Position numbers and translations under genes: made by a program. From contig OY771506.1 of NCBI GenBank assembly GCA_963674705.1, positions 1,152,001 to 1,216,000 of the forward strand: a stretch of 64,000 nucleotides of DNA, given 5' to 3'. Positions 1-64,000 of this stretch are shown here, piece by piece. How positions within the stretch are numbered: position 1 is the stretch's first letter; each line of letters starts with the position of its first letter. The notes beneath the pieces were generated by a model. The model saw nothing but the letters and a program-made list of their open reading frames with translations, made no database searches and was not told where the DNA came from. The DNA is from Phycisphaeraceae bacterium. Its GTDB lineage: Bacteria > Planctomycetota > Phycisphaerae > Phycisphaerales > Phycisphaeraceae.

Positions 1-874
1 CCGCGGCGAGCATTGCAAGCACCATGTCGCCCGCGCCGGTGACGTCATACACCTCGCGCGCCCGCGTCGGCACGAAAAGGGGCTTATCCCCTTTTTTCAT
101 CAGCAGCAATCCCTGCTTGTCCAGCGTCAACACCAGCGTGTCCAGCGACAAGCTGCGGATCATCTTGCGGCCAAGCTTTACCAGCGCATCGTGGCCGGTT
201 TCATAAGCATCCGAACCGGTGGCAAGCGCCGCTTCGTATCGGTTCGGCGTGATGCACGTCGCGCCGCGATACTTGCTGTAATCCTCGATCGCGGCCGGGT
301 CGACCAGCACCGGCACGCCCGCGCGCTTCGCGAGCTTGATCATTCCCTGACAAAGCGTTTCGTTTAAAACACCCTTGTTGTAGTCCTCGATGCAGAGGAT
401 GTCCGTCTGCTTGAGCTTGCGCTCGACGAGCTTGAGCAGCTTGTCCGTGATCGATTTGGAAATCGGCGCCCGGCTTTCCTGATCGACGCGGAACATCTTC
501 TGCGGATGCCGATGCTGCGCAAGCCCGATGAAGTTGTGCTTGACCGTGGTGGGCCGATCTTTGTCGGCGATCAATCCCTTGCCGTCGCAGCCCGCATCTT
601 CCAAAGCGCCGCGCAGCTTGTCTGCCATATCTTCGTTGCCGACGACACCGATGCAGTTCACTTCGCAGCGCAGCGCACGCAAAGCCAGCGCGACGTTGGC
701 CGCGCCGCCTGGTTTAAGTTCTTCACGTTCTGCTGCGAGGACCGGCACCGGCGCATCGGGGCTAAGCCGTTGTGCATAGCCATAGACGTAACGGTCGGCC
801 ATGAAGTCGCCGACGACGGTGACACGCCTTTCGCGCCAGTTGTCCAGCAGCCGGATCAGATCGCCGCCGGGCAA
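1..874 (-). CDS. hldE: HldE/RfaE-type D-glycero-D-manno-heptose-7-phosphate kinase (PfkB family), 3' end beyond window edge
   Basis: Hand translation from TTG at 874: MPGGDLIRLLDNWRERRVTVVGDFMADRYVYGYAQRLSPDAPVPV ... AREVYDVTGAGDMVLAMLAA; GD..D.Y/SP.APVPV and DVTGAGD motifs of RfaE domain I. Not in the ORF track because it is open at the edge. Confidence 0.9.
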   Translation of the reverse strand, partial: MPGGDLIRLLDNWRERRVTVVGDFMADRYVYGYAQRLSPDAPVPVLAAEREELKPGGAANVALALRALRCEVNCIGVVGNEDMADKLRGALEDAGCDGKGLIADKDRPTTVKHNFIGLAQHRHPQKMFRVDQESRAPISKSITDKLLKLVERKLKQTDILCIEDYNKGVLNETLCQGMIKLAKRAGVPVLVDPAAIEDYSKYRGATCITPNRYEAALATGSDAYETGHDALVKLGRKMIRSLSLDTLVLTLDKQGLLLMKKGDKPLFVPTRAREVYDVTGAGDMVLAMLAA

Positions 875-877
875 GGT

Positions 878-1027
878 TTACTTCTCTTCGTTATGCGAAT
901 GCTTGCTCGCGCGTTCGAAGAGCATGCCCGCGATGAAGCCCGCGACCGATGCCATGGCGAGGATAGCGACCATCATGCCGCTGCCGCCGTGGGCCAGTGT
1001 CCAAACCGTATCCATCATGCCGGCCAT
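878..1027 (-). CDS. Small (49 aa) single-pass membrane protein
   Basis: MAGMMDTVWTLAHGGSGMMVAILAMASVAGFIAGMLFERASKHSHNEEK*; GAAAGGA SD upstream; stop 3 nt before the hldE start. Confidence 0.65.
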   Translation of the reverse strand: MAGMMDTVWTLAHGGSGMMVAILAMASVAGFIAGMLFERASKHSHNEEK

Positions 1028-1486
1028 ATCCGATCCTTTCAAAACTGAAAAGTTTTTAGCTTTCTTGGGTTACCTCAGAAGAGGCACAACTGCGACAGTG
1101 TACACAGAACCGCCCCGCCGGTCATCACTTTCATACTTTCTTGCTACCCGTCACATCCGCCCCAAGCCCGGTCGTGGCCCAACGGGCCTTGGCCGGGGTG
1201 TATCGAGTAGAGCAAGATTAATTAAATAAACATGCAAAATCAGCCACCCGGGCAACGATTGCCCCGAGTTATATCGAAATCTTGCCAATCCGCCCCTGGC
1301 GTTCTGCGAAAAGAGCTGTAAACCTCCCGGAAACATCCGGAAACGCCCAATTGTTACATCTTGTTACTTCACGCTTTATCACAATAATGCCCTCCAAAAC
1401 CAAGGGCAAAAACGGTAAACTCTTTATCGATTCCCCGGCCCCGGCTGTCGGCCCGGACCGGTTCACGCTCAACCCGGAGCCCGCGC

Positions 1487-2782
1487 ATGCCCACGATGAT
1501 CCGATCGACCTGTGCATTTTTCCTGATGGCGATGTTCGTCATGATTTCAGTCGGCGCGGGACCCGCCGCCACCGAGGCCGAAGCGCCCCAGAAACGGGAC
1601 AAAATAGTACCGTGCGATGCGCACATGCGCAGTGACAAGCGGGGTGTGTGCGCAAATAAACTGGTGGATAACGACTTCCGCGTTTTGTCGACCGGGGTGT
1701 CGTGGTGGTATAATTGGCACTTCACGTCCCACGATACCCCACCCGATGATGTCAGTTTTGATTACGTCCCGATGGTCTGGGGCGACGATCCCGATTCACT
1801 TGCCGGCCTCGAAGCGCACCTGAAGTCGCACCCCAAACCGCGCCGCATCATGATCCTTAACGAGCCGAACCTCAAGGACCAGGCGTTCATCCCGCCCAAG
1901 CGCACCGCCGAAGTCTACAAGCAAGCCAAAGCGATCGCGGACAAGTTCGATGTGCCGGTCGATGGGCCGCACATGGCGCTCGGTTCGGCAACCGAAGCAA
2001 GCATCACCGCGTACGACCCGATCGATAAGAAGGAAGTCACTTACACCTACATGGTGCCTTTCTTAAAAGCGTTTCTTTATTACGTCGGCGACACCGAAGT
2101 GCCGGGCATCGGTTACCACGCGTATGGCGACATGAATGAAATCCGTTGGTCGGTCGACGAAATGTATAAACAGTTCGGCAAGCCGTTGTGGGTCACCGAG
2201 TACGCGCGCTGGGATGCCAGGGACATGGACACCGCGATCACGCATCTCATGCAGGCAACCGACCTGTTTGAACGCACCGAACACGTGCACGGCTACGCCT
2301 ACTTCAAGGAACGCGCGGACAATCCATACATCTCGCTGCTCGAACAAGAGCCCGGCAAACTCAGCCCGCTCGGTGAAGTCTATGTCAACATGCCCGTGCA
2401 TGATAAGCATGTGTACTATCAAATCCCCGGGAAACTGCAGGCAGAACGTTACGTGACGATGAACAACGCGGAGATCTATCCGACGAAAGATGCGGACGGC
2501 TTCGCGGACATGACGACAACACAAGCGCGCGGCGAACTGTCTTACAACATCTATACCGAAAAAACCGGGATGTATGATCTGACGCTACGCATCAGTGGCG
2601 AGCCGGGCGAGATACAATTAGGCGTCAATAAACGTATCGCCGCGGCGGTTACACCGACGCAGAACGGTTGGCAGGATGTGAAAGCGCGCTTGCGACTCAA
2701 AGCGGGTAAGCAGACGCTGCTCGTGCGTTTTGCGTCGGAAGGTCAGACGCTGAACTGGATTGAGTTCGCGGAAGTTGAATAG
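1487..2782 (+). CDS. Secreted glycoside hydrolase (GH128-like beta-1,3-glucanase) with C-terminal CBM6-like module
   Basis: Signal peptide; VSWWYNW, YVPMVWG, ILNEPN (acid/base Glu), PLWVTEY (nucleophile Glu); C-terminal IPGKLQAERY...LNWIEF. Confidence 0.8.
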   Translation: MPTMIRSTCAFFLMAMFVMISVGAGPAATEAEAPQKRDKIVPCDAHMRSDKRGVCANKLVDNDFRVLSTGVSWWYNWHFTSHDTPPDDVSFDYVPMVWGDDPDSLAGLEAHLKSHPKPRRIMILNEPNLKDQAFIPPKRTAEVYKQAKAIADKFDVPVDGPHMALGSATEASITAYDPIDKKEVTYTYMVPFLKAFLYYVGDTEVPGIGYHAYGDMNEIRWSVDEMYKQFGKPLWVTEYARWDARDMDTAITHLMQATDLFERTEHVHGYAYFKERADNPYISLLEQEPGKLSPLGEVYVNMPVHDKHVYYQIPGKLQAERYVTMNNAEIYPTKDADGFADMTTTQARGELSYNIYTEKTGMYDLTLRISGEPGEIQLGVNKRIAAAVTPTQNGWQDVKARLRLKAGKQTLLVRFASEGQTLNWIEFAEVE

Positions 2783-3064
2783 CCACAGATAAACACTCAA
2801 ATAACAGTGTATTTCAGGTATGAAGCACAACCAAACCCCCTCTCCCCTCGGGAGAGGGCCGGGGTGAGGGCCGGCGTTATTTTGGTTTTCGGTATTAGTG
2901 TGATCGCGTAATCAACCCGGCCCTTATCCTAACCTTCTCCCAGGGGGAGAAGGGACCAGGCCGAAGATTATCTATACGACCTTCTCTTATCTGCGTAATC
3001 GCCGTAATCTGCGGATACTTCTTCTGACTTCTTATCCGTGTTCATCCGTGTTTATCTGTGGCTA
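2780..3064. repeat. Nested inverted-repeat element (TAGCCAC-terminated family) containing an inverted pair of CCCTCTCCC..GGGAGAGGG palindromes
   Basis: Perfect 17-bp IR TAGCCACAGATAAACAC (2780-2796) / GTGTTTATCTGTGGCTA (3048-3064); inner inverted pair 2836-2874 / 2917-2954. Confidence 0.85.
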
Positions 3065-3074
3065 AAAAATACTG

Positions 3075-4250
3075 TTATTTCAGGGCTTTTCTTAGTGTGG
3101 GTTCGACGCCGTCGGCCAGGCGCAGGAAGCCGAGGTCGGTGGCGTGGACGCCGTCGACGGTGGCTTCGCTGTCGTGGCCGTAGAGGTCATCGCAGGGAAC
3201 GTAGTAGAGTTCACGCACGCCGTCTTTGCGCAGTTGTTTGTAGGCTTCTTTCAATCGTGCGTTGCTTGATTGGTAAGACTCGCGCATGGATTGCACGAAC
3301 CAGGCGTTCTGATACGGAACGTTTTCAACGATGACGATCGGCGTATCGGGATGCGCTTCGCGCAGCTTGGTAACCAGAGGGATGGTCCGCTGCGTGATCA
3401 TGTCAGGGCTCATGTTCGGACCGCAGTCGATGACGTAGGCGGCGACGTCGAGTTTGGCGATCATGTCGACGATCTCGGGGTCCATTTGGCCGTTGCCTGA
3501 GAAGCCGAGGTTGATGGTCGGCCGGTTCATTCGTCTGCCGATGATGCTCGGGTAAGCCATGCCCGGCCGTGATGCGCAGCCGCCCTGCAGGATGGAGGTG
3601 CCCCAGAAGAGGATGGGTTTTTCATGCCCGGCATCATACGGAACAGGTTCAGCCAGGCGCGAATCTTTTGCGACACCGATCTGTAATTGTTTGATCCCGT
3701 TGTATAACGGCAGATACAAGCGGTATTCGTGCGTTCCTTCCGGGGCTTTTTTGATCAGCGTCCATTCGCTGTCATCCTGCTGCTTAGGCCGACCCGCGCC
3801 GACCCAGCGGTATTGCCCGGCCGCGTCTTTGGCGTACAGGTCGACGCCGCTGTCGCCGGTGCTTGGCATGTGGTGCATGGACAGGCCGCTGGAGTTAAGC
3901 GACCAGCGCGCTGCGATGACGGGCGAATCAGTAATGAAACTCACCGACAGGCCTGCCGAATCGTGCGACAGCCCCCAGACTTCACCACGCACGACACCTT
4001 CCGCATCCGCAGGAAGCCGATCGTATGGAAGTTTGACCTCTTTCCATCCCTGACCTTCGACGCCGATATCAAGTGCATCGAACCAGAGCAGGTCGCTGTC
4101 GGCGACGGCGACGGCTTTAGATGGGTCGATGGCTGGTGTGTCAATCGCTTGTTGAACGTGTTGCGTCTTGCAGGCGGTCGTCAGCAGCACCAACAGTAAC
4201 AAGCAGACGAGGCGTGCAAACGCGGGGATTGTGGTTGAGGTGTATTGCAA
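3075..4250 (-). CDS. SGNH/GDSL hydrolase lipoprotein with GxDLY N-terminal domain
   Basis: Lipobox LLTTAC; SGVDLY; GTSILQGG, INLGFSGNG, DGVH blocks; AAGGAG SD. Confidence 0.85.
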   Translation of the reverse strand: MQYTSTTIPAFARLVCLLLLVLLTTACKTQHVQQAIDTPAIDPSKAVAVADSDLLWFDALDIGVEGQGWKEVKLPYDRLPADAEGVVRGEVWGLSHDSAGLSVSFITDSPVIAARWSLNSSGLSMHHMPSTGDSGVDLYAKDAAGQYRWVGAGRPKQQDDSEWTLIKKAPEGTHEYRLYLPLYNGIKQLQIGVAKDSRLAEPVPYDAGHEKPILFWGTSILQGGCASRPGMAYPSIIGRRMNRPTINLGFSGNGQMDPEIVDMIAKLDVAAYVIDCGPNMSPDMITQRTIPLVTKLREAHPDTPIVIVENVPYQNAWFVQSMRESYQSSNARLKEAYKQLRKDGVRELYYVPCDDLYGHDSEATVDGVHATDLGFLRLADGVEPTLRKALK

Positions 4251-4278
4251 AGTACGAAACTCCTTTCACATTGGAGTG

Positions 4279-4896
4279 TTAATCATACATGGCCGCGGTG
4301 TTGTTTGTTTTCACCGCTTCGTAGAGTTGCTTGAGTTGGTGTTCGAGGATGCGCGAGTGCGAGAGTTCAGGCAGGTCGTCGACCGAGAAGAAGCCTGATT
4401 CGGAGGACTCGTTGGTGGCGCGGGGCTGGCCGCCGATGATCTTGCAGTGGAAGAAGAGTTTGTAGACGTGGTAAGGCATCGGCGGTGTGTGGCCCTGCTT
4501 CTCGCGATCGAGTACCGCGAGCAGGTTGAGCGTTTCGACTTTGTATCCCGACTCTTCTTCGACCTCACGTATGATGGCTTGCGAGGGTGTGTCGTTCACA
4601 TCGGCCCATCCGCCGGGCAAAGTCCATCGGCCTTCATCGGCGTCTTCACGGATCAGAAGCACCTTGTCGTTCTGCACGATGAAGGCGCGCACGTCGACTT
4701 TCGGCGTGGCGTAGCCGTACTCGGCCTTGCGCCACTCGTAGATGTCCTGTTTTGTGAGGTTGGAAGATTCGGCTAACAGCTCCGCGGAGACTTCACGCAG
4801 ACGTTCATAACGTTCGCGATCGTATTGATCGTTGCAGTAGTGCAGGCCGGTCTGAGCGATGGCTTCGAGTTCGCGGGCGAGGGAGATTGGATCCAT
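4279..4896 (-). CDS. NUDIX hydrolase with N-terminal extension
   Basis: Nudix box GGWADVNDTPSQAIIREVEEESG; N-terminal ELEAIAQTGLHY..DQYDRERY; GYATPKVDVR. Confidence 0.9.
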   Translation of the reverse strand: MDPISLARELEAIAQTGLHYCNDQYDRERYERLREVSAELLAESSNLTKQDIYEWRKAEYGYATPKVDVRAFIVQNDKVLLIREDADEGRWTLPGGWADVNDTPSQAIIREVEEESGYKVETLNLLAVLDREKQGHTPPMPYHVYKLFFHCKIIGGQPRATNESSESGFFSVDDLPELSHSRILEHQLKQLYEAVKTNNTAAMYD

Positions 4897-4927
4897 GGAT
4901 ACTGACTTTCTTTGCAGCGTTATTTAT

Positions 4928-5109
4928 TTAGTCACAGATGAACACGAATGAATACAGATAAGAGTTTAGAAGAAGCATCCGCAGATTGCGGTGATTGAGC
5001 AGAATAAAAAAGAATCATTTATGAAGTCTTTTAATTCGGGTCATTTGCGCAATCTGCGGACAAAACCTCTTATTCTTATCCGTGTTCATCCGTGTTCATC
5101 CGCGGCTAA
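4928..5109. repeat. Nested inverted-repeat element (TAGCCAC family), overlapping the lpxK stop
   Basis: 36-nt outer arms 4928-4963 / 5074-5109 (30/36 complementary); perfect 13-bp inner IR TCCGCAGATTGCG 4978-4990 / 5048-5060. Confidence 0.85.
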
Positions 5110-6168
5110 AACCGCTTTTAATAAGTCGTCTATTGCATCGGCACCTTCCAGGAAGCTCAGGCCGAGGGTCGGGCGGAGGATGGGTGGATCGGTGTTTTCA
5201 TGTTGAAGCAATTCGGCCCACTTCACCCAGTCTTTTTCCGTGGTTACTACGGCATCGGCGTTATGTTGTTTGGCCTTTTTCAGGATGCGCTGGATGTCGT
5301 TCGTGGTGTAGGTGTGGTGGTCGTCGAAGGCATCGATGTGCAGGAGCTTGCCGGCGGCGGATTCGAGCATGCGTTTGAAAGCTTCGGGGTTGCCGATCGC
5401 GCAGGCGGCGGTGACTTGTTTGGCTTGCAGGTGGTCGGGCGGAAAAACGGGGTCTGACCCCGTTTCGGTAAAACCGGTCCATGTGGTGGCGGCGTGGGCC
5501 AGGGGTGGTTTATTGGTGAGGGTCTGGATTTGTTGATCGAGTTGCGAGAGCGCCTCGGCGGAAACCTGGTCGCATCTTGTGATGATGATGGCGTCGGCGC
5601 GTTTGAGGTTATGTTTGGATTCGCGCAATAGGCCTCTTGGCAACAGGTGATCGAAGCCGAAGGGTCTGGTAGCGTCGATCAGGACCAGGTTGAGGTCGCG
5701 GGCGACGCGGCGGTGTTGGAAGCCGTCATCTAACAGGAAGATGGTGGTTTCGGGATGGTCAGCGAGGACGCGGCGGGCACCTTCGACGCGATCGGGATTG
5801 GGCATGACGGGGACGGCGCTGCCGAGTGCGTTTTGGATTTCCTGGGCTTCATCACTGGTGGCCCCCTTCTCACCGGCCATGTAACCGCGCATGAGGACGG
5901 CGGGCTTGTGATTCAGGGCAATTAAGCGGCGGGCGAGTTCGATGACCATGGGGGTCTTGCCGGTGCCGCCGGTGGTGATGTTGCCGACGCTGATGACGGG
6001 GCGGTCGAGCTTGATGGTCTTCTTGATGCCGAGGTCGAAGAGCTTGTTGCGTGTGGCGGTGGCAAGGTGGTAGCCGGGCGTGAAGATAGCGAGTCCGAGG
6101 CGTGTGGCGGCGGCGGCGGGGTCTTTAGCGTGGCCGGACATGATGTCGTAGAGGCGTTGGTGGTTCAT
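5086..6168 (-). CDS. lpxK: Tetraacyldisaccharide 4'-kinase
   Basis: PVISVGNITTGGTGKTP, RGY, SDEA, LLDDGFQH, LLPRGLLRE, F.DHH.Y, TTEKD.VK. Confidence 0.95.
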   Translation of the reverse strand: MNHQRLYDIMSGHAKDPAAAATRLGLAIFTPGYHLATATRNKLFDLGIKKTIKLDRPVISVGNITTGGTGKTPMVIELARRLIALNHKPAVLMRGYMAGEKGATSDEAQEIQNALGSAVPVMPNPDRVEGARRVLADHPETTIFLLDDGFQHRRVARDLNLVLIDATRPFGFDHLLPRGLLRESKHNLKRADAIIITRCDQVSAEALSQLDQQIQTLTNKPPLAHAATTWTGFTETGSDPVFPPDHLQAKQVTAACAIGNPEAFKRMLESAAGKLLHIDAFDDHHTYTTNDIQRILKKAKQHNADAVVTTEKDWVKWAELLQHENTDPPILRPTLGLSFLEGADAIDDLLKAVLAADEHG

Positions 6169-6201
6169 GGGCCGGGTGCCATGATACGTAGGAGAAGGGA
6201 T

Positions 6202-6330
6202 TTAGCCACGAAAAGGCACAAGAGACACAAAAGGGCTGGTAAATGGAAGCGGATGGATGCTTGGGGATCCGGAAGCGTAATTGATATAGATTCTTAATTT
6301 TGTGTGTGTTTTGTGGCTTTTCGTGGCTAA
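6202..6330. repeat. Short inverted-repeat element (TAGCCAC family)
   Basis: TTAGCCACGAAAAG (6202-6215) / CTTTTCGTGGCTAA (6317-6330), extending imperfectly to ~31 nt. Confidence 0.8.
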
Positions 6331-6343
6331 CCGGGTTGAGTCA

Positions 6344-6940
6344 TTATGCCGGTTCGATGCCGAGGTTTTTGAGGGCGGGGATGAGTTTTTGCATGGGCAG
6401 GCCGACGACGGTGGTTTCGTCGCCTTCGACGGTGAGGGGCCAGCCGGCGTCGCGGCGGTCGAAGAGGTTGTATCCGCCGGCCTTGCCTTTCCACTGGTTG
6501 GAGTCGAGGTATTCGTCTAGCTGAGCGCTGTTCAGCTTGCCGAGGGTGACGCGTGCTTCGTCGGCGAAGGCGTTGGGCTGGTCCATGCTGTCGGTGAGTA
6601 GTGCAACCCCTGTGATGACGGAATGGGTGTTGAGCTGGAAGTGCTGGATCATGCGTCCGGCGTCTTCGCGGTCGACGGGCTGGCCGATGAGCTTACCGTT
6701 GGAACCGACGCAAATCGTGTCAGCAGATAGGATTACGACGTCCGGCGTGGCTGCTTCCCGCAGGCTGAGGGCTTTTTCGATCGCGAGCTTGGCGGCGAGG
6801 GTGCTTGCGGAGCCGGGGTGGTCGTTATCCGGCTGAGGCGGATCGTGGAACGGCGGCTCGGTCTGCTCGAACGTGAAGCCGGCTTCGGTAAGCAATAGCG
6901 CGCGTCGCGGGGATCGGCTGGCGAGGATGAGGTTTGGCAT
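6344..6940 (-). CDS. maf: Maf-family nucleoside triphosphate pyrophosphatase
   Basis: LILASRSPRR, KA, LSADT, GKAGGY, VVGLP. Confidence 0.93.
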   Translation of the reverse strand: MPNLILASRSPRRALLLTEAGFTFEQTEPPFHDPPQPDNDHPGSASTLAAKLAIEKALSLREAATPDVVILSADTICVGSNGKLIGQPVDREDAGRMIQHFQLNTHSVITGVALLTDSMDQPNAFADEARVTLGKLNSAQLDEYLDSNQWKGKAGGYNLFDRRDAGWPLTVEGDETTVVGLPMQKLIPALKNLGIEPA

Positions 6941-7165
6941 GGGGTCTGGGGTCTAGGGTCCGGGGTCTGGCAAGACGGATGCGGTATCGCTTGCCGGTGG
7001 ATAGTGTAGCGGGGGTGTTGGGGTCTGGGGTTTAGGGTCCGGGGTCTGGCAAAGCCAATGCGGCCGAAGCTGTGAGGTGGTTTGTGTGGGTGCCGGGCTT
7101 ATGGCACTGCCGGTCTCCCACTTCCGACCAGACCCTAGACTCCAGACCCTAGACCCAACACCTAA
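6941..7165. repeat. Heptamer tandem repeats (GGGGTCT/AGACCCC family): two direct copies and one inverted copy
   Basis: 6941-6973 and 7020-7052 are 33-nt direct repeats with 1 mismatch; complementary CCAGACC/CTAGACC tract at ~7128-7165; first tract abuts the maf ATG. Confidence 0.85.
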
Positions 7166-7316
7166 ATCCGCTTTATCAGTACTGATATTCAAGATTCGGT
7201 GCTGGTGGTCCCGATAACTGGCAACAGGGTTGATACGGTTGTCGGCCCCTCGAAGCGCCCGGTCCGGCTCTGACGTGTGAGTTGGCCGGCGGGTTTCACG
7301 GACGAAAGGCCCGGTT

Positions 7317-8729
7317 GTGCGAACCATTGCGATCATCAATCAGAAGGGTGGATGCGGCAAGACGACTTGCTCGATCAATCTCGCCGCCTCCCTGTCCGCC
7401 AAAGGCAAGCGCACCCTGCTGGTCGATATGGACCCGCAATCACATTGCGCGATGGGGTTGGCTGTGCCGGATGCACAGATCGACAAGTCGATCGCGGACA
7501 TGTTGCGAGTCGGTCTTGACGGGTCGCTTGCGATGTCGGAGATCACTTGGCAGATCGCGCGTGGGTTTGACCTTGCGCCGTCGTCGATCATGCTCGCTGG
7601 GATCGAGGCCCAACTGAACACCGCGCCGGACAAGGATCGGCGACTGGTGCAGGTCCTGTCGACGGTGCAGGACCATTATGATTTTTGCATTATTGACTGC
7701 CCGCCATCGATCGGGCTTTTGACGTTTAACGCGCTGCGTGCATCGGACGAGGTGTTGATCCCTGTCGAGACGGGATTCTTCTCGATGCAGGGTGCGGTGC
7801 GGCAGCAGCAGACGATCCGGATGCTGGCAAGGCGTGCGGGGCATCACGTGCGTTTCAGCGTGCTGGCGACGATGTATGACGTGCGTACGAAGCTGGCGCG
7901 TGAGATTTTGAGTGAGCTTCGGCGGCACTTCGGCGAAGACCTTTTGCCGATCGTGATCAACTTCAACAGCAAGCTGAAGGAAGCGGCGAGCTTCGGTCAG
8001 CCTATCACGGAATACGACGCGGCCAGCCGGGGCATGCAGGATTTTGAACGGCTGGCGGACTGGCTGTTGGCGAACCCGCCGGCACCGATGGTGTTCCCGT
8101 CGCAGGGTTTTGACGGTGAGCAGCCGATGCAGCAGCCCGTGGTGCAGAGCCAGAGCATAAACCCGGCGATGAGCCGGGCGGCGGAGCTGGTGGAGCGTGC
8201 CCGTGCGTTATCGACGCGGACCGCGGAATTGTCGTCGCGGCTGGCCAGTGATGAAGATGCACAGGCGGAAGGTTTTGCGCCACAGGCTCCGCATATTCCT
8301 GCGATGCCAAGCCCGCAGCCGTCGCCACAGTCTGAACAGGCGCCCGCACAAGCGCCGATGTCGAGTCGGCTGGCTCATGTGGAGCCCGGGGCGAGTAAGC
8401 CGGTGGTTCACGAGGTGCCGGACAGTTTTGAGAAGAAGCTGGCCGGGCTGTTTGGTGCCCGGCATACGGCCCAAGGGCTGCTGTTTATTCAGCCGGACAC
8501 CAAGGCGAGACAGGTCGCGATCGCGGGTGACTTTAATGGCTGGGACCCGGCGAGCACGCCGTTGAAGCGTGATTCGAACCTGGGAGTCTGGCAGACGTGC
8601 GTACCGGTGCCGCCGGGCCGATACCGCTACCGGTTGGTGGTGGATGGGCACTGGGTGCAGGACCCGTACAACAGTTATGTCGAGTCGAATCCGTTCGGCG
8701 AGTTGAACAACATCGTGGTTGTCGCATAG
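7317..8729 (+). CDS. ParA/Soj-family ATPase fused via a Pro/Gln-rich linker to a C-terminal glycogen-binding (CBM48/AMPK-beta-like) domain
   Basis: NQKGGCGKTT deviant Walker A, LVDMDPQ, IIDCPP; C-terminus VAIAGDFNGW..GVWQ..PPGRYRYRLVVDGHWVQDPYN..NPFGELNN. Confidence 0.9.
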   Translation: MRTIAIINQKGGCGKTTCSINLAASLSAKGKRTLLVDMDPQSHCAMGLAVPDAQIDKSIADMLRVGLDGSLAMSEITWQIARGFDLAPSSIMLAGIEAQLNTAPDKDRRLVQVLSTVQDHYDFCIIDCPPSIGLLTFNALRASDEVLIPVETGFFSMQGAVRQQQTIRMLARRAGHHVRFSVLATMYDVRTKLAREILSELRRHFGEDLLPIVINFNSKLKEAASFGQPITEYDAASRGMQDFERLADWLLANPPAPMVFPSQGFDGEQPMQQPVVQSQSINPAMSRAAELVERARALSTRTAELSSRLASDEDAQAEGFAPQAPHIPAMPSPQPSPQSEQAPAQAPMSSRLAHVEPGASKPVVHEVPDSFEKKLAGLFGARHTAQGLLFIQPDTKARQVAIAGDFNGWDPASTPLKRDSNLGVWQTCVPVPPGRYRYRLVVDGHWVQDPYNSYVESNPFGELNNIVVVA

Positions 8730-8819
8730 GCTTTGTTGTATCCCACGGAGGGACCCGGGGGTTCGCATGCCATGGAGGGCGGCGAGGAGAAGTACACGAA
8801 CAACCATCGGCGGTCAGTC

Positions 8820-10727
8820 ATGGACGACACACGCACGCAACAAGCCTTGGACGAGTTGGCCGATCTGTTTCTCACAGGTCAGGGGCCGAAGTCTGCATCG
8901 GCTCAATCCGAGCCGGGTTCCCCTTCTGCTATTGATGATGAAACGGACGGTTTGAGCGGTCCTGCGCCGATCCGGCTTGGGCCCAAGCTGCGGTCGACGG
9001 CTGCGCCGCGTCCGGTTCAGCCGGTTGAGCAGGACGAGTCGGATCTGGACGAGACGCCGTTGCGTCTGCATACCGACGACGATGATGATGAACCGGTGGG
9101 CTCGATCGGTATGGATGAAGAAGATGAGTACGAGGTGTTTGAAGACGACCGTGATGCGCTGCTGGAAGAAGTAGAGCACGACGAGTTTGAAGAAGCCTCG
9201 CCCGGTTATGCCGTGGCGGTTGAGGCGGTGATCCTGGGGAATTTGCCGGGATTGAGCGGGCCGTGGTTGACGCAGTACGCGCAGTTGCTGGCTCAGCAGG
9301 AGGGGCCGGTCGCGATCCTGCATGTGGATGACGACCTGATCGACCTGGAACTGGTAGAACCGACCAGCCAGCAAGGCAGCAGCCGGGGCGTGTCGCTGCG
9401 GATGGCTCCGGGCGGCGGGAAGCTGGACCCGGTGACGGTGCTTGAAGCATTACTGGATTCAACGGACAGCGCGCCGGGGACGATCCTGGTGCATCTTGAT
9501 CCGCAGAATGATGAGCAGGGGCTTTCGCGTGCGTTAATGATCGAAGACTGGACGCTGATGAGCGGCGCGGATGACCTGGCGGTCGTCGGCGGGTACCGCA
9601 TGCTCAAGACGATGGTCGAGCAGGACCCGGCGGTCGCTTCCAAGCGTGTCGGGCTGATGGTCATGGGCTCGGACCCGCAGGTCAGCCAGGAAGCGGCGCG
9701 GAAGTTCCAGACCGCGGCCCAGAGTTTCCTGAATACGCCGGTACAGTTGCTTGGCTGGCAGAAACAGATGGTGCCGGTGAACCTGCGTCATCTCGGGCGG
9801 TTCGAGGATGTGGATTCGGCGTGGCCTCGGTTGGCGGACTGGTTCGATGCGTACGCGGCGACCGAGCCGATGGTCGTGGATCAGCCGGTGATCCAGGAAG
9901 AGCCGATCGAGCAGCCGGTGTATCGATCGACGGTCGTGCGTGAACCTAAACGTGAAGTCGAGCCTGAACCTGTCAGCGAGGTGGAAGTCGAGGAGTTGAT
10001 CGAGCAGGCAGAGCCGGAACCGATCCGCATGCCGGAGCCGGTGATCCGCAGGCCGCTACCGCGATTCGAGCCGAGATCGCGACCAGTTGCGCCGCCTGCT
10101 GCTGAGCAAGCAGAACCCGAAGTCGAAGAAGTAGAACCGCAGCCGGTCGCGCGTGAACCTGAGCCGCAGCCGGTTGAAGCGGCAACTCAACCCGCGCCAG
10201 AACCTGCGCCGCAGCCCGAACCTGAACCGGTCGTGCAGCAAGCGCCGCAGCCGGTCGCTGTTCCACCGTCGGTCGAACCCGAATACGAAGCGGAAGAATA
10301 CGAGATCGAAGAGCCGGACCTCGTTGAACTGTTGATGGCTGGTCCCGGTGCTGTGCCGGGCGGGATCGCGATGGAAGCGCGCTGCCCGCATCAGCCCAAT
10401 ACGCAACTCATGCTCGATCAGGCCGGCCGATTGCACCTGCTGTATTACCACGACTCGGAAGAATCGGGTCTTGACGGTTTGCAGCCGGCGATGGTCGATC
10501 TCTTGCAGGCCCGCAAGTGGGTGCATGAACATCTGCAACTGTTGCAACTGACCCAGCGCCAGTTGAAGTTCGATACCGATGCTGAACCTGTTTTACACCT
10601 GTTTACCGATCGCGCGGACTGGGGCACAGCCCTGGTGATGCGTGTCGGCGGATCGTTAAAGCTTCACCTGCTTCAGGCCGTCGAAGTCGGCGGCGAGGTG
10701 GCGTGGTTCTGCACACCCTTGAACTAA
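8820..10727 (+). CDS. Large acidic protein with Pro/Glu-rich low-complexity linkers, unknown function (probable ParA partner)
   Basis: Long ORF with normal codon usage directly after parA-CBM; N-terminal ALDELADLFLT; EPEP repeats; start chosen at ATG 8820 (ATG 8772 also possible). Confidence 0.75.
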   Translation: MDDTRTQQALDELADLFLTGQGPKSASAQSEPGSPSAIDDETDGLSGPAPIRLGPKLRSTAAPRPVQPVEQDESDLDETPLRLHTDDDDDEPVGSIGMDEEDEYEVFEDDRDALLEEVEHDEFEEASPGYAVAVEAVILGNLPGLSGPWLTQYAQLLAQQEGPVAILHVDDDLIDLELVEPTSQQGSSRGVSLRMAPGGGKLDPVTVLEALLDSTDSAPGTILVHLDPQNDEQGLSRALMIEDWTLMSGADDLAVVGGYRMLKTMVEQDPAVASKRVGLMVMGSDPQVSQEAARKFQTAAQSFLNTPVQLLGWQKQMVPVNLRHLGRFEDVDSAWPRLADWFDAYAATEPMVVDQPVIQEEPIEQPVYRSTVVREPKREVEPEPVSEVEVEELIEQAEPEPIRMPEPVIRRPLPRFEPRSRPVAPPAAEQAEPEVEEVEPQPVAREPEPQPVEAATQPAPEPAPQPEPEPVVQQAPQPVAVPPSVEPEYEAEEYEIEEPDLVELLMAGPGAVPGGIAMEARCPHQPNTQLMLDQAGRLHLLYYHDSEESGLDGLQPAMVDLLQARKWVHEHLQLLQLTQRQLKFDTDAEPVLHLFTDRADWGTALVMRVGGSLKLHLLQAVEVGGEVAWFCTPLN

Positions 10728-10816
10728 ACGATACATCCCTGCACCGTCTTCCTTCCTCCCACCGCACCGGATTGCCAACACCCGGCAACTTCCGGTGCCG
10801 ACGGAAATCACACGGA

Positions 10817-12637
10817 TTAACGACGGCGCAGCAGTGTCACGCCGCACATCAACATAAGTACTGCCGAAACGGGTTCGGGAATGGTAGTTATATCGGTTGC
10901 TGGGGGTGTGCCGACGTTCCAGTTGTTGAGTACGAGGTCGAGGTCTTCGAGGAAGATGTATCCGTCCCCCGACGCGTCGCCGGCTGACGAGTCGCCCGGA
11001 TCGGTGTGGGTAAGCCAGTTGTTCAGGATGATCTCCAAGTCTTCCATGCCGACGAATCCATCATGATTCAGGTCGCCGGTCAGTCCTAATTCGAAGCGGA
11101 AGATGGCTTCGTTGCCGTCGTTTATTTCAGCGTTGTATGTCAGTTGACCAAGGTCATTGATCGCGGACTTCCAGCCATTTTCCGCTCCCGCGCCTTGGTG
11201 CATGAAAAGGATATCGATCCCCCAATGTCCTTCCAGCGCGACCAGGGACAACTCCCCGTTCGGCTGGCTGACCCAGATGCTTTCCAGCGTTGCGCCATCG
11301 GGGCCGATCAGGTTGTTCTCAAAAACAATTTGTCCTGATCGGTTCATGATGGGTTCACGATAGAACTGGTTGAAGTAAAAGCCGGGGTCGGCGCCGGGCG
11401 CCGGATCACCTGCACGGACGATTAATTCCAAGGTGCCGCTACGGTTTGACCACAGGCCCGAATTATTGGTTTCATCCGTACCCGGCCCGCTAAGGCCGGC
11501 AAAGAAGGCGATCCGCCCGCGTTCATTGAGAACGGGTTCGTACAGGGCAAGCTCCCATGGGTTGGCCGGGGCGAACACCTGGCCGGGATCGGCTCCCGGG
11601 GCCTGGTCGCCCTCGCGTACTAACAGGACGTCGGCAACCGTGCTTGAAGACCAGATGCCTTCATCGTTGGTTTCATCTACACCCTCCCCGGATAATCTGG
11701 CATTAAATACAACTTGCTCGTAGTGGTTGAAACGGACCGATGAAAAGTAATCTGCGAAAACAGCGGACGTACCCGGGGCCGGGTTCCCCGTGCGTGCGAT
11801 CAGGTCCAGCGAACCCGAACGCTCGGCCCAGATGCCGGCGCTGTTGGTATCGTCGATGATTTCCAATTCTTCCGGGGCGGTGAGTGAAGCGCTGAACGCG
11901 ACTTGCCCCGACTGGTTGATGATCGGATTATCGGTGAACCCATCGAAGACAACTTCTTGCTCGGTTCCCGGCGCGTGGTTGCCTGCCCGGGCTACGACCC
12001 ATAACGAGCCGACCCCGCCCGACCAGATACCCATGTAGTTCGTCGCATCGACTCCCGGCCCTCCCAGCCTGCCTCGGAAGGCGGTTTGGCCGTTCACATT
12101 GGTTGCGAGCTTGTAATAGTTCGGGCTAAAAAACAGGCTTTTGAAGTACACACCTTCACCGGTGCCGGGGGCGTGATCGCCATCGCGAACAAGCAGGTCG
12201 AGTGAGTCATCACGCGCAATCCACAGGCCGCTGTCGTTGGATGAACTGATGTCCGGGCCGATCACCGACGCAACGAAGGCGACCTCATCGCCGTTGTAGA
12301 CCACCGGATCACTGATAAGCTGGAAAGTGATATCTTCATCTTCATCGGGGGGTGATTCACCACGCAACACCGTCTTCTCTAAAACCCCACCGCTGGTCGA
12401 CCACAAACCGAATTGGTGGCCGGTGTAAGTTGCCTTGAACGAGACTTCCCCGGTATTGCTGATTGACGGGGTGAGAAACCCGGTGAACTCAACCTCCGGA
12501 ACGCCCGGCACAGCGCGACCGGTGTAGGCAATCACTTCGCCCGGGTAGGGAACCGCGTGTGCCTCTTGCCCACTGCCTGTACCGATACAGAACAGCGCCA
12601 GGCCCATCAATGTCCTGCGAACGGATGTGTTTAACAT
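10817..12637 (-). CDS. PEP-CTERM surface protein with NxxGxxAF repeats and a dockerin-like domain
   Basis: Repeated N..G.VAF / GIW..L.ARxG..APG units; GDLNHDGFVG..DL; IPEPVSAVLMLMCGVTLLRRR; start re-assigned to ATG 12637. Confidence 0.85.
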   Translation of the reverse strand: MLNTSVRRTLMGLALFCIGTGSGQEAHAVPYPGEVIAYTGRAVPGVPEVEFTGFLTPSISNTGEVSFKATYTGHQFGLWSTSGGVLEKTVLRGESPPDEDEDITFQLISDPVVYNGDEVAFVASVIGPDISSSNDSGLWIARDDSLDLLVRDGDHAPGTGEGVYFKSLFFSPNYYKLATNVNGQTAFRGRLGGPGVDATNYMGIWSGGVGSLWVVARAGNHAPGTEQEVVFDGFTDNPIINQSGQVAFSASLTAPEELEIIDDTNSAGIWAERSGSLDLIARTGNPAPGTSAVFADYFSSVRFNHYEQVVFNARLSGEGVDETNDEGIWSSSTVADVLLVREGDQAPGADPGQVFAPANPWELALYEPVLNERGRIAFFAGLSGPGTDETNNSGLWSNRSGTLELIVRAGDPAPGADPGFYFNQFYREPIMNRSGQIVFENNLIGPDGATLESIWVSQPNGELSLVALEGHWGIDILFMHQGAGAENGWKSAINDLGQLTYNAEINDGNEAIFRFELGLTGDLNHDGFVGMEDLEIILNNWLTHTDPGDSSAGDASGDGYIFLEDLDLVLNNWNVGTPPATDITTIPEPVSAVLMLMCGVTLLRRR

Positions 12638-12765
12638 GGAAAGCCCCCATTCGATAGATGCTTGCCGGATAAACCCCGGCGGTGTAATACCAAGCCGATT
12701 GAACATCGGATCTATAAAATTGACGTTTTTAGTCTATCAAAGCATCGTCTGGATACAAGACAAAT

Positions 12766-15700
12766 TCAGCCGAACACCGGCTTCTGACCATGACGTCTCT
12801 GTATCAACCACAGATTTGTCATAGAGAATATCCCGAGTACGGCCGGTTCGGGGATATTGGCGACATCGACCGGCGGTGGTGTGCCGTTGTTCCAATTAAC
12901 GAGGATGATGTCCAGGTCATCGAGGCCGACGAAGCCGTCGCCGCTGGGATCGCCCAAGTTCCACGCGCCGGCGGTGACGTTGGTGTTCCAGTTCTTGAGA
13001 AGGATATCCAGGTCGTCGAGGCCGACGAAGCCGTCGTTGCTCAGGTCGCCTGCGAGCGTGGAGATCACTTCGAGGATGACTACCGAGCTGGTGTTGGTGA
13101 GTTGCCATTTCTGGTCGTATTCGGCGATGTCAGGCAGGCTGATGTTGTTCGGTGAATAGATGATCCCGCCGTCGGCCGAGAGGATGGTGAAGCTGTCGCC
13201 CGCGGAGGGTAAGAAGTCGTCGATCAGTGAAACACTCAGGTCGCCGTTGAGATCGGCCGAGTTGGTCACGTGGATGTGGTCGTACTCGGTGTCTTGTGTG
13301 ATGCCGCCCAGTTCGATCTCGAGCGTGCCGTCGTTGAAGGTGTAGTTCCCGTCGATGGTGGTTAAACCCGCCGACGATCCCGGCGAGAGGGTGCCGCCGT
13401 TCTGCAAGAGGTCGCCGTAGAACGTCTGGACGTGCAGGGTTCCGCCCGTGAAGCTGAAAAGGCCCGTGGCGTTATAGAAGCCGGGCGCGGTGAATGTGCC
13501 GTCGGTGAGGTTGATGGTACCGCCGTTGATCTGGAATTGGCCTCTTGCGATAAACGAAGCGCCGCTATTGATGTTGATTGTGCCGTTACTGATGACTTCG
13601 GTGTAGTCGTTGCCTGTGGTGAAAGCGGCGTTGTTCTGCACGTTCAGGATGAAGCTGCCGCCGGTGTCGGACCCGACACTTAACAGTGCACTGTCACCCT
13701 GTGTGATGTTGGTGTTGTCGCCGGTCGCGGTGAAGCTGCCGTTGACCATGTACCAGTTGCCGCCGCCGGTCATCTTGGCGCCGTTGCGGACGACGGCGCT
13801 GGCGCTGCCGCCATTTGCGCCGAAGAGGCTTGTGGTGGAGCCGGTGATGTTGAGGTTGGTTCCTGCGCCGTCGACGATCAGTGTCCCGGTTGACCCGTCG
13901 CCGAACACGATGCGGTCGGTATTCAGGTCGGCGGCGGTGTTCAGCTCCAGTATTTTGCCGTCACTGAATTCGATGCCGTTGAAGTCGGTGAGGTTGATCT
14001 GCGCGTTCGTGGTGGCGGTCAGTTTCTTACCCGTGGCGAGATTGAGGACGGCGTTATTGCTGCGTGTGTATGAACCGCCGGTGAAGGTGGTGTTGTCGTT
14101 GAGGTTGAGCGAGCCATCGGTGTGGTTGAGCGTAACGCCGGTGAAGTTGATCGGGTCGGCGGTCGGGGAGAGGTCGTTGTTGGCGTTGATGTGTCCGCTG
14201 TTGACGGTGAAGGCGCCGCCTTCGAGGGTGAGTGTGCCGTAGGTGCTGATGCCGTCGCCGCCCGCCAGCGAGATCAGTCCGCTGTTGAGTGTGAGGGAGC
14301 CGCCCGTGATGTTGATGGTTCCGCCGTTGCCGCCTATGACGTTGGTGTTGGCGCTGGATCCACCGTGGCCGCCGTCGACGCTGAGTGTGCCGCCGTTAAT
14401 CATGACGGAGCCTGCCGAGAGATGGATATCGCCGCCTTGTCCGCCGGCCCCGCCGAGGTAGTTCGCGTTGGTTATGTTCGCGGACGGTCCGCCGTTACCG
14501 CCGTCGGCAGAGAGGGTCGTGCCGGCGTTCAGCGTGATGTCGGCCCCGCTGAGATTGATCGTGCCACCGCTGCCGCCTGTCCCGCCGCGACGGCTGGTGA
14601 CAAGCGCCCTTTGTTTTCCACCCAAACCACCGTTGACGTTGAACTTCGATGTGCCCTCGAGCGTCAGCACACCGCCGGCGAGGTTGGCGGTGCCGCCTTG
14701 TCCGCCGTTGCCCGCGTTATCACTGCTGTTACTCGGGTAGTCACTGCCGCCGTACCCACCATCTAGGCGCACTTCGGAGGCGAGTGTGAGTGCGATGTTC
14801 CCGCCGGCATTCATGGTGAGGGTGCCGCCGGTGCCGCCCGCCGCGCCGTCGGCGTGTGCGGGATCGGACGAGCCGGCCCAGCCTTGTCCGCCGCTGAAGT
14901 TGATCGTGCCCCCGTCAATCATCCATGTACCGGCCGTGGTGACGGAGCCGCTGGTAGAGCCGTCCTGGTCTACCTCGGCGGACGGTGTCAGTGCGCCGAA
15001 CTGGCCGAAGGTGTTGACGTTCAGCTTTCCGTTGACTGCGATGTTTACCGTTCCGGTTGTAGAGGTGAAAAAGTCGCCGAAGTTTTGCACGTTGATGGTG
15101 GCATTGTTGGTCGCTTCCGTGCCACCGAGGGTGAGGTTTGCCCCTTCGCTCTGGATCAGCGTTGAGCTGTTGATATTGACGGTCGCGGTCGAGTCGGTGG
15201 CGGCGTAGGTGTCGTCGGCGAGGTGCAGACTGTCGATGGTCATGGCTGAGGCGGTGCTCAGGTTGATCGTGCCGGTTGAGCCGCTGCCCTGTGAAGCCAG
15301 GAAGATATCACCGGAATGGATGGTGGCCTGAGCGATATCGCTGATGGTGATAGACGCGGTACCGCCGTTGAGCCCCCAGAAAGTGGGCGAAGCATCGACG
15401 GTGAAACTCGAACCGAGGCCGTCGATGGTGACGGCGCCGTTGCTGGTTACCTCGTCGTAGGCGGTGAAGCTGCCGGCGGTGATGTTAAGGGCGCCGCCGC
15501 TATTGATGGTGGTGAGGCCGCTGACCGTAGTCGAGCCGGTGTTGTTGAATACGGCATCGCCGGTCTGTGCGATGGTTAAGGGACCGGTCACTTGCAACGA
15601 AGCGGCCTGGTTGAAGGTTGCGGCCGCGCCGCCGACGTCCGTGCCGAACTTCAGGCTTGAGACCGTGTTGGTGCCGGTCGGTGTTGCGGCGGTGAGCGTA

Positions 15701-16170
15701 AAGGCGTCCGCGGGCGCGATCAGATCGACGGCCCAGGCGCCGGCCTGGTTGTTGCCGGATTCATACATCCTCAGCCGGTAGGCATCGATGGGCAGCGGAT
15801 CGGGATTCAGCGCCGTTCCCGTGGGTTGTGTCCAGGCAATCAACGAGTCTACGCCGGATGCATCGTTGCTGTACCCGTGCAAGACGGGTGTGCTGTCGGT
15901 GAGTTCCAGGACCGAATCGATGCCCCCGGATGTAATGGCGTCGCCCGCGGCGTTGGTTCCTCCGTTGCCGGCGAAGGTAATGAACCGCATGTCTTCACTG
16001 CCGCCAACCGTTCGGGAGAGCGAGAAGTTGAAGTCGTGCATGTCGCCGGCGGCGATGAAGTCTCCCTGCAGCGAGAAGTAAGCCTGCTGCGCGGCGGCAT
16101 GTGTACCAATCAAGCCTGCTAAAAGGAAGCACCCACGATTAACAAGCCGATATTTTTTTGCGTACCCCAT
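12766..16170 (-). CDS. Large beta-helical PEP-CTERM adhesin-like protein (DVUA0089-like N-domain, Gly-rich repeats, dockerin-like domain)
   Basis: Signal peptide; TFAGNGGTNAAGD.I..GGIDS; GG.GG.GG repeats; GGTLSPGSSAG; duplicated GD.S/N.DGFVGLDDLDI; IPEPA+hydrophobic+RR. Confidence 0.85.
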   Translation of the reverse strand: MGYAKKYRLVNRGCFLLAGLIGTHAAAQQAYFSLQGDFIAAGDMHDFNFSLSRTVGGSEDMRFITFAGNGGTNAAGDAITSGGIDSVLELTDSTPVLHGYSNDASGVDSLIAWTQPTGTALNPDPLPIDAYRLRMYESGNNQAGAWAVDLIAPADAFTLTAATPTGTNTVSSLKFGTDVGGAAATFNQAASLQVTGPLTIAQTGDAVFNNTGSTTVSGLTTINSGGALNITAGSFTAYDEVTSNGAVTIDGLGSSFTVDASPTFWGLNGGTASITISDIAQATIHSGDIFLASQGSGSTGTINLSTASAMTIDSLHLADDTYAATDSTATVNINSSTLIQSEGANLTLGGTEATNNATINVQNFGDFFTSTTGTVNIAVNGKLNVNTFGQFGALTPSAEVDQDGSTSGSVTTAGTWMIDGGTINFSGGQGWAGSSDPAHADGAAGGTGGTLTMNAGGNIALTLASEVRLDGGYGGSDYPSNSSDNAGNGGQGGTANLAGGVLTLEGTSKFNVNGGLGGKQRALVTSRRGGTGGSGGTINLSGADITLNAGTTLSADGGNGGPSANITNANYLGGAGGQGGDIHLSAGSVMINGGTLSVDGGHGGSSANTNVIGGNGGTINITGGSLTLNSGLISLAGGDGISTYGTLTLEGGAFTVNSGHINANNDLSPTADPINFTGVTLNHTDGSLNLNDNTTFTGGSYTRSNNAVLNLATGKKLTATTNAQINLTDFNGIEFSDGKILELNTAADLNTDRIVFGDGSTGTLIVDGAGTNLNITGSTTSLFGANGGSASAVVRNGAKMTGGGNWYMVNGSFTATGDNTNITQGDSALLSVGSDTGGSFILNVQNNAAFTTGNDYTEVISNGTININSGASFIARGQFQINGGTINLTDGTFTAPGFYNATGLFSFTGGTLHVQTFYGDLLQNGGTLSPGSSAGLTTIDGNYTFNDGTLEIELGGITQDTEYDHIHVTNSADLNGDLSVSLIDDFLPSAGDSFTILSADGGIIYSPNNISLPDIAEYDQKWQLTNTSSVVILEVISTLAGDLSNDGFVGLDDLDILLKNWNTNVTAGAWNLGDPSGDGFVGLDDLDIILVNWNNGTPPPVDVANIPEPAVLGIFSMTNLWLIQRRHGQKPVFG

Positions 16171-16238
16171 GCCGGATAATCTCCACCTTTTCTATGACAC
16201 CACGTGTTTGAGAGCGGTGGTGTTTAGTTCGATGGCGA

Positions 16239-19200
16239 CTAATTATATTTATATTTGTGATGCCTGCGGCAACCCAGCGCGAAGCCGTTAAGCGCCAGGA
16301 TAATTGCGGTCCCGGGCTCGGGGATGCTGGTGGTGTTGATTGGCGGCGGTGTGCCGTTGTTCCAGTTGTTCAGGACGATATCTAAATCGTCGAGCCCGAC
16401 GAAGCCATCGCCGCTGGGATCGCCCTCGGTTAACGCGCCGGCGGTAACGTTCTGGTTCCAGTTGTTCAGGACGATATCCAGGTCGTCGAGGCCGACGAAG
16501 CCGTCGTTGTTCAGGTCGCCGGCGAGTGTGGAGAGCACGTCCAGCACAATGGCAGCGCCTGTATTGGTGATCTGCCACGCCTGGTTCGATGCGGAGATAT
16601 CGGGCAGGTTCAAGAGATTGAATGCGTCAATGATCCCGCCGGCGGCGGTGAGGATGGCGAAGCTGTCGCCGGGCAAGGTGGTGAATCCGTTGATCAATGA
16701 GACGTTCAGTTCGCCGTAGAGTTGGGCCATACCTGTTACATGTACGTGGTCGTACCCGGTGTCCTGTGTGATCCCGCCGATTTCGATATCGAGCACGCCG
16801 GTGTTGAAGCCGTAGTCCCCGTTGATGGTGGTCAAGCCCGCGGACGAACCGGGGGAGAGCGTGCCGCCGTCCTGTGTGAGTGTGCCATGGAAGGTTTGGA
16901 CATGCAGTGTGCCGCCGGTGAAGTCGAACGTGCCGCCGGCGGCGTTGTAGATCGAATCCGCGGTGACGGTTGCGCCGCTGTCTATCGAGACCGAACCATT
17001 GGCGAGGATATCGAGTGTTCCGTCGACCTTGAGTTCGCCGTTGTTCATCACATTCACCGTTCCATTGTCGACGCCGAGGCCCTGCTTGGCCCACCAGCGT
17101 GAGCCTGCGCCGGTGATATCAACGTTGCCGACCCTGGCGGCATCAAACGTAGAACCGACGCTGGTTGTGAAGCCCGCGGCGGTGACCTGGCCGCCGCCGG
17201 TGATCAGCAGGTTGGCAGAAGAGCCCCGGCCGACGTCGGTGTATTGGGCGGTCAGCGATTGGCCCGCGCCGATCGTCGTGGTTTTAGGTGTCGCTGAAAC
17301 CAGGTCGGCGTTGAACACACCGAAGTTCACGAAACCATTCCAGACAAGATTGGATCCGACGCCTTGCAGTTCGTTGACGCTAAGCCCGCCGCCGGACATC
17401 AGGAAGCTGCCGCCGTTGATGTTGACGGTGTCGGCTTCGATCTGCGCGGCGCTCGATACGTCGAACGTACTGCCCGTGTTCAGCGTTGCGGTGCCGTTTA
17501 TATACACCCGCGTGCCTCCTCCGGATGCGTTGAGTTTGCCCGCGCCGTTGAGTATGAGATCGCCTTTAACGTATAAGTCGCCGCCGGAGTTCACATTCAC
17601 GGTACCGGTAGCGTTGATCGTGCTGTCGCCGGTGCCGGTGGTGAAAGTGGCGTTGCTACTGATGTTCAGTTCGGCCGTTCCGCCGACGGCGTTGCCGACA
17701 ATCAACTGTGACGCACCGGTCTGGGTGATGGTTGATCCGGCGTCGGTGACGTTGACGATGCCGGTGCCGGTGTTGGTATCGAAGTGAGTGATCCGCAGGT
17801 TGTTGAGTGTGAACGAGCCGCCGGACTCCACATTGACGGTGCCGGAGGTCGAGGGCGATGTCCCGCCGGTGGACGCGACATGCAATGAGCCGGAATGAAT
17901 CGTGGCTTCGGCGTTATTGCGGACGGTTAAGTTGCCGGTTGCGCCGTACGCACCGACGTCGCTCAAGCCTGCAAGAGAATCGGTATTAATGGTGAGTGTT
18001 GATCCGCTGCCGTCCACAGTGATGGTGCCGTTTGAAGCCGAGCCAAGCCCGACATTGATCGGATTGGAAAAACTCACATCCGCGCCGGATTCCACTTTGA
18101 TCTCGCGGCTACCGTTGATGCTGTAGAAGATGCCGTTGTTACCGCCGTTGAGCGTGACCTGGGCGTCGTTGGAAGCGGTGAGTGTTTTGCCAGAGGCGAG
18201 TCGGAAGCCGTTGGTCTGAGAGTCGATCGTGCCGCCGTCGACGGTGACGTTGCCGTTGGCGTTGAAGATGCCATTGGTGTTAACGGTGACAGTGCCGGAG
18301 GGGTTGATGGCGATGTCGCCGGTGCCAGAGTTGAAGACGCCCGAGTCGTTGACGTCAAGGGTCGCGGTGCCCGTGCCGGTTCCGCCGACGGTGAGTGTGG
18401 ACGCGCCGATCTGTGTGAAGGTCGAGCCTGTGCCGGTGACGGTAACTTCACCTGATGCAGCTGAGCCTGTCGCGATGTCGAGGCGGGTGAAGGTGATGTC
18501 GCCGCCGGATTCGACGTTGATGTCGCCGAAGCTGTTGCTGTCACCGCTTGATGCCAGTGTGACACCGCCGGCGAGCGCGATGTTGGCGGATGCATTATCC
18601 AGAACATTGAGCGTGGCGGTGCCGCCGGTATTGCCCCAGAAGCTGTTGAACCCGCTGCTGACGGTGAAAGTCGAGCCGGTGCCGGTGACGGTGATCGTGC
18701 CGTCCATCCCGGTGCTGTTGCCGACGCCGAAGAAGCTTTGGTACAAGACATCCGCGCCGGACTCGACGATGAGTGTGGTGTCGTGATTGAAGGAGGTGCC
18801 GGGCGCGTGGGTGAACTGTGCGTTGTTGCGGGCGGTGATGGTTTTGCCATCCGCGAGGTTGAGGGTGCCGCTGGTGAAGTCGATGGTGCCACCGTCGATG
18901 AGGATATCGTCGTCGGCGTCGAGTGTGCCGCCGGTGATGTTGACGGTGCCGCCGCTGTTGATGGTGGTTGGTCCGCCGACGGTGATCTCGCCTTGAGCGA
19001 GGTTGAGTACGCCGTTACCGGTGTTGGCGACAACGAGTGGGCCGGCGATTTCGAGGTCGGTCAGGCCGATGTAGTCGAAGGTGGCGGCGTTGGCGCCCGC
19101 GCCGGTGGTGCCGAACTTGAGTGAATCAAGACGTGAGACACCGCCGGGATTGGCGGCATTGGGTGTGAGTTGCGTAAGCTGCAGTGCATCTGCCGGGCCG

Positions 19201-19682
19201 ATGAGGTCGACGGCCCATGCGCCGACGTTGTTGTTGCCCAGATCACTGAAGGTCAGGCGGTAGTCGTTAGCGACGGGCAGCCCGGATGCAGGCAGTGTGC
19301 CGCCGGACTCAGCGACGCCGGGCCAGGACAACAGCGAATCTAGGGTGGTGTTCGGGCCGAACGCGCCGTCGTCGTTGGATGCAGACAAGCCGGCGCTGAA
19401 GCTGAACAGATCCAGCAGCGAATCGATTACCTGGCCCGTGCCGGGGATGACGTCGCCGGCGGCGTTGGTCCCGCCGCTGCTGGCGAAGGTGATGAACTGC
19501 ACATCCTCGGCCGTTGTCAGCGGTCGGGTCGTTTGGAAGTACATCTCGTGCGTGCCAAGCGCAAAGGTGATTTCACCTTCCACGGAGAAGTAGGCTTGTT
19601 GTGCCAGCGCTTGTCCGGACAAGGACATTGCCAACAAAGTACACCCGCCACGGCATAGCCGATTCGTCAACACGTTATTCAT
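16239..19682 (-). CDS. Large beta-helical PEP-CTERM adhesin-like protein, paralog of 12766-16170
   Basis: Same N-domain (AQQAYFS..GGTNAAGD), repeated G.VTVTG.GS units, same dockerin-like+IPEPG tail; start ATG 19682 with GGAG SD. Confidence 0.85.
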   Translation of the reverse strand: MNNVLTNRLCRGGCTLLAMSLSGQALAQQAYFSVEGEITFALGTHEMYFQTTRPLTTAEDVQFITFASSGGTNAAGDVIPGTGQVIDSLLDLFSFSAGLSASNDDGAFGPNTTLDSLLSWPGVAESGGTLPASGLPVANDYRLTFSDLGNNNVGAWAVDLIGPADALQLTQLTPNAANPGGVSRLDSLKFGTTGAGANAATFDYIGLTDLEIAGPLVVANTGNGVLNLAQGEITVGGPTTINSGGTVNITGGTLDADDDILIDGGTIDFTSGTLNLADGKTITARNNAQFTHAPGTSFNHDTTLIVESGADVLYQSFFGVGNSTGMDGTITVTGTGSTFTVSSGFNSFWGNTGGTATLNVLDNASANIALAGGVTLASSGDSNSFGDINVESGGDITFTRLDIATGSAASGEVTVTGTGSTFTQIGASTLTVGGTGTGTATLDVNDSGVFNSGTGDIAINPSGTVTVNTNGIFNANGNVTVDGGTIDSQTNGFRLASGKTLTASNDAQVTLNGGNNGIFYSINGSREIKVESGADVSFSNPINVGLGSASNGTITVDGSGSTLTINTDSLAGLSDVGAYGATGNLTVRNNAEATIHSGSLHVASTGGTSPSTSGTVNVESGGSFTLNNLRITHFDTNTGTGIVNVTDAGSTITQTGASQLIVGNAVGGTAELNISSNATFTTGTGDSTINATGTVNVNSGGDLYVKGDLILNGAGKLNASGGGTRVYINGTATLNTGSTFDVSSAAQIEADTVNINGGSFLMSGGGLSVNELQGVGSNLVWNGFVNFGVFNADLVSATPKTTTIGAGQSLTAQYTDVGRGSSANLLITGGGQVTAAGFTTSVGSTFDAARVGNVDITGAGSRWWAKQGLGVDNGTVNVMNNGELKVDGTLDILANGSVSIDSGATVTADSIYNAAGGTFDFTGGTLHVQTFHGTLTQDGGTLSPGSSAGLTTINGDYGFNTGVLDIEIGGITQDTGYDHVHVTGMAQLYGELNVSLINGFTTLPGDSFAILTAAGGIIDAFNLLNLPDISASNQAWQITNTGAAIVLDVLSTLAGDLNNDGFVGLDDLDIVLNNWNQNVTAGALTEGDPSGDGFVGLDDLDIVLNNWNNGTPPPINTTSIPEPGTAIILALNGFALGCRRHHKYKYN

Positions 19683-19892
19683 CTGAATTGTCTCCGCCCT
19701 TTTGTTCCCAACGGGATGATTGATCACAGTAATGCCGGTGAATCCGGTGCCCCCACAAACCGGCTGAGCGGATTCGAGCAAGTAACGTAATCTACAGGCT
19801 GTCGCCCTCACGGGCCAGCGTTATTTTGTTAAATAATTGTCGGAAAAGGTTTTAGGAGACAAGTGGGTCCGGATACCCGCCCCGACCAACAT

Positions 19893-19983
19893 CTGCCAAA
19901 TCGGCAGCATCCGGTGTCAATTCGGCGTGCAAATATTATTAAAACAAGGGTTTACGGATAAGAACACTGGCGCGGCTTTTGCA
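19893..19983 (+). promoter_or_regulatory. Putative sigma54 promoter for dnaJ-clpB with candidate enhancer palindrome and IHF-like site
   Basis: TGGCGCG-GCTT-TTGCA at 19968-19983 (GG-N10-GC); palindrome CTGCC-AAATC-GGCAG 19893-19907 and degenerate copy 19915-19927; AAACAAGGGTTTA ~19942-19954. Confidence 0.7.
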
Positions 19984-20048
19984 GTAATAGCATTGGATTC
20001 GGGCTGGTATCAGGCTGCGCCCGTGACCATTCAGATTAGGGATTGACT

Positions 20049-21020
20049 ATGGCTGTGAAGTTTCAGGACTACTACCAGACACTCGGTGTGAAGCGCGATG
20101 CTTCGCAGGATGAGATCCAGCGCGCCTACCGCAAGCTGGCGCGGAAGTATCACCCTGACATGAATAAGGAAGCGGGTGCTTCGGAGAAGTTCAAGCAGAT
20201 CGGCGAGGCGTACGAGGTTTTAAAGGACCCGCAGAAGCGTAAGAAGTACGACACGCTCGGTGAGAACTGGAAGGCGGGTCAGGAGTTTCGGCCGCCACCG
20301 GGTTGGGAATCGCACTTTAGAAGCGCCGGCGGACGTGGCGGGGCCGAAGGCTTCCAGTTCCAGTCCGGTGGGCAGTTCAGCGACTTCTTTGAAGCGTTCT
20401 TCAGCCAGATGGCATCCGGGGGCGGCGCGCAGGGCGGCCGGGGCGGCGGGTTTGAAGATTTGTTTAACGGTGCACGCCAGCAGGGACGGCCGCAGGCTGC
20501 GCCGATGCAGGAGGCTGCGCTGAGCATCAGCCTGCATGAAGCGTTCCACGGCACAACGCGTTCGCTGCAACTGCAAGGACCCGGCGGCACGAAGACCATC
20601 GAAGTGAAAATCCCGGCGGGGACCACGGACGGTGCGAAGATCCGGCTGGCGGGCGAAGGCTTGATCCTCAAGGTCAGCGTTGCGGCCGATCCGCGTTTCA
20701 CGGTATCCGGGCGGGACCTGACGACGGATGTGAAGATCACGCCCTGGCAGGCGGCGCTTGGTGGGAAGGTGGATGTTCAAACGATGGATGGAACCGTGAG
20801 TTTGAATATCCCCGCAGGTGCAAGCAGCGGGCAGAAGCTACGGCTCAAAGGCAAAGGTTTACCGAGCCGTCAAAAAGATAAGGCTGGCGATTTGTATGTT
20901 CGGCTGATGATTGTCATGCCCAAGGTGCTGACCGAACAACAACTGCAGCTCTACGAAAAACTGAAAGAAGCAAGCACACCCAACGCCGGGTCTGAGCGAA
21001 GTAAAGGACCGGGTACGTAA
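20049..21020 (+). CDS. cbpA: DnaJ class B co-chaperone (CbpA-like, no zinc finger)
   Basis: [14 protein letters not shown]-domain; G/F-rich region; C-terminal DnaJ domain; no CxxCxGxG repeats. Confidence 0.88.
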
Positions 21021-21070
21021 CGAGAAAACCGCGGATACCCGGCCCTTCGCTGCGCTCAGGACCGGCGTTG
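20979..21070. repeat. Inverted pair of REP-like elements (ACCCGGCCCTTCGCTGCGCTCAGGACCGGCGTTG family)
   Basis: Reverse copy 20979-21014 (inside the dnaJ 3' end) and forward copy 21037-21070. Confidence 0.8.
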
Positions 21071-21111
21071 AGTGACACTCATTAACAATAATCATCCGAG
21101 GGAGACTCAAT

Positions 21112-23739
<2,628 letters not shown>

Positions 23740-24098
23740 ATAGATAGTTATTGAAGTCCGGGATGACTTATGCGCCGGGCTAGCCTGTTCCGGCCGGTCC
23801 GGCGCGTAAGTTGCCCTGTTTAACATATTTATCACGTGTAATTCGTAAGAGTTGCGCTAATTCCCACAATAACCCATGGCCATACGTCCCGGTTTGGGTA
23901 TACTGTGAATGCGTGAGCTGCATAGCGCACGTTCAGGATGGAGGAGAGAGAGAAGGCACTTTGTGGCTGCGCATCTCTTTTTCGTGGGAATACGCCCACC
24001 ATCCAAAGACAAAAAGCGATTGTTTTTTCGTTTGCTGGAAGCTTGGCAAATGTGCTTGTGTTAATACTTTTCTCGTTCAAATTAGGAGAGGAAGAAAA

Positions 24099-24800
24099 AT
24101 GAAACGTAATCTCGTAATGGCGCTGTGTGCCTGCGGTCTGATGGCTTCGGCCAGCGCCCAGGCGGCCACCTTCTCGGCCACCTATGGTTGGGAAGACGGT
24201 GTGGGCACGATCCTCGGCTCTTACGGCAACCTGGTCAATCCCGCCAACGTCACCACCGGTGATGAATACAGCGCCAGCCTGCTGATCACCGCCGGCGTGA
24301 CCCCGAACAGCGGCTCGCAGATGCTGACCGTCAGCGAAAGCCCCCACGCCAGCACCCCGCAGGCCTATGTTGCCTACATCGAAAACCTGAATGCCGGCGA
24401 CGTGGTTGACGCCTCGTTCTTCGGCTGGGACAGCACCGCTGCTGCCTCCCCGTCTCTGCGTATCTGGGGCCACTATGCCGACAACGGCGACGTGACCTCC
24501 TATGCCGGTTCGGCTGGTGGCAATGACACCTACACCGACGGCAGCGGTTGGAGCTCGGTGGGCTACAGCTACGTGATGCCTTCGGCCGGCGCCCTGGTCA
24601 TCGAGGCTCGTCTTTACAGCAGCCCGAGCACGGCCGACCCCGCCCTGAGCAGCTACTTCATCGATGATATGACGATCGAAGTCACCACCGAAAGCAGCAC
24701 GGCTCAGATCACCACCCCCGGTGGCACGACCGTGATTCCTGAACCCGCCAGCATGGCGCTGATGGGCCTGGGCGCTCTGGTTGCCTTTAAGCGTCGCTAA
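24099..24800 (+). CDS. PEP-CTERM surface protein
   Basis: AGGAGAGG SD, signal peptide MKRNLVMALCACGLMASASAQA, IPEPASMALMGLGALVAFKRR. Confidence 0.9.
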   Translation: MKRNLVMALCACGLMASASAQAATFSATYGWEDGVGTILGSYGNLVNPANVTTGDEYSASLLITAGVTPNSGSQMLTVSESPHASTPQAYVAYIENLNAGDVVDASFFGWDSTAAASPSLRIWGHYADNGDVTSYAGSAGGNDTYTDGSGWSSVGYSYVMPSAGALVIEARLYSSPSTADPALSSYFIDDMTIEVTTESSTAQITTPGGTTVIPEPASMALMGLGALVAFKRR

Positions 24801-24923
24801 AGTCATGTAGAAGCATCCTTTGGGTGCATGCTCGATTACAACCAACGAGGGTGGGTCATCATGGCCCGCCCTTGTTCATATACCTGACTACCCGTACAAC
24901 TTTTACAAACGAAGGGAATTCAC

Positions 24924-25631
24924 ATGAGTAAGGGATTATTCACAGCCGGTTTGGCAGGGATGGGTCTTTTGGCCTCGGTGAGCGCGGCTGATGCCGGCCT
25001 GATCATCACGGGCGTCATCGACGGCGGCCTGCTCGGCGGCGAACCCAAGGTGGTCGAACTGTATGCCACCAGCGACATCGCTGATCTGAGTGTTTACGGC
25101 GTGGGCGCCGCCAACAACGGCGGCGGGACCGATGGTGTCGAGTTGGTGCTGTCCGGCTCAGCCTCGGCCGGCGACTTCATCTACATCGTGGAAGATGATG
25201 ACCAGGGTGCACTGGGTGTTGGCTTCGCCAGCTACTTCGGCTTCACCCCGTCGCTGATTTTTGACGGCTCGTTCGCCAACGGCGGCGCGGCTTCGATCAA
25301 CGGCGACGATGCGATCGAACTATTCTACGACGCCAGCGGCGCGTTTGCCGGCCTGGAAGCCGTCGTGGATGTCTTCGGCGACATTAATGTCGATGGCTCG
25401 GGCACGGCCTGGGATTACCTGGACGGCTGGGCCTACCGCGTGGACAACACCGGGCCGGACGGCTCGACGTTCGTGATCAGCAACTGGTCCTTCAGCGGGA
25501 TCAACGTGACCGATGGCACGACGGCCAACGATCAGATCAACCCGCCGTTCCCGATCGGCAGCTATGTCCCCGAGCCGGCCAGTCTGGTTTTGTTGGGATT
25601 AGGCGCGTTGGCGGCCCTGCGTCGGCGATAA
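24924..25631 (+). CDS. PEP-CTERM surface protein with lamin-tail-like domain
   Basis: LIITGVIDG.L.GG.PK.VELY..DI.DLS.YG...NNGGG; INGDDAIEL; W.YLDGWAYR; VPEPASLVLLGLGALAALRRR. Confidence 0.88.
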   Translation: MSKGLFTAGLAGMGLLASVSAADAGLIITGVIDGGLLGGEPKVVELYATSDIADLSVYGVGAANNGGGTDGVELVLSGSASAGDFIYIVEDDDQGALGVGFASYFGFTPSLIFDGSFANGGAASINGDDAIELFYDASGAFAGLEAVVDVFGDINVDGSGTAWDYLDGWAYRVDNTGPDGSTFVISNWSFSGINVTDGTTANDQINPPFPIGSYVPEPASLVLLGLGALAALRRR

Positions 25632-26055
25632 ATGATGCTATAATTGAGTCCGAACGGATTCAACGACTGAACGACTCAGGGGTGGGCCTAAGCGGGCCCG
25701 CCCCTGTATTTTGCCCAAAGATACATAAATTCTTGTTTTTGATGGGCTTATAAATCTGTTTGGGGTGAATATCCATCTGGTCGGTCTGTACCAAGGTGGG
25801 TGTTCAGAAGCAGATCGGGCATTGGATCGGGGGGCCTATGATGAGTTTTGCGCTTATCTTAGGATTTTTTGGTTCGTGGAATTGGCCTGAAGGGTTACAA
25901 TGCGGATCGCGATGGGGGTGCGCCCGTTTGGCGCGAGCTTGTGTGACGGTTAAACGGTTGACCTTCCCTGGTGTTGTATGGACGGGGACCGTTGCCGGCG
26001 GCAACATATGATCGAGATCGGGGCAGGACTAAAAACAGGGACGAGGCAAAGACTA

Positions 26056-27039
26056 ATGAAAACGATCAACAAGCATGGCAGCAAGCAAGGATTCACACTC
26101 ATCGAATTGCTGGTGGTGATTTCGATCATCGCCCTGTTGGTAGGGATCCTGCTGCCGGCCTTGGGTGCGGCACGGCGCTCGGCGCAGAGCGCGGTGTGCC
26201 TGGGCAACATGCGTAGTGCGGGGCAGGCGCTGGCGACGTATGCGGCGAACAGCAGCGACTGGATGCCCGGGCCGAATACCAGTGGTGCTAAAATCGCTAA
26301 CGATAGTTATGTTTGGGGCACCAATTCAAACGAGCCAACTCAGAATATGGACTGGGTTTCGCCCTCAATGGGAGATTCTTTAGGACTTCCGGGTAATGTG
26401 GGGGAAAGGATCACCAGTATTTTTAATAATGACATGTATTGTCCATCAAATGACTTGAATTACACCCAGCCCACTCCGGGTGGGCCAGCGCTTCCATCTG
26501 ATTCTTTTGATTCTCTACGTGTGAACAGTTACGGTGCGATTCTCGGGTTCCAGTGGATGCCATTTTTCGCGACCGGCATTGATCAAAGTAAGATTCCGCA
26601 TGTTGTAAAACCGGACGGGAATGCCAAGAATGCTGTTCTGCACCCGAGCAATTATCGCCCGCGTGTTGATATGGTTGGCAGCGCATCTATCAAAGTCTAC
26701 GCAATGGATGGCACACGCTATGTGCAGGGTGACAACATCACCTATAACGGATTCCCATGGCAAGATGAGGGGGGGAACTATATGACTTCAGGTCCTGCTG
26801 TTGCCAATGGTGGCGACCCGTATCAATACGAATCCAACAGTGTTACTCCAACGAGTAGTTCCTTGAAGTACGCCTACCGTCATAACGGTGCGGTTAATAG
26901 TGTTTTCTTTGACGGGCATGGCGCAACCATGCAGCCGGCGGAAGCGGTCGATCTGGACCTGTACTTCCCGACAGGCAGTGAGGTTCGTTCGGCGGCGTTC
27001 ACCGCAGATAAGGATTACACGGGCACGACCATCCGCTAA
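26056..27039 (+). CDS. Prepilin-type N-terminal cleavage/methylation protein with H-X9-DG motif (DUF1559-like)
   Basis: GFTLIELLVVISIIALLVGILLPALGAAR; CPS; RHNGAVNSVFFDGH. Confidence 0.92.
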   Translation: MKTINKHGSKQGFTLIELLVVISIIALLVGILLPALGAARRSAQSAVCLGNMRSAGQALATYAANSSDWMPGPNTSGAKIANDSYVWGTNSNEPTQNMDWVSPSMGDSLGLPGNVGERITSIFNNDMYCPSNDLNYTQPTPGGPALPSDSFDSLRVNSYGAILGFQWMPFFATGIDQSKIPHVVKPDGNAKNAVLHPSNYRPRVDMVGSASIKVYAMDGTRYVQGDNITYNGFPWQDEGGNYMTSGPAVANGGDPYQYESNSVTPTSSSLKYAYRHNGAVNSVFFDGHGATMQPAEAVDLDLYFPTGSEVRSAAFTADKDYTGTTIR

Positions 27040-27161
27040 GGCATGAATCAATAATTCCAGGCCATATTGTGTTAGATGGCTTTTTTATGTTCCCCAGGTT
27101 CGGGCAGGTATCAGGCTGAAAAACGAACTTAAACCTACTTTTCTTCAGAAGGAGTGAGAGG

Positions 27162-28904
27162 ATGAATTCCAAGTGGATCGCATGTTTAGGCTACCTGGGC
27201 GTCACCGCCCTGGCGGCGAGCGCCAGTCACGCTGCGGCGACCGGCGGGTTTATTGCCATGTTGGACGAGAAGAACAGCAACACCGATTCAACGGGTTCTG
27301 TGGTCTTCTATGACGTTGACGATCTGAGCCACCCGCTGTTCGCGGTGTTTCTTGGGTTCGAAGCCAACAGCGAAGAAGTCACCTCCATGACCGTCGACCC
27401 GAACACCGGTGATGTGTATGTCGTCGGTTTCGATTCCGGTGTTGCCGACGGCGTGACGTATGACACGGAACTCGGTGGCGGCCAGGACGGCATCGGCGAT
27501 CTGGACCTCTACAAGATCGACTTCCAGGGTGCTTATGACCACTGGGCGGCTAACTACCAGGGTGCCGGCGCAGGCGGCAGCGACGTGTATGTGACCTACG
27601 GCCGATCCGCGTTGTCCGAACTGAACCTCACCAACTACCAGACAGCCGGCCCATACTTCACCACGAAGATCGGCGAGGTGGCCCGGTCCGCCGGTCAGAG
27701 CGGCGTCTACTTTGACGGCCGGCTCGAGTTCTATGATGAAAACACCCTGATCTGGCTTGACGCCCCCACCGCCGACACCGGCGCTGATGGCACCGACGTC
27801 CGCGTCAAGGCGTTTACCCGCGTTTCGACCAGCCCCGGCGCCGCAACCTGGACCAGCGGCAGCGAAGAAGGCGGCTTCAACTTCTCTTCCAGCACCGAAA
27901 GCTGGGAATCCGTGCTCCTGGGTGAACTGCACCTGGACTTCGGCGGCAGCGCCTCGGATATGGGTGCCGGCAACTCTGACACCGCGATGGTGATCAACCA
28001 GAACGGCGTGACCGGTATCTGGGTCGTGGAAGACGACGGCACGGGTGACGACATTGCGTTCTTCGAAATCACCAACTTCACCGGCACCGCCGGCAACGGC
28101 CTGCGTGAATTCAACATCGAATTCGACCCGATCAACAACCCCGGCGAATATCTGGACACGCTGGCAGCCGACCAGAATCCTTCGGTCGATCCATCCACCA
28201 ATGATGGCGACGTTCGTCGTATCTTCGTTGATGCCAACGGCAACCTGGTGATGACCGAGTCCGGCTATTTTGACGACCCGCAAACCGAGCCATCGGTTCA
28301 GGTGCTCAATATCGTCTCGATGGATGACGGCAACGGCCGGATCGAGCTGGGCACCTGGAACGCCAATATCCTGATGGATATGACCGGCCTGACCGACGAC
28401 GACAGCCTGGTGACCGACGAGCGGATGAGCATCCTTGATACCTATAACAACGTGCTCTACGTCTATGATTCGGACACCCCCACGGATGGTGGCAGCTACG
28501 ACCAGGACTGGTACATGATCGACCTGAACACCGGCGTGACTTCCTTCGTCACCCTGAACGTCGACAATATCGTCTCCTACAGCTTCGGCGACGATACGTC
28601 TGAATACTTCTGCCTGGGCTGCACGGTGGCCCTGGACGGCGACCTGAACGGCGACGGTTTCGTCGGACTGGACGATCTGGATATCGTCCTGGGCAACTGG
28701 AACCAGAACGTGACGGCCGGTGACCTGCTCCAAGGCGACCCGTCTGGCGACGGATTTGTTGGCCTGGACGACCTGGACGTGGTTCTGAACAACTGGAACG
28801 CTGGGACGCCTCCGGCGGCCTCCGTGGTTCCCGAGCCTGCCTCTCTTGCCCTGTTTACCATCGCAGGGCTGTCAGCGCTGGCCCGTCGGCGTTCAAACGC
28901 GTAA
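27162..28904 (+). CDS. Acidic PEP-CTERM surface protein with dockerin-like domain
   Basis: AAGGAG SD, signal peptide, GDLNGDGFVGLDDLDIVL.NWN..GDPSGDGFVGLDDLD, VPEPASLALFTIAGLSALARRR. Confidence 0.9.
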   Translation: MNSKWIACLGYLGVTALAASASHAAATGGFIAMLDEKNSNTDSTGSVVFYDVDDLSHPLFAVFLGFEANSEEVTSMTVDPNTGDVYVVGFDSGVADGVTYDTELGGGQDGIGDLDLYKIDFQGAYDHWAANYQGAGAGGSDVYVTYGRSALSELNLTNYQTAGPYFTTKIGEVARSAGQSGVYFDGRLEFYDENTLIWLDAPTADTGADGTDVRVKAFTRVSTSPGAATWTSGSEEGGFNFSSSTESWESVLLGELHLDFGGSASDMGAGNSDTAMVINQNGVTGIWVVEDDGTGDDIAFFEITNFTGTAGNGLREFNIEFDPINNPGEYLDTLAADQNPSVDPSTNDGDVRRIFVDANGNLVMTESGYFDDPQTEPSVQVLNIVSMDDGNGRIELGTWNANILMDMTGLTDDDSLVTDERMSILDTYNNVLYVYDSDTPTDGGSYDQDWYMIDLNTGVTSFVTLNVDNIVSYSFGDDTSEYFCLGCTVALDGDLNGDGFVGLDDLDIVLGNWNQNVTAGDLLQGDPSGDGFVGLDDLDVVLNNWNAGTPPAASVVPEPASLALFTIAGLSALARRRSNA

Positions 28905-29116
28905 GAGATTGCAAAAAAACCCCTAAACTCCGGCCGGGGCACTTGCCTCGGCCGGAATACGGGGCTTAATTTTCACAGAAATTAAATCAAAAAAGGCTTT
29001 CAAAGTGACCGTGTTCGTGGTATATTCCTAGTGCCGTTACTCCCGAAGCCAGTAAGGCCTCGGGTTGTTTTCAGTGTTTGAGTTACTTCTTTTGTGGGAT
29101 CTTAAGGAGATTGAAG

Positions 29117-29689
29117 ATGAAGATTGCTAAGTTTGTTTTGCCCGTGATTGCTGCCGGCCTCGCCAGCTCCACCGCGTTCGGTGGCGTTGTTATCAACCAG
29201 ATCGACCAGGCGGTCGTTGCTGGCTACCAGGCCAACGAAATCGTTTGGGAAGGTGGCGCTGACTGGACCAGCTCGGCTCTCGTAGTCGATCTGACCTCCG
29301 GCACGGCCTATCAGGACGCCTTCGGTGGCGACGCCCCCTACACCCCCGCTCTGCTGGTTCCGTTCCCGAGCGTTGAGTTCGATACCTATGTCGGTATCGT
29401 CAACGGCGTTGGCAACGGTATCGCCGGCGGTGCTGGCGACCTCGGTGGTGGCCCCCTGAGCCTGAACGCCAACCAGATCAGCGTTTCCTGGTTCAACACC
29501 GGCACCGATGACACCGCAGCCGTCCGTATCGGCATGATCACCCTCAGCACAGATGCAGCCGGCACATGGAAGCTCCTGTCCGGTGGCGTGATCACTGAAG
29601 GTACCGTCGAAGGTGGCGCGCTGGTTCCCGAACCGGCCTCGCTGGCTCTGCTCGGCCTCGGTGGTTTGGCCGCCCTGCGTCGTCGCTAA
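29117..29689 (+). CDS. PEP-CTERM protein, tandem array member 1
   Basis: AAGGAG SD before ATG 29117; DWTS..L.VDL..G, EFDTYVG, SVSWFNT, VPEPAS. Confidence 0.9.
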   Translation: MKIAKFVLPVIAAGLASSTAFGGVVINQIDQAVVAGYQANEIVWEGGADWTSSALVVDLTSGTAYQDAFGGDAPYTPALLVPFPSVEFDTYVGIVNGVGNGIAGGAGDLGGGPLSLNANQISVSWFNTGTDDTAAVRIGMITLSTDAAGTWKLLSGGVITEGTVEGGALVPEPASLALLGLGGLAALRRR

Positions 29690-29722
29690 TCGACACGCAA
29701 CCAAATAGGTTAAAACCTACTG

Positions 29723-29760
29723 CAACTGCCCGCCTAACCGCGGGCAGTTGTTTTTTATTT
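29723..29760 (+). terminator. Intrinsic terminator
   Basis: CAACTGCCCGC / GCGGGCAGTTG stem followed by TTTTTTATTT. Confidence 0.85.
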
Positions 29761-29938
29761 ACCGGACAGATTGGCCTGTAAAACCGGGTATCGACTTCTT
29801 ACAATAAAGAGTGTGCATGATGCAGCACTTATGTCGCGGTCTGGTAGCAGATAGCAAATCATGCCCCGTCAATGTAATCCCGTTTCGGGGCCGCCATGCC
29901 GTGTAATATCTTTCTGGGATTGAATTGGAGGTAGAGCT

Positions 29939-30514
29939 ATGAAACGCATCGCTCAGTTTGCCATGTCTGCGATCGTTGCCGGCCTCGCTTGTGGTTCGGC
30001 GTTCGGCGGTTTGAGTATCAATCCCGTAAACGACCCCAACGTCCCGGAGGGCTGTGTCGCGTGTGAAATTATCTGGGAAGGTGGCGCCGACTGGACCAGT
30101 GCCGCGCTGGTAATTGATCTGACCAGTGGCTCGGTCTATCAAAACGTCTATGGCGGCGATGCTGCTCCCAATCCAGCGTTGTTCGCCGTATTCCCGGAAC
30201 TTGAGTTCGACACGTATGTCGGCATCATCGGCGACGGCACGGCTGGTATTGCAGGCGGCGCGGGCGACCTCGGCGGCGGGCCGCTGAGTCTGAACGCCCC
30301 CCAGATCAGTGTGTCCTGGTTCAACACGGCTACTGATGATACCGGCCCGGTGCGCATCGCCATGATCACCCTCACGGATGATGCCCGGGGTACCTGGAGC
30401 ATGTTGTCCGGCGGCGTGATAACCCAGGGCACCCTCATACTCCCGTGCATCCCCGAGCCGACCTCGCTGGGGCTGCTTGGCCTCGGCGGACTGGCGCTAC
30501 TGCGTCGGCGGTGA
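29939..30514 (+). CDS. PEP-CTERM protein, tandem array member 2
   Basis: GGAGG SD; same family motifs; CIPEPTS tail. Confidence 0.9.
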   Translation: MKRIAQFAMSAIVAGLACGSAFGGLSINPVNDPNVPEGCVACEIIWEGGADWTSAALVIDLTSGSVYQNVYGGDAAPNPALFAVFPELEFDTYVGIIGDGTAGIAGGAGDLGGGPLSLNAPQISVSWFNTATDDTGPVRIAMITLTDDARGTWSMLSGGVITQGTLILPCIPEPTSLGLLGLGGLALLRRR

Positions 30515-30539
30515 TTTGCCGGATATCGCTATCAAAATT

Positions 30540-30576
30540 GCGGCTGCTTTCCCATGCGGTTGGCAGCCGCTTTTTT
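30540..30576 (+). terminator. Intrinsic terminator
   Basis: GCGGCTGC / GCAGCCGC stem followed by T6. Confidence 0.75.
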
Positions 30577-30762
30577 ACGGTTGAACGCGGATTTCACTGT
30601 TAACCGTCATGCCGGTCATATACAATCAAGATGGTCCGAAGTCTTCGCCGCCCTCGGAAAACGGATGAATCTACGGCGTTTGGGGTCAGGTCCTGCTATC
30701 GCACCGTTTTTCAACGAGGGAATATGGGGGCTGCAACAACTTTTTTATTAAGGAGATATCCG

Positions 30763-31347
30763 ATGAACCTTCCCAAGTGCGCGTGTGCTTTACTTGTGGC
30801 TGGTGCTGTCGCCTCACCGGCGGCGGGCTACGCTAATCTCGAGGGTGAGATGTATTTCAATCCGGCCGGCCTTGATGGGTATGTTGCCAATGAATTGATC
30901 TGGACAGGCGAGACCGACTGGACCAGCGCCGCTCTCGTGGTTGATCTGACCACCGGCTCGGTCTACCACGACGCCTTCGGGGGTGACGGCCCATACACCC
31001 CCGCTCTGCTGGTTCCGTTCCCGAGTGTTGAGTTCGATACGTATGTCGGTATCGTCAGCGGTGAGGGTAATGGTATTGCCGGTCCCGCAGGTGACCTCGG
31101 CGTCGGCATCCTGAGCCTCGATGCCCCGCTGATCAGTGTCTCGTGGTTCAACACCGGCACCAACGACATCGGCCCGGTGCGTATCGGCATGATCACGCTC
31201 AGCAATGATGCTCATGGCACGTGGTCCTTTCTCTCCGCGGGGCAGGTATCTACCGGCATGGTTTACGATGGCATGATGTTCTTCCCAGAACCTGCCTCAC
31301 TTGCGCTACTAAGTCTTGGCGGACTGGCGCTACTGCGTCGGCGATAA
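30763..31347 (+). CDS. PEP-CTERM protein, tandem array member 3
   Basis: AAGGAG SD before ATG 30763; family motifs; FPEPAS tail. Confidence 0.9.
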   Translation: MNLPKCACALLVAGAVASPAAGYANLEGEMYFNPAGLDGYVANELIWTGETDWTSAALVVDLTTGSVYHDAFGGDGPYTPALLVPFPSVEFDTYVGIVSGEGNGIAGPAGDLGVGILSLDAPLISVSWFNTGTNDIGPVRIGMITLSNDAHGTWSFLSAGQVSTGMVYDGMMFFPEPASLALLSLGGLALLRRR

Positions 31348-31396
31348 GTTGTGGCACTGTGATCGCATAATTCACCCTGCTTGAAACAGGAGACTA

Positions 31397-31975
31397 ATGA
31401 TGAAGATGACTAGTTTGTTTATGTCTGTGATCGTTGCCGGCCTTGCTTGTGGTTCGGCGTTCGGTGGCGCCATTATCAGCCAGGTAAACGACCCCAACGT
31501 CCCAGAGGGCTACTGCGCGTGTGAGATTGTCTGGGAAGGTGGTGCCGACTGGACCAGTGCCGCGCTGGTTATTGATCTGACCAGTGGCTCTGTTTACCAG
31601 GACGCCTTCGGTGGTGACGGCCCGTACACCCCCGCCCTGCTGGTTCCGTTCCCGAGTGTTGAGTTCGATACGTATGTCGGTATCGTCGGAGGTGAGGGTA
31701 ATGGTATCGCTGGCGGCGCCGGTGACCTGGGCGGCGGCGCGTTAAGCCTGAATGCCCCCCATATCAGCGTCTCCTGGTTCAACACCGGCACCAACGACAC
31801 CGCCCCGGTGCGTATCGGGATGATCACCCTCAGCGATGATGCCAATGGTACATGGAAACTCCTGGCTGGTGGCGTTGTAATCGAAGGTACTCTTGAAGGC
31901 GGGTGGTGCATCCCCGAGCCGACATCGCTTGGGCTGCTTGGCCTTGGCGGACTGGCGCTGCTGCGTCGGCGGTGA
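31397..31975 (+). CDS. PEP-CTERM protein, tandem array member 4
   Basis: AGGAG SD; family motifs; CIPEPTS tail. Confidence 0.9.
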   Translation: MMKMTSLFMSVIVAGLACGSAFGGAIISQVNDPNVPEGYCACEIVWEGGADWTSAALVIDLTSGSVYQDAFGGDGPYTPALLVPFPSVEFDTYVGIVGGEGNGIAGGAGDLGGGALSLNAPHISVSWFNTGTNDTAPVRIGMITLSDDANGTWKLLAGGVVIEGTLEGGWCIPEPTSLGLLGLGGLALLRRR

Positions 31976-32026
31976 AGTGTAGAACGATAAGCATGTGATT
32001 CATAACCCCGAAACGGGAGGCTTGCG

Positions 32027-32605
32027 ATGAAGATGACCGGCCTGCTTATGTCGGCGGTTGCTGTGGGGCTCGTGAGTAATGTTGCACTGGGCAGCATCAG
32101 CATTAATCAGATTGACGATCCGAACGTGCCCGCCGGATATGTGGCCAACGAGATTGTCTGGAACGGTCCGGCCGACTGGACCAGTGCTAATCTCTGGATC
32201 AACCTGCCGACGGGTACGGCTTATCAGGACGCCTTCGGTGGTGACGGCCCGTACACCCCCGCCCTGCTGGTTCCGTTTCCGAGTGTTGAGTTCGATACGT
32301 ATGTCGGGATTGTTGGTGGTGAAGGCAACGGCATCCATGGGCCTTACACAGACGCTGGTGTAGTAAACGACTTAAGCATGAATGCTCCCCAGATCGGTGT
32401 TTACTGGTACAACACCGGCACGCAGGACACCGGCCCGGTGCGTATCGGGATGATCACGCTCAGTGAAGATGCGACGGGCGACTGGAAGTTGTTATCCGCC
32501 AACGTGCTCTACAGCGGAGATGTAGTAAACGGCGCGATGGTGCCGGAGCCGGCGTCGCTGGGGCTACTCTGTGTTGGTGGTTTGGCGCTACTGCGTCGGC
32601 GTTGA
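32027..32605 (+). CDS. PEP-CTERM protein, tandem array member 5
   Basis: GGGAGG SD; family motifs; VPEPAS tail. Confidence 0.9.
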   Translation: MKMTGLLMSAVAVGLVSNVALGSISINQIDDPNVPAGYVANEIVWNGPADWTSANLWINLPTGTAYQDAFGGDGPYTPALLVPFPSVEFDTYVGIVGGEGNGIHGPYTDAGVVNDLSMNAPQIGVYWYNTGTQDTGPVRIGMITLSEDATGDWKLLSANVLYSGDVVNGAMVPEPASLGLLCVGGLALLRRR

Positions 32606-32637
32606 TGAATTAGAAACTTTCATGGGATAGATTGATT

Positions 32638-32674
32638 GCGGCCGCTCGCTTTGTGTGGGCGGTCGTTTTTTATT
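32638..32674 (+). terminator. Intrinsic terminator closing the array
   Basis: GCGGCCGCTCGC / GTGGGCGGTCGT stem (with G-U pairs) followed by a T-run. Confidence 0.65.
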
Positions 32675-32835
32675 GGGCAGAAGTACGCGGCGATCTGCGA
32701 TCGCCCGCTAAACGTTCAGGGGTGGATTGGGGGGCGAAGGTGTAATACATGGGGGTTGGTTACGTCTTTATGTATGTGTGGGTGTTTCTGTTAGACTGCT
32801 GGTGAACACAACTCCTTTAGATACGGGGCACTACG

Positions 32836-35049
32836 ATGCAAAAACTGATATCGGCGATGCTGCTTGTTTTGTTGACGGTGACGACGGCGTGGGCCCAGCC
32901 TTTGGTTGAGCGTGTGCCGGGGGATGCGGTGGTGTATGTGGGTTGGCGCGGGGCGGACGATCCGGATTTGGGGTATGCCGGGTCGAACCTGGAGGCGATC
33001 ACCGCGTCGACGGATTTGCCGGGGGCGCTGAATCGGACATTGATGGTCATCCAGCAGGCCAACCCGGGTAACCCGTGGGTCGGCCTGGTGACGGGGCTGG
33101 TCGATTCGATCAGCTCGGCAAGCTGGCATCATCCGACGGCGGCGTATGTGCAGGCGTCGGGAGAGCCGCAGATGCCGGTGCGGTTGACGGTGATGTGGGA
33201 GGTTGAAGGCGAAGCGGCGCAGAAGCTGTTGATGTCATTGGAAGACCTGGTGGCGCAGGTTCCACCTGATGCACCGCTGATGGTCGGGCAGGAAGACGGA
33301 CTGGTGTCGCTCACGATCGGCCCCGCCCCCGGAAGTAATACCGCCCCCGAGGGTGAAGCGGCCGAGATGGAGGCCGGGCTGCTTGGGCAAGCGGAAGGTT
33401 TCAAGCGTGCGATGAAGCAGGTTGATGCCGAGGGCTTGATGGTGGTTTACGTCGATGCGCAGGGGTTGCTTAATTTGATCGACGATTTTGCCGCGACCGA
33501 GTCGCCGCGTGAGCAGCAGCAGTGGATGACACTGCGTGCGGCGCTGGGGCTTGAAGGTTTGAACGGCCTGGCGGTGTCGGCGGGGTTTGATGGTAAGGAC
33601 TGGCGGTGCGATTCGTTCATCGATGCGCCCTCGCCGCGCACGGGTTTGCTGGCGCTGTTGGACGGCGAGCCGATCACGGATGCGGAGTTGAGGGTGGTGC
33701 CTGCCGAGGCGACGTGTGTCACGGTGTTCCGCCTTGATCTTGGCATGCTTCTGGATGAGGTGAGGCGCGTCGCCGGTGAGATCGATCCGGAGGCGCTGGA
33801 AGAACTCAACCAGGCGCTGATGCAGGCGGACGAGATGACGGGCGTGAACATCGAGGGCGACCTGATCCGCGCGTTGGGTTCTGGCTGGGTGTTGTACACC
33901 GATCCGGGCGCGACCGGCAGCGGGATCATGGGCCTGACGCTGGTGAATCAGTTGAAGGATGCGGATGCGGCGGAGCGTTCGCTGACTTCGCTTCAGGCGC
34001 TGGCTAACGCGATGATGGGCCAGGCGGGCGGCCGATCGGGGATACGTGTGCGGTTCCACACGGTGGAAGAGAACGGGATGACGATGTACACGTTGGGCAT
34101 CCCGTTTGTTGCGCCGACGTGGTCGGTGCATGACGGGAAGCTGTACGCGGGTTTGTATCAGCAGACGGTGAGTCAGGCCGGGACGCGTGCGACGGCCGGG
34201 GGCAAGAGCATTCTGGATAACAAGGGATTCAGGCGGGTGATGGATCGGCTGGATGCGGGGAGTCGGCCGAACAAGATTGTCTTCACCGATCTGCCGCGAA
34301 CGGCGGAGGATTCGTACGCCAACATGGTGATGATCACGCAGATGGGTACGGGCTTCCTGTCGATGTTCGGCGGGCAGCACGTGCCGCCGATGTTGCCGCC
34401 TTACGCTCAGATCGAGCCGGTGCTTTCGCCGTCGGGCGAGGTGGCGTGGGCGGATGCCGCGGGATATCACGGCCGAATGATCAGCCCCTTCCCGGGTTCG
34501 GCATTCCTCGGCCCGCAGGGGAGTATGAACTCGATGTCGACGGCGCCGGTACTGGTCGGGACGATGTTGCCGGCGCTGGGTGCGGCTCGGCGCTCTGCAC
34601 GGCAGATGAAGAGCACAACGCAGTGCCGGGGGATCGTGCAGACGCAGGTCATGTATGGTTCGTCTCACAAAGACGTGATGGCGAACGACATCGCGGAACT
34701 GGCTCAAGGCAATTACTTCTCGGTTGAGTATGTGATCTCACCCAGCGTGGGGATTTCTATTCCGTGGGACTACAAGCAATGGGATGAACAGAAGCAGAAC
34801 GAGTGGGTTCGGCAGAACGCTTCGTATGTGTTGATTCCCGATCTTAAGGTGGATATCGATCGTAATACGGTATGTGTATTTGAACGGCCGGATCATTCAG
34901 GCGGCGGCGGGATTGCCGTCGGTTTTAATGATGGCAGCGCGCAGTTCATGGACGAATGGGAAGCGCGTCAGATGATTGAAGCACAGACCGGCAAGACGTT
35001 GGAGGAATTGGTTCAGCGTCAGCAGAACTACAAGCCGGCGTCCGAGTAA
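32836..35049 (+). CDS. Exported protein with an internal pilin-like helix and C-terminal H..DG segment
   Basis: Sec signal (TTAWA/Q); internal LVGTMLPALGAARRSARQMKSTTQCRGI; C-terminal HSGGGGIAVGFNDGS. Confidence 0.8.
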   Translation: MQKLISAMLLVLLTVTTAWAQPLVERVPGDAVVYVGWRGADDPDLGYAGSNLEAITASTDLPGALNRTLMVIQQANPGNPWVGLVTGLVDSISSASWHHPTAAYVQASGEPQMPVRLTVMWEVEGEAAQKLLMSLEDLVAQVPPDAPLMVGQEDGLVSLTIGPAPGSNTAPEGEAAEMEAGLLGQAEGFKRAMKQVDAEGLMVVYVDAQGLLNLIDDFAATESPREQQQWMTLRAALGLEGLNGLAVSAGFDGKDWRCDSFIDAPSPRTGLLALLDGEPITDAELRVVPAEATCVTVFRLDLGMLLDEVRRVAGEIDPEALEELNQALMQADEMTGVNIEGDLIRALGSGWVLYTDPGATGSGIMGLTLVNQLKDADAAERSLTSLQALANAMMGQAGGRSGIRVRFHTVEENGMTMYTLGIPFVAPTWSVHDGKLYAGLYQQTVSQAGTRATAGGKSILDNKGFRRVMDRLDAGSRPNKIVFTDLPRTAEDSYANMVMITQMGTGFLSMFGGQHVPPMLPPYAQIEPVLSPSGEVAWADAAGYHGRMISPFPGSAFLGPQGSMNSMSTAPVLVGTMLPALGAARRSARQMKSTTQCRGIVQTQVMYGSSHKDVMANDIAELAQGNYFSVEYVISPSVGISIPWDYKQWDEQKQNEWVRQNASYVLIPDLKVDIDRNTVCVFERPDHSGGGGIAVGFNDGSAQFMDEWEARQMIEAQTGKTLEELVQRQQNYKPASE

Positions 35050-35072
35050 TTTTTAAAAAGTTATTGAGTCAA

Positions 35073-35117
35073 TAAAAAACAGCCCCCGGCGGTAACCGGG
35101 GGTTTTTGTTTGTTTTA
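35073..35117. terminator. Bidirectional intrinsic terminator between convergent genes
   Basis: A-run, CCCCCGG / CCGGGGG stem, T-run; second hairpin CCCCACCC/GGGTGGGG at ~35148-35167. Confidence 0.75.
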
Positions 35118-35224
35118 CAGTGAGCGTAAGGCTTATGTTTAAGAAAACCCCACCCTTCCGGGTGGGGCTATTGTGTGTTTTTCTTGAAGTTGAGGCGTTC
35201 AAGAACGCTCAACCGATACTATCG

Positions 35225-35257
35225 CCCGAACCCCGAACCCCGAACCCCGAACCCCGA
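35225..35257. repeat. Heptamer tandem repeat (CCCGAAC)4.7, G-rich on the transcribed strand, abutting the epimerase stop
   Basis: Read directly; adjacent to the stop codon at 35258-35260. Confidence 0.9.
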
Positions 35258-36214
35258 CTATAGGTATTGCTTCTGGTACCACGCCCAGAGTTTAGCCAGG
35301 CCATCGGCGACGGGGATTTTCGGCGCGTAGCCCAACAGATTGCGTGCCTTGTCGATGTTGGCGAAGGTGATCTTCGGTTCGCTCGCCGGGGCGGGCGGGG
35401 TTTCGAGGATTGCTTTTTTACCGATGAGGTCTTCGACGATGGTGACGAAGTCTTTCATGAGGACGGGTTCGCCTCGTCCGAGGTTGATGACCTCGTAGCC
35501 GAGCGGTTTATCCATCGCGGCGCTGACACCGGAGACGATGTCTTCGACAAAGGTCCAGTCGCGTTTCATGTCGCCGCCGTCGAAGAGGGTGATTGGTTCA
35601 GCCCGTACGATGCGGTCGGTGATCATGAAGGGCATCATGTCGGGCCTGGCGCGTGGGCCGTAGACGCTGAAGAATCGCAGGGCGGTGAAGTTCATGCCGT
35701 GCAGGTTGTGATAGGTGTAGCCCATCAGCTCGATGGCTTTTTTGCTTGCAGGGTAAGCGGAGAGCGGCAGGTTACAGGCGTCGGTCTCGATGAACGGCAG
35801 GTTCTGGGTTTTGCCGTAGATGCTGCTGGTGCTGGCGAAGGCGAAGACTTGCACATCGTTATGATGCGCCGCTTCGAGGAGGTTGACCGAGCCGGTGATG
35901 TTGACGTCCGTGTAAAGCGGGGCGCGTCCGATGGAGTAGCGGACGTTCGCCATCGCGGCGAGGTGCGCGACGGCGCGCGGCTTATGATCGGCGAAGATAG
36001 CTTTGACCGCTTCGTTATCGCGGATGTCCACTTCCCAGAGCGTGAAGTTTTTGTCGTCGATAAAGTTGGCGACGTTAGCGTGCTTCTGTTCGACGCTGTA
36101 GTAGTCGTTGAAGTTGTCGATGCCGATGACGTGACAGCCCTGCGCGAGTTTGACCTGGCAGAGGTGGGAGCCGATGAGGCCGGCTGCGCCGGTGATTAGT
36201 ACGGTGTTGGACAT
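35258..36214 (-). CDS. NAD-dependent epimerase/dehydratase (UDP-glucuronate 4-epimerase-like)
   Basis: LITGAAGLIGSH, IDNFNDYY, HLAAMANVRYS, YPASKK, RFFSVYGP..RPDM; start re-assigned to ATG 36214. Confidence 0.9.
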   Translation of the reverse strand: MSNTVLITGAAGLIGSHLCQVKLAQGCHVIGIDNFNDYYSVEQKHANVANFIDDKNFTLWEVDIRDNEAVKAIFADHKPRAVAHLAAMANVRYSIGRAPLYTDVNITGSVNLLEAAHHNDVQVFAFASTSSIYGKTQNLPFIETDACNLPLSAYPASKKAIELMGYTYHNLHGMNFTALRFFSVYGPRARPDMMPFMITDRIVRAEPITLFDGGDMKRDWTFVEDIVSGVSAAMDKPLGYEVINLGRGEPVLMKDFVTIVEDLIGKKAILETPPAPASEPKITFANIDKARNLLGYAPKIPVADGLAKLWAWYQKQYL

Positions 36215-36246
36215 ATCGGGTTTCGGGTATCGGGTTTCGGGTATCG
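36215..36246. repeat. Heptamer tandem repeat TCGGGT(T/A) x4.5, C-rich on the transcribed strand, abutting the epimerase ATG
   Basis: Read directly. Confidence 0.9.
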
Positions 36247-36323
36247 TAAAAACATCTACAAGCAAGGCGATCCGAGATCGTCCGCTAAACATCGTAGCAG
36301 AAGACTATGGGCTAACAGGTTTC

Positions 36324-37169
36324 TCACCTCACCGGATTGGTAAAGCGGTTGTCTTTTCGCAGGCCTTCGCGGTATCGGCCGTGAGCGCCGTTGAGGGTGG
36401 ATTTACGGATGGCGTCGGTGAGTGCTTTGACCATCCAGTTGCCGTTGTATTGCGCATCCAATTCATCCAGCGCGGTAAAGCTGGCACCGCCGGTATCTTC
36501 GCTGGCGCGTTTGAACAGCACTTTCCACGCTTCTTTCAGACATTTTTCGTCATCGGGCGAGAAGCCGTGGCGTTTCAGGCCGATTGCATTGACGCCGCGG
36601 ATGCGCGAGGGGTTGCCCTCGGCGATCATGAAGGGCGGCACATCGTAGACGATGCGTGTCATCCCGCCGACGTAGGCGTACTGTCCGATGGTGACGAAGT
36701 GATGGCAGGCGGTAGCGCCGCCGACGGTGGCGTGGTCGTCGATATGGACGTGGCCGGCGAACTGGACGCCGTTGCAGATGACGGTGTGGTTCCCGACGAC
36801 GCAGTCGTGGCCGAGGTGGGCGTAGGCCATGATCAGGTTGTGGTCGCCGACGGTGGTGACGCTCTGGTCGTTATGCGTGCCTTTATGGATGGTGACGTTT
36901 TCGCGGATGTCGTTGTGGTCGCCGATGATCAGTTCGCTGTCTTCGCCCTTGAACTTCAGGTCCTGTGGATCGGCGCCGAGTGTTGTGAAGGGCCAGACCG
37001 TGTTGTCTGTTCCAAGCGTTGTGCGTCCGAGGACGCAGACGTGGCTGACCAGCCGTGTGCCGGGGCCAAGTGTTGTTTGAGGCCCGACCCGACAGAACGG
37101 CCCGATGACCACATCCTCAGCGAGTGTGGCGCCGTCTTCAACTACCGAACTGTCGTGGATGGTGGGCAT
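36324..37169 (-). CDS. lpxA: UDP-N-acetylglucosamine acyltransferase
   Basis: Hexapeptide repeats; PQDLKFKG, IRENVTIH.GT, HLGHDC, AGHV, DVPPF. Confidence 0.95.
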   Translation of the reverse strand: MPTIHDSSVVEDGATLAEDVVIGPFCRVGPQTTLGPGTRLVSHVCVLGRTTLGTDNTVWPFTTLGADPQDLKFKGEDSELIIGDHNDIRENVTIHKGTHNDQSVTTVGDHNLIMAYAHLGHDCVVGNHTVICNGVQFAGHVHIDDHATVGGATACHHFVTIGQYAYVGGMTRIVYDVPPFMIAEGNPSRIRGVNAIGLKRHGFSPDDEKCLKEAWKVLFKRASEDTGGASFTALDELDAQYNGNWMVKALTDAIRKSTLNGAHGRYREGLRKDNRFTNPVR

Positions 37170-37238
37170 GGGCAAAAGCAGGACAGCAGAAAATTAGGAA
37201 AGCAGGAAATAAAGCCGGGGTTAAAGATCGTTTTCTTT

Positions 37239-37287
37239 CGATACCCGATACCCGATACCCGATACCCGATACCCGATACCCAGACCC
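37239..37287. repeat. Heptamer tandem repeat (CGATACC)6+CAGACCC, G-rich on the transcribed strand, abutting the lpxC-fabZ stop
   Basis: Read directly; stop codon at 37288-37290. Confidence 0.92.
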
Positions 37288-38604
37288 CTACTTTCCTTGA
37301 TCGTCATCGACCAGCATGAATTTGACCTCGGCTTCGGCGGCGAGGTCCTCCGCGACGTAAGCCCGGCATCGCATGTGGACGATCCGGCCGCGCATCTTGA
37401 CGCTGACGGCCTCCATCATGAGTTGGTCGCCCGGGGTTACGGGACGGCGCAGTTTCACGCGGTCCAGAGATAACAGGACGGCCAGCTTGCCGGTGTGTTC
37501 CAGTTTCTGTCCGATCAGGACGCCGGAAAGTTGCGCCATCGCTTCGACGACGAGCACGCCGGGCATGATCGGTGTCCCGGGGTAATGTCCCTGGAAGAAA
37601 GGTTCGTTGATCGACACATTCTTGATGCCAACCGCGCGGCGGTCGCCGTCGATTTCGACGACACGATCGACCAGCAGCATGGGGTAGCGGTGTGGCAGGA
37701 ACTTGTGGATCTTGCGGATGTCGAAGACGCTTTGGTGTGAGCCGATGTAGTTGCGGACGCTGGCTTCGTGCGTCTTGATCAGTTGCCGGACGAGTTGGTG
37801 ATTCATCGCGTGCCCGGATTTGTGTGCGATGATTCGGCCCTTGATCGGGCAGCCGAGCAGGTAGAGGTCGCCGATCAGGTCCAGCAGTTTGTGTCGGGCC
37901 GGCTCGTCCTCGAAGCGCATCTGGTTACTGCCCATCGGGCCGTTGTCGCCGATGACCAGCACGTCGTCTTCGGAGAGGTGTGAGCCTTGTCCGGTTTCAC
38001 GCAGTGCGCGGGCTTCGCGTTCGAGGATGTAGGTTCTTGCTGGGGCGATTTCGTGAGCGTAGTTGCCGTTCTGGAAGCTGAACTGATGGGTTTGTCGACC
38101 GAGCGGATTATTCGGGCCGTAGTCCAGCTCGTAGAGCAACTGGGTGTCGTCGGTTTCATTGCATGGCATGGCGGCGACCATGGCATCATCCTGCTGAACG
38201 ACGACGGGATACCGAACGACAAGGCAATGCTTGGGCTGGTCGCTGGATTCGGTGCCCGCCTCGGTCAGGGCGTCGAGGAACGGTTTTGCCGAGCCGTCCA
38301 TCGCGGGCAGTTCGGGGGCATCGATCTCGATCTGGAGGTTGTCGATGCCGAGGCCGGCGATGGCGGAGAGGCAGTGTTCGCAGGTTTCGATGATGGCGTC
38401 GCCGGAGCGTAGCGCGGTTCTGCGTGGCCGACGGACGACGTGGGAGACCAGAGCGGGGACTTCGATGCCGCCGAGGTCGGTACGGATAAAGCGCACGCCG
38501 TGATTGGGCTCGGCGGGCTTGAAAGTGACCTTCGCCGGCTGTCCGTGGAACAGCCCCGGGCCGGAGAGGGAAACGGGTTTGCAGATGGTCTGCTGGCCTG
38601 ACAT
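37288..38604 (-). CDS. lpxC-fabZ: Bifunctional LpxC deacetylase / FabZ 3-hydroxyacyl-ACP dehydratase
   Basis: EHCLSA, ELPAMDGSA, EIAPARTY, RHKLLDLIGD, SGH (LpxC); LPHRYPMLLVDR, FQGHYP..PIMPGVL.VEAMAQ (FabZ). Confidence 0.95.
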   Translation of the reverse strand: MSGQQTICKPVSLSGPGLFHGQPAKVTFKPAEPNHGVRFIRTDLGGIEVPALVSHVVRRPRRTALRSGDAIIETCEHCLSAIAGLGIDNLQIEIDAPELPAMDGSAKPFLDALTEAGTESSDQPKHCLVVRYPVVVQQDDAMVAAMPCNETDDTQLLYELDYGPNNPLGRQTHQFSFQNGNYAHEIAPARTYILEREARALRETGQGSHLSEDDVLVIGDNGPMGSNQMRFEDEPARHKLLDLIGDLYLLGCPIKGRIIAHKSGHAMNHQLVRQLIKTHEASVRNYIGSHQSVFDIRKIHKFLPHRYPMLLVDRVVEIDGDRRAVGIKNVSINEPFFQGHYPGTPIMPGVLVVEAMAQLSGVLIGQKLEHTGKLAVLLSLDRVKLRRPVTPGDQLMMEAVSVKMRGRIVHMRCRAYVAEDLAAEAEVKFMLVDDDQGK

Positions 38605-38697
38605 AACTCAATGATACCCGGGCACGGCCGTTGTCGGCCCGGCATACCGGCTACGCGCCGGGATCAGTAGAACATTTTGATTCCACCGGGGTCTATT

Positions 38698-39729
38698 CTA
38701 ACGGCGTCTGAGTTCTTTCAAAAGATCGGGCAGGCGTTTCAGGGCCTGAACCTCACGCATCGCCTCCCGGATGGGTCTGGCGGGCATGCCGCCGCAGATC
38801 GCCCCATCGGGGATCTCGGTGGCGACCATCGACCCGCCGGCAAGCTGTACGCCTTTGCCGATCACGACGTGGTCCGCGATGGCCCCGTGGCCGCCGATCA
38901 TGGTACCGTCGCCGATGACGGTGGAGCCGCCAATACCGGTGCAGCCGGAGACCACGACCAATCTGCCCAGTTGGCAGTTGTGGCCGATCTGGACGAGATT
39001 ATCAATCTTGCAGCCGTCGCCGATGACGGTGGCGTTGCACTTGGCGCGGTCGATGCAGGCGCCCGCTCCGACTTCCACGTCGTTGCCTATCTGGACGGTG
39101 CCGATCTGCGGGGTCTTGACGATGGTCGGGCCGTTTTCTGTCATTTCCGGGCGGTAGCCGAATCCATCAGCGCCGATGACGGCGTTGGGATGGAACGCAC
39201 AGCGGTCGCCGATGGTGCAGCGGTCTCGGATGACGACGCCGGGCCAGAAAATGCAGTCTTTGCCGACCGTGGTTTCGTCGAGGATGGTGACGTTGTTGTG
39301 CAGGACGCAGTTCTCACCGAGCGTGACGCCGGACCCGATCACGCAGAACGGGCCGATCTTCACGCTGTCGGGGACTCGTGCGGTTTCGCTGACGATAGCG
39401 GTTGGGTGGATGCCGGAGTTCGTATGAACGGGCGGTGGTGCGAATAGCGATAACGTCTTATTAAATGCGAGGTCGGCGTTGTCGACCCAGATAATGGTTT
39501 TGTTATCCGGGTTGGTGCATTTCAGGCCGCGTTTGATCAGCGCTGTTGTGGCGGGACAATCGACCCATCGATCGGCGTATCGCTGTGTGCCGATGAGCGT
39601 GAGATGGCCGGCCTCTGCTTGATCGAAGTCGCTGACGCCGCTGACCTGGATATCTTCGGCGCCTTGTAATTCACCACCGACAAGCTTGGCGATAGTGGCG
39701 GCGGTTTGTGAAGGCGTGTGGGGGCTCAA
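38698..39729 (-). CDS. lpxD: UDP-3-O-acylglucosamine N-acyltransferase
   Basis: GIHPTA, IGADGFGY, PQIG.V.IG.DVEVGA..CIDRA, KIDNLVQIGHN; start uncertain (TTG 39729 chosen). Confidence 0.93.
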   Translation of the reverse strand: MSPHTPSQTAATIAKLVGGELQGAEDIQVSGVSDFDQAEAGHLTLIGTQRYADRWVDCPATTALIKRGLKCTNPDNKTIIWVDNADLAFNKTLSLFAPPPVHTNSGIHPTAIVSETARVPDSVKIGPFCVIGSGVTLGENCVLHNNVTILDETTVGKDCIFWPGVVIRDRCTIGDRCAFHPNAVIGADGFGYRPEMTENGPTIVKTPQIGTVQIGNDVEVGAGACIDRAKCNATVIGDGCKIDNLVQIGHNCQLGRLVVVSGCTGIGGSTVIGDGTMIGGHGAIADHVVIGKGVQLAGGSMVATEIPDGAICGGMPARPIREAMREVQALKRLPDLLKELRRR

Positions 39730-39828
39730 GGCTCGGCCTTTGGTTGGGTAATACGAAACCCCGGGCACGGAGCCCGGGGCTATGGGGGGTCATTACAGGG
39801 GGTCGCTCATCAGGACAGTAGAGTCTGA

Positions 39829-40443
39829 TCAGCGGCTGTTTTCAAACGCGTTGTTCATGTACTTGGCCACCGCGTCGGTGATGTCAACGCTGTCGCTAGA
39901 CCACGCCACGATGTTGATGTTCGCGGCCTGAACGCGGCCCTGCTGATTGGTGCCCAGACGGATCGTCTGCTGCTTGAACAGGACCATGTCGATGTTCTGG
40001 GCTTCGGCGACAGCCTGGATCGCTTCGCCGGCCTTATTGGTCAACGCTTCGATCTTGGCGCCGTTTTCACGGCCGACTTTGTTCTGTTCGTAAGCGGCCC
40101 AGAGCTGGTAATCGAGGGCGGCCTTTTCATACTTCTCTAAAGCCTCGGCGTAGGGCGGTGTGCCCGGGACCAGCATGTCCATGTCCTGCTGAAGTTGCGC
40201 GATTTCCTTTTGACGATCGTCGCGCTCGGCGGTCAGCTTGGTGCGGATGGTTTCCATATCCGCATCCATCTGCTGTTTCTCACGCAGGGCATCGTAAAGG
40301 GTGCGCAGGTCGACGACGGCGACGGAGGTGGGCTCACCGCTGAGCACGCCCTGGGCCTTGACGCCCACCAGCCCCACCGCCAGCACTACCAGGGCGGCCG
40401 AGGTGATCAGAATATTTCGTTTGATGTGCATGTGTCTCTCCAT
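39829..40443 (-). CDS. skp: OmpH/Skp outer-membrane chaperone
   Basis: Signal peptide, VAVVDL, coiled coil, AVAE...DMVL, DIT..V; lies between bamA and lpxD. Confidence 0.85.
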   Translation of the reverse strand: MERHMHIKRNILITSAALVVLAVGLVGVKAQGVLSGEPTSVAVVDLRTLYDALREKQQMDADMETIRTKLTAERDDRQKEIAQLQQDMDMLVPGTPPYAEALEKYEKAALDYQLWAAYEQNKVGRENGAKIEALTNKAGEAIQAVAEAQNIDMVLFKQQTIRLGTNQQGRVQAANINIVAWSSDSVDITDAVAKYMNNAFENSR

Positions 40444-40591
40444 GGCTTGGCGGGCTTTCGGCCAACCGGCGTGCCGGCCCGCGGGTGTTCTAAACTCGAC
40501 AATTACAGGGATTATATCCGGATGTAACGCGTCGTATTGGTTAACTCATCATACGTCTGGTGATCATGTTGTGTTCGTGAATCCACTGGAC

Positions 40592-42967
40592 TCAACGTAA
40601 TGGCAGGTCCAGGCTGAAGCTGACGATCTGAGTCTGGTCTCCATCCTCCTTCATGATCGGGGCCGCCACATCCAGGGCAAACGGCGCCGAGCCAAAGAAA
40701 GGCACTTTGATCCGCAGACCCGTGCCCACGGAGACGCGCCAGTCGTCCACGCTAGGTTCATCGGTGAGCGTGCCCATATCCGTGAAAAATACGCCACGGA
40801 GCACTTCGCTGTAGATCGGGTAGTTGTATTCCAGGCCAGTGGTCAGCAGCCATTCATCGCCGACCGCATCGTCGCCATATTGTCCGTTGTCGCTGCGGAT
40901 GCCGCGTTGGCCTACGCCACGGAATTCAAAACCGCGGAACGTGTTGTGACCGCCAAGGTACAGGCGTTCGAAGAACGGGGCCTCATCATCTTCAGGGATC
41001 CACGATGCGCCGATGCGCCAGCTCAGGACGGTGCGCCGGCCGAAGAAGTCTTCATCGACGGTCCAGAACTGCTTGAATTCGGAGCTGATCCTGGAGAAGT
41101 CGTAATCGCCGCCGATCAGGCCGACCCGTTCGACATTGAATTGCCATTGGTTACCGCGCGTCGGGAACAGCCGGCTGTCGGTGGTGTTGCGTACGAACCC
41201 GAAGCCGACCGCGGTCACATTGCTCTTGCCTTCGACCGCGTAGACATCGACCGGGGCGTCTTCTTCGATATCGGTGATATCAACGTTCGCGGTTCGTAGC
41301 GATGTGGATGCCGACCAGACGTCGCCGAAGCTGCGTCCGAACGAGAAGCTGGTGCCGAGGCGTTCTTCGTCGTAGGCGTTGTACTGGCGATTGTAGAGGA
41401 ACAGTGAAGTGCCGAACGAATAATCTGATTCCATGAGGTGTGGTTCGCGGAACGAGACGGAGTATCGGCTGACTTCACTACCGGGTTGCAGCGAGAGGGC
41501 GAATGACTGACCCGCGCCGCGAAAGGCCCGGCCGGTCAATAGCTCTTTAGGCGTCTGCGGCACGTCGGTGATATCAAAGTTGCGCTGATTCAGATCGATC
41601 GCACCGAGCAGGCCGGCGTCGGAACTCAGCCCCGCGCCGAAGCTGACCGAGCCGGTGGTGGCTTCTGTCACATCAATAAGCACGTCGCGTGAACCGTCGC
41701 GCGGTTCGCCGAGGATGGTGACTGTGCCCTCGCTGAACAGTCGGCCGTCGGTCAGTAAACGACGTGTCCGATCGACGCCGGTTGCGTCGAAGTTTCTGCC
41801 GGGGTCCATCCCGCGCAGTTCACGGAGCACGACCTTCTGACGCGTCAATTCGTTACCGGTGATGCTGACCTTGCCGACGACTGAGGGCAGGCCCTGATTG
41901 ATGCGCACGACCAGGTCGACCAGCGCATCGTTTTCGTGTGGCAAGGCGGTGATGCCGACGCGCACATCCAGGTAACCGAGTTGGCCCAGCAGGCTTTCGA
42001 TGTTCTCGGCTGATTTTCCGACTTGATCCTGCGAGAACACATCACCCGGCGAGAGCGTCATGTTCTGACGGATCTGTGCGTCCGGCAGCAGGCGATCATC
42101 ATCCTGATCCGGCGGTTCGATGCGGACTTCCGAGACCAGGTATCGCCGACCTTCTTCGACCAGGAACGTGACGACCGCGTTTTTTTCATCCGGCGACAGG
42201 TCGATACGTCGGCCGACCTGTGCATCGAGATAACCCCGCGCCTGGTAGAACTCGCGTACGCCTGCGGCATCCAACTCCAACTGCTCGCGGTTCAGGTCGC
42301 CCTTCTGCAAGATGAAGAAGTATTCCTTGCTGCGCAGTTTGCTCTTGAGTTGTTTCTTGGTGTAGCTGGTATTGCCTTCGAAGCGGATGCCCTTGATCTT
42401 GACGCGCGGGCCTTCACGGATGGTATAGACCAGGGCCTTGGATTCCTCCAGCAGCTCTTTATCAACGGAAACATCCGCGACGAAGTATCCCTTGTCATGG
42501 TAGGCGCTGACGATCCGGTCCAGGCCCTGCTGAATCAGGAACGGGTCGGAAGGATCGCCCGGCCTAAGCAGCACCATCTTCAGGATTTCGGCGTCATTGA
42601 TGGCCTTATTGCCGACGACTTGCACGTCGCTGAGCACGGGTTGCTCGGAGACGTCGAAGATGAGGATGACCGAGCCGTCGGGCCAGGGCTCGACGCGTGC
42701 GGTGATTTTGTCGAACCGGCCGAGGTGCGTCAGTCGGACGATATCGTTGGAGACGGTGCTTGAGTTGTAGGGTTGGCCGACCTCGGAGCGTAGCTGGTTG
42801 CGGACCAGTTGCTCGGAGACTTCTTTCAGGCCGTCGATGCGGATCTGGGCGATGGGCCGGTTTTCGGGATCGATACCCTGTGCGTTGGCTTGGCCGGCTG
42901 TTAGCACCAGGCTCAGGATCAGCCCCACAATGACCGTGATCTGCCGCGTGATGGTCGGATGATTCAT
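40592..42967 (-). CDS. bamA: Outer-membrane protein assembly factor BamA
   Basis: POTRA repeats (Y..KGY, I.F.GN), beta-barrel with PFFER.YLGG..TFRGF. Confidence 0.95.
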   Translation of the reverse strand: MNHPTITRQITVIVGLILSLVLTAGQANAQGIDPENRPIAQIRIDGLKEVSEQLVRNQLRSEVGQPYNSSTVSNDIVRLTHLGRFDKITARVEPWPDGSVILIFDVSEQPVLSDVQVVGNKAINDAEILKMVLLRPGDPSDPFLIQQGLDRIVSAYHDKGYFVADVSVDKELLEESKALVYTIREGPRVKIKGIRFEGNTSYTKKQLKSKLRSKEYFFILQKGDLNREQLELDAAGVREFYQARGYLDAQVGRRIDLSPDEKNAVVTFLVEEGRRYLVSEVRIEPPDQDDDRLLPDAQIRQNMTLSPGDVFSQDQVGKSAENIESLLGQLGYLDVRVGITALPHENDALVDLVVRINQGLPSVVGKVSITGNELTRQKVVLRELRGMDPGRNFDATGVDRTRRLLTDGRLFSEGTVTILGEPRDGSRDVLIDVTEATTGSVSFGAGLSSDAGLLGAIDLNQRNFDITDVPQTPKELLTGRAFRGAGQSFALSLQPGSEVSRYSVSFREPHLMESDYSFGTSLFLYNRQYNAYDEERLGTSFSFGRSFGDVWSASTSLRTANVDITDIEEDAPVDVYAVEGKSNVTAVGFGFVRNTTDSRLFPTRGNQWQFNVERVGLIGGDYDFSRISSEFKQFWTVDEDFFGRRTVLSWRIGASWIPEDDEAPFFERLYLGGHNTFRGFEFRGVGQRGIRSDNGQYGDDAVGDEWLLTTGLEYNYPIYSEVLRGVFFTDMGTLTDEPSVDDWRVSVGTGLRIKVPFFGSAPFALDVAAPIMKEDGDQTQIVSFSLDLPLR

Positions 42968-43099
42968 ATAGAAGACAGCCTGATCGTGTGCTACCTACCG
43001 GGTCAAAGCGAGAGTGTAATCGAAAGGACCCGGTTATGGCGAGCCAAGGCTGTCTATGGCAGTTGTCGGGGCTTACGCTTGTCCTGATCCGATAGATAC

Positions 43100-43128
43100 T
43101 TGCCGCTGAGGGATGCGGTCCCTAGACT
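43100..43128 (+). promoter_or_regulatory. Putative sigma70 promoter for pdhA
   Basis: TTGCCG (43100-43105), 17-nt spacer, TAGACT (43123-43128). Confidence 0.5.
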
Positions 43129-43366
43129 AATGAGCCTCAACAGGGATCGTTGAGGTGGGTGCGGGACTCCACCTAGCAGCGCCGTGACCTTTCCGGGCCC
43201 CAGGGCCGACCGCGACGAACCGGTGTTATCGGCCTGTGAAGCGCTTGCGTGCGTTTTGTCGATTATAAGCCAATAATAAAACTAAGGTTATCAATGTGTA
43301 CCGGGTGGCTGGGGTTGACGCTCGCCCAGGTTCGATAGCCGGAAGTCAAGAATCGAAGGACCCTCG

Positions 43367-44473
43367 ATGACCACCACCACTGAGGACAAGGTGATGCCCA
43401 TGGCCTCGGACCAGCTACCGACCGACAAACTGATGGACATGCTCTATCAGATGATGCTCATCCGCCGATTCGAAGAGCGGACGATGCAGGCGTACCAGCA
43501 GGCGAAGATCGGCGGGTTCTGCCACATCTACATCGGCCAGGAGGCCACCGCAGTCGGGGCGATCGCCGCCCTGAAGGATGACGACCCGGTGATCACCGCC
43601 TACCGCGATCACGGCCACGCCCTGGCACGCGGGATGCACCCCAACTACTGCATGGCGGAGATGTACGGCAAGATCACCGGTTGTGCCAAGGGTAAGGGCG
43701 GGTCGATGCATATGTTCGACAAGCCTCACCACATGTACGGCGGCCACGCGATCGTCGGCGGGCAGTGTCCGCTGGGTGTCGGGCTGGCGTTCGCTTCTCA
43801 GTATGAAAAGAAAGACAACGTCACGGTCTGCTTCTTCGGCGACGGTGCGATCAACCAGGGCGCGTTCCACGAAGCGATGAACCTCGCGGCGATCTGGAAC
43901 CTGCCGATCCTCTTTGTGGTTGAGAACAACGGCTACTCGATGGGTACCGCGATCAACCGCGGGACCGCTGCGGCCGACAATCTCGGCGCGAAGGCGGCGG
44001 CGTACGGCATGCGTTACGCCGAGTGCGACGGCATGGACGTGCTGGACACGTACAAAGTCTTCAAACGCGAAGCCGATGCGTCGCGAGGCAGCACGAGCAG
44101 CGCCCTCGGCCTTGAAGATGCCGGCGGAGGCCCCTGCTTCATCAACGCCAAGACCTACCGCTATCAAGGCCACTCCATGAGCGACCCGCAGAAGTACCGC
44201 TCGAAGGATGAGGTCAACGAGCGCAAGGAAAAAGACTGCATCAACACGCTGGTCAACTACCTGGTCGAAAACGATCTGGCGTCACAGGATCAGATCAACG
44301 AACTGGACAAGAAAGCCAAGGTCGCCTCACGCGACGCCATCACCTACGCCGAGCGATCTCCCGACCTGCCGATGTCCGAGATGTACACGGATATCTACGC
44401 CCAACCGTACGGCCCACCGTTCGTGAAGGGCGGACTGCCGAAGATGATCACGGATGGGAATTCGGGGGAGTAG
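43367..44473 (+). CDS. pdhA: Pyruvate dehydrogenase E1 alpha subunit
   Basis: IGGFCHIYIGQEA, YRDHGH, GKGGSMH, FGDGAINQG..N, TYRYQGHSMSDP. Confidence 0.96.
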   Translation: MTTTTEDKVMPMASDQLPTDKLMDMLYQMMLIRRFEERTMQAYQQAKIGGFCHIYIGQEATAVGAIAALKDDDPVITAYRDHGHALARGMHPNYCMAEMYGKITGCAKGKGGSMHMFDKPHHMYGGHAIVGGQCPLGVGLAFASQYEKKDNVTVCFFGDGAINQGAFHEAMNLAAIWNLPILFVVENNGYSMGTAINRGTAAADNLGAKAAAYGMRYAECDGMDVLDTYKVFKREADASRGSTSSALGLEDAGGGPCFINAKTYRYQGHSMSDPQKYRSKDEVNERKEKDCINTLVNYLVENDLASQDQINELDKKAKVASRDAITYAERSPDLPMSEMYTDIYAQPYGPPFVKGGLPKMITDGNSGE

Positions 44474-44511
44474 ATCGGGTATCGGGGTTCGGGTGTCGGG
44501 TATCGGGAAGA
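44474..44511. repeat. G-rich heptamer tract (left arm) starting at the first base after the pdhA stop
   Basis: ATCGGGT ATCGGGG TTCGGGT GTCGGGT ATCGGG AAGA. Confidence 0.9.
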
Positions 44512-44518
44512 TAACCGC

Positions 44519-44893
44519 ATGATGGATAACGATTCATACCGGGGTTTGGAGGTCTGGCAGGTTGCCATGGACCTCGTTGAAGAGGTTTACCGTGTAACAG
44601 CGTTGTTGCCGGAGGCCGAGAAATACGGACTAACTAGCCAATTACGAAGGGCGACTACATCCATACCCGCCAACATCGCAGAGGGTTACGGCCGATCACA
44701 CCGGGGTGATTACTTGCGCCACCTGTCGATCGCACGCGGTTCGCTAATGGAGATAGAGACTCACCTGATGATCGCGGTGAGGCTCAAACAACTGGAACGT
44801 GAGATGGCCATCCCTGCATGGCAACTCACTCAACGCGTCGGCCAGATGCTTACGAAACTCATCCAGGCCTTGAAACAAAGCGAACAGGGTTAA
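44519..44893 (+). CDS. Four-helix-bundle protein (23S rRNA IVP / Avd-like family)
   Basis: SYRGLEVWQ.AM.L...Y, P..EKYGLTSQLRRA..SIPANIAEG.GR, L.IARGSL.E.ET.L. Confidence 0.93.
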   Translation: MMDNDSYRGLEVWQVAMDLVEEVYRVTALLPEAEKYGLTSQLRRATTSIPANIAEGYGRSHRGDYLRHLSIARGSLMEIETHLMIAVRLKQLEREMAIPAWQLTQRVGQMLTKLIQALKQSEQG

Positions 44894-44900
44894 CACACCC

Positions 44901-44937
44901 TCTTCCGATACCCGACACCCGATACCCGAAACCCGAC
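44901..44937. repeat. C-rich heptamer tract (right arm) ending at the base before the pdhB ATG
   Basis: TCTT CCGATAC CCGACAC CCGATAC CCGAAAC CCGAC; complementary to 44474-44511. Confidence 0.9.
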
Positions 44938-45972
44938 ATGAGAACCATCCAATATAGAGAAGCCCTCCGTGAAGCCATGCAGGAAGAGATGCGGCGTGAT
45001 GACCGTGTGTTCCTGATGGGTGAAGAGGTGGCGCAATACAACGGTGCTTACAAGGTCAGCCAGGGGATGCTCGATGAATTCGGGCCTCGGCGTGTGGTTG
45101 ACTCGCCGATCAGTGAGACCGGATTCTCCGGGCTGGGCATCGGCGCGGCGATGTACGGGCTTCGGCCGATCATCGAGTTTATGAGCTGGTCGTTCTGCCT
45201 CGTCGCGGCCGACCAGATCATCAACAACGCGCCGAAGATGCTATACATGTCAGGTGGACAATTCGGCTGCCCCGCTGTCTTCCGCGGCAACAACGGCGCG
45301 GGCGGTCAGCTTGGGTCGACGCACTCGTGGTGTGTGGAGTCGATGTTCTCCAGTGTGCCGGGGTTGAAGGTGGCGATCCCTTCGACGCCGCGTGATGCCA
45401 AGGGTTTGTTGAAGACGGCTATCCGGGATGAAGACCCTGTGTTCAATCTCGAATCCGAACGCATGCTCGGTTTGGGCGCGCGTGGCGAGAAGGATTTTTC
45501 TCGGTATATCAAGGACAATTGGGCCCCGCCGACGGTTGAAGAGGATGAGGATTTTAAGATCCCGTTCGGTGTCGCGGACATCAAGAAGCCCGGCAAGGAC
45601 GTCACCATCGTCGCCGCCGGCCGGCCGGTGCACTTTGCATTAGAAGCTGCTGAAGAACTTGAGAAGCAAGGCATCGATTGCGAAGTCATTGACCCGCGTA
45701 CGTATCGGCCGCTCGACATCGACACGATTGTACGAAGCGTACGTAAGACGAACTACTGCGTCGTCGTCGATCAGAGTTGGCCATTTGCGAGCGTCGGCGC
45801 GGAGATCGCGGCGCAGGTATATGAAAACGCGCTCGATGATTTGGATAACAAGGTGATCCGCGTCAACAACGACGACATCCCCGCCCCCTACAACCGCACG
45901 ATGGAACAGGAGATGCTCCCGAACGCGAAGAAGATCGTGGAGGCGGTGAAAGCGGTGACGTATAACAACTGA
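44938..45972 (+). CDS. pdhB: Pyruvate dehydrogenase E1 beta subunit
   Basis: YREAL.EAM.EEM, GEEVAQYNGAYKVS, DSPISE, GLRPIIEFM, EVIDPRT.RPLD; start ATG 44938. Confidence 0.95.
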   Translation: MRTIQYREALREAMQEEMRRDDRVFLMGEEVAQYNGAYKVSQGMLDEFGPRRVVDSPISETGFSGLGIGAAMYGLRPIIEFMSWSFCLVAADQIINNAPKMLYMSGGQFGCPAVFRGNNGAGGQLGSTHSWCVESMFSSVPGLKVAIPSTPRDAKGLLKTAIRDEDPVFNLESERMLGLGARGEKDFSRYIKDNWAPPTVEEDEDFKIPFGVADIKKPGKDVTIVAAGRPVHFALEAAEELEKQGIDCEVIDPRTYRPLDIDTIVRSVRKTNYCVVVDQSWPFASVGAEIAAQVYENALDDLDNKVIRVNNDDIPAPYNRTMEQEMLPNAKKIVEAVKAVTYNN

Positions 45973-46065
45973 GCGCGTTACGTTCACACCTTATCCGAGC
46001 CGCGTCGCCCCCGATGCGGTCCGCCGTGGGGGCACGGCGGCTCAGTTATGTGATGTATTTTCCAC

Positions 46066-47370
46066 CTAATCACTCGGCCACAGTTTCTCCTGCAAGTCGC
46101 CGAAGGTGAACGTGATATCTGTGCCTTCCTCATTTTGCACACCCCGGGCACTTTTGCGTCTTCCCCCGTTGTCAACGGCGTCATAACCCGTGCTGTAAAC
46201 AATAGCGCCGTCACCTTCCAAACGGTAACACAGCGGTTGGTTGGTAAACGGATCATCCGGCAAGGCATCAATAAAAGCCGGGACAAGGTCTTGAAGGCGG
46301 GCCGGTAGTTGCCCGTGTGCCTGCCGGTACTGTTCCACGGCGATACCGACCAGGGTCACACGGCGGCGCGATTCATTCTCGAAGCAGTGTCTGTGTAATT
46401 CTGCAAACGCGTGAACGATGTGGCGTGAGATCCTGCAATACGCGGGCAATTGATCAGGCAGATTCAACGGTGTAGGTGAGGGCCAATAAGGGTCCTTGAT
46501 GTAGTCAGCCTGTGACTGCATCAGCTTGAGAAAGTAGCTTTTGTCAAAGTCCTCCAAACCCAGAAGTCGATGTATCAGGGTGCCTGCTTCAGATAGTTTG
46601 TGGCCAGAGGGAATTGTTCCGGGATTGTCAAAAGCGTTCATCCCGAAGCACCGCTCCCCCACCACCGCCCGTGCTATCACTGTCCACGTATCGATCGAAT
46701 CAATCACTTCGGCCAACCTCTTCAGCATACCCTTGCTCACACAACCACTAGCGACAACGACCTCGGCCTGTTCAAACATCATTTCGTAGATGGCGCGACC
46801 AGCCGAGTTGGATATGAGTATGGGTTCATTACGTAACGAATTGCCAAGTGCGATCCCAGTAAGGCAATCCTCGGCGGCGTGATCGTATTCACCACGCAAC
46901 GAATGCAAAACCGATTGCATCCTCAAGATGCGCGCCCCTTTCATTAAACAACCCAGGTGCGGCAACAGCAGAGCATACCCTTCTTCTACGTTGCCCGGGT
47001 AGCGGCAGCCTTCAATCTTTGCCGCGTCAGTCAACAGGGCAATCACATCGGTGAACTGTGCTAGATAAGACTCAAGCCGCTGAGTCGTGTCGTGATCAAA
47101 CGACTTGTCCGATCGGTATTGGCATACAGCGAGTTCAAGAGATTGGGTGTCGTCGGAATTCAAATTTTCGGGTATACCTTCGAAAGCCCGGCAATACACA
47201 TCGGCGGCGTTTTGGCCCTCTGGCTTGGTATACCAGTCGTTCAGTTCCGCCAGCGTGATCGGCAAGCCAGCTTCGCGTATGGCGGCAACATGCCGTTGCA
47301 ATAAGCAGCGCAGCACGAGCCCGTACACGACGAACAGAACGCTCAATGTCGCTACGATATAAAGGAACAT
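46066..47370 (-). CDS. Membrane-anchored hypothetical protein with GspG/pseudopilin-like C-terminal segment
   Basis: N-terminal TM; NAA..Y..AF; C-terminal AVEQYRQAHGQLPARLQDLVP..LPDDPF..YSTGYD..DNGG; AGGGGG SD before ATG 47370. Confidence 0.8.
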   Translation of the reverse strand: MFLYIVATLSVLFVVYGLVLRCLLQRHVAAIREAGLPITLAELNDWYTKPEGQNAADVYCRAFEGIPENLNSDDTQSLELAVCQYRSDKSFDHDTTQRLESYLAQFTDVIALLTDAAKIEGCRYPGNVEEGYALLLPHLGCLMKGARILRMQSVLHSLRGEYDHAAEDCLTGIALGNSLRNEPILISNSAGRAIYEMMFEQAEVVVASGCVSKGMLKRLAEVIDSIDTWTVIARAVVGERCFGMNAFDNPGTIPSGHKLSEAGTLIHRLLGLEDFDKSYFLKLMQSQADYIKDPYWPSPTPLNLPDQLPAYCRISRHIVHAFAELHRHCFENESRRRVTLVGIAVEQYRQAHGQLPARLQDLVPAFIDALPDDPFTNQPLCYRLEGDGAIVYSTGYDAVDNGGRRKSARGVQNEEGTDITFTFGDLQEKLWPSD

Positions 47371-47477
47371 ACGGCCCCCTTTAACATGTGTATTCCGCAA
47401 ACGCCCAGCACCATTCGTGTCTGGTCATATTGCCGTTGCATACGCGACGCCGCCTCTTGCTGATCCGGCGGCGATGT

Positions 47478-48431
47478 TCAGAGCAATACCACGTCCGGGT
47501 CAACCATCTCGTCGCGTCCGGCGGTTTTGGCCGCGGTGCGGTAGCCTTGGCGCAGGGAGCCGTGCGACCATAGGCCGTCCGGGGCGAGAACGATCAGGCC
47601 GATCTGGTGCTCCTCTTTTAAGACGTAGGCCTCGGCGGCGCGTTGCAGGACGGCTTGAACGGCTTGCCGGGGTGTGCCGCCGCGTCTTAGTTCTTCGACG
47701 GCCAGAAAAGAAGCGTTGATGCCCATGATCAGTTCGCCCGTGCCGGTGGCGACGGCGGCACCGTGTTTGGGGTCGACGTACAGGCCGTGGCCGATAATGG
47801 GTGAGTCACCGACGCGGCCGGGGCGTTTGAAGGCGAGGCCGCTGGTGGTGCAGGCACCGGCGAGCGTACCGCTTTGTTCGAGCGCAAGGCAACCGATGGT
47901 GTCGTGATGGCGGTTGTGCGGCAGCGATTCGCCGCCGTCCGCGGCAGGCGGCGGTAAACTCGATTCTTCAAAGTTGGATGCCTGTGTGTGCAGGCGTTGA
48001 CGCGCCTCGTCGGGGTGTTCGGCGAGCCACTTCTGATAAGCCTGACGCGCGCGATCTGTGAGCAACTCGGTTGGTTTCAGGCCGTGCATCGCGGCGAGGC
48101 GTTCAGCGCCTTCACCGACGAGCATGACGTGGCTGGTGTGTTCCATGACGAGGCGGGCGATGGTGACGGGATTTTTGTAGCGTTTGACAGCGGCGACCGA
48201 CCCGCAGCGATCGGGGCCGAGCATAATCGACGCGTCAAGTGAGACTTCGCCCGCGGCATCGGGGAAACCACCGAATCCGACAGTGGTGACGGCCGGGTCG
48301 TCCTCCGCGGTGCGACACGCTTGTTCCACAGCATCGAGCGCGCCTATTTTCGGATCAATCAGTATCGGCCAAGCGATATGGTTGGCGCGCTGTCCGAAGG
48401 ACCATGTGCTCAGGAGGATAGGCTGCGGCAT
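47478..48431 (-). CDS. N(4)-(beta-N-acetylglucosaminyl)-L-asparaginase / Ntn-hydrolase (asparaginase_2 family)
   Basis: STWSFG, VGFGG.PD..G.V.LDASIM, HD/TIG autoproteolysis site, GRVGDSPIIG, ATGTGE. Confidence 0.9.
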   Translation of the reverse strand: MPQPILLSTWSFGQRANHIAWPILIDPKIGALDAVEQACRTAEDDPAVTTVGFGGFPDAAGEVSLDASIMLGPDRCGSVAAVKRYKNPVTIARLVMEHTSHVMLVGEGAERLAAMHGLKPTELLTDRARQAYQKWLAEHPDEARQRLHTQASNFEESSLPPPAADGGESLPHNRHHDTIGCLALEQSGTLAGACTTSGLAFKRPGRVGDSPIIGHGLYVDPKHGAAVATGTGELIMGINASFLAVEELRRGGTPRQAVQAVLQRAAEAYVLKEEHQIGLIVLAPDGLWSHGSLRQGYRTAAKTAGRDEMVDPDVVLL

Positions 48432-48485
48432 CGAGGCATTATCTGGGGCGCAGATGCCGATGCAAAATTTGGTGATGTTTCGCAA

Positions 48486-49439
48486 TCAAGCGGGGCTGAG
48501 GTCTCCCAGCGCGTGTGGGAACCGACCTTGGGCGCGGCGGGTCTGTTCGTTGATCACGCGGTTGCGTGTGTCAAGGATTCTGTTTCTGTATTTGTTGGCA
48601 AGGCGCATGATGACGGGGTTGTTGCTGTCGCGTGTATTCAGTTCGAGATACCACGCGGGCACATTGGCGCTATCAATGCGTAGTGTGTCTTTGAGTTGTG
48701 TCAGGTTCTGGTCTGTCAGTTGGCCACTGGCCAGAAGCCGCTCCGCCAGATTGCGGGCGTCTTCGCGGATGCGGAATGACGTGTAGGCCGAGATGAGTGT
48801 GGGCTCCTGATAGATGGCATCGGCGATACACATGATCTGGCCTACGCGTTGGCAGGCCTCGGCAGTACGGTTGCGGTCGAGTTCGGATAAAGCCGCCATG
48901 CACAGCAAACGAGCGGCGATCCGCATGTTCTGGTGGTGGTACGAAAGGTAAGGCTCGCCGTTGTCGCAGATACAGACATCGAACCGGCACTGTTTGATGC
49001 CGGTGGCCTGCTCGATCAACGTAAGTGATTCGCTGTTTTGGTTAATCAGCTCGAGGATGCGTTTGGCTTGAGAGCGTGAAAGCTGATTGGGCAGATCAGG
49101 CAGATAGTCGTTCATGATCAGTTCGAAGTTCCGGCCGTCTTCGTCTTCCTGGTATTCCCGGAAAGCGCGCACGTAGATGTTCGCGGCGTTGGGTCCCTCC
49201 ACGGCGGGGTACCAGGTATCGAGCCGTTGCCAAGTCAGTTGATGTTCCGGGTAGCCGAAGTCGCTGTGTTGAGCCAGCGGGTTGTAGCCAGTAAAGATCA
49301 GGCACGCGATGAAACCAGCGGCGATGGAGCAAACGAACAACGAAACGAAACCGGTGCAGCATGGACCGGATAGCGGAAGAGGATCAGTATGGTCCGATCG
49401 GAATTTGCGTTTGATCCCAGACAAGCAAATCTGTGGCAT
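48486..49439 (-). CDS. Hypothetical protein, shortened paralog of 46066-47370 (possibly degenerate)
   Basis: Shared WY...EG.NAA..Y.RAF, I..CR, AR.L, EP.LIS and G..P..L.DL.PA segments; lacks the C-terminal DPF..YS.G part. Confidence 0.65.
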   Translation of the reverse strand: MPQICLSGIKRKFRSDHTDPLPLSGPCCTGFVSLFVCSIAAGFIACLIFTGYNPLAQHSDFGYPEHQLTWQRLDTWYPAVEGPNAANIYVRAFREYQEDEDGRNFELIMNDYLPDLPNQLSRSQAKRILELINQNSESLTLIEQATGIKQCRFDVCICDNGEPYLSYHHQNMRIAARLLCMAALSELDRNRTAEACQRVGQIMCIADAIYQEPTLISAYTSFRIREDARNLAERLLASGQLTDQNLTQLKDTLRIDSANVPAWYLELNTRDSNNPVIMRLANKYRNRILDTRNRVINEQTRRAQGRFPHALGDLSPA

Positions 49440-49744
49440 GACACACCCCCTGGCGACGAAAGATCGGGACAGGCGACTCCGGTTTTATTTTTGGACCCCC
49501 AATACCCCCGGGCGGTTCCACCTAATGGGTCGTCCAGCCAATCATTAGGCCCTTCTATCCTGATAGACGCAGCCAAACAGATTTTTGACTTGCCGATTTG
49601 CAGGAAATGTTAGAAATCATGAGATTGGCTGTGAATCCTCGCTCGGGTCAACGTGCCGGAGGGGGATTCTTCGGCTACGATATGGCGACTGGGCGGATGC
49701 CCAAACTCTAATAATAAACCCCCAACGCACAGGAGCCCCACCGG

Positions 49745-51067
49745 ATGTCGATTGAGATCACCATGCCACGCCTCTCGGACACCATGGAAGAGGGAACGCT
49801 GGTCAAATGGCGGGTCAAACCCGGTGATGAGGTTGCCTCCGGAGACCACCTGGCGGACGTCGAGACCGATAAGGCGACGATGGAGCTTCAGGCGTTCGAT
49901 GATGGCAAGGTAGCGGCCTTGGCGGTCGAGGAAGGCGATACGGTGCCCGTCGGCAGCCCGATCCTGGTGCTGGCTGAGGACGGGGAATCCCTGGACGACG
50001 CGGCAGCGGCCTTGGATGGGGCGTCAGTAAGTTCTGGTGGGGACTCCGCCTCGGTTGCGGCGTCTGAAGGTGGCGTGGCAGTCGCGGACCCACCCCAAAC
50101 AGATACGGCGACCACCATCTCGGGCAGGCCGTCCGAATCGACCGGAAGCCGGCTGCGTGTCAGCCCGGTGGCGAGAAAGATCGCTGAAGAGCACGGTGTT
50201 GATGTGACCGTTCTGAAAGGCACGGGGCCTGACGGGCGGATCATCAAGCGGGACGTGCTGGCGGTGGTTGAGGGGCAATCAACTCAGGCCGCCGCCCCGG
50301 CGCCGACCCAGGCCGCTAAAGCGAAAGCCGCGACGACACCGAGCGTGCCCGTGGCAGCGGTCGGGATGGAAGCCAAGACGATCAATCTCACGAACATGCG
50401 TAAGACGATCGCCCGTCGGCTGGTCGAGTCCAAGACGACGGTCCCCCACTTCCAGGTCTCGATGTCCATCAACATGGATCCGTTGATGGATCTGCGTAAG
50501 ACGCTCAATGTTCAGCTCGAAGCTCAAGGTGTGAAGCTCTCGGTCAATGACTTCATTACCCGGGCGACGGCGCTGGCATGCCTGAGCCATCCGGCGGCCA
50601 ACAGCTCGTGGAACGGTGACACGATCATCCAGCACGGGACGGTGAATGTCGGTGTGGCGGTGTCGCTGCCGGAAGAACGCGGCGGCGGACTGGTGGTGCC
50701 GGTGATCCGCGATGCACAGAACAAGGGTCTGCGCCAGATCAGCGAAGAAACCAAGCGATTAGCCAAGAAGGCGCGTGAGACCGGCCTGAGCCCCGAGGAG
50801 ATGGCCGACGGCACGATTACGCTGAGCAACCTCGGGATGTATGGCGTGGATCAGTTCACCGCGATCATCAATCCACCGCAGTCTGTGATCCTGGCGGTAG
50901 GCGGCGCGATCGAGAAGCCGGTCGTGCGTGATGGTCAGATCGTGGTCGGCCACGTAATGAGCGCGACGCTTTCAGGCGACCACCGCGTGATAGACGGCGC
51001 CCAAGGCGCGGAATATCTCGCCAGCTTCAAGCAGTTGCTGGAAAACCCGGCGTCGTTGCTTGTGTAA
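49745..51067 (+). CDS. pdhC: Dihydrolipoamide acetyltransferase (E2), single lipoyl domain
   Basis: MPRLSDTMEEG, VETDKA, SPVARK..G.G..GRI, SNLGMYG, DHRVIDGA. Confidence 0.95.
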   Translation: MSIEITMPRLSDTMEEGTLVKWRVKPGDEVASGDHLADVETDKATMELQAFDDGKVAALAVEEGDTVPVGSPILVLAEDGESLDDAAAALDGASVSSGGDSASVAASEGGVAVADPPQTDTATTISGRPSESTGSRLRVSPVARKIAEEHGVDVTVLKGTGPDGRIIKRDVLAVVEGQSTQAAAPAPTQAAKAKAATTPSVPVAAVGMEAKTINLTNMRKTIARRLVESKTTVPHFQVSMSINMDPLMDLRKTLNVQLEAQGVKLSVNDFITRATALACLSHPAANSSWNGDTIIQHGTVNVGVAVSLPEERGGGLVVPVIRDAQNKGLRQISEETKRLAKKARETGLSPEEMADGTITLSNLGMYGVDQFTAIINPPQSVILAVGGAIEKPVVRDGQIVVGHVMSATLSGDHRVIDGAQGAEYLASFKQLLENPASLLV

Positions 51068-51097
51068 CACTTTCCGGACCTGCCGGACAGATCATTA

Positions 51098-51871
51098 TCA
51101 GGCCGCGGAATCGTGCTGGTTGATGACGCCGGCCGGTGCATGTTGCTTTTCGTCTCGCTCCAGTCGAAGTATGACGGGCGAGCCGAAGGCGTATGTGAGA
51201 CCCAAGGCGTGGCTGGTGGCCTCCATGGCGTGTGAGAGGCCGGGGCGCTTCAGTGCGCGGTGCACGACCATGGGCCAGAAGAACTGTCGCCGTCGACCAT
51301 GCGGGATAAAGCCGTGTGCTTTGGTGACGGCGCTGATCTGCCTTGTGGAGAAACACCGGTACCAGCGGGTATTGCCTTCGATCTTCTTTTTCAAGCCGAA
51401 GAGCAGTTTCTCAACGAAGTTCACACTGAACAACGTGGGGTAATCAATAATGACAGCGTGTCGGGCGACACGTGTGGCTTCTGCGAGGAAGCGCGGATAG
51501 TCCTCGACGTGAGCCATCAGCCGTAAGGCAATGACGGTGTCGAAAGACTGGTCCTCGTAAGGCAGGTTCAGCAGGTCGCCGGTGTGGAAGGTGAATCGCT
51601 GGTGGTCGAGGAACGGTGTAAGCCGGTGGGCGCAGCTTGGGTCGCTGCCCATCACGGTCAGGTTGTAGTCGTGATCCAATAGCGACCCGGCCAATTGTGC
51701 ATGGCCGCCGCCCAACTCGAGGATGTGTTTGCCCGGGCAGTCTTGCAGCAGGTTATGCACGGCCTTCCATTGGACATCCAGCAGCCAGGTACCGACGGGT
51801 CCGGTAAACCGACGGGCGTAGTCGTCGGTTGATGTTTCGATATCCGGGGTTTCTCGCTGGATCGTTTCCAA
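51098..51871 (-). CDS. Class I SAM-dependent methyltransferase
   Basis: ILELGGGHA, GDLLNLPYEDQSFDTV, H. Confidence 0.85.
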   Translation of the reverse strand: METIQRETPDIETSTDDYARRFTGPVGTWLLDVQWKAVHNLLQDCPGKHILELGGGHAQLAGSLLDHDYNLTVMGSDPSCAHRLTPFLDHQRFTFHTGDLLNLPYEDQSFDTVIALRLMAHVEDYPRFLAEATRVARHAVIIDYPTLFSVNFVEKLLFGLKKKIEGNTRWYRCFSTRQISAVTKAHGFIPHGRRRQFFWPMVVHRALKRPGLSHAMEATSHALGLTYAFGSPVILRLERDEKQHAPAGVINQHDSAA

Positions 51872-51977
51872 GGTTATTTCTCGTAGCCGGCCGGCGTTGT
51901 ATGCGATCGGTGGTTTGTCGGCTGGTTCATATCATCATAGCACACGCACCAGTCAAGCCGCCAAGAAATATATCGCG

Positions 51978-53510
51978 TCATGAAGCCTTGGACATGCTCG
52001 GGTATTGGGTGAATGTAACTTGCCCGTTGGCGGCACGTTTGCTGATGTACATGGCTTCATCTGCTGCGGCGATCAGGTCGTTGATCAGGGTTTGTTTACC
52101 GGGGTTGTTACAGATCGTGGCCCCGATGCTCAGGCGGAGTGTGGCTTGTCTGTTTTGGCCCAGGTGCACAGTTTTACCGTTGCATGCCGCGGCAACACGC
52201 TCGATGATGTTTCTTGCTGTTTCTTCGTCAACGTTAAGCTGAAGGATGGCGAACTCGTCACCCCCAAGCCGACCGAACAGGTCGCTGGAGTCGATGTTGT
52301 TCCGGATCTGCTTGGCGACTTCTATAAGCATAATGTCGCCGGCGTCGTGGCCGAGTGTATCGTTGATGGCTTTGAAGCCGTCCAGGTCGATCATGACCGC
52401 ACAGATTGGCAGGCAACGTTCCGTGGCGGTATGTATCCGGCGTTCACCGAGGCGGTTGAAGCCGCGCCGGTTGAGCACCTGGGTCAGCGGATCGGTCATC
52501 GCCTCGAACTGCAAGGCGTGCAGTTGTTCGTGCTTACGGGTCAGTTGGGCTTCCAACTCACAAAGCTGGTGGACCATGCTGGCGGTGTCTACTTCAAGTT
52601 CATAAAGCATGCGCTGCCGGGTTGCCTCATCGATCCGGACCGAGGGGGCGGCGCCGTGAACTTCACGGGCCTGTTTCACAGCCTGCTTGATCATCTGTTC
52701 GGGGGAATCGAACATGGTGTCGAGGAACTGGCTGTGCGTTGCGGTCAACCATTCCATGCGATCCGGCGTCATGGTTTCGCAGTTGTGAGGCAGCATTCCC
52801 GCGATAAGGTTGCCCAGGTTAGAACCGGAGTAATCGTTCTGCGACAGCAACGGCTGATGATGGTTGAGTACCTCTTCGCATATCAGTGGAGATGCGTTCC
52901 ATGATTGCAACAGGTGATTGGCTGCCTGGGCGTGGTCAATGCCGAAGTGTTCCTGCTCGCGGATCGACAGCGGGTTCTGGTGGCGGTGATTCACACTCAC
53001 TTGCTCGTAGAACTGTGGATCGATTGCCACCAAAGCGGTGAGCCCGATGTCCTGGATCAATCCGAGCGTGTATGCGCGGTCGGCTTCCCGGGGATCGACT
53101 GCTTCGGCGACGAGTTTGGCGAGGTGTGCCTTTTCGAGGCTGTTGATCCATATCCGGTGCGCGACCTCCAGGTCGATCCCGCTGTCTTTGGAGAGCATAT
53201 GCAACCCGAAAGCCATCGCAATCGAACGGGCACGGCCTGCGCCCATGTGCAGGACAGCGCGACGGATATCGCTGATCTCACCGACCACCCCGATCGCAGC
53301 CGAATTGGTTACGCTCAGCACACGCGCGGACAACGTTGAGGATTGCATCAGGGCCTGCGTGACACGCTCGGGGTTGTCCGGTGGCGCCTCAAGCAGTGTC
53401 AGCAGCGGCCCGGGTTGGACATCCAGCCGATCCAGGCGCTGCAACGTCGAACACGCCAGGTTCCGCGGGTTGTCCGGGCTGCGGTCAGATTCGCTCTCGC
53501 GATTTTCCAT
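51978..53510 (-). CDS. HDOD-domain diguanylate cyclase
   Basis: HDOD (L...NSA, GLIQDIG, E...FGIDH, W, HH); TDPLT.VLNRR, IDLDGFK.IND.LGH..GD, RLGGDEF; start ATG 53510. Confidence 0.9.
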   Translation of the reverse strand: MENRESESDRSPDNPRNLACSTLQRLDRLDVQPGPLLTLLEAPPDNPERVTQALMQSSTLSARVLSVTNSAAIGVVGEISDIRRAVLHMGAGRARSIAMAFGLHMLSKDSGIDLEVAHRIWINSLEKAHLAKLVAEAVDPREADRAYTLGLIQDIGLTALVAIDPQFYEQVSVNHRHQNPLSIREQEHFGIDHAQAANHLLQSWNASPLICEEVLNHHQPLLSQNDYSGSNLGNLIAGMLPHNCETMTPDRMEWLTATHSQFLDTMFDSPEQMIKQAVKQAREVHGAAPSVRIDEATRQRMLYELEVDTASMVHQLCELEAQLTRKHEQLHALQFEAMTDPLTQVLNRRGFNRLGERRIHTATERCLPICAVMIDLDGFKAINDTLGHDAGDIMLIEVAKQIRNNIDSSDLFGRLGGDEFAILQLNVDEETARNIIERVAAACNGKTVHLGQNRQATLRLSIGATICNNPGKQTLINDLIAAADEAMYISKRAANGQVTFTQYPSMSKAS

Positions 53511-53626
53511 GATGTTTTTACACAAATCCTGTGTCAATGGCGGGCATGAAATACATTGCCCTATCTGCCTATGAATCGACAAGATAGCTTTGTAAATGAA
53601 GTAATTACCCGGATATTCCCGCCCGA

Positions 53627-54343
53627 TTAAGTGCCTTCTTGGGCGTGTTCTCGGGCCCTGAGCAGGACGCTGTACAGCATATCGGACGTGAGTCGGCCGG
53701 TGAATGTGTTTTGTTGGCTGGGGTGGTAGCAACAGCCCAAAAGCGGCGCGTTATCGAACCTGTACCAGGTATCGTGGCCAAAGGGGTATTGATTGATCTT
53801 CTGGAGGTGTCCAAGCCTCTGGTAAATCCCAAGCACCGAGCGGTGTGCGATGCCCCCCAGCGAGAGTACGACCCGGAGTTGAGTTAGTGCCTTAAACGTT
53901 CTGTCCAGGTACTCACTACAGTTGTGAAGCTCCTGATTGGTGGGTTTGTTATCCGGCGGAGCGCAGTGGCCTGCTGCGGTGATGACCGTATCGATCAGCT
54001 CAAGTCCGTCGCCCTGACCCGTTGATTCTGCCCGGTTAGAGAATCCTGCCCGGTGCATCGCGCTGAAGAGAAAGTCCCCCGAGCGGTCGCCGGTGAACAT
54101 CCGCCCGGTCCGGTTAGCTCCCTGCGCGCCCGGAGACAAGCCCACGATCAAAAGCCTGGCAGATCCGGGGTCATCTGAATCAGAGGGCAGGAAGTTGGGT
54201 ACGGGCTTGCCCCAATATGTTTGGTTTTTGTACCTGGCGGTCTTCTGTTTGGCGACACGTTGGCAGTGTTCAACCAGGCGTGGGCAGCGCCGACAGCGTG
54301 TGATGGCGTTATTTAGCACGATCAGTGGTGGTCTGCGTGACAT
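53627..54343 (-). CDS. udgB: Uracil-DNA glycosylase family 5 (UdgB-like, Fe-S)
   Basis: C..CPRL, YWGKPVP, GLSPGAQGANRTGRMFTGDRSG, CAPPDNKP, YHPSQQN. Confidence 0.85.
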   Translation of the reverse strand: MSRRPPLIVLNNAITRCRRCPRLVEHCQRVAKQKTARYKNQTYWGKPVPNFLPSDSDDPGSARLLIVGLSPGAQGANRTGRMFTGDRSGDFLFSAMHRAGFSNRAESTGQGDGLELIDTVITAAGHCAPPDNKPTNQELHNCSEYLDRTFKALTQLRVVLSLGGIAHRSVLGIYQRLGHLQKINQYPFGHDTWYRFDNAPLLGCCYHPSQQNTFTGRLTSDMLYSVLLRAREHAQEGT

Positions 54344-54493
54344 ATGGGGATTTTAACGAGGGTTCGTGTCTTGCTGGTTGCGCAATGTATGACTCCCGCC
54401 AGAGTGTTCAGGCGGACGATTATCGGTAATCCATCTCATCCGAGCTCATGAAGTCGCCGAAGTTACCCGCAGCAATCCTATTTGGGGATCGTT

Positions 54494-55222
54494 ATGCGCT
54501 GGTTGATTAACTGTATGACATGTGTGATGGTCGCCGTGATCGTGGTCGCGGCGATCGGCCATCAGCGCGCGATCAAGCACGACGAACTGAAAATGCGGAC
54601 CGTTCACCACGGCCTGGATCAGTTTGGTGAACAGCTTGCGCTGCAGGGGGTGCTCTGGCAGAGCGAGAATGAAGAGGCCGGGGCGTATCCGCCGCAAGTC
54701 ATGCCCGAATGGTTCAACCAGAACGTGCCTAACAACCCGTTCCTTTCCGAGGATCGGCCCTGGATCGATATCGCGCCGGCCGACGACTACAACGAACACC
54801 CGCCGGACCCCCTGGTTGACGCTGGTAACCAGGCTGCGTTCTGGTACAACCCGAACAACGGCATCGTCCGCGCCCGTGTGCCGAGGCAGGTTTCCGACCG
54901 GTTGACGCTGTCGCTGTATAACTCGATCAATCACACCGGGCTGTCTGCACTGCCGCACGACAATGATCCTGACCGTGTGCCGTTGGCGTTCAACCCCAAC
55001 CCGGTGACGACCGGCCGACATGCCAGCCCCTACAAGCTGATCACCGGCAGAGTGACGGCGATGGATTCCGAAGCTGCCCCCGATGACGCCGAATCATCTG
55101 CTGCTAAGCAGGACCAAGTGCCTTGGTATGAGAAACGGGTCGTGCCTGAAGAGCCTGTCGAGACGGTGACCGAGGTCGAGACGGAATCTGATCAGAAGCG
55201 GCCCTCGCTTCTGGGCCAGTAG
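54494..55222 (+). CDS. Pilin-like membrane-anchored hypothetical protein
   Basis: N-terminal hydrophobic helix, G.YP, VPNNP, FWYNPNNG..RA; no GFTLIE motif. Confidence 0.7.
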   Translation: MRWLINCMTCVMVAVIVVAAIGHQRAIKHDELKMRTVHHGLDQFGEQLALQGVLWQSENEEAGAYPPQVMPEWFNQNVPNNPFLSEDRPWIDIAPADDYNEHPPDPLVDAGNQAAFWYNPNNGIVRARVPRQVSDRLTLSLYNSINHTGLSALPHDNDPDRVPLAFNPNPVTTGRHASPYKLITGRVTAMDSEAAPDDAESSAAKQDQVPWYEKRVVPEEPVETVTEVETESDQKRPSLLGQ

Positions 55223-55263
55223 CTTTCAGCCGCTGCCTTCGTTCTCTCGCTACAATCGGGGGT

Positions 55264-56490
55264 ATGACCCAGATTTATCACGAACAGCTATCCAACGGTC
55301 TGTGGCTGGTTGCTGAACCCAGCACCTCGGCCCAGTCGTTATCGATGACGTTGTTGACACCCGCCGGGGTCGCCAGTGAGCCCGAGGGGTCCCAAGGCGC
55401 CTCCGCCCTGCTCGAAGAGATGATCACCCGCGGCGCAGGTGGGCTTGATGCACGGGCCCACAGCGAGGCGTTGGATCAACTCGGTATTCAGCGGGGGACC
55501 AATGTCGAAACCCGTCACCTTCGACTAAGCGCCACCATGATCGCGGAGAAGCTCGACAAGGCGCTGCCATTGTTACTGAACATGGTGACCGCTCCGAATT
55601 TGTCGGATGCGTCTCTGGAACCGAGCCGGGACCTGGCGCTTCAGGCGATCCAGTCGTTGAATGATGAACCGCAGCAACAGGTCATGTTAAAACTACGCAG
55701 CCAGCACCACCCCGCGCCGCTCGGGCGATCACCCTATGGCACGGAGGCCGGGGTCAAACAAGTTACGGCTGACGGCCTGCGTGAATTCTGGCGCACGACC
55801 TGCGTGCCCGATGGCTCGATCCTGAGTTTTGCCGGCAAACTCGACTGGCCTAAGCTGCGAGATCTTGTCAATCAGCATGTCGACGGCTGGCAAGGCAAAC
55901 ACGAAGAGTTACAGTCGGCCGATAGCGGTCCGCGTGGTTACGCCCACGACAAAGCGGAGACCGCGCAGGTGCATATCGCACTGGCATACGACGCGGTACC
56001 CGAGCCGAATGAAAACAGCATCCTCCAGCGTGCGGCGGTGGCGGCGCTTTCCGGCGGGATGTCGGGGCGGCTTTTCACTGAGGTGCGCGAAAAACGCGGG
56101 CTGTGTTACTCGGTGTACGCCACCTATGCGGCGGGCAAGGACCGCGGTGCAGTGTTTGGTTATGCCGGCACGACCACACCACGTGCACAGGAGACGCTGG
56201 ATGTGATGGCCGGCGAACTACGTCGACTCAGCAAAGGCATCGACCAGAGTGAATTTGAACGCTCGATCGTCGGCATGAAGTCGCACCTTGTCATGCAAGG
56301 TGAATCAACCGGAGCGCGGGCCGGGGCAATCGCGGTAGATCAGTATGTGCTTGGTCGGCCGCGCACACTGGATGAACTGGCCGAACGCGTTGACAAGGTG
56401 ACACTGGAAGCACTCAACAACTTCTTGCACGAACAACCGCCGGGAGATTTTACGATAGCTACGATTGGACCGGAAGAATTGAAGGTGTAA
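55264..56490 (+). CDS. M16 (pitrilysin) family protein, probably a non-catalytic subunit
   Basis: LSNGL, GGMSGRLFTEVREKRGLCYSV; ALLEE where HxxEH is expected. Confidence 0.85.
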   Translation: MTQIYHEQLSNGLWLVAEPSTSAQSLSMTLLTPAGVASEPEGSQGASALLEEMITRGAGGLDARAHSEALDQLGIQRGTNVETRHLRLSATMIAEKLDKALPLLLNMVTAPNLSDASLEPSRDLALQAIQSLNDEPQQQVMLKLRSQHHPAPLGRSPYGTEAGVKQVTADGLREFWRTTCVPDGSILSFAGKLDWPKLRDLVNQHVDGWQGKHEELQSADSGPRGYAHDKAETAQVHIALAYDAVPEPNENSILQRAAVAALSGGMSGRLFTEVREKRGLCYSVYATYAAGKDRGAVFGYAGTTTPRAQETLDVMAGELRRLSKGIDQSEFERSIVGMKSHLVMQGESTGARAGAIAVDQYVLGRPRTLDELAERVDKVTLEALNNFLHEQPPGDFTIATIGPEELKV

Positions 56491-56528
56491 GAAAGGTTTT
56501 TGGTTATGCAACATACAGTGGGTGCAGT

Positions 56529-56728
56529 GATTTGAGATTAGCGATTTGCGATGCATGATTAAGAGACCCGGCCCTTCGCTTCGCTCAGAACCGGCGTTGG
56601 GAAGACCAAGCCATTAGCCTTTAGCTATTAGCCATTAGCACAAATCCTAAATCATCAATCCGAAATCATAAATACAATTCCCTACACCCTACACCCTACA
56701 CCCTACACCCTACACCCTACACCCTACC
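56529..56728. repeat. Composite repeat cluster: GATTnnn tract, REP-like element, AGCCATT tract, AATCnnn tract, then (CCCTACA)6+CCCTACC abutting the coaB ATG
   Basis: 56529-56560; 56566-56601; 56609-56639; 56643-56673; 56680-56728. Confidence 0.9.
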
Positions 56729-57370
56729 ATGCGCCTTCTCATCACAGCAGGACCTACCCGTGAACCGATCGATGCGGTGCGATTTATCAGTAACCGTTCG
56801 AGTGGGAAGATGGGGATCGCGATCGCAGAGGCGGCGGCGGATGCGGGCCATGATGTGACACTGTTACTCGGTCCCGTGCCGGTGCTTGATTCACTGTATG
56901 AGCGGATGCGGATCTACCGTTTCGGCTCATCGGCTGAATTGAAGCAGTTACTCGAAGCACACTTCCCGGATTGTGAGTTGCTGGTGATGGCGGCGGCGGT
57001 GGCGGATTACCGCGTGCAGCAGGTAACGGACGGCAAGATCAAACGCGAATCCAAAGCCGGCGGTGACAAGGATCTGACACTGCGATTGCAGCCAACGCCC
57101 GACCTGGTTGCAGCGGTGGCATCAACACGGCGGCCGGAACAAAAGATTGTTGCATTCGCGCTGGAAGAGCCCGGGGAACTCGAACAGCGCGCGGTAGCAA
57201 AAATGAAACGCAAGGGTGTCAACGCCATTGTCGCAAATCCCCTGGGCACCATGGACGGGGACCATATCACGCCATTATGGCTGACCGCGGACGGCGGACG
57301 TACCGAACCGGGTTCGATGCCCAAACCAGAATTCGCACGCTGGCTGGTAGAGCGGTTGGCCGCGTTATAG
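56729..57370 (+). CDS. coaB: Phosphopantothenoylcysteine synthetase (stand-alone CoaB domain)
   Basis: [39 protein letters not shown]...K...IVAN. Confidence 0.9.
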
Positions 57371-57502
57371 TGCACTGCGATTGTGCAGTTTACACACGTA
57401 TTTAGCCGATTTTTCTTGAAGACGTGTCCCCGATGGGATACGCTTTAGTAGTTGGATTATTCGGGGGTGTGATGCCTCATTTCTATCAGGTGGGCCGACA
57501 AC

Positions 57503-58825
57503 ATGATGAACACCCATGTCGTACCTTGTCCGGCGTGTCAAACCCCGCTTAACGTCCCGCCCAGTGCGGGCGGCCGACGGGCCCGATGCCCCGCGTGCGG
57601 AGATCGTTTCATCATCCCGACGCGCACCGACCTGCTTGAAGACACCGTTTCGGGCTGGATCGAGCAGGATGTGGATGATGTGATCGATCACCGTGATCGC
57701 GAGTCAGATGAGCGGCAAGCCGAGATGCGGGCACAGGCTGCGGTCAAGGAAAAAGCGGAGCAAGCAAAGAATACCGAAACACTTGAGGAAGTCCCTTCCG
57801 GCGAGACGATCGTCGGCGTGCCGTTTGAACGACAGGAGAAACCTGTCTTGCAACCGCGCCCTGTTCCCGCGGCGCCTCGTCCAAGCATCAAGCCGACACA
57901 CATACACGATGAAGAGGATGAAGAAAGCGAATATCCACGCAACCTGCGCACGGACCCGAAGAGCCCGCACCTGGTCGTGCTCAAGTGCGGTAGCACTGGC
58001 GTGCGTTTTGCATTCGATGCCAAATGGCTTTCGCATGAAGGATTCCGCTCGTCGATGCCGACGCGCTGCGTTTATTCGGGTATTGCGGAACGCGCCAAGC
58101 TGATCTCCCGGCCGTTCGTGTTTGTCGATCGAACGCGGGGCGGAACGATCGATGCCGCTGAGATCAGTTCACATCACGACATCCGAAGCCTTGGCGATGC
58201 GGGACCAAGACAGATCATGCAGATGATGGGCACGATTGAGGGGATGCCCAATCCATTCCTGTACACGATGCCATACTACATCAGCACGCGCTACGCCAAC
58301 AAGATCGTGCACTGCATGACGCGGGATCGACCCAGCGGTGGGATTACCTGCGAGGTTGTGATCCCCGATGCGGTTTGTGCGCTCGAGTGGCTTTCGCGCG
58401 TCAATGGCGTATGTGGCAAGGAATACGAACTGCTTGAACGCGACACGTCTCTGTTGCATGGCGACAGATTCCAGGAGTTGTCGGAGATATGTCGGTCGCG
58501 CATCCAGAGTTGGTGCAAGCTGAGGCCACACGAGGTGTTTCAGGAGTATCTCAGTGATGCGGACTTCGGCCGGCTGGACGAGGGGCTTGCCGGTGTGATC
58601 ATCACCGATCAGCGTGTGGTCTATTGCAAGTACCACCACCGCGGCCAGGTCCGCCTGGACAGCGAGGAGGCAATGATCGTCATCAAGCCCGACGGCCGGT
58701 TCTACAGCCTGTCACTCGAGACCGGCAGCGAACGGGCCCGCATGTGTAAGCTGCATAAGGCGGACATCCCCAAGCTGGAGACAGCAATCGGCAAAGACGC
58801 TGCGTTGAAGGTTTTAGTGCGATAG
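57503..58825 (+). CDS. Zinc-ribbon-domain hypothetical protein
   Basis: N-terminal CPAC-x16-CPAC; acidic linker; C-terminal GVIITDQRVVY. Confidence 0.75.
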   Translation: MMNTHVVPCPACQTPLNVPPSAGGRRARCPACGDRFIIPTRTDLLEDTVSGWIEQDVDDVIDHRDRESDERQAEMRAQAAVKEKAEQAKNTETLEEVPSGETIVGVPFERQEKPVLQPRPVPAAPRPSIKPTHIHDEEDEESEYPRNLRTDPKSPHLVVLKCGSTGVRFAFDAKWLSHEGFRSSMPTRCVYSGIAERAKLISRPFVFVDRTRGGTIDAAEISSHHDIRSLGDAGPRQIMQMMGTIEGMPNPFLYTMPYYISTRYANKIVHCMTRDRPSGGITCEVVIPDAVCALEWLSRVNGVCGKEYELLERDTSLLHGDRFQELSEICRSRIQSWCKLRPHEVFQEYLSDADFGRLDEGLAGVIITDQRVVYCKYHHRGQVRLDSEEAMIVIKPDGRFYSLSLETGSERARMCKLHKADIPKLETAIGKDAALKVLVR

Positions 58826-59025
58826 CAGTATGAGGCGAGTCATTGTTTCGAACGCGCAGGCTGGCAGCCTGCGGCTGTTACTTTTTATTGTTCTTCTTCA
58901 ACTTCTACGCTTCGGCACATCATGCCGGCCGGCTCGACTTGCGTTTCCCGTACGCGCCCGCCTACTCTATCCGGGTATCCAGATGTCTCGATCTCATTTT
59001 TCTAGGTTGCGTGAAGGAGCTTGAC

Positions 59026-59964
59026 GTGCGACGAACTCTCACCTCTCTATCGGCAGTCTGTCTGATCATCATCGCGGCGGTTACCCAACAGGCCTTGGCA
59101 CAGACGATGCCATCGGTCAACCTCGGGTTTACAAGCTTCCTGGACGGCGGCCCGCCGGCCGGACCGGGTATCTACTACCAGCAGTACGCTCAGTACTTCT
59201 CATCCGACACGTTCCGCGACGCGGATGGAAATGAACTGGATTACGATGTAGATGTTTTCGTGAGTTTGAACCAGTTCATCTATCAGTCCGATCAGCCTAT
59301 CTTCATGGATGGCAAGTGGGGTATCGATCTGATCGTCCCCGTGGTGCACCTGGACGGCGAAGGCACGTTGCCGCCACTGCGCGACAACGGCACGGGCCTC
59401 GGTGACCTGCTCGTTGGCCCGTTCATCCAGTGGGACCCGATCATGGGCGACAACGGCCCGGTCTTTATGCACCGCTTCGAGTTCCAGATCATCATGCCGA
59501 CCGGTAAGTATGATGCCGACCACGAACTCAATCCCGGATCGAATCACTTCTCGTTGAATCCGTACTGGGCCTGCACCTGGTTCTTCGCACCGGGATGGAC
59601 TACTTCGGCGCGTATCCACTACCTATACAACTTCGAGAACGACGACCCGAGCAATCGGTTGTATCCCACGGCCGATGACGTGCAGGCCGGCCAGGCGATC
59701 CACGCCAACTTTGCCGTGGCGTACGAACTGATCGAGAAGAAACTCCGCGTCGGTCTGAACGGTTACTACCTCGAACAGATCACTAAGAGCAAAGTCGATG
59801 GCTCCAAGATCGATGCGGAGGAAAGAGTGCTAGGCCTGGGCCCCGGCGCCGTCTGGCACATCTCGCAGGATGACCACCTGTTCTTCAACCTGTACTTCGA
59901 GACCGAAGCAGAGAACCGTCCGGAAGGCACGCGTGCCCAGATCCGCTGGACACACCACTTCTGA
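59026..59964 (+). CDS. SphA / MetA-pathway-type outer-membrane channel
   Basis: AAGGAG SD + GTG; signal peptide; [33 protein letters not shown]-terminal Phe. Confidence 0.85.
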
Positions 59965-60009
59965 TCCCAGGGCAGGCACCCCCGCCGACCGGCACCCCTA
60001 CTATTTACC

Positions 60010-60042
60010 GAAGCCCACGTTCATCGAACGTGGGCTTCTTTG
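60010..60042. terminator. Intrinsic terminator between convergent genes
   Basis: Perfect 13-bp stem GAAGCCCACGTTC / GAACGTGGGCTTC. Confidence 0.8.
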
Positions 60043-60065
60043 TTCATGAGTGAGTGAATACGGAA

Positions 60066-61442
60066 TCATCCCTGCGCGTCATCGGGAATTGCACGGTGGT
60101 CGCGGATGACGATCTTGATCGGGACTTCCGAATACGCCAGCTCTTCACGCAGGTGGTTGGTGAAGTAGCGCAGGTAGTTGTTGTCGAAGAGGTCCGGGGT
60201 ATTAACGAACAGCGCGATCGTCGGCGGGTCGATGTCGACCTGTGTGGCGTAGTAGATCTTCGGCTGTTTGCCGAGTTTGGATCGCGGTGCGCCCTGCGAC
60301 ATCACAGCCTGCACAACCTGGTTCAGTTCGCCGGTCGGTGTTCGGTGGCGCGCCTGCTCGTAGAGGTTCATTGCCATGCCGACGGCTTCACGCATACCCT
60401 CGCCCTTGTTGGCGCATGTGAAGACAATCGGGGCGAAGCTCAGGCCTCGCAGCTCTTTGTCCAGGTACTCGACGTACTCTTCCTGTGTGCTTTTTTCTTC
60501 GGCAAGGTCCCATTTGTTTACGACGATCACCGTCGGGCGGTGGTGTTCGAGAATTTCGTTGACCAGCTTCTTGTCGACCTGACTTACCGGCACGGCTGCA
60601 TCGATCAGCAGAAGACACACATCCGCCCGACGGACACTGCGCAGTGAACGGTGCATGGAGTAATACTCGATGTCGCCGTCCAGGCTCTTGCGTTTACGGA
60701 CACCGGCGGTATCGATCGCTGTGAATGTTTTGCCATCGATTTGAAAACGCACATCCACCGAATCGCGCGTTGTGCCTTCGATCTCGCTGACGATAACGCG
60801 CTGCTCGCCCGCCAGCGCGTTGACCATCGTGCTCTTGCCCGCATTGCGTTTGCCGACCAACGCGATGAGCGGTCCGCCGTCATCTGATCCTTTACCGGCA
60901 TCTAATTCATCGTGTCGATCGAAGTCGATCGCATCATTCAATCGTTCGTAGAGTTCAAACTTGTTCCGCCCGGTGATGGCCGCGAGCATGACGGGTTCGC
61001 CGTAGCCCAGTTGCATCGCTTCGTAGGCGAGCGATTCGTGCTTGCTGTCGTCGACCTTATTGGCGACCAGCAGGACCGGCGTCTTCGAGCCGCTGGTGCG
61101 GATCAGGCGCGCGACGGTCTCGTCCAACGGCGTGATCCCGGCCTGGGCATCTACCACAAAAAGCACAAGGTCGGCTTCACCAAGGCCTTGTGCGATCTGG
61201 CGTTCGATCTGGGGCGTGAGTTCGAGGTTATCTGTCAGCCCGTAACCGCCGGTGTCAACCAGCTCGATACGGTGGGCCTTACCTCCCTTGCTGGCTGGGG
61301 ACAGTTCGACGATGGTGCTGATGCGGTCGCGCGTCACCCCTGCCGTCGGTTCGACGATGCTGACCCGCTTGCCCGCTAACAGGTTCATCAGGCTGGACTT
61401 ACCGACGTTTGGTCGGCCGACGATAACGATCTTGGCAGGCAT
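60066..61442 (-). CDS. der: Ribosome biogenesis GTPase Der (EngA)
   Basis: Two G domains GRPNVGKS..TRD..DTGG..NKVD and GKRNAGKS..TTRD..DTAG..NKWD; KH-like tail; start ATG 61442. Confidence 0.96.
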   Translation of the reverse strand: MPAKIVIVGRPNVGKSSLMNLLAGKRVSIVEPTAGVTRDRISTIVELSPASKGGKAHRIELVDTGGYGLTDNLELTPQIERQIAQGLGEADLVLFVVDAQAGITPLDETVARLIRTSGSKTPVLLVANKVDDSKHESLAYEAMQLGYGEPVMLAAITGRNKFELYERLNDAIDFDRHDELDAGKGSDDGGPLIALVGKRNAGKSTMVNALAGEQRVIVSEIEGTTRDSVDVRFQIDGKTFTAIDTAGVRKRKSLDGDIEYYSMHRSLRSVRRADVCLLLIDAAVPVSQVDKKLVNEILEHHRPTVIVVNKWDLAEEKSTQEEYVEYLDKELRGLSFAPIVFTCANKGEGMREAVGMAMNLYEQARHRTPTGELNQVVQAVMSQGAPRSKLGKQPKIYYATQVDIDPPTIALFVNTPDLFDNNYLRYFTNHLREELAYSEVPIKIVIRDHRAIPDDAQG

Positions 61443-61507
61443 GGCAGGGGTGGTTTTTCTGGGTTCAGGGATTGGGGGATCAGGGGGAAGATGATAGTGC
61501 AGGATGA

Positions 61508-61621
61508 AGCCATTAGCCATTAGCAGTTAGCAGTTAGCCATTAGCAAGAAGGCAAAGAGATACATGCTAAGGGCTCAAAACTGGACCCCTACGCCGGTCC
61601 TGAGCGCAGCGAAGGGCCGGG
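61508..61621. repeat. AGCCATT/AGCAGTT heptamer tract plus a reverse REP-like element
   Basis: 61508-61545 (5.4 units); 61587-61621 CCCTACGCCGGTCCTGAGCGCAGCGAAGGGCCGGG. Confidence 0.85.
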
Positions 61622-61639
61622 CTTCCTATCAACTATCTC

Positions 61640-62344
61640 CTACTGCCCTTCTTTTTTTAATTTCTCATCCCACAGCGAGACAGCTTCGGGTTCGCGGATA
61701 TACAGCGGGACGAGTTTCATCGGATCGTCGGCCCGGCGCGTCGCGGCGGCGATACGACCGAGCTTGTACACCGCTTGGCTTCGGCCGACCGCAGACTGGG
61801 CGGGCAGGATCGTGACACAGTTGGACAGATCATCCGGAACCTGCGGCAACGGGTCGCCGATCACACTCACGGGCCGCGGGCAGGCGCTCAGTAATTCCGC
61901 CATCGTCCGCAGCTTCGGTTCGACGATAATCGACCAGTTTTCGCTGTCGCGTTGATACACCGCACTATGCACGGTTTCACGTTTAAGATTCAAACATACC
62001 GCTACATGTTCCGTATGAAGCGGCGTGTTTTCAGCGAGCACGTCCAGCGTCGGGATGCCGAACACTTCAACACCGGTCGCCAGCGAGAGCATTTTTGCGG
62101 TGGTGACGCCGACACGTAGCCCGGAGAACGAGCCCGGCCCGAGCGAGACGTACACCTGCCCTATCGCATTGGGTGTCACGCCGTGTTTCCGGCAGACTTC
62201 ATGAATCGTCGGGATCAGCTCGACGTTGTGTCGGCGCTTGTTCTGAAGCGCGATGGTGTCGATCAGTTCATCGTCACGGCCGAGTGAAACCGAGCCGCTT
62301 CGGCCGGAGGTTTCGATCGCCAGGTTGTACGGCCGGTCGGGCAT
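61640..62344 (-). CDS. tsaB: tRNA t6A biosynthesis protein TsaB
   Basis: LAIETS, H...L.P, GPGSFSGLRVG, L.PLYIR..EA. Confidence 0.93.
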   Translation of the reverse strand: MPDRPYNLAIETSGRSGSVSLGRDDELIDTIALQNKRRHNVELIPTIHEVCRKHGVTPNAIGQVYVSLGPGSFSGLRVGVTTAKMLSLATGVEVFGIPTLDVLAENTPLHTEHVAVCLNLKRETVHSAVYQRDSENWSIIVEPKLRTMAELLSACPRPVSVIGDPLPQVPDDLSNCVTILPAQSAVGRSQAVYKLGRIAAATRRADDPMKLVPLYIREPEAVSLWDEKLKKEGQ

Positions 62345-62363
62345 CGAAAAGATTCTACTTCCG

Positions 62364-62804
62364 TCAATTAATGGTCGTTGCCCGTTGCGTACTGGTGATG
62401 GCGTAGGTCAGGTAGCAGGCGATCGCATACATGAACAGTTTGAACAGGTCCAGCAACGCATTGATCGTGGCGGTCAATTCTGAACCGAACAATACCGACA
62501 GCGGTTTATTCTGAGCCAGCATGATCCAGGCGACGTCGCCGATCACACAACCGATCAACACGAACAGAAGCGAAATCCATCCGATACGTCGGCCAAAACC
62601 CCGACCCCCAAAACGCATGATCAGCCCCCCGATCCCACCGGCGCCTAATGGCGGAAGGATCATGCCAAGCGACATGCCGAGTTTCCATGCAAACACGTAG
62701 CCCAACATCGCCCACACGCCCGCGGCGGCAACCAGGGCAACCAGGCCCGCAGCAATCGCCAAAGGCAGGCTCGCAGAGTTCGGTTTGTTCGCTTCAGCTT
62801 CCAT
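62364..62804 (-). CDS. Hypothetical multi-pass membrane protein
   Basis: About four hydrophobic segments; co-oriented between trpD and tsaB. Confidence 0.75.
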   Translation of the reverse strand: MEAEANKPNSASLPLAIAAGLVALVAAAGVWAMLGYVFAWKLGMSLGMILPPLGAGGIGGLIMRFGGRGFGRRIGWISLLFVLIGCVIGDVAWIMLAQNKPLSVLFGSELTATINALLDLFKLFMYAIACYLTYAITSTQRATTIN

Positions 62805-62827
62805 GATCTGCCTGAGATAGTAGGCGC

Positions 62828-63898
62828 TTATGAGGGCTGGGGTGTCGGGTCGGCTTTGGTGATATGAACAAGTTTTTCCAGGGCGCGTTTGGCGTCGCCG
62901 GAGTCGATCGCGGCGGCGGCACGTTCCAGGCCGTCAACAAGGTCTTCGGCGATGTCGGAAACGACCAGGGCGGCGGCGGCATTCAGGCAGACGATATCAC
63001 GTGCCGGCCCGTGTGCGCCGTCCAGTATCTTCCGGATAATCCCCGCGCTTTCCTTGGGACCATCGGCGTGCAGGGCTTCGGGATGAGATAACGGCAGCCC
63101 CAGTTCCGCCGGGTCGACCTCGTAGGTTTTGATCTGCTCGCCCTTGACGTGGCTGATCTGGCTTGGGCCACAGGTACTCAGTTCGTCCAGCGCGCCCTTG
63201 GATTGGCCGGTGTTGGCCGGGAGCTGGCCGTGGACGACCATGGCGTGCTCGCAGCCGAGTTTCTTAAGCACATTGGCCAGCGTCACGGTCAGGCTGGGCT
63301 CGAACACGCCGATCACCTGCCGGGTTGCTCCCGCGGGGTTGGTCAGGGGGCCGAGGATGTTGAAGATCGTGCGGAACCCCAGGTCGGCCCGGATCGGCGC
63401 GGCATACTTCATGGCCGGGTGGTGCGCCGGGGCGAAGCAGAAGCAAATACCCGCATCGTCCAGGCAGCGGGTCAGCGTGTCGTGCTGGACCATCAGATGT
63501 ACGCCCAGCGTCTGGAGCACCTGGCTGGAGCCGGAGTTGCTGGTGACGGCCTTGTTCCCATGTTTGGCGACCGCGACGCCGTGAGGCCGAGCAGCGGCTG
63601 CTGCGACGAGGCTGGCGGCGGTGGAGATGTTGAACGTCCGGGCGTGGTCTCCGCCGGTGCCGACCAGGTCGATCGCCATCAGACCGTCCGGAACCGCGAC
63701 TTTCGTCGCACGCTCGCGCATCACACGTGCCGCCCCGACGATTTCATTAACACTCGGGCCCCGCTGCTGAATCATCGCCAGCAGCGCCGCGGTCTGTGCC
63801 GGGGTCGATTCGCCGGTCATAATCAGGTCGAACGCGGCGTAAGCCTGGTCAACGGTGAGGGTCTGGCCCTGAACTAGTTGTTGCAGCGTCGGCTTCAT
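62828..63898 (-). CDS. trpD: Anthranilate phosphoribosyltransferase
   Basis: D.VGTGGD...TFNIST, KHGN..VTS.SGS, FAP.HHPAMK, RTIFNILGPL.NP, GALDEL; start ATG 63898. Confidence 0.95.
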   Translation of the reverse strand: MKPTLQQLVQGQTLTVDQAYAAFDLIMTGESTPAQTAALLAMIQQRGPSVNEIVGAARVMRERATKVAVPDGLMAIDLVGTGGDHARTFNISTAASLVAAAAARPHGVAVAKHGNKAVTSNSGSSQVLQTLGVHLMVQHDTLTRCLDDAGICFCFAPAHHPAMKYAAPIRADLGFRTIFNILGPLTNPAGATRQVIGVFEPSLTVTLANVLKKLGCEHAMVVHGQLPANTGQSKGALDELSTCGPSQISHVKGEQIKTYEVDPAELGLPLSHPEALHADGPKESAGIIRKILDGAHGPARDIVCLNAAAALVVSDIAEDLVDGLERAAAAIDSGDAKRALEKLVHITKADPTPQPS

Positions 63899-63945
63899 AT
63901 TTATTTTCAGTTTCTCAGGCTCTGGATCATCCATGGGCCGAGGGA

Positions 63946-64000
63946 TCAGACGAGTTCGGTAATCATCCACAACGCGAAGGCGGCCATGATCATGAAAGCG
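63946..64000 (-). CDS. Probable 3' end of an upstream membrane protein
   Basis: Reads AFMIMAAFALWMITELV* on the minus strand. Confidence 0.4.
   Translation of the reverse strand, partial: AFMIMAAFALWMITELV

Follow-up and report, generated by a model that had tools for sequence, protein, structure and literature searches.

Intergenic heptamer repeats of the GGGNATC and GGGGA(C/T)T types were described in Xanthomonas and Nostoc, with the G-rich strand located within 50 bp after stop codons (sense) or within 50 bp before open reading frames (antisense) (Rehm, 2015; PMC4692102). These repeats have about four units, vary in length and sequence between relatives, and form inverted pairs (70 in Xcc and 75 in Xac). 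That survey used 50-bp bins and did not see a tie to mobile elements. A translational role was proposed for the TAACTGA direct repeats of Beggiatoaceae, Cyanobacteria, and Bacteroidetes (MacGregor, 2015; PMC4679880). Like the tracts reported here, forward sets of this heptamer lie just 5′ of starts, over the SD position, and one reverse set lies immediately 3′ of a stop. The four-helix-bundle proteins of 23S rRNA intervening sequences (TIGR02436/PF05635) are homologous to DGR Avd (PMC10053308).

Heptamer tracts and associated genes in the window

The initial annotation of the window (the 64,000-nucleotide stretch analyzed here) listed seven period-7 tracts abutting start or stop codons, and all of them were found again at their coordinates with codon distances of 0–1 nt (Table 1). 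The tracts ending before an ATG belong to maf, the epimerase gene, pdhB, and coaB, and those starting after a TAG to pdhA, lpxC-fabZ, and the epimerase gene; these gene names are borne out by NCBIfam profile matches. Two CCC-type tracts missing from that list (7012-7049 and 7128-7156) have no codon contact, and seven of the nine CCC-type tracts in the window have it. An Rfam search of the window returned 0 matches at the gathering score. The possibility that lpxA is cargo between the arms at 37239 and 36215 was rejected because lpxC-fabZ followed by lpxA is the common order in the wider family and lpxA has an 8-mer arm of its own.

Table 1. Repeat arms, modules, and associated features in the window.
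Feature	Position	Strand	Remarks
C-form arm, CCCAGAC/CCCTAGA	6941..6970	-	Outer end at maf ATG; near-identical local duplicate of 7012-7049
-10-like hexamer TACACT	7003..7008	-	Putative promoter role, suggested by the genome-wide peak of such boxes
Second C-form arm near maf	7012..7049	-	Stops just short of the -10-like box; no codon there
G-form partner arm of gene-less pair, parA/maf	7128..7156	-	Pair also in G009, G006, G005, and others
Single G-form arm	35225..35257	-	Immediately 3′ of epimerase TAG; convergent gene opposite
C-form arm, CCCGATA/CCCGAAA	36215..36246	-	Outer end at epimerase ATG (36214)
8-mer array, TTTTCTGC type	37175..37210	-	Few bases 5′ of lpxA ATG; right-arm form of another unit family
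G-form arm, GGGTATC	37239..37287	-	Immediately 3′ of lpxC-fabZ TAG
Left (G-form) cassette arm	44474..44507	+	Immediately 3′ of pdhA TAG; predicted fold pairs it with right arm
Four-helix-bundle gene, TIGR02436, 124 aa	44519..44893	+	118 bits (cut-off 24); PDB 2GSC, E 9e-26
Right (C-form) cassette arm	44901..44937	+	Outer end at pdhB ATG (44938)
REP-like core of composite intergenic element	56567..56600	+	71 copies by strict pattern, 103 by looser pattern
AGCCATT and AAATC heptamer modules of composite	56609..56673	+	
C-form terminal module, CCCTACA x7	56680..56728	+	Ends 1 nt 5′ of coaB ATG

Genome-wide polarity of the tracts

Scanning the 5.54-Mb genome (G000) revealed 259 period-7 tracts, compared with 0 in each of two triplet-shuffled genomes. 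Seven is the dominant repeat period, and the top unit is GGGTATC (40 of the 259 tracts). Most tracts (85%) are mostly non-coding, against a non-coding share of 19% in the genome. Start positions are approximate because genes were called with our own hexamer caller, which yielded 4122 genes and missed some short ones.

Every arm has a single outer end, namely, the 3′ end of its C-rich strand. Read on the strand of the gene, "G-rich after stop" and "C-rich before start" place this same end at the codon and are therefore one rule. Among the 130 CCC-type tracts, the outer end lies within 12 nt of a start or stop in 58 and the inner end in three. The former comprise 34 C forms before a start and 24 G forms after a stop, with two and one tracts, respectively, in the reverse arrangements; random placement within the same gap gave a mean of 12 and a maximum of 20 (200 trials). 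Consistent with this result, a more sensitive two-unit pattern applied to 3883 genes found 52 G arms and four C arms after stops, and 58 C arms and four G arms before ATG codons. The fixed polarity claimed for the window thus holds across the genome, in both orientation and position.

Two parts of that claim are more local. Spacing of 0–1 nt applies to the seven window tracts but not to the genome, where 22 of the 130 CCC tracts lie within 2 nt of a codon, in no fixed register, and 67 are more than 25 nt from every called start or stop. Likewise, G-rich sequence follows stops in the CCC family but not in the AGCCnTT family, whose C-richer form does so (of 60 tracts, nine have this form at most 12 nt after a stop and none the reverse form), which rules out a pure G/C rule. 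The AGCCATT, AACATTG, and AAATCAT families are without G3 runs. Opposite-strand neighbor tracts within 700 nt are arranged as G...C in 21 cases and reversed in two, both of the AGCC family.

These patterns follow the placement rule of Rehm (2015), including the frequent one-orientation inverted pairs; the commonest unit fits GGGNATC, and GGGGATT is present too. Unlike in that work, many unit families occur in one genome, one of them with reversed G/C sense. The TAACTGA system differs in its single AT-rich unit, and MacGregor (2015) contains no inverted-arm or cassette model and does not mention helix-bundle genes. The polarity at gene starts and stops, which the initial annotation took as new, is already published (MacGregor, 2015), for Xanthomonas and Nostoc by Rehm (2015).

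One account of the rule is in-place 7-nt slippage from chance seeds combined with strand-specific selection, by which C/A-rich unstructured sequence would be tolerated before a start and G-rich sequence would not, the cassettes being incidental. An SD-like motif precedes no more than 834 of the 2634 called ATG genes, and C is favored among upstream bases, so that little is lost when a C arm lies before a start. Furthermore, 58 of the 130 CCC tracts are single, and the maf arm arose by local duplication. However, slippage leaves unexplained the near absence of C arms after stops and the one-sided orientation of pairs, and we regard it as improbable.

Arms at stop codons, start codons, and -10 boxes

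The arms located after stops (n = 45) are preceded by TAG in 19 cases and TAA in five, against a background of 619 and 1455, and the stop is in register with the units in 11 of the 45, all TAG. This bias is partly compositional, since G-rich non-periodic spacers also favor TAG (22 vs. 12 TAA). Stop codons next to arms did not turn over significantly more often than others (6/19 vs. 72/477, p 0.098), and comparison with G009 revealed no excess of C-terminal truncation by arms (4/8 vs. 182/460), lengths being mostly unchanged. At maf, 6–11 residues precede LILAS in nine relatives and only three in G000 and its sister G004; in the relatives, the same -10-like box sits 4–10 nt 5′ of the maf ATG. 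The maf arm (6941..6970) likely invaded the former 5′ coding end of the gene and shifted its start. Where C arms end 9–39 nt from the ATG, a TANNNT box lies in between in 11 of 27 cases (vs. 652 of 8212), and promoter-like boxes 5′ of leaderless genes mark the end of some arms.

The initial annotation suggested targeted insertion. The machinery could be one that recognizes stop or start codons, or else borders of RNA free of ribosomes, and puts the cassette precisely there. Such a mechanism would fit the codon contacts in the window, the in-register TAG cases, and the closeness of left cassette ends to stops across phyla. Against it, spacers spread over 0–14 nt, arms also halt at -10-like boxes and internal positions, and target duplications were not seen among 41 spacer comparisons between G000 and G004. 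A fixed register was rejected as well: the register against the stop reaches p 5e-4 only if the stop may itself count as a unit and p 0.08 with arms that lie wholly after the stop, and that against the ATG is not significant (p 0.057). Targeting of codons is not needed to account for the placement, and we consider it very unlikely.

A regulatory role was proposed by both MacGregor (2015) and Rehm (2015), and could take the form of a repeat-binding protein, G-quadruplex, or i-motif that controls initiation, termination, or coupling. The C arms take the place of the SD region: an SD-like motif is present in 32% of genes but in only 1 of the 58 that are led by an arm. GGGNATC repeats form G4 in vitro (Rehm, 2015), and the predicted pairing of the pdhA-pdhB arms would bring stop and start together. 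However, of the 52 arms on the stop side, 27 have a convergent gene opposite (background 29%), so that operon coupling cannot be the only cause either. Arms that stop upstream of a -10-like box, as some do, are probably not transcribed with the gene, and Rehm (2015) did not find a regulatory role.

Inverted arms around four-helix-bundle genes

The protein encoded between pdhA and pdhB belongs to TIGR02436, matching the full model (positions 1–109 of 109). G000 has six TIGR02436 genes, all between called protein-coding genes, and five of them are flanked by inverted arrays whose 7- or 8-mer unit is different in each case. Unlike 23S rRNA intervening sequences, the pdhA-pdhB copy is located outside the 23S rRNA gene. 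The predicted fold of 44455-44950 closes both arms into one stem (z -5.3). This putative stem recalls the long stem that encloses ORF-bearing rRNA intervening sequences, and some of the heptamer units may resemble integron attC core words. Apparent empty alleles of the cassette in the runs X4 and X7 were rejected, as the cassette-skipping joints belong to short fragments from other contigs, with gene-less pairs at other loci.

Of 74 related genes, drawn from many phyla, 36 are likewise enclosed by inverted period-7 arms. The left ends of these cassettes lie within 12 nt of a long-frame boundary in 25 of 36 cases, vs. 83 of 1003 arbitrary points; only 13 of the 36 right ends are close to one. 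Other cassettes with non-G-rich 8- and 10-mer arms are placed in the same way, which counts against a regulatory code. In the comparison that the initial annotation proposed, array count correlates with gene count across 41 genomes (Spearman 0.61; 0.55 outside the genus), with related genomes not independent. Fewer than five CCC-pattern matches were found in 11 of 28 gene-bearing genomes and more in two of 13 gene-lacking genomes. Repeat 15 in the Xanthomonas table of Rehm (2015) lies 6 nt 3′ of bccP and overlaps the start of XCC0516, which is a four-helix-bundle gene and the best PDB match; this is row 15 of the supplement, and "helix bundle" is absent from the main text. The literature covered, which included few subscription papers, yielded no printed link between this protein family and heptamer repeats.

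Turnover in related genomes

Among ten genomes of the genus, the pdhA-pdhB junction has three full cassettes, one gene-less pair, two single C arms, and four cases without a clear arm. The left and right arms have one unit type in common, and this type differs between genomes. The series may reflect loss or gain. At G000:2294914, a gene-less pair is nested inside outer G/C remnants where sister G004 has a full cassette, and at G000:2292107 a decamer element corresponds to a cassette in G004 and G009. Paired arms occur at the lpxC-fabZ junction in G002, G005, G008, and G003. The 3′ arm of the epimerase gene is 14 nt shorter in G004 and run X7, and the 5′ spacer is entirely different in both.

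These spacers change rapidly, whether in steps of 7 nt, through a switch of unit, by nesting, or by replacement of the entire spacer, and the element termini are not fixed. Classical IS elements and MITEs are marked by fixed termini and target-site duplications. The copy-number variation that the initial annotation proposed to look for in reads was found as 7-nt step changes between sister genomes and public runs, as slippage would produce. Slippage does not explain the whole-array unit switches between sister genomes, the matched units in both arms of one element, or the tie to one gene family. A regulatory code agrees with the arm position being conserved across the genus at coaB, where the unit varies, and at the epimerase gene. 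However, different loci have different units, sister genomes have switched them, and orthologs in several relatives have no arm. We therefore give the translation-level code of the initial annotation very little chance.

REP-like composite at coaB

REP and REPIN elements go with RAYT (Y1) transposases. The coaB tract and 35 other CCC tracts (36 of 130) are modules of a REP-like composite with a core of about 34 bp in 71–103 copies. Multiple copies of this short core, one of them inverted, surround a Y1 transposase gene (Y1_Tnp, G000:387949; three same-strand copies and one inverted), as in REP/RAYT systems; cores lie within 900 nt of one of 14 Y1_Tnp matches. GIY-YIG was rejected as a partner, with no core near two of the three matches checked. 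Unlike REPs, the coaB-type core is asymmetric in use and has ordered heptamer modules on both sides. A C array lies downstream of 52 of 103 cores and a G array downstream of 0. Arm modules have probably been picked up by the REP-like element, which would spread them as well.

Origin of the tracts and implications

The tracts are likely arms of small inverted-repeat intergenic elements. A full element would consist of a left arm, a four-helix-bundle gene, and a right arm, and gene-less pairs and single arms would arise from it by decay. Elements may settle in spacers and then be overwritten again and again, with the outer end creeping outward until selection halts it at the first constrained base, namely, a stop codon, an ATG, or a -10 box; the stop would sometimes be taken over and the start sometimes moved. 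Only two of the 130 CCC tracts flank a four-helix-bundle gene today and many are single, so descent is shown at few junctions and extrapolated elsewhere. In addition, the 41 comparisons of spacers in G000 and G004 revealed no clean insertion into an intact empty site. The suggestion of the initial annotation that the tracts are orphan arms of four-helix-bundle cassettes agrees with the junction series in relatives but does not cover the REP-like modules, and it is incomplete for maf, where the tract belongs to a gene-less pair.

As a discovery, this work is modest, since the placement rule is already in print. That rule is ten years old and had no explanation, and repeats as arms of one element class provide a testable account. 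Through Rehm's own table, the repeats are tied to the protein XCC0516, whose structure is known and which comes from a culturable bacterium, and the arms are likely able to move a start codon, as at maf. More speculatively, and with a low probability in our view, an Avd-like four-helix-bundle protein may bind the arm-closed RNA stem and rewrite spacers from other loci with a host or borrowed polymerase, the heptamer repeats being the non-autonomous progeny of a widespread selfish element. If true, gene ends would be remodeled by conversion in a network that spans the genome, with stop codons exchanged and start codons shifted, as at maf.

Orientation of tandem repeats at gene boundaries

The initial annotation had placed G-rich heptamer tracts directly after stop codons and C-rich tracts directly before start codons, with zero spacer in seven cases. 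All seven period-7 tracts were found in the window, with 0-1 nt between tract and named codon, and the identities of maf, lpxC-fabZ, lpxA, pdhA, pdhB, coaB, and the NAD-dependent epimerase were confirmed with NCBIfam (47 proteins scanned). lpxC-fabZ and the epimerase flank lpxA in the whole genome (G000), the sister genome (G004), and G007, whereas six genus members (L003, L005-L008, and L010) have no lpxA at this junction. Across the 4122 genes of G000 (own hexamer-model caller), 259 period-7 tracts were found, compared with 0 in two shuffles. Among the 130 tracts with CCC units, the 3' end of the C-rich strand (outer end) was ≤12 nt from a start in 34 and from a stop in 24, and the opposite end was this close to a codon in 3; random positions in the same gaps gave a mean of 12 and a maximum of 20 (200 trials). 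A two-unit pattern favored the expected orientation by 52 to 4 after stops and by 58 to 4 before ATG. Because both the gap-randomised null and the opposing two-unit counts were exceeded, the polarity is real, and it holds genome-wide. In the AGCCnTT family, the C-richer form follows stops; this family is reversed in the G/C sense, and the rule therefore concerns orientation rather than G content. Zero spacing did not generalize: only 22/130 CCC tracts were ≤2 nt from a codon, and 67 had no called codon within 25 nt. The register of the arms (the tandem arrays) was not significant relative to the stop after ascertainment was removed (p 0.08), nor before ATG (p 0.057).

The placement rule itself is already in print: in the sections of Rehm et al. 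(2015; PMC4692102) consulted here, the GGGNATC repeats of Xanthomonas and Nostoc share it with the G000 tracts, 70-75 inverted pairs are reported, and no function was found.

Arms around four-helix-bundle genes

Inverted arrays enclose five of the six four-helix-bundle (4HB; TIGR02436) genes of G000, with units that differ among genes (AGCCATT, CCCGATA, AATCGCT-type, and two 8-mer types); such a unit of left arm, gene, and right arm is termed a cassette. Where neighboring tracts lie on opposite strands in G000, 21 cases show the order G...C, and the 2 with the opposite order both belong to the AGCC family. As an inverted-repeat element has one type of outer end, reading it on the strand of each neighboring gene yields both halves of the rule. 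Folding predicts that the arms of the window cassette pair (z -5.3). Related 4HB loci (79, from many phyla) had sufficient flank in 74, with arrays on both sides in 42 and inverted arrays in 36; among these 36, 25 had their left end and 13 their right end ≤12 nt from a long-frame boundary, compared with 83/1003 arbitrary positions. Array number rose with 4HB copy number (Spearman 0.61 across 41 genomes; 0.55 outside the genus; kin not independent in either), and 11/28 genomes carrying a 4HB gene had <5 matches to the single array pattern searched. Arm-less copies similar to the divergent G000 gene (Table) also occur in relatives (L145-L147) and are possibly a domesticated lineage.

The loci best matching the window 4HB gene are mostly Phycisphaerae records, which makes a planctomycete the probable host. 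The best PDB match of the window 4HB protein is XCC0516. In supplementary row 15 of Rehm et al. (PMC4692102), a repeat entered without an inverted partner lies 6 nt after bccP and overlaps the XCC0516 start. The main-text portions of PMC4692102 and PMC4679880 consulted do not mention helix-bundle genes, and no link between the 4HB protein family and heptamer repeats was found in the literature searched. PF05635 is described as homologous to DGR Avd in the part of PMC10053308 consulted.

Positions of features in the window and in G000
Feature	Sequence	Position	Strand	Remark
TIGR02436 4HB gene	window	44519-44893		between pdhA and pdhB; NCBIfam
REP-like core copies	window	56567-56600; about 21040; about 61590-61621		
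lpxA	window	36324-37169		
Decamer/octamer arrays of GxxExxY-arm type	window	3034-3060; 5078-5102; 6309-6328		gene-less
lpxK frame entering decamer array	window	5086-5120	-	stop codon supplied by array
CCCTCTCCC-type palindromes	window	2835-2880; 2920-2960		3' of gene ending at 2782; a further family of intergenic repeats
GxxExxY genes	G000	2217462; 2220402; 2957915		inverted arms, stop to start
Three cassettes (GxxExxY, four-helix bundle, GxxExxY)	G000	2217462-2220746		consecutive junctions of one operon
Divergent TIGR02436 gene	G000	3224184-3224501		without clear arms

Other elements and related genomes

The arms are not confined to 4HB genes. The three GxxExxY genes are likewise packed from stop to start, their arms built of 8- or 10-mers, and a REP-like core (71-103 copies in G000) is flanked on both sides by ordered, interchangeable heptamer and octamer modules. 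Terminal modules of these composites touch a codon in 15/24 cases and internal modules in 0/12; the coaB tract is one such final module. REP-like cores surround 1 of 14 Y1_Tnp matches (gene at G000:387949).

The pdhA-pdhB junction was compared at 30 loci, 26 with both genes. Ten genus genomes comprised three with a full cassette, one with a gene-less pair of inverted arms, two with a single C arm, and four with no clear arm; the cassette is present as well in one genome of a different genus. The two arms of an element have a common unit type, which differs from genome to genome. In the sequence compared (1.2 of 5.76 Mb of G004; 0.8 Mb of the relative G009), the gene-less pair at G000:2294914 corresponds to a full cassette in G004, and the decamer element at G000:2292107 to full cassettes in G004 and G009. 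The suggestion that tracts are orphan arms of 4HB cassettes is supported by the junctions with cassette, pair, and single states, but not every tract is such an orphan: the 130 CCC tracts comprise 2 beside a 4HB gene, 34 with a G partner ≤260 nt inward, 36 attached to a REP-like core, and 58 that stand alone.

The main rival explanation is that arrays grow in place. In 41 tract-bearing spacers comparable between G000 and the first 0.8 Mb of G004 (flanking genes mostly 90-100% identical), arrays had changed by steps of 7 nt, by a switch of unit throughout the array, or by replacement of modules. Public contigs carry the window cassette with its two arms altered in length (+14 and +7 nt) and the lpxA-epimerase spacer replaced.

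Contact between arms and codons

A translation-level code had also been proposed, with C arms in the SD position. C arms do sit there, an SD-like motif being present in 1/58 arm-led genes, and MacGregor (2015; PMC4679880), in the part consulted, proposed translational control for TAACTGA sets directly 5' of start codons. However, two thirds of G000 genes have no SD-like motif anyway (the anti-SD is canonical, yet about a third carry one), units are not conserved, 27/52 arms on the stop side are followed by a convergent gene (vs. 29% in the background), and the arm is missing at the same gene in several relatives; the code is not supported.

Under the element reading, arms may instead touch codons through turnover in which the outer end would be held at the first constrained base, which fits the data. 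Arms also end at -10-like boxes: TANNNT lies between C-arm end and ATG in 11/27 cases (ends 9-39 nt from ATG) vs. 652/8212. In the 11 of 22 maf loci examined (genus plus the relative G014), nine relatives start 6-11 residues ahead of the conserved LILAS, a few bases past a -10-like box; G000 and G004 have a duplicated C arm past the box and a new ATG three residues ahead of LILAS. Stops before after-stop arms are TAG in 19 and TAA in 5 (vs. 619 and 1455), in-register arms have TAG in 11/11, and the epimerase stop is TAG in the four arm-bearing genus alleles and not TAG in the six others, all from related genomes. Counting against encroachment by arms, TAG is also favored by G-rich non-periodic spacers (22 vs. 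12), C-terminal lengths are mostly unchanged, stop turnover beside arms was not significantly raised (6/19 vs. 72/477), and the 41 spacers compared showed no clean new insertion.

TANNNT peaks 6-7 nt 5' of candidate ATGs in G000 (225 and 153 vs. about 60) suggest, from sequence, that many transcripts may be leaderless. The polarity is a real and strong pattern that belongs to an already published repeat class. That the tracts are arms of an element is the best-supported reading, and one we consider somewhat probable.

Follow-up and report, generated by a model that had tools for sequence, protein, structure and literature searches.

An IVS-like cassette of a four-helix-bundle gene and complementary heptamer arms between pdhA and pdhB

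The cassette at the pdhA-pdhB junction

We analyzed a window of 64,000 nucleotides, the whole stretch of DNA considered here, from a Phycisphaeraceae bacterium (GCA_963674705.1 OY771506.1:1152001-1216000). In this window, pdhA and pdhB are separated by a small gene that is enclosed in two complementary arms of heptamer repeats:

43367-44473, + strand: pdhA, pyruvate dehydrogenase E1 alpha, the upstream host gene (TIGR03182, 422 bits, cut-off 394)
44474-44511, + strand: left arm, G-rich, five TCGGG cores repeated every 7 nt and followed by AAGA
44519-44893, + strand: four-helix-bundle gene (PF05635/TIGR02436), 124 aa, by profiles and a structure model
44901-44937, + strand: right arm, C-rich, TCTT and five (T/C)CCGA cores repeated every 7 nt; pairs with the left arm by complementarity
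44938-45972, + strand: pdhB, pyruvate dehydrogenase E1 beta, the downstream host gene (NF006667, 443 bits, cut-off 321)

The 3′ end of pdhA reads GGGGGAG-TAG, with the stop codon at 44471-44473, and the left arm starts at the first base 3′ of this stop. The last base of the right arm directly precedes the pdhB ATG at 44938, a start that is backed by relatives of 92-94% identity aligning from residue 1. An earlier note on this DNA had placed the G-rich arm from 44474 and the C-rich arm up to 44937; both coordinates hold on direct reading, and deletion of 44474-44937 gives GGGGGAG-TAG-ATG, as that note had stated. The complementarity and the perfect 18-nt core that it had described are present as well (44489-44506 against 44905-44922), and the predicted energy of the arm duplex is -65.7 kcal/mol. 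Base 44474 is unpaired with 44937 and pairing begins at 44475/44936, both stem ends lying at most 1 nt from the stop and the start, and two of the four spacer dinucleotides are mismatched. The terminal AAGA and TCTT do pair, as claimed earlier, but they need a one-base bulge. The in-register mirroring of an off-consensus unit is at chance level at this locus (1 of 3 bases mirrored, 0.94 expected); over 105 loci, the mirroring of off-consensus bases is above chance (160/458 against 130 ± 6).

In the predicted fold, the terminal inverted repeats pair into a long stem around the S23p-family ORF. Folding of 44455-44950 bears out the pairing, with a z-score of -5.3 and none of 100 shuffles equally stable. 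Among the 530 small genes of the genome, the insert gene ranks first for strength of flank pairing, and the runner-up is a second member of the PF05635/TIGR02436 family. The left arm contains five G-tracts, and a G-quadruplex is predicted to be possible when the arm is unpaired. The insert ORF has two neighbouring ATGs (44519 and 44522), and its SD-like GGGAAG sits within the left arm. The earlier placement of the insert's likely SD in this arm holds for the locus but is not general: the insert SD lies inside the stem in only 39/117 loci, and SD sequestration was rejected as a family rule.

The insert protein scores 118.2 bits against TIGR02436 (cut-off 24) and 121.3 bits against PF05635 (cut-off 33.8). 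Its structure model (pLDDT 95.9) has four helices and matches XCC0516 (2GSC; TM 0.88, rmsd 0.8, 47% identity) and also BT_0352 (2RLD), each of these entries having five chains. 2GSC is a homopentamer according to the accessible part of PMC4990558, and by homology to 2GSC, the insert protein likely forms a five-subunit ring. The insert gene is under purifying selection, with dN/dS values of ~0.06-0.10 in the homologue pairs with measurable dS (4/8 pairs). This low dN/dS suggests that the gene is likely expressed.

Family members, heptamer arrays and cognate arms

The genome encodes six PF05635/TIGR02436 family members. Five of them sit between co-directional genes and have inverted arms, each of the five arm pairs having its own repeat word of 7 or 8 bases, and the sixth, most divergent member has no arms. 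Tandem Repeats Finder located 423 period-7 arrays across the genome, 367 of them intergenic and 241 with 4.0-4.9 copies; runs of 3, 4, 5 and 6 AGC cores number 71, 25, 48 and 9, respectively. There are 51 inverted array pairs within 1.2 kb, the majority without a gene, and several abundant heptamer words have no cognate gene. On the mRNA strand, G-rich arrays lie a median of 4 nt from the upstream stop (16/25 within 10 nt), with C-rich arrays closer to the downstream start (33/70 within 15 nt), these distances being approximate because the gene calls (4135 genes) came from a crude caller. Gene-less examples occur in the window itself:

35225-35257, no strand assigned: gene-less array of the same family as the pdh arms, CCCGAAC x4.7 (sequence repeats)
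36214-36246, no strand assigned: TATCGGG x4.7, same family and gene-less, running up to where a minus-strand gene starts
37239-37281, no strand assigned: CGATACC x6.1, same family and gene-less, adjoining the stop of the minus-strand ORF 37288-38604
6940-7156, no strand assigned: hairpin without a gene, built from a sister word (TGGGGTC arrays and a CCAGACC array) (sequence repeats)

The arms belong to genome-wide repeat families that are mostly gene-less, which speaks against the earlier note's reading. The cassette is not a speciality of pdhA-pdhB; other junctions and many bacterial groups carry the same package.

For the class as a whole, we collected 192 homologous loci with full flanks, which are best-scoring hits rather than a random sample and include near-duplicates among the viral loci. 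Arms were called cognate when flank pairing exceeded the 95th percentile of swapped-flank controls. By this measure, arms are enriched around family members and are present in 156/192 loci (43/50 in the family, 23/27 in the phylum, 63/80 in a multi-phylum GTDB set and 27/35 viral), and 112/192 also pass a stricter shuffle test (z < -3). The 36 loci that fail the arm test include one of the six genes of this genome. Stem geometry was obtained by local alignment, as RNAduplex ends were too noisy. The median stem is 36 bp long and starts a median of +1 nt after the upstream stop (79/106 within 12 nt), and the distance from the stem end to the downstream ATG is looser (median 10 nt; 30/95 within 6 nt).

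The number of units per arm peaks at five, in 44/108 loci for the left arm and 53/108 for the right arm. The 112 loci with both arms periodic give the left-arm consensus Y-R-G-N-G-N-Y, and in these loci base 4 of the unit co-varies most with protein residues 65 and 57. At residue 57, Q accompanies T at base 4 in 13/15 loci, C accompanies C in 9/11 and Y/W/H accompany G in 49/62, after four near-duplicates were dropped. The flhB-flhA copy combines C57/L65 with the word AGCCATT. This covariation comprises only 1-2 independent contrasts on supported branches, and shared descent can explain it. Among 101 family genomes, array abundance correlates with gene number (Spearman 0.56) and arrays occur in 48/81 genomes with the gene versus 4/20 without it, kin not being independent in either comparison. 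Exceptions include G096, with 142 pattern hits and one distant homologue, and G061, with 17 hits and no homologue.

The pdh site in relatives and movement between sites

The 101 family genomes gave 87 pdhB matches, from which 82 loci were taken, and pdhA was present in the locus for 67. The cassette, comprising the gene and its heptamer arms, is found at pdhA-pdhB in 11/67 relatives from several genera. Arm words differ within the genus (TCGGGTA here, GGGTCTA/G in G016), and each pair stays complementary. The congeneric genome G096 carries the right arm alone at the pdh site, and G049 has a 16-nt spacer there that resembles one fused unit from each arm.

The earlier note had proposed that the cassette keeps pdhA and pdhB coupled. 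Among the unfilled junctions with a resolved start, 0/55 have abutting genes, the gaps being 10, 12, 16 and then at least 40 nt, and no clean TAG-ATG allele was found among the junctions of the 67 relatives. A gap of ~20 nt nearly abolishes termination-reinitiation, according to the accessible part of PMC10666635; together with the gaps in the unfilled junctions, this limit leaves little ancestral coupling to preserve, and the proposal is not supported on this point. Restoration of pdhA-pdhB coupling by the cassette is weakly supported. As that note had also observed, pdhB of the window has no SD-like signal, and such a signal is absent before pdhB at 11/11 filled versus 37/55 unfilled junctions. 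An SD-like pdhA tail occurs at 10/11 filled versus 30/56 unfilled junctions and TAG is the pdhA stop at 8/11 versus 9/56; kin are not independent in any of these three comparisons. The missing pdhB signal and the SD-like tail fit a donated SD, and arm sequence running into pdhA explains the pattern equally well.

Such features could belong to a coupling device that is kept by the host, in which the stem sets the SD-like pdhA end beside the pdhB start and fixes the PdhA:PdhB ratio, with the protein acting as a switch. The position of both stem ends at the pdh locus, the pdhB genes without SD, the SD-like tails and the filling of the site in 11 genomes of several genera are consistent with this explanation. 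However, 56/67 junctions are without a cassette and none of the 55 has abutting genes, the pdh-site genes do not form one clade, stop and start are brought within 10 nt in only 18/79 cassettes, and the G-rich pdhA tail may be a mere arm extension in kin that are not independent. We regard a coupling device as rather unlikely.

The exact stop-to-start boundaries at the pdh locus would also suit true splicing, with the ends re-joined, or ribosome bypass across the stem base, both resulting in a TAG-ATG message. Against this, no intron or ribozyme family, including Gut-1 (RF01706), matched in 8 cassette loci, in which Rfam covariance models at E <= 1 returned only two snoRNA hits, both below threshold and neither in the arms. 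The boundaries differ among cassettes, and no empty TAG-ATG allele was seen in 55 relatives. Splicing or bypass is therefore highly improbable. The intervening sequences of rRNA are not known to be re-ligated after excision. For the rRNA IVS of Coxiella, fragmentation is described in the accessible text of PMC4990558. The Gut-1 lead, followed through the accessible part of PMC2864571, contributed nothing.

On the tree, the pdh-site genes cluster without forming one clade; there are 6 changes, 2 of which are forced by strong branches, on a tree that is weak for so short a protein. The pdh-site gene of G074 is sister to a copy at another junction of the congeneric genome G009 (genus g10), with 84% DNA identity, and by protein start we take this other junction to be gltB-gltD. 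The flanks of the two genomes are 91-93% identical and the cassettes 84%, which indicates that the copying between sites predates the split of G074 and G009. The G074 junction orthologous to that of the G009 copy holds a hairpin without a gene, and the pdhA-pdhB junction of G009 is occupied by an unrelated ORF. The best reading of these sequences is that the cassette changed sites slowly over evolutionary time, gain and loss as well as direction being indistinguishable. The mobile cassette envisaged in the earlier note finds support, in that the element relocates and shares its anatomy with those 23S rRNA intervening sequences that carry an ORF; the interpretation of that note as a whole is partly supported.

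At flhB-flhA, the four-helix-bundle cassette is replaced in G016 by a gene with arms of 10-nt words, which we take to be GxxExxY from its motif, and G096 has a solo arm; at fabH-fabD, 1/4 relatives is filled. Sites of this kind also hold GxxExxY genes whose arms consist of 9-10-nt words, and paired arms are therefore not peculiar to the four-helix-bundle protein. Unfilled alleles of the pdh, flh, fab and g10 junctions carry other spacers. No target-site duplication, of the kind left by an IS or MITE, was seen by eye at these four junctions, for which the relatives are perhaps too distant, and no transposase was seen in the cassette.

Another explanation treats the arrays as self-multiplying DNA repeats, driven by slippage, G-quadruplexes or cruciforms, whose gene-less hairpins are landing pads for varied small genes, with no protein recognition. 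Most arrays are indeed gene-less, GxxExxY and other small genes occupy the same junctions, and unit number varies between close strains (in the close strain of run X4, the left arm is longer by 14 nt and the right arm by 7 nt). Moreover, G4 formation has been demonstrated for Xanthomonas and Nostoc words in the accessible part of PMC4692102. However, ~80% of the genes have cognate arms across phyla, array abundance tracks gene number with the reservation on kin given above, the five-unit mode is also present in non-G4 words, and the GxxExxY arms differ in period. This explanation is consequently unlikely. The G-quadruplex was rejected as a general cause of the unit number, since non-G words show the same number, although this left arm could form one.

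Relation to known systems and proposed explanation

The insert lies between pdhA and pdhB and not inside an rRNA helix. It resembles the Coxiella burnetii helix-45 23S IVS (S23p), as described in the accessible part of PMC4990558, in its protein family, terminal inverted repeats, long stem and ORF in the loop. The same text reports tandem GACAGAT heptamers upstream of the Coxiella ORF, in 2-3 copies plus a degenerate one, the number varying between strains. Unlike the Coxiella IVS, the cassette resides in a protein-coding operon straight after a stop codon, its gene is under purifying selection, and hundreds of gene-less arms exist alongside. The cassette is IVS-like but is not an rRNA IVS. 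Heptamers in the stem of the Coxiella IVS are already published; in the literature searched, in which subscription journals were poorly covered, neither an operon-resident class of gene plus arms nor its tie to dispersed heptamer repeats was found outside the Coxiella IVS.

A strict mRNA intervening sequence would go further, with RNase III cutting the stem, freeing the gene RNA and splitting the operon message, and with the cut as the selected function. The anatomy is that of the Coxiella 23S IVS, which is cut by RNase III at the first heptamer (accessible part of PMC4990558), the median stem of 36 bp is suitable, and an RNase III gene was found in the genome. After cutting, however, pdhB would keep a short C-rich leader without SD. 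The Coxiella cut removes the SD of the ORF, by the same account, whereas the gene here is under purifying selection. Additionally, the five-unit mode and the solo arrays are left unexplained. Selection for such a cut seems quite unlikely to us.

Cyanobacterial STRR repeats are comparable heptamer repeats. The Xanthomonas GGGAATC and Nostoc GGGGA(C/T)T repeats, as far as the accessible part of PMC4692102 describes them, are likewise intergenic heptamer arrays with a preferred number of about four units and with inverted pairs. The polarity of the Xanthomonas repeats is common to this genome, G-rich arrays lying just after stops and C-rich arrays just before starts, and the supplement lists one GGGAATC array that follows the bccP stop by 6 nt and overlaps the XCC0516 start. 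The accessible text names no protein partner, contains no mention of 'four helix' and states that the function 'remains to be elucidated'. It ascribes the four units to G-quadruplexes, which is a misfit with the non-G words of this genome.

The fold is shared with Avd of diversity-generating retroelements (DGR; 4DWL, TM 0.76), a weaker match than 2GSC. Avd is a pentameric barrel that binds RNA, all five protomers contacting an RNA stem-loop with bases flipped into crevices between protomers (accessible part of bioRxiv 10.1101/2023.10.23.563531). Unlike Avd, the insert protein scores 19.7 against the Avd profile NF033474, below the cut-off of 80, its gene has pdhA and pdhB as neighbours, and no reverse transcriptase lies near the cassette, the single RVT_1 match of the genome being ~756 kb away. 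REP/REPIN-RAYT systems are similar in having a gene between inverted repeats of its own and many gene-less palindromic intergenic copies (accessible parts of PMC3116915 and PMC3733652). Unlike RAYT, the enclosed gene has PF05635 as its sole profile match, with no HUH (Y1) transposase and no recognised catalytic domain, and the arms are tandem heptamer arrays. The cassette is not a DGR, a RAYT or an Rfam intron. The TRAP attenuation protein is a ring in which each subunit binds one of the spaced trinucleotide repeats on single-stranded RNA, in competition with hairpins. TRAP, whose fold is unrelated, may serve as a works-like analogy for the repeat binding predicted here.

Starting from the observed anatomy, recurrence, presence and absence among relatives, second site, purifying selection, five-unit mode and start at the upstream stop, we favor, with slightly better than even confidence, a relocating gene-plus-arms cassette that is kin to the 23S rRNA intervening sequences and whose probable ring protein is predicted to hold, with each subunit, one unit of a single-stranded arm, most likely of RNA. 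On the pdh mRNA, the arms would pair into a stem of ~36 bp with the gene looped out. On terminating at pdhA, a ribosome would cover the first dozen bases of the stem, open its base and free the pdhB start; the duplex left after this opening has a predicted energy of -44.9 kcal/mol. The insert would thereby be tolerated, and a dependence of pdhB on pdhA translation would be a by-product rather than the reason for the cassette. The pentamer would bind the five units of an open arm in competition with stem formation, and we propose that this binding maintains the match between gene and word. Hairpins without a gene and solo arrays would be the same arms lacking that gene, whose movement or loss likely proceeds by recombination at the arms. 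The stem may be a target of RNase III, like that of rRNA intervening sequences, with no re-joining of the cut ends.

We also speculate, tentatively and with the balance somewhat against it, that the pentamer recognises five-unit heptamer arrays by their sequence through a residue-to-base code, and that gene and arms constitute an undescribed, transposase-free class of mobile cassette targeting stop codons. The rRNA intervening sequences would then be its rRNA-resident forms, and its gene-less forms would be the heptamer repeats that stand as orphans in Xanthomonas, cyanobacteria and this lineage, the hundreds of arrays per genome being binding sites or products. This conjecture joins three questions, namely the function of S23p/four-helix-bundle proteins, the origin of ORF-bearing rRNA intervening sequences and the excess of heptamers between bacterial genes. 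If true, it would provide a ring protein that binds repeats and looks programmable, along with a way for genes to move that needs no transposase. The geometry of five units per pentamer and the residue-word pairing make the binding question directly and cheaply testable, and pdh-specific coupling is a secondary point.

A joint of 44506-44901 in four contig-type DNA runs was considered as splicing and was rejected, as it is a gene-less hairpin from another locus.

Inserts at the pdhA-pdhB junction

Among pdhA-pdhB gaps of relatives lacking the cassette (a four-helix-bundle gene between inverted arms of 7-base words), 24 of 56 exceeded 200 nt. The junction is a hotspot for small unrelated inserts (loci L014, L017, L019, L021, L066, L084, L116 and others), and that of L021 additionally carries a gene-less GAATGAC hairpin.

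At the pdh site of L070 (G004:C11), a frameshift breaks the four-helix-bundle gene and the two arms have diverged from one another. In the cassette of L049 (G028:C23), the arms are reversed relative to the gene, C-rich upstream and G-rich downstream.

GxxExxY genes with arms of their own

Inverted arms, made of 9-10-nt words that are their own, also enclose GxxExxY / PDDEXK_3 (PF13366) genes:

G000:C1:2957918-2958265 (one of L297-L299), window's own genome; TAG in frame
G000:C1:2220402-2220743 (one of L297-L299)
G000:C1:2217459-2217800 (one of L297-L299)
L278:3028-3420

These genes and the four-helix-bundle cassettes occupy junctions of like kind, and at flhB-flhA in the relative G016 a GxxExxY gene, so labelled from its motif, replaces the cassette. 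The moxR-associated cassette is flanked by two of the GxxExxY genes above.

Gene-less arrays of a 10-nt word (ATCCGTGTTC type) were found in the window:

2981-3069
4924-5110

One of them forms a hairpin with a 110-nt loop, and these arrays are likely GxxExxY arms in gene-less form.

Other repeats and genes

20977-21074, 56560-56601, 61587-61628: REP-like repeat, 36-42 nt, in inverted pairs
56609-56727: successive heptamer words AGCCATT, AAATCAT and CCCTACA, terminating at ATG
29105-32605 and 25562-25631: tandem array of ~5 related genes
G000:C1:1952900-1953526 (L168), outside the window: lone reverse transcriptase, RVT_1 only, open frame 430 aa

AGCCATT arrays adjoin the REP-like repeat in two cases, and composites of different heptamer words recur across the window's genome. 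The tandem genes, spaced ~830 and ~630 nt, end in a PEP...RRR tail, which we take to be PEP-CTERM-like.
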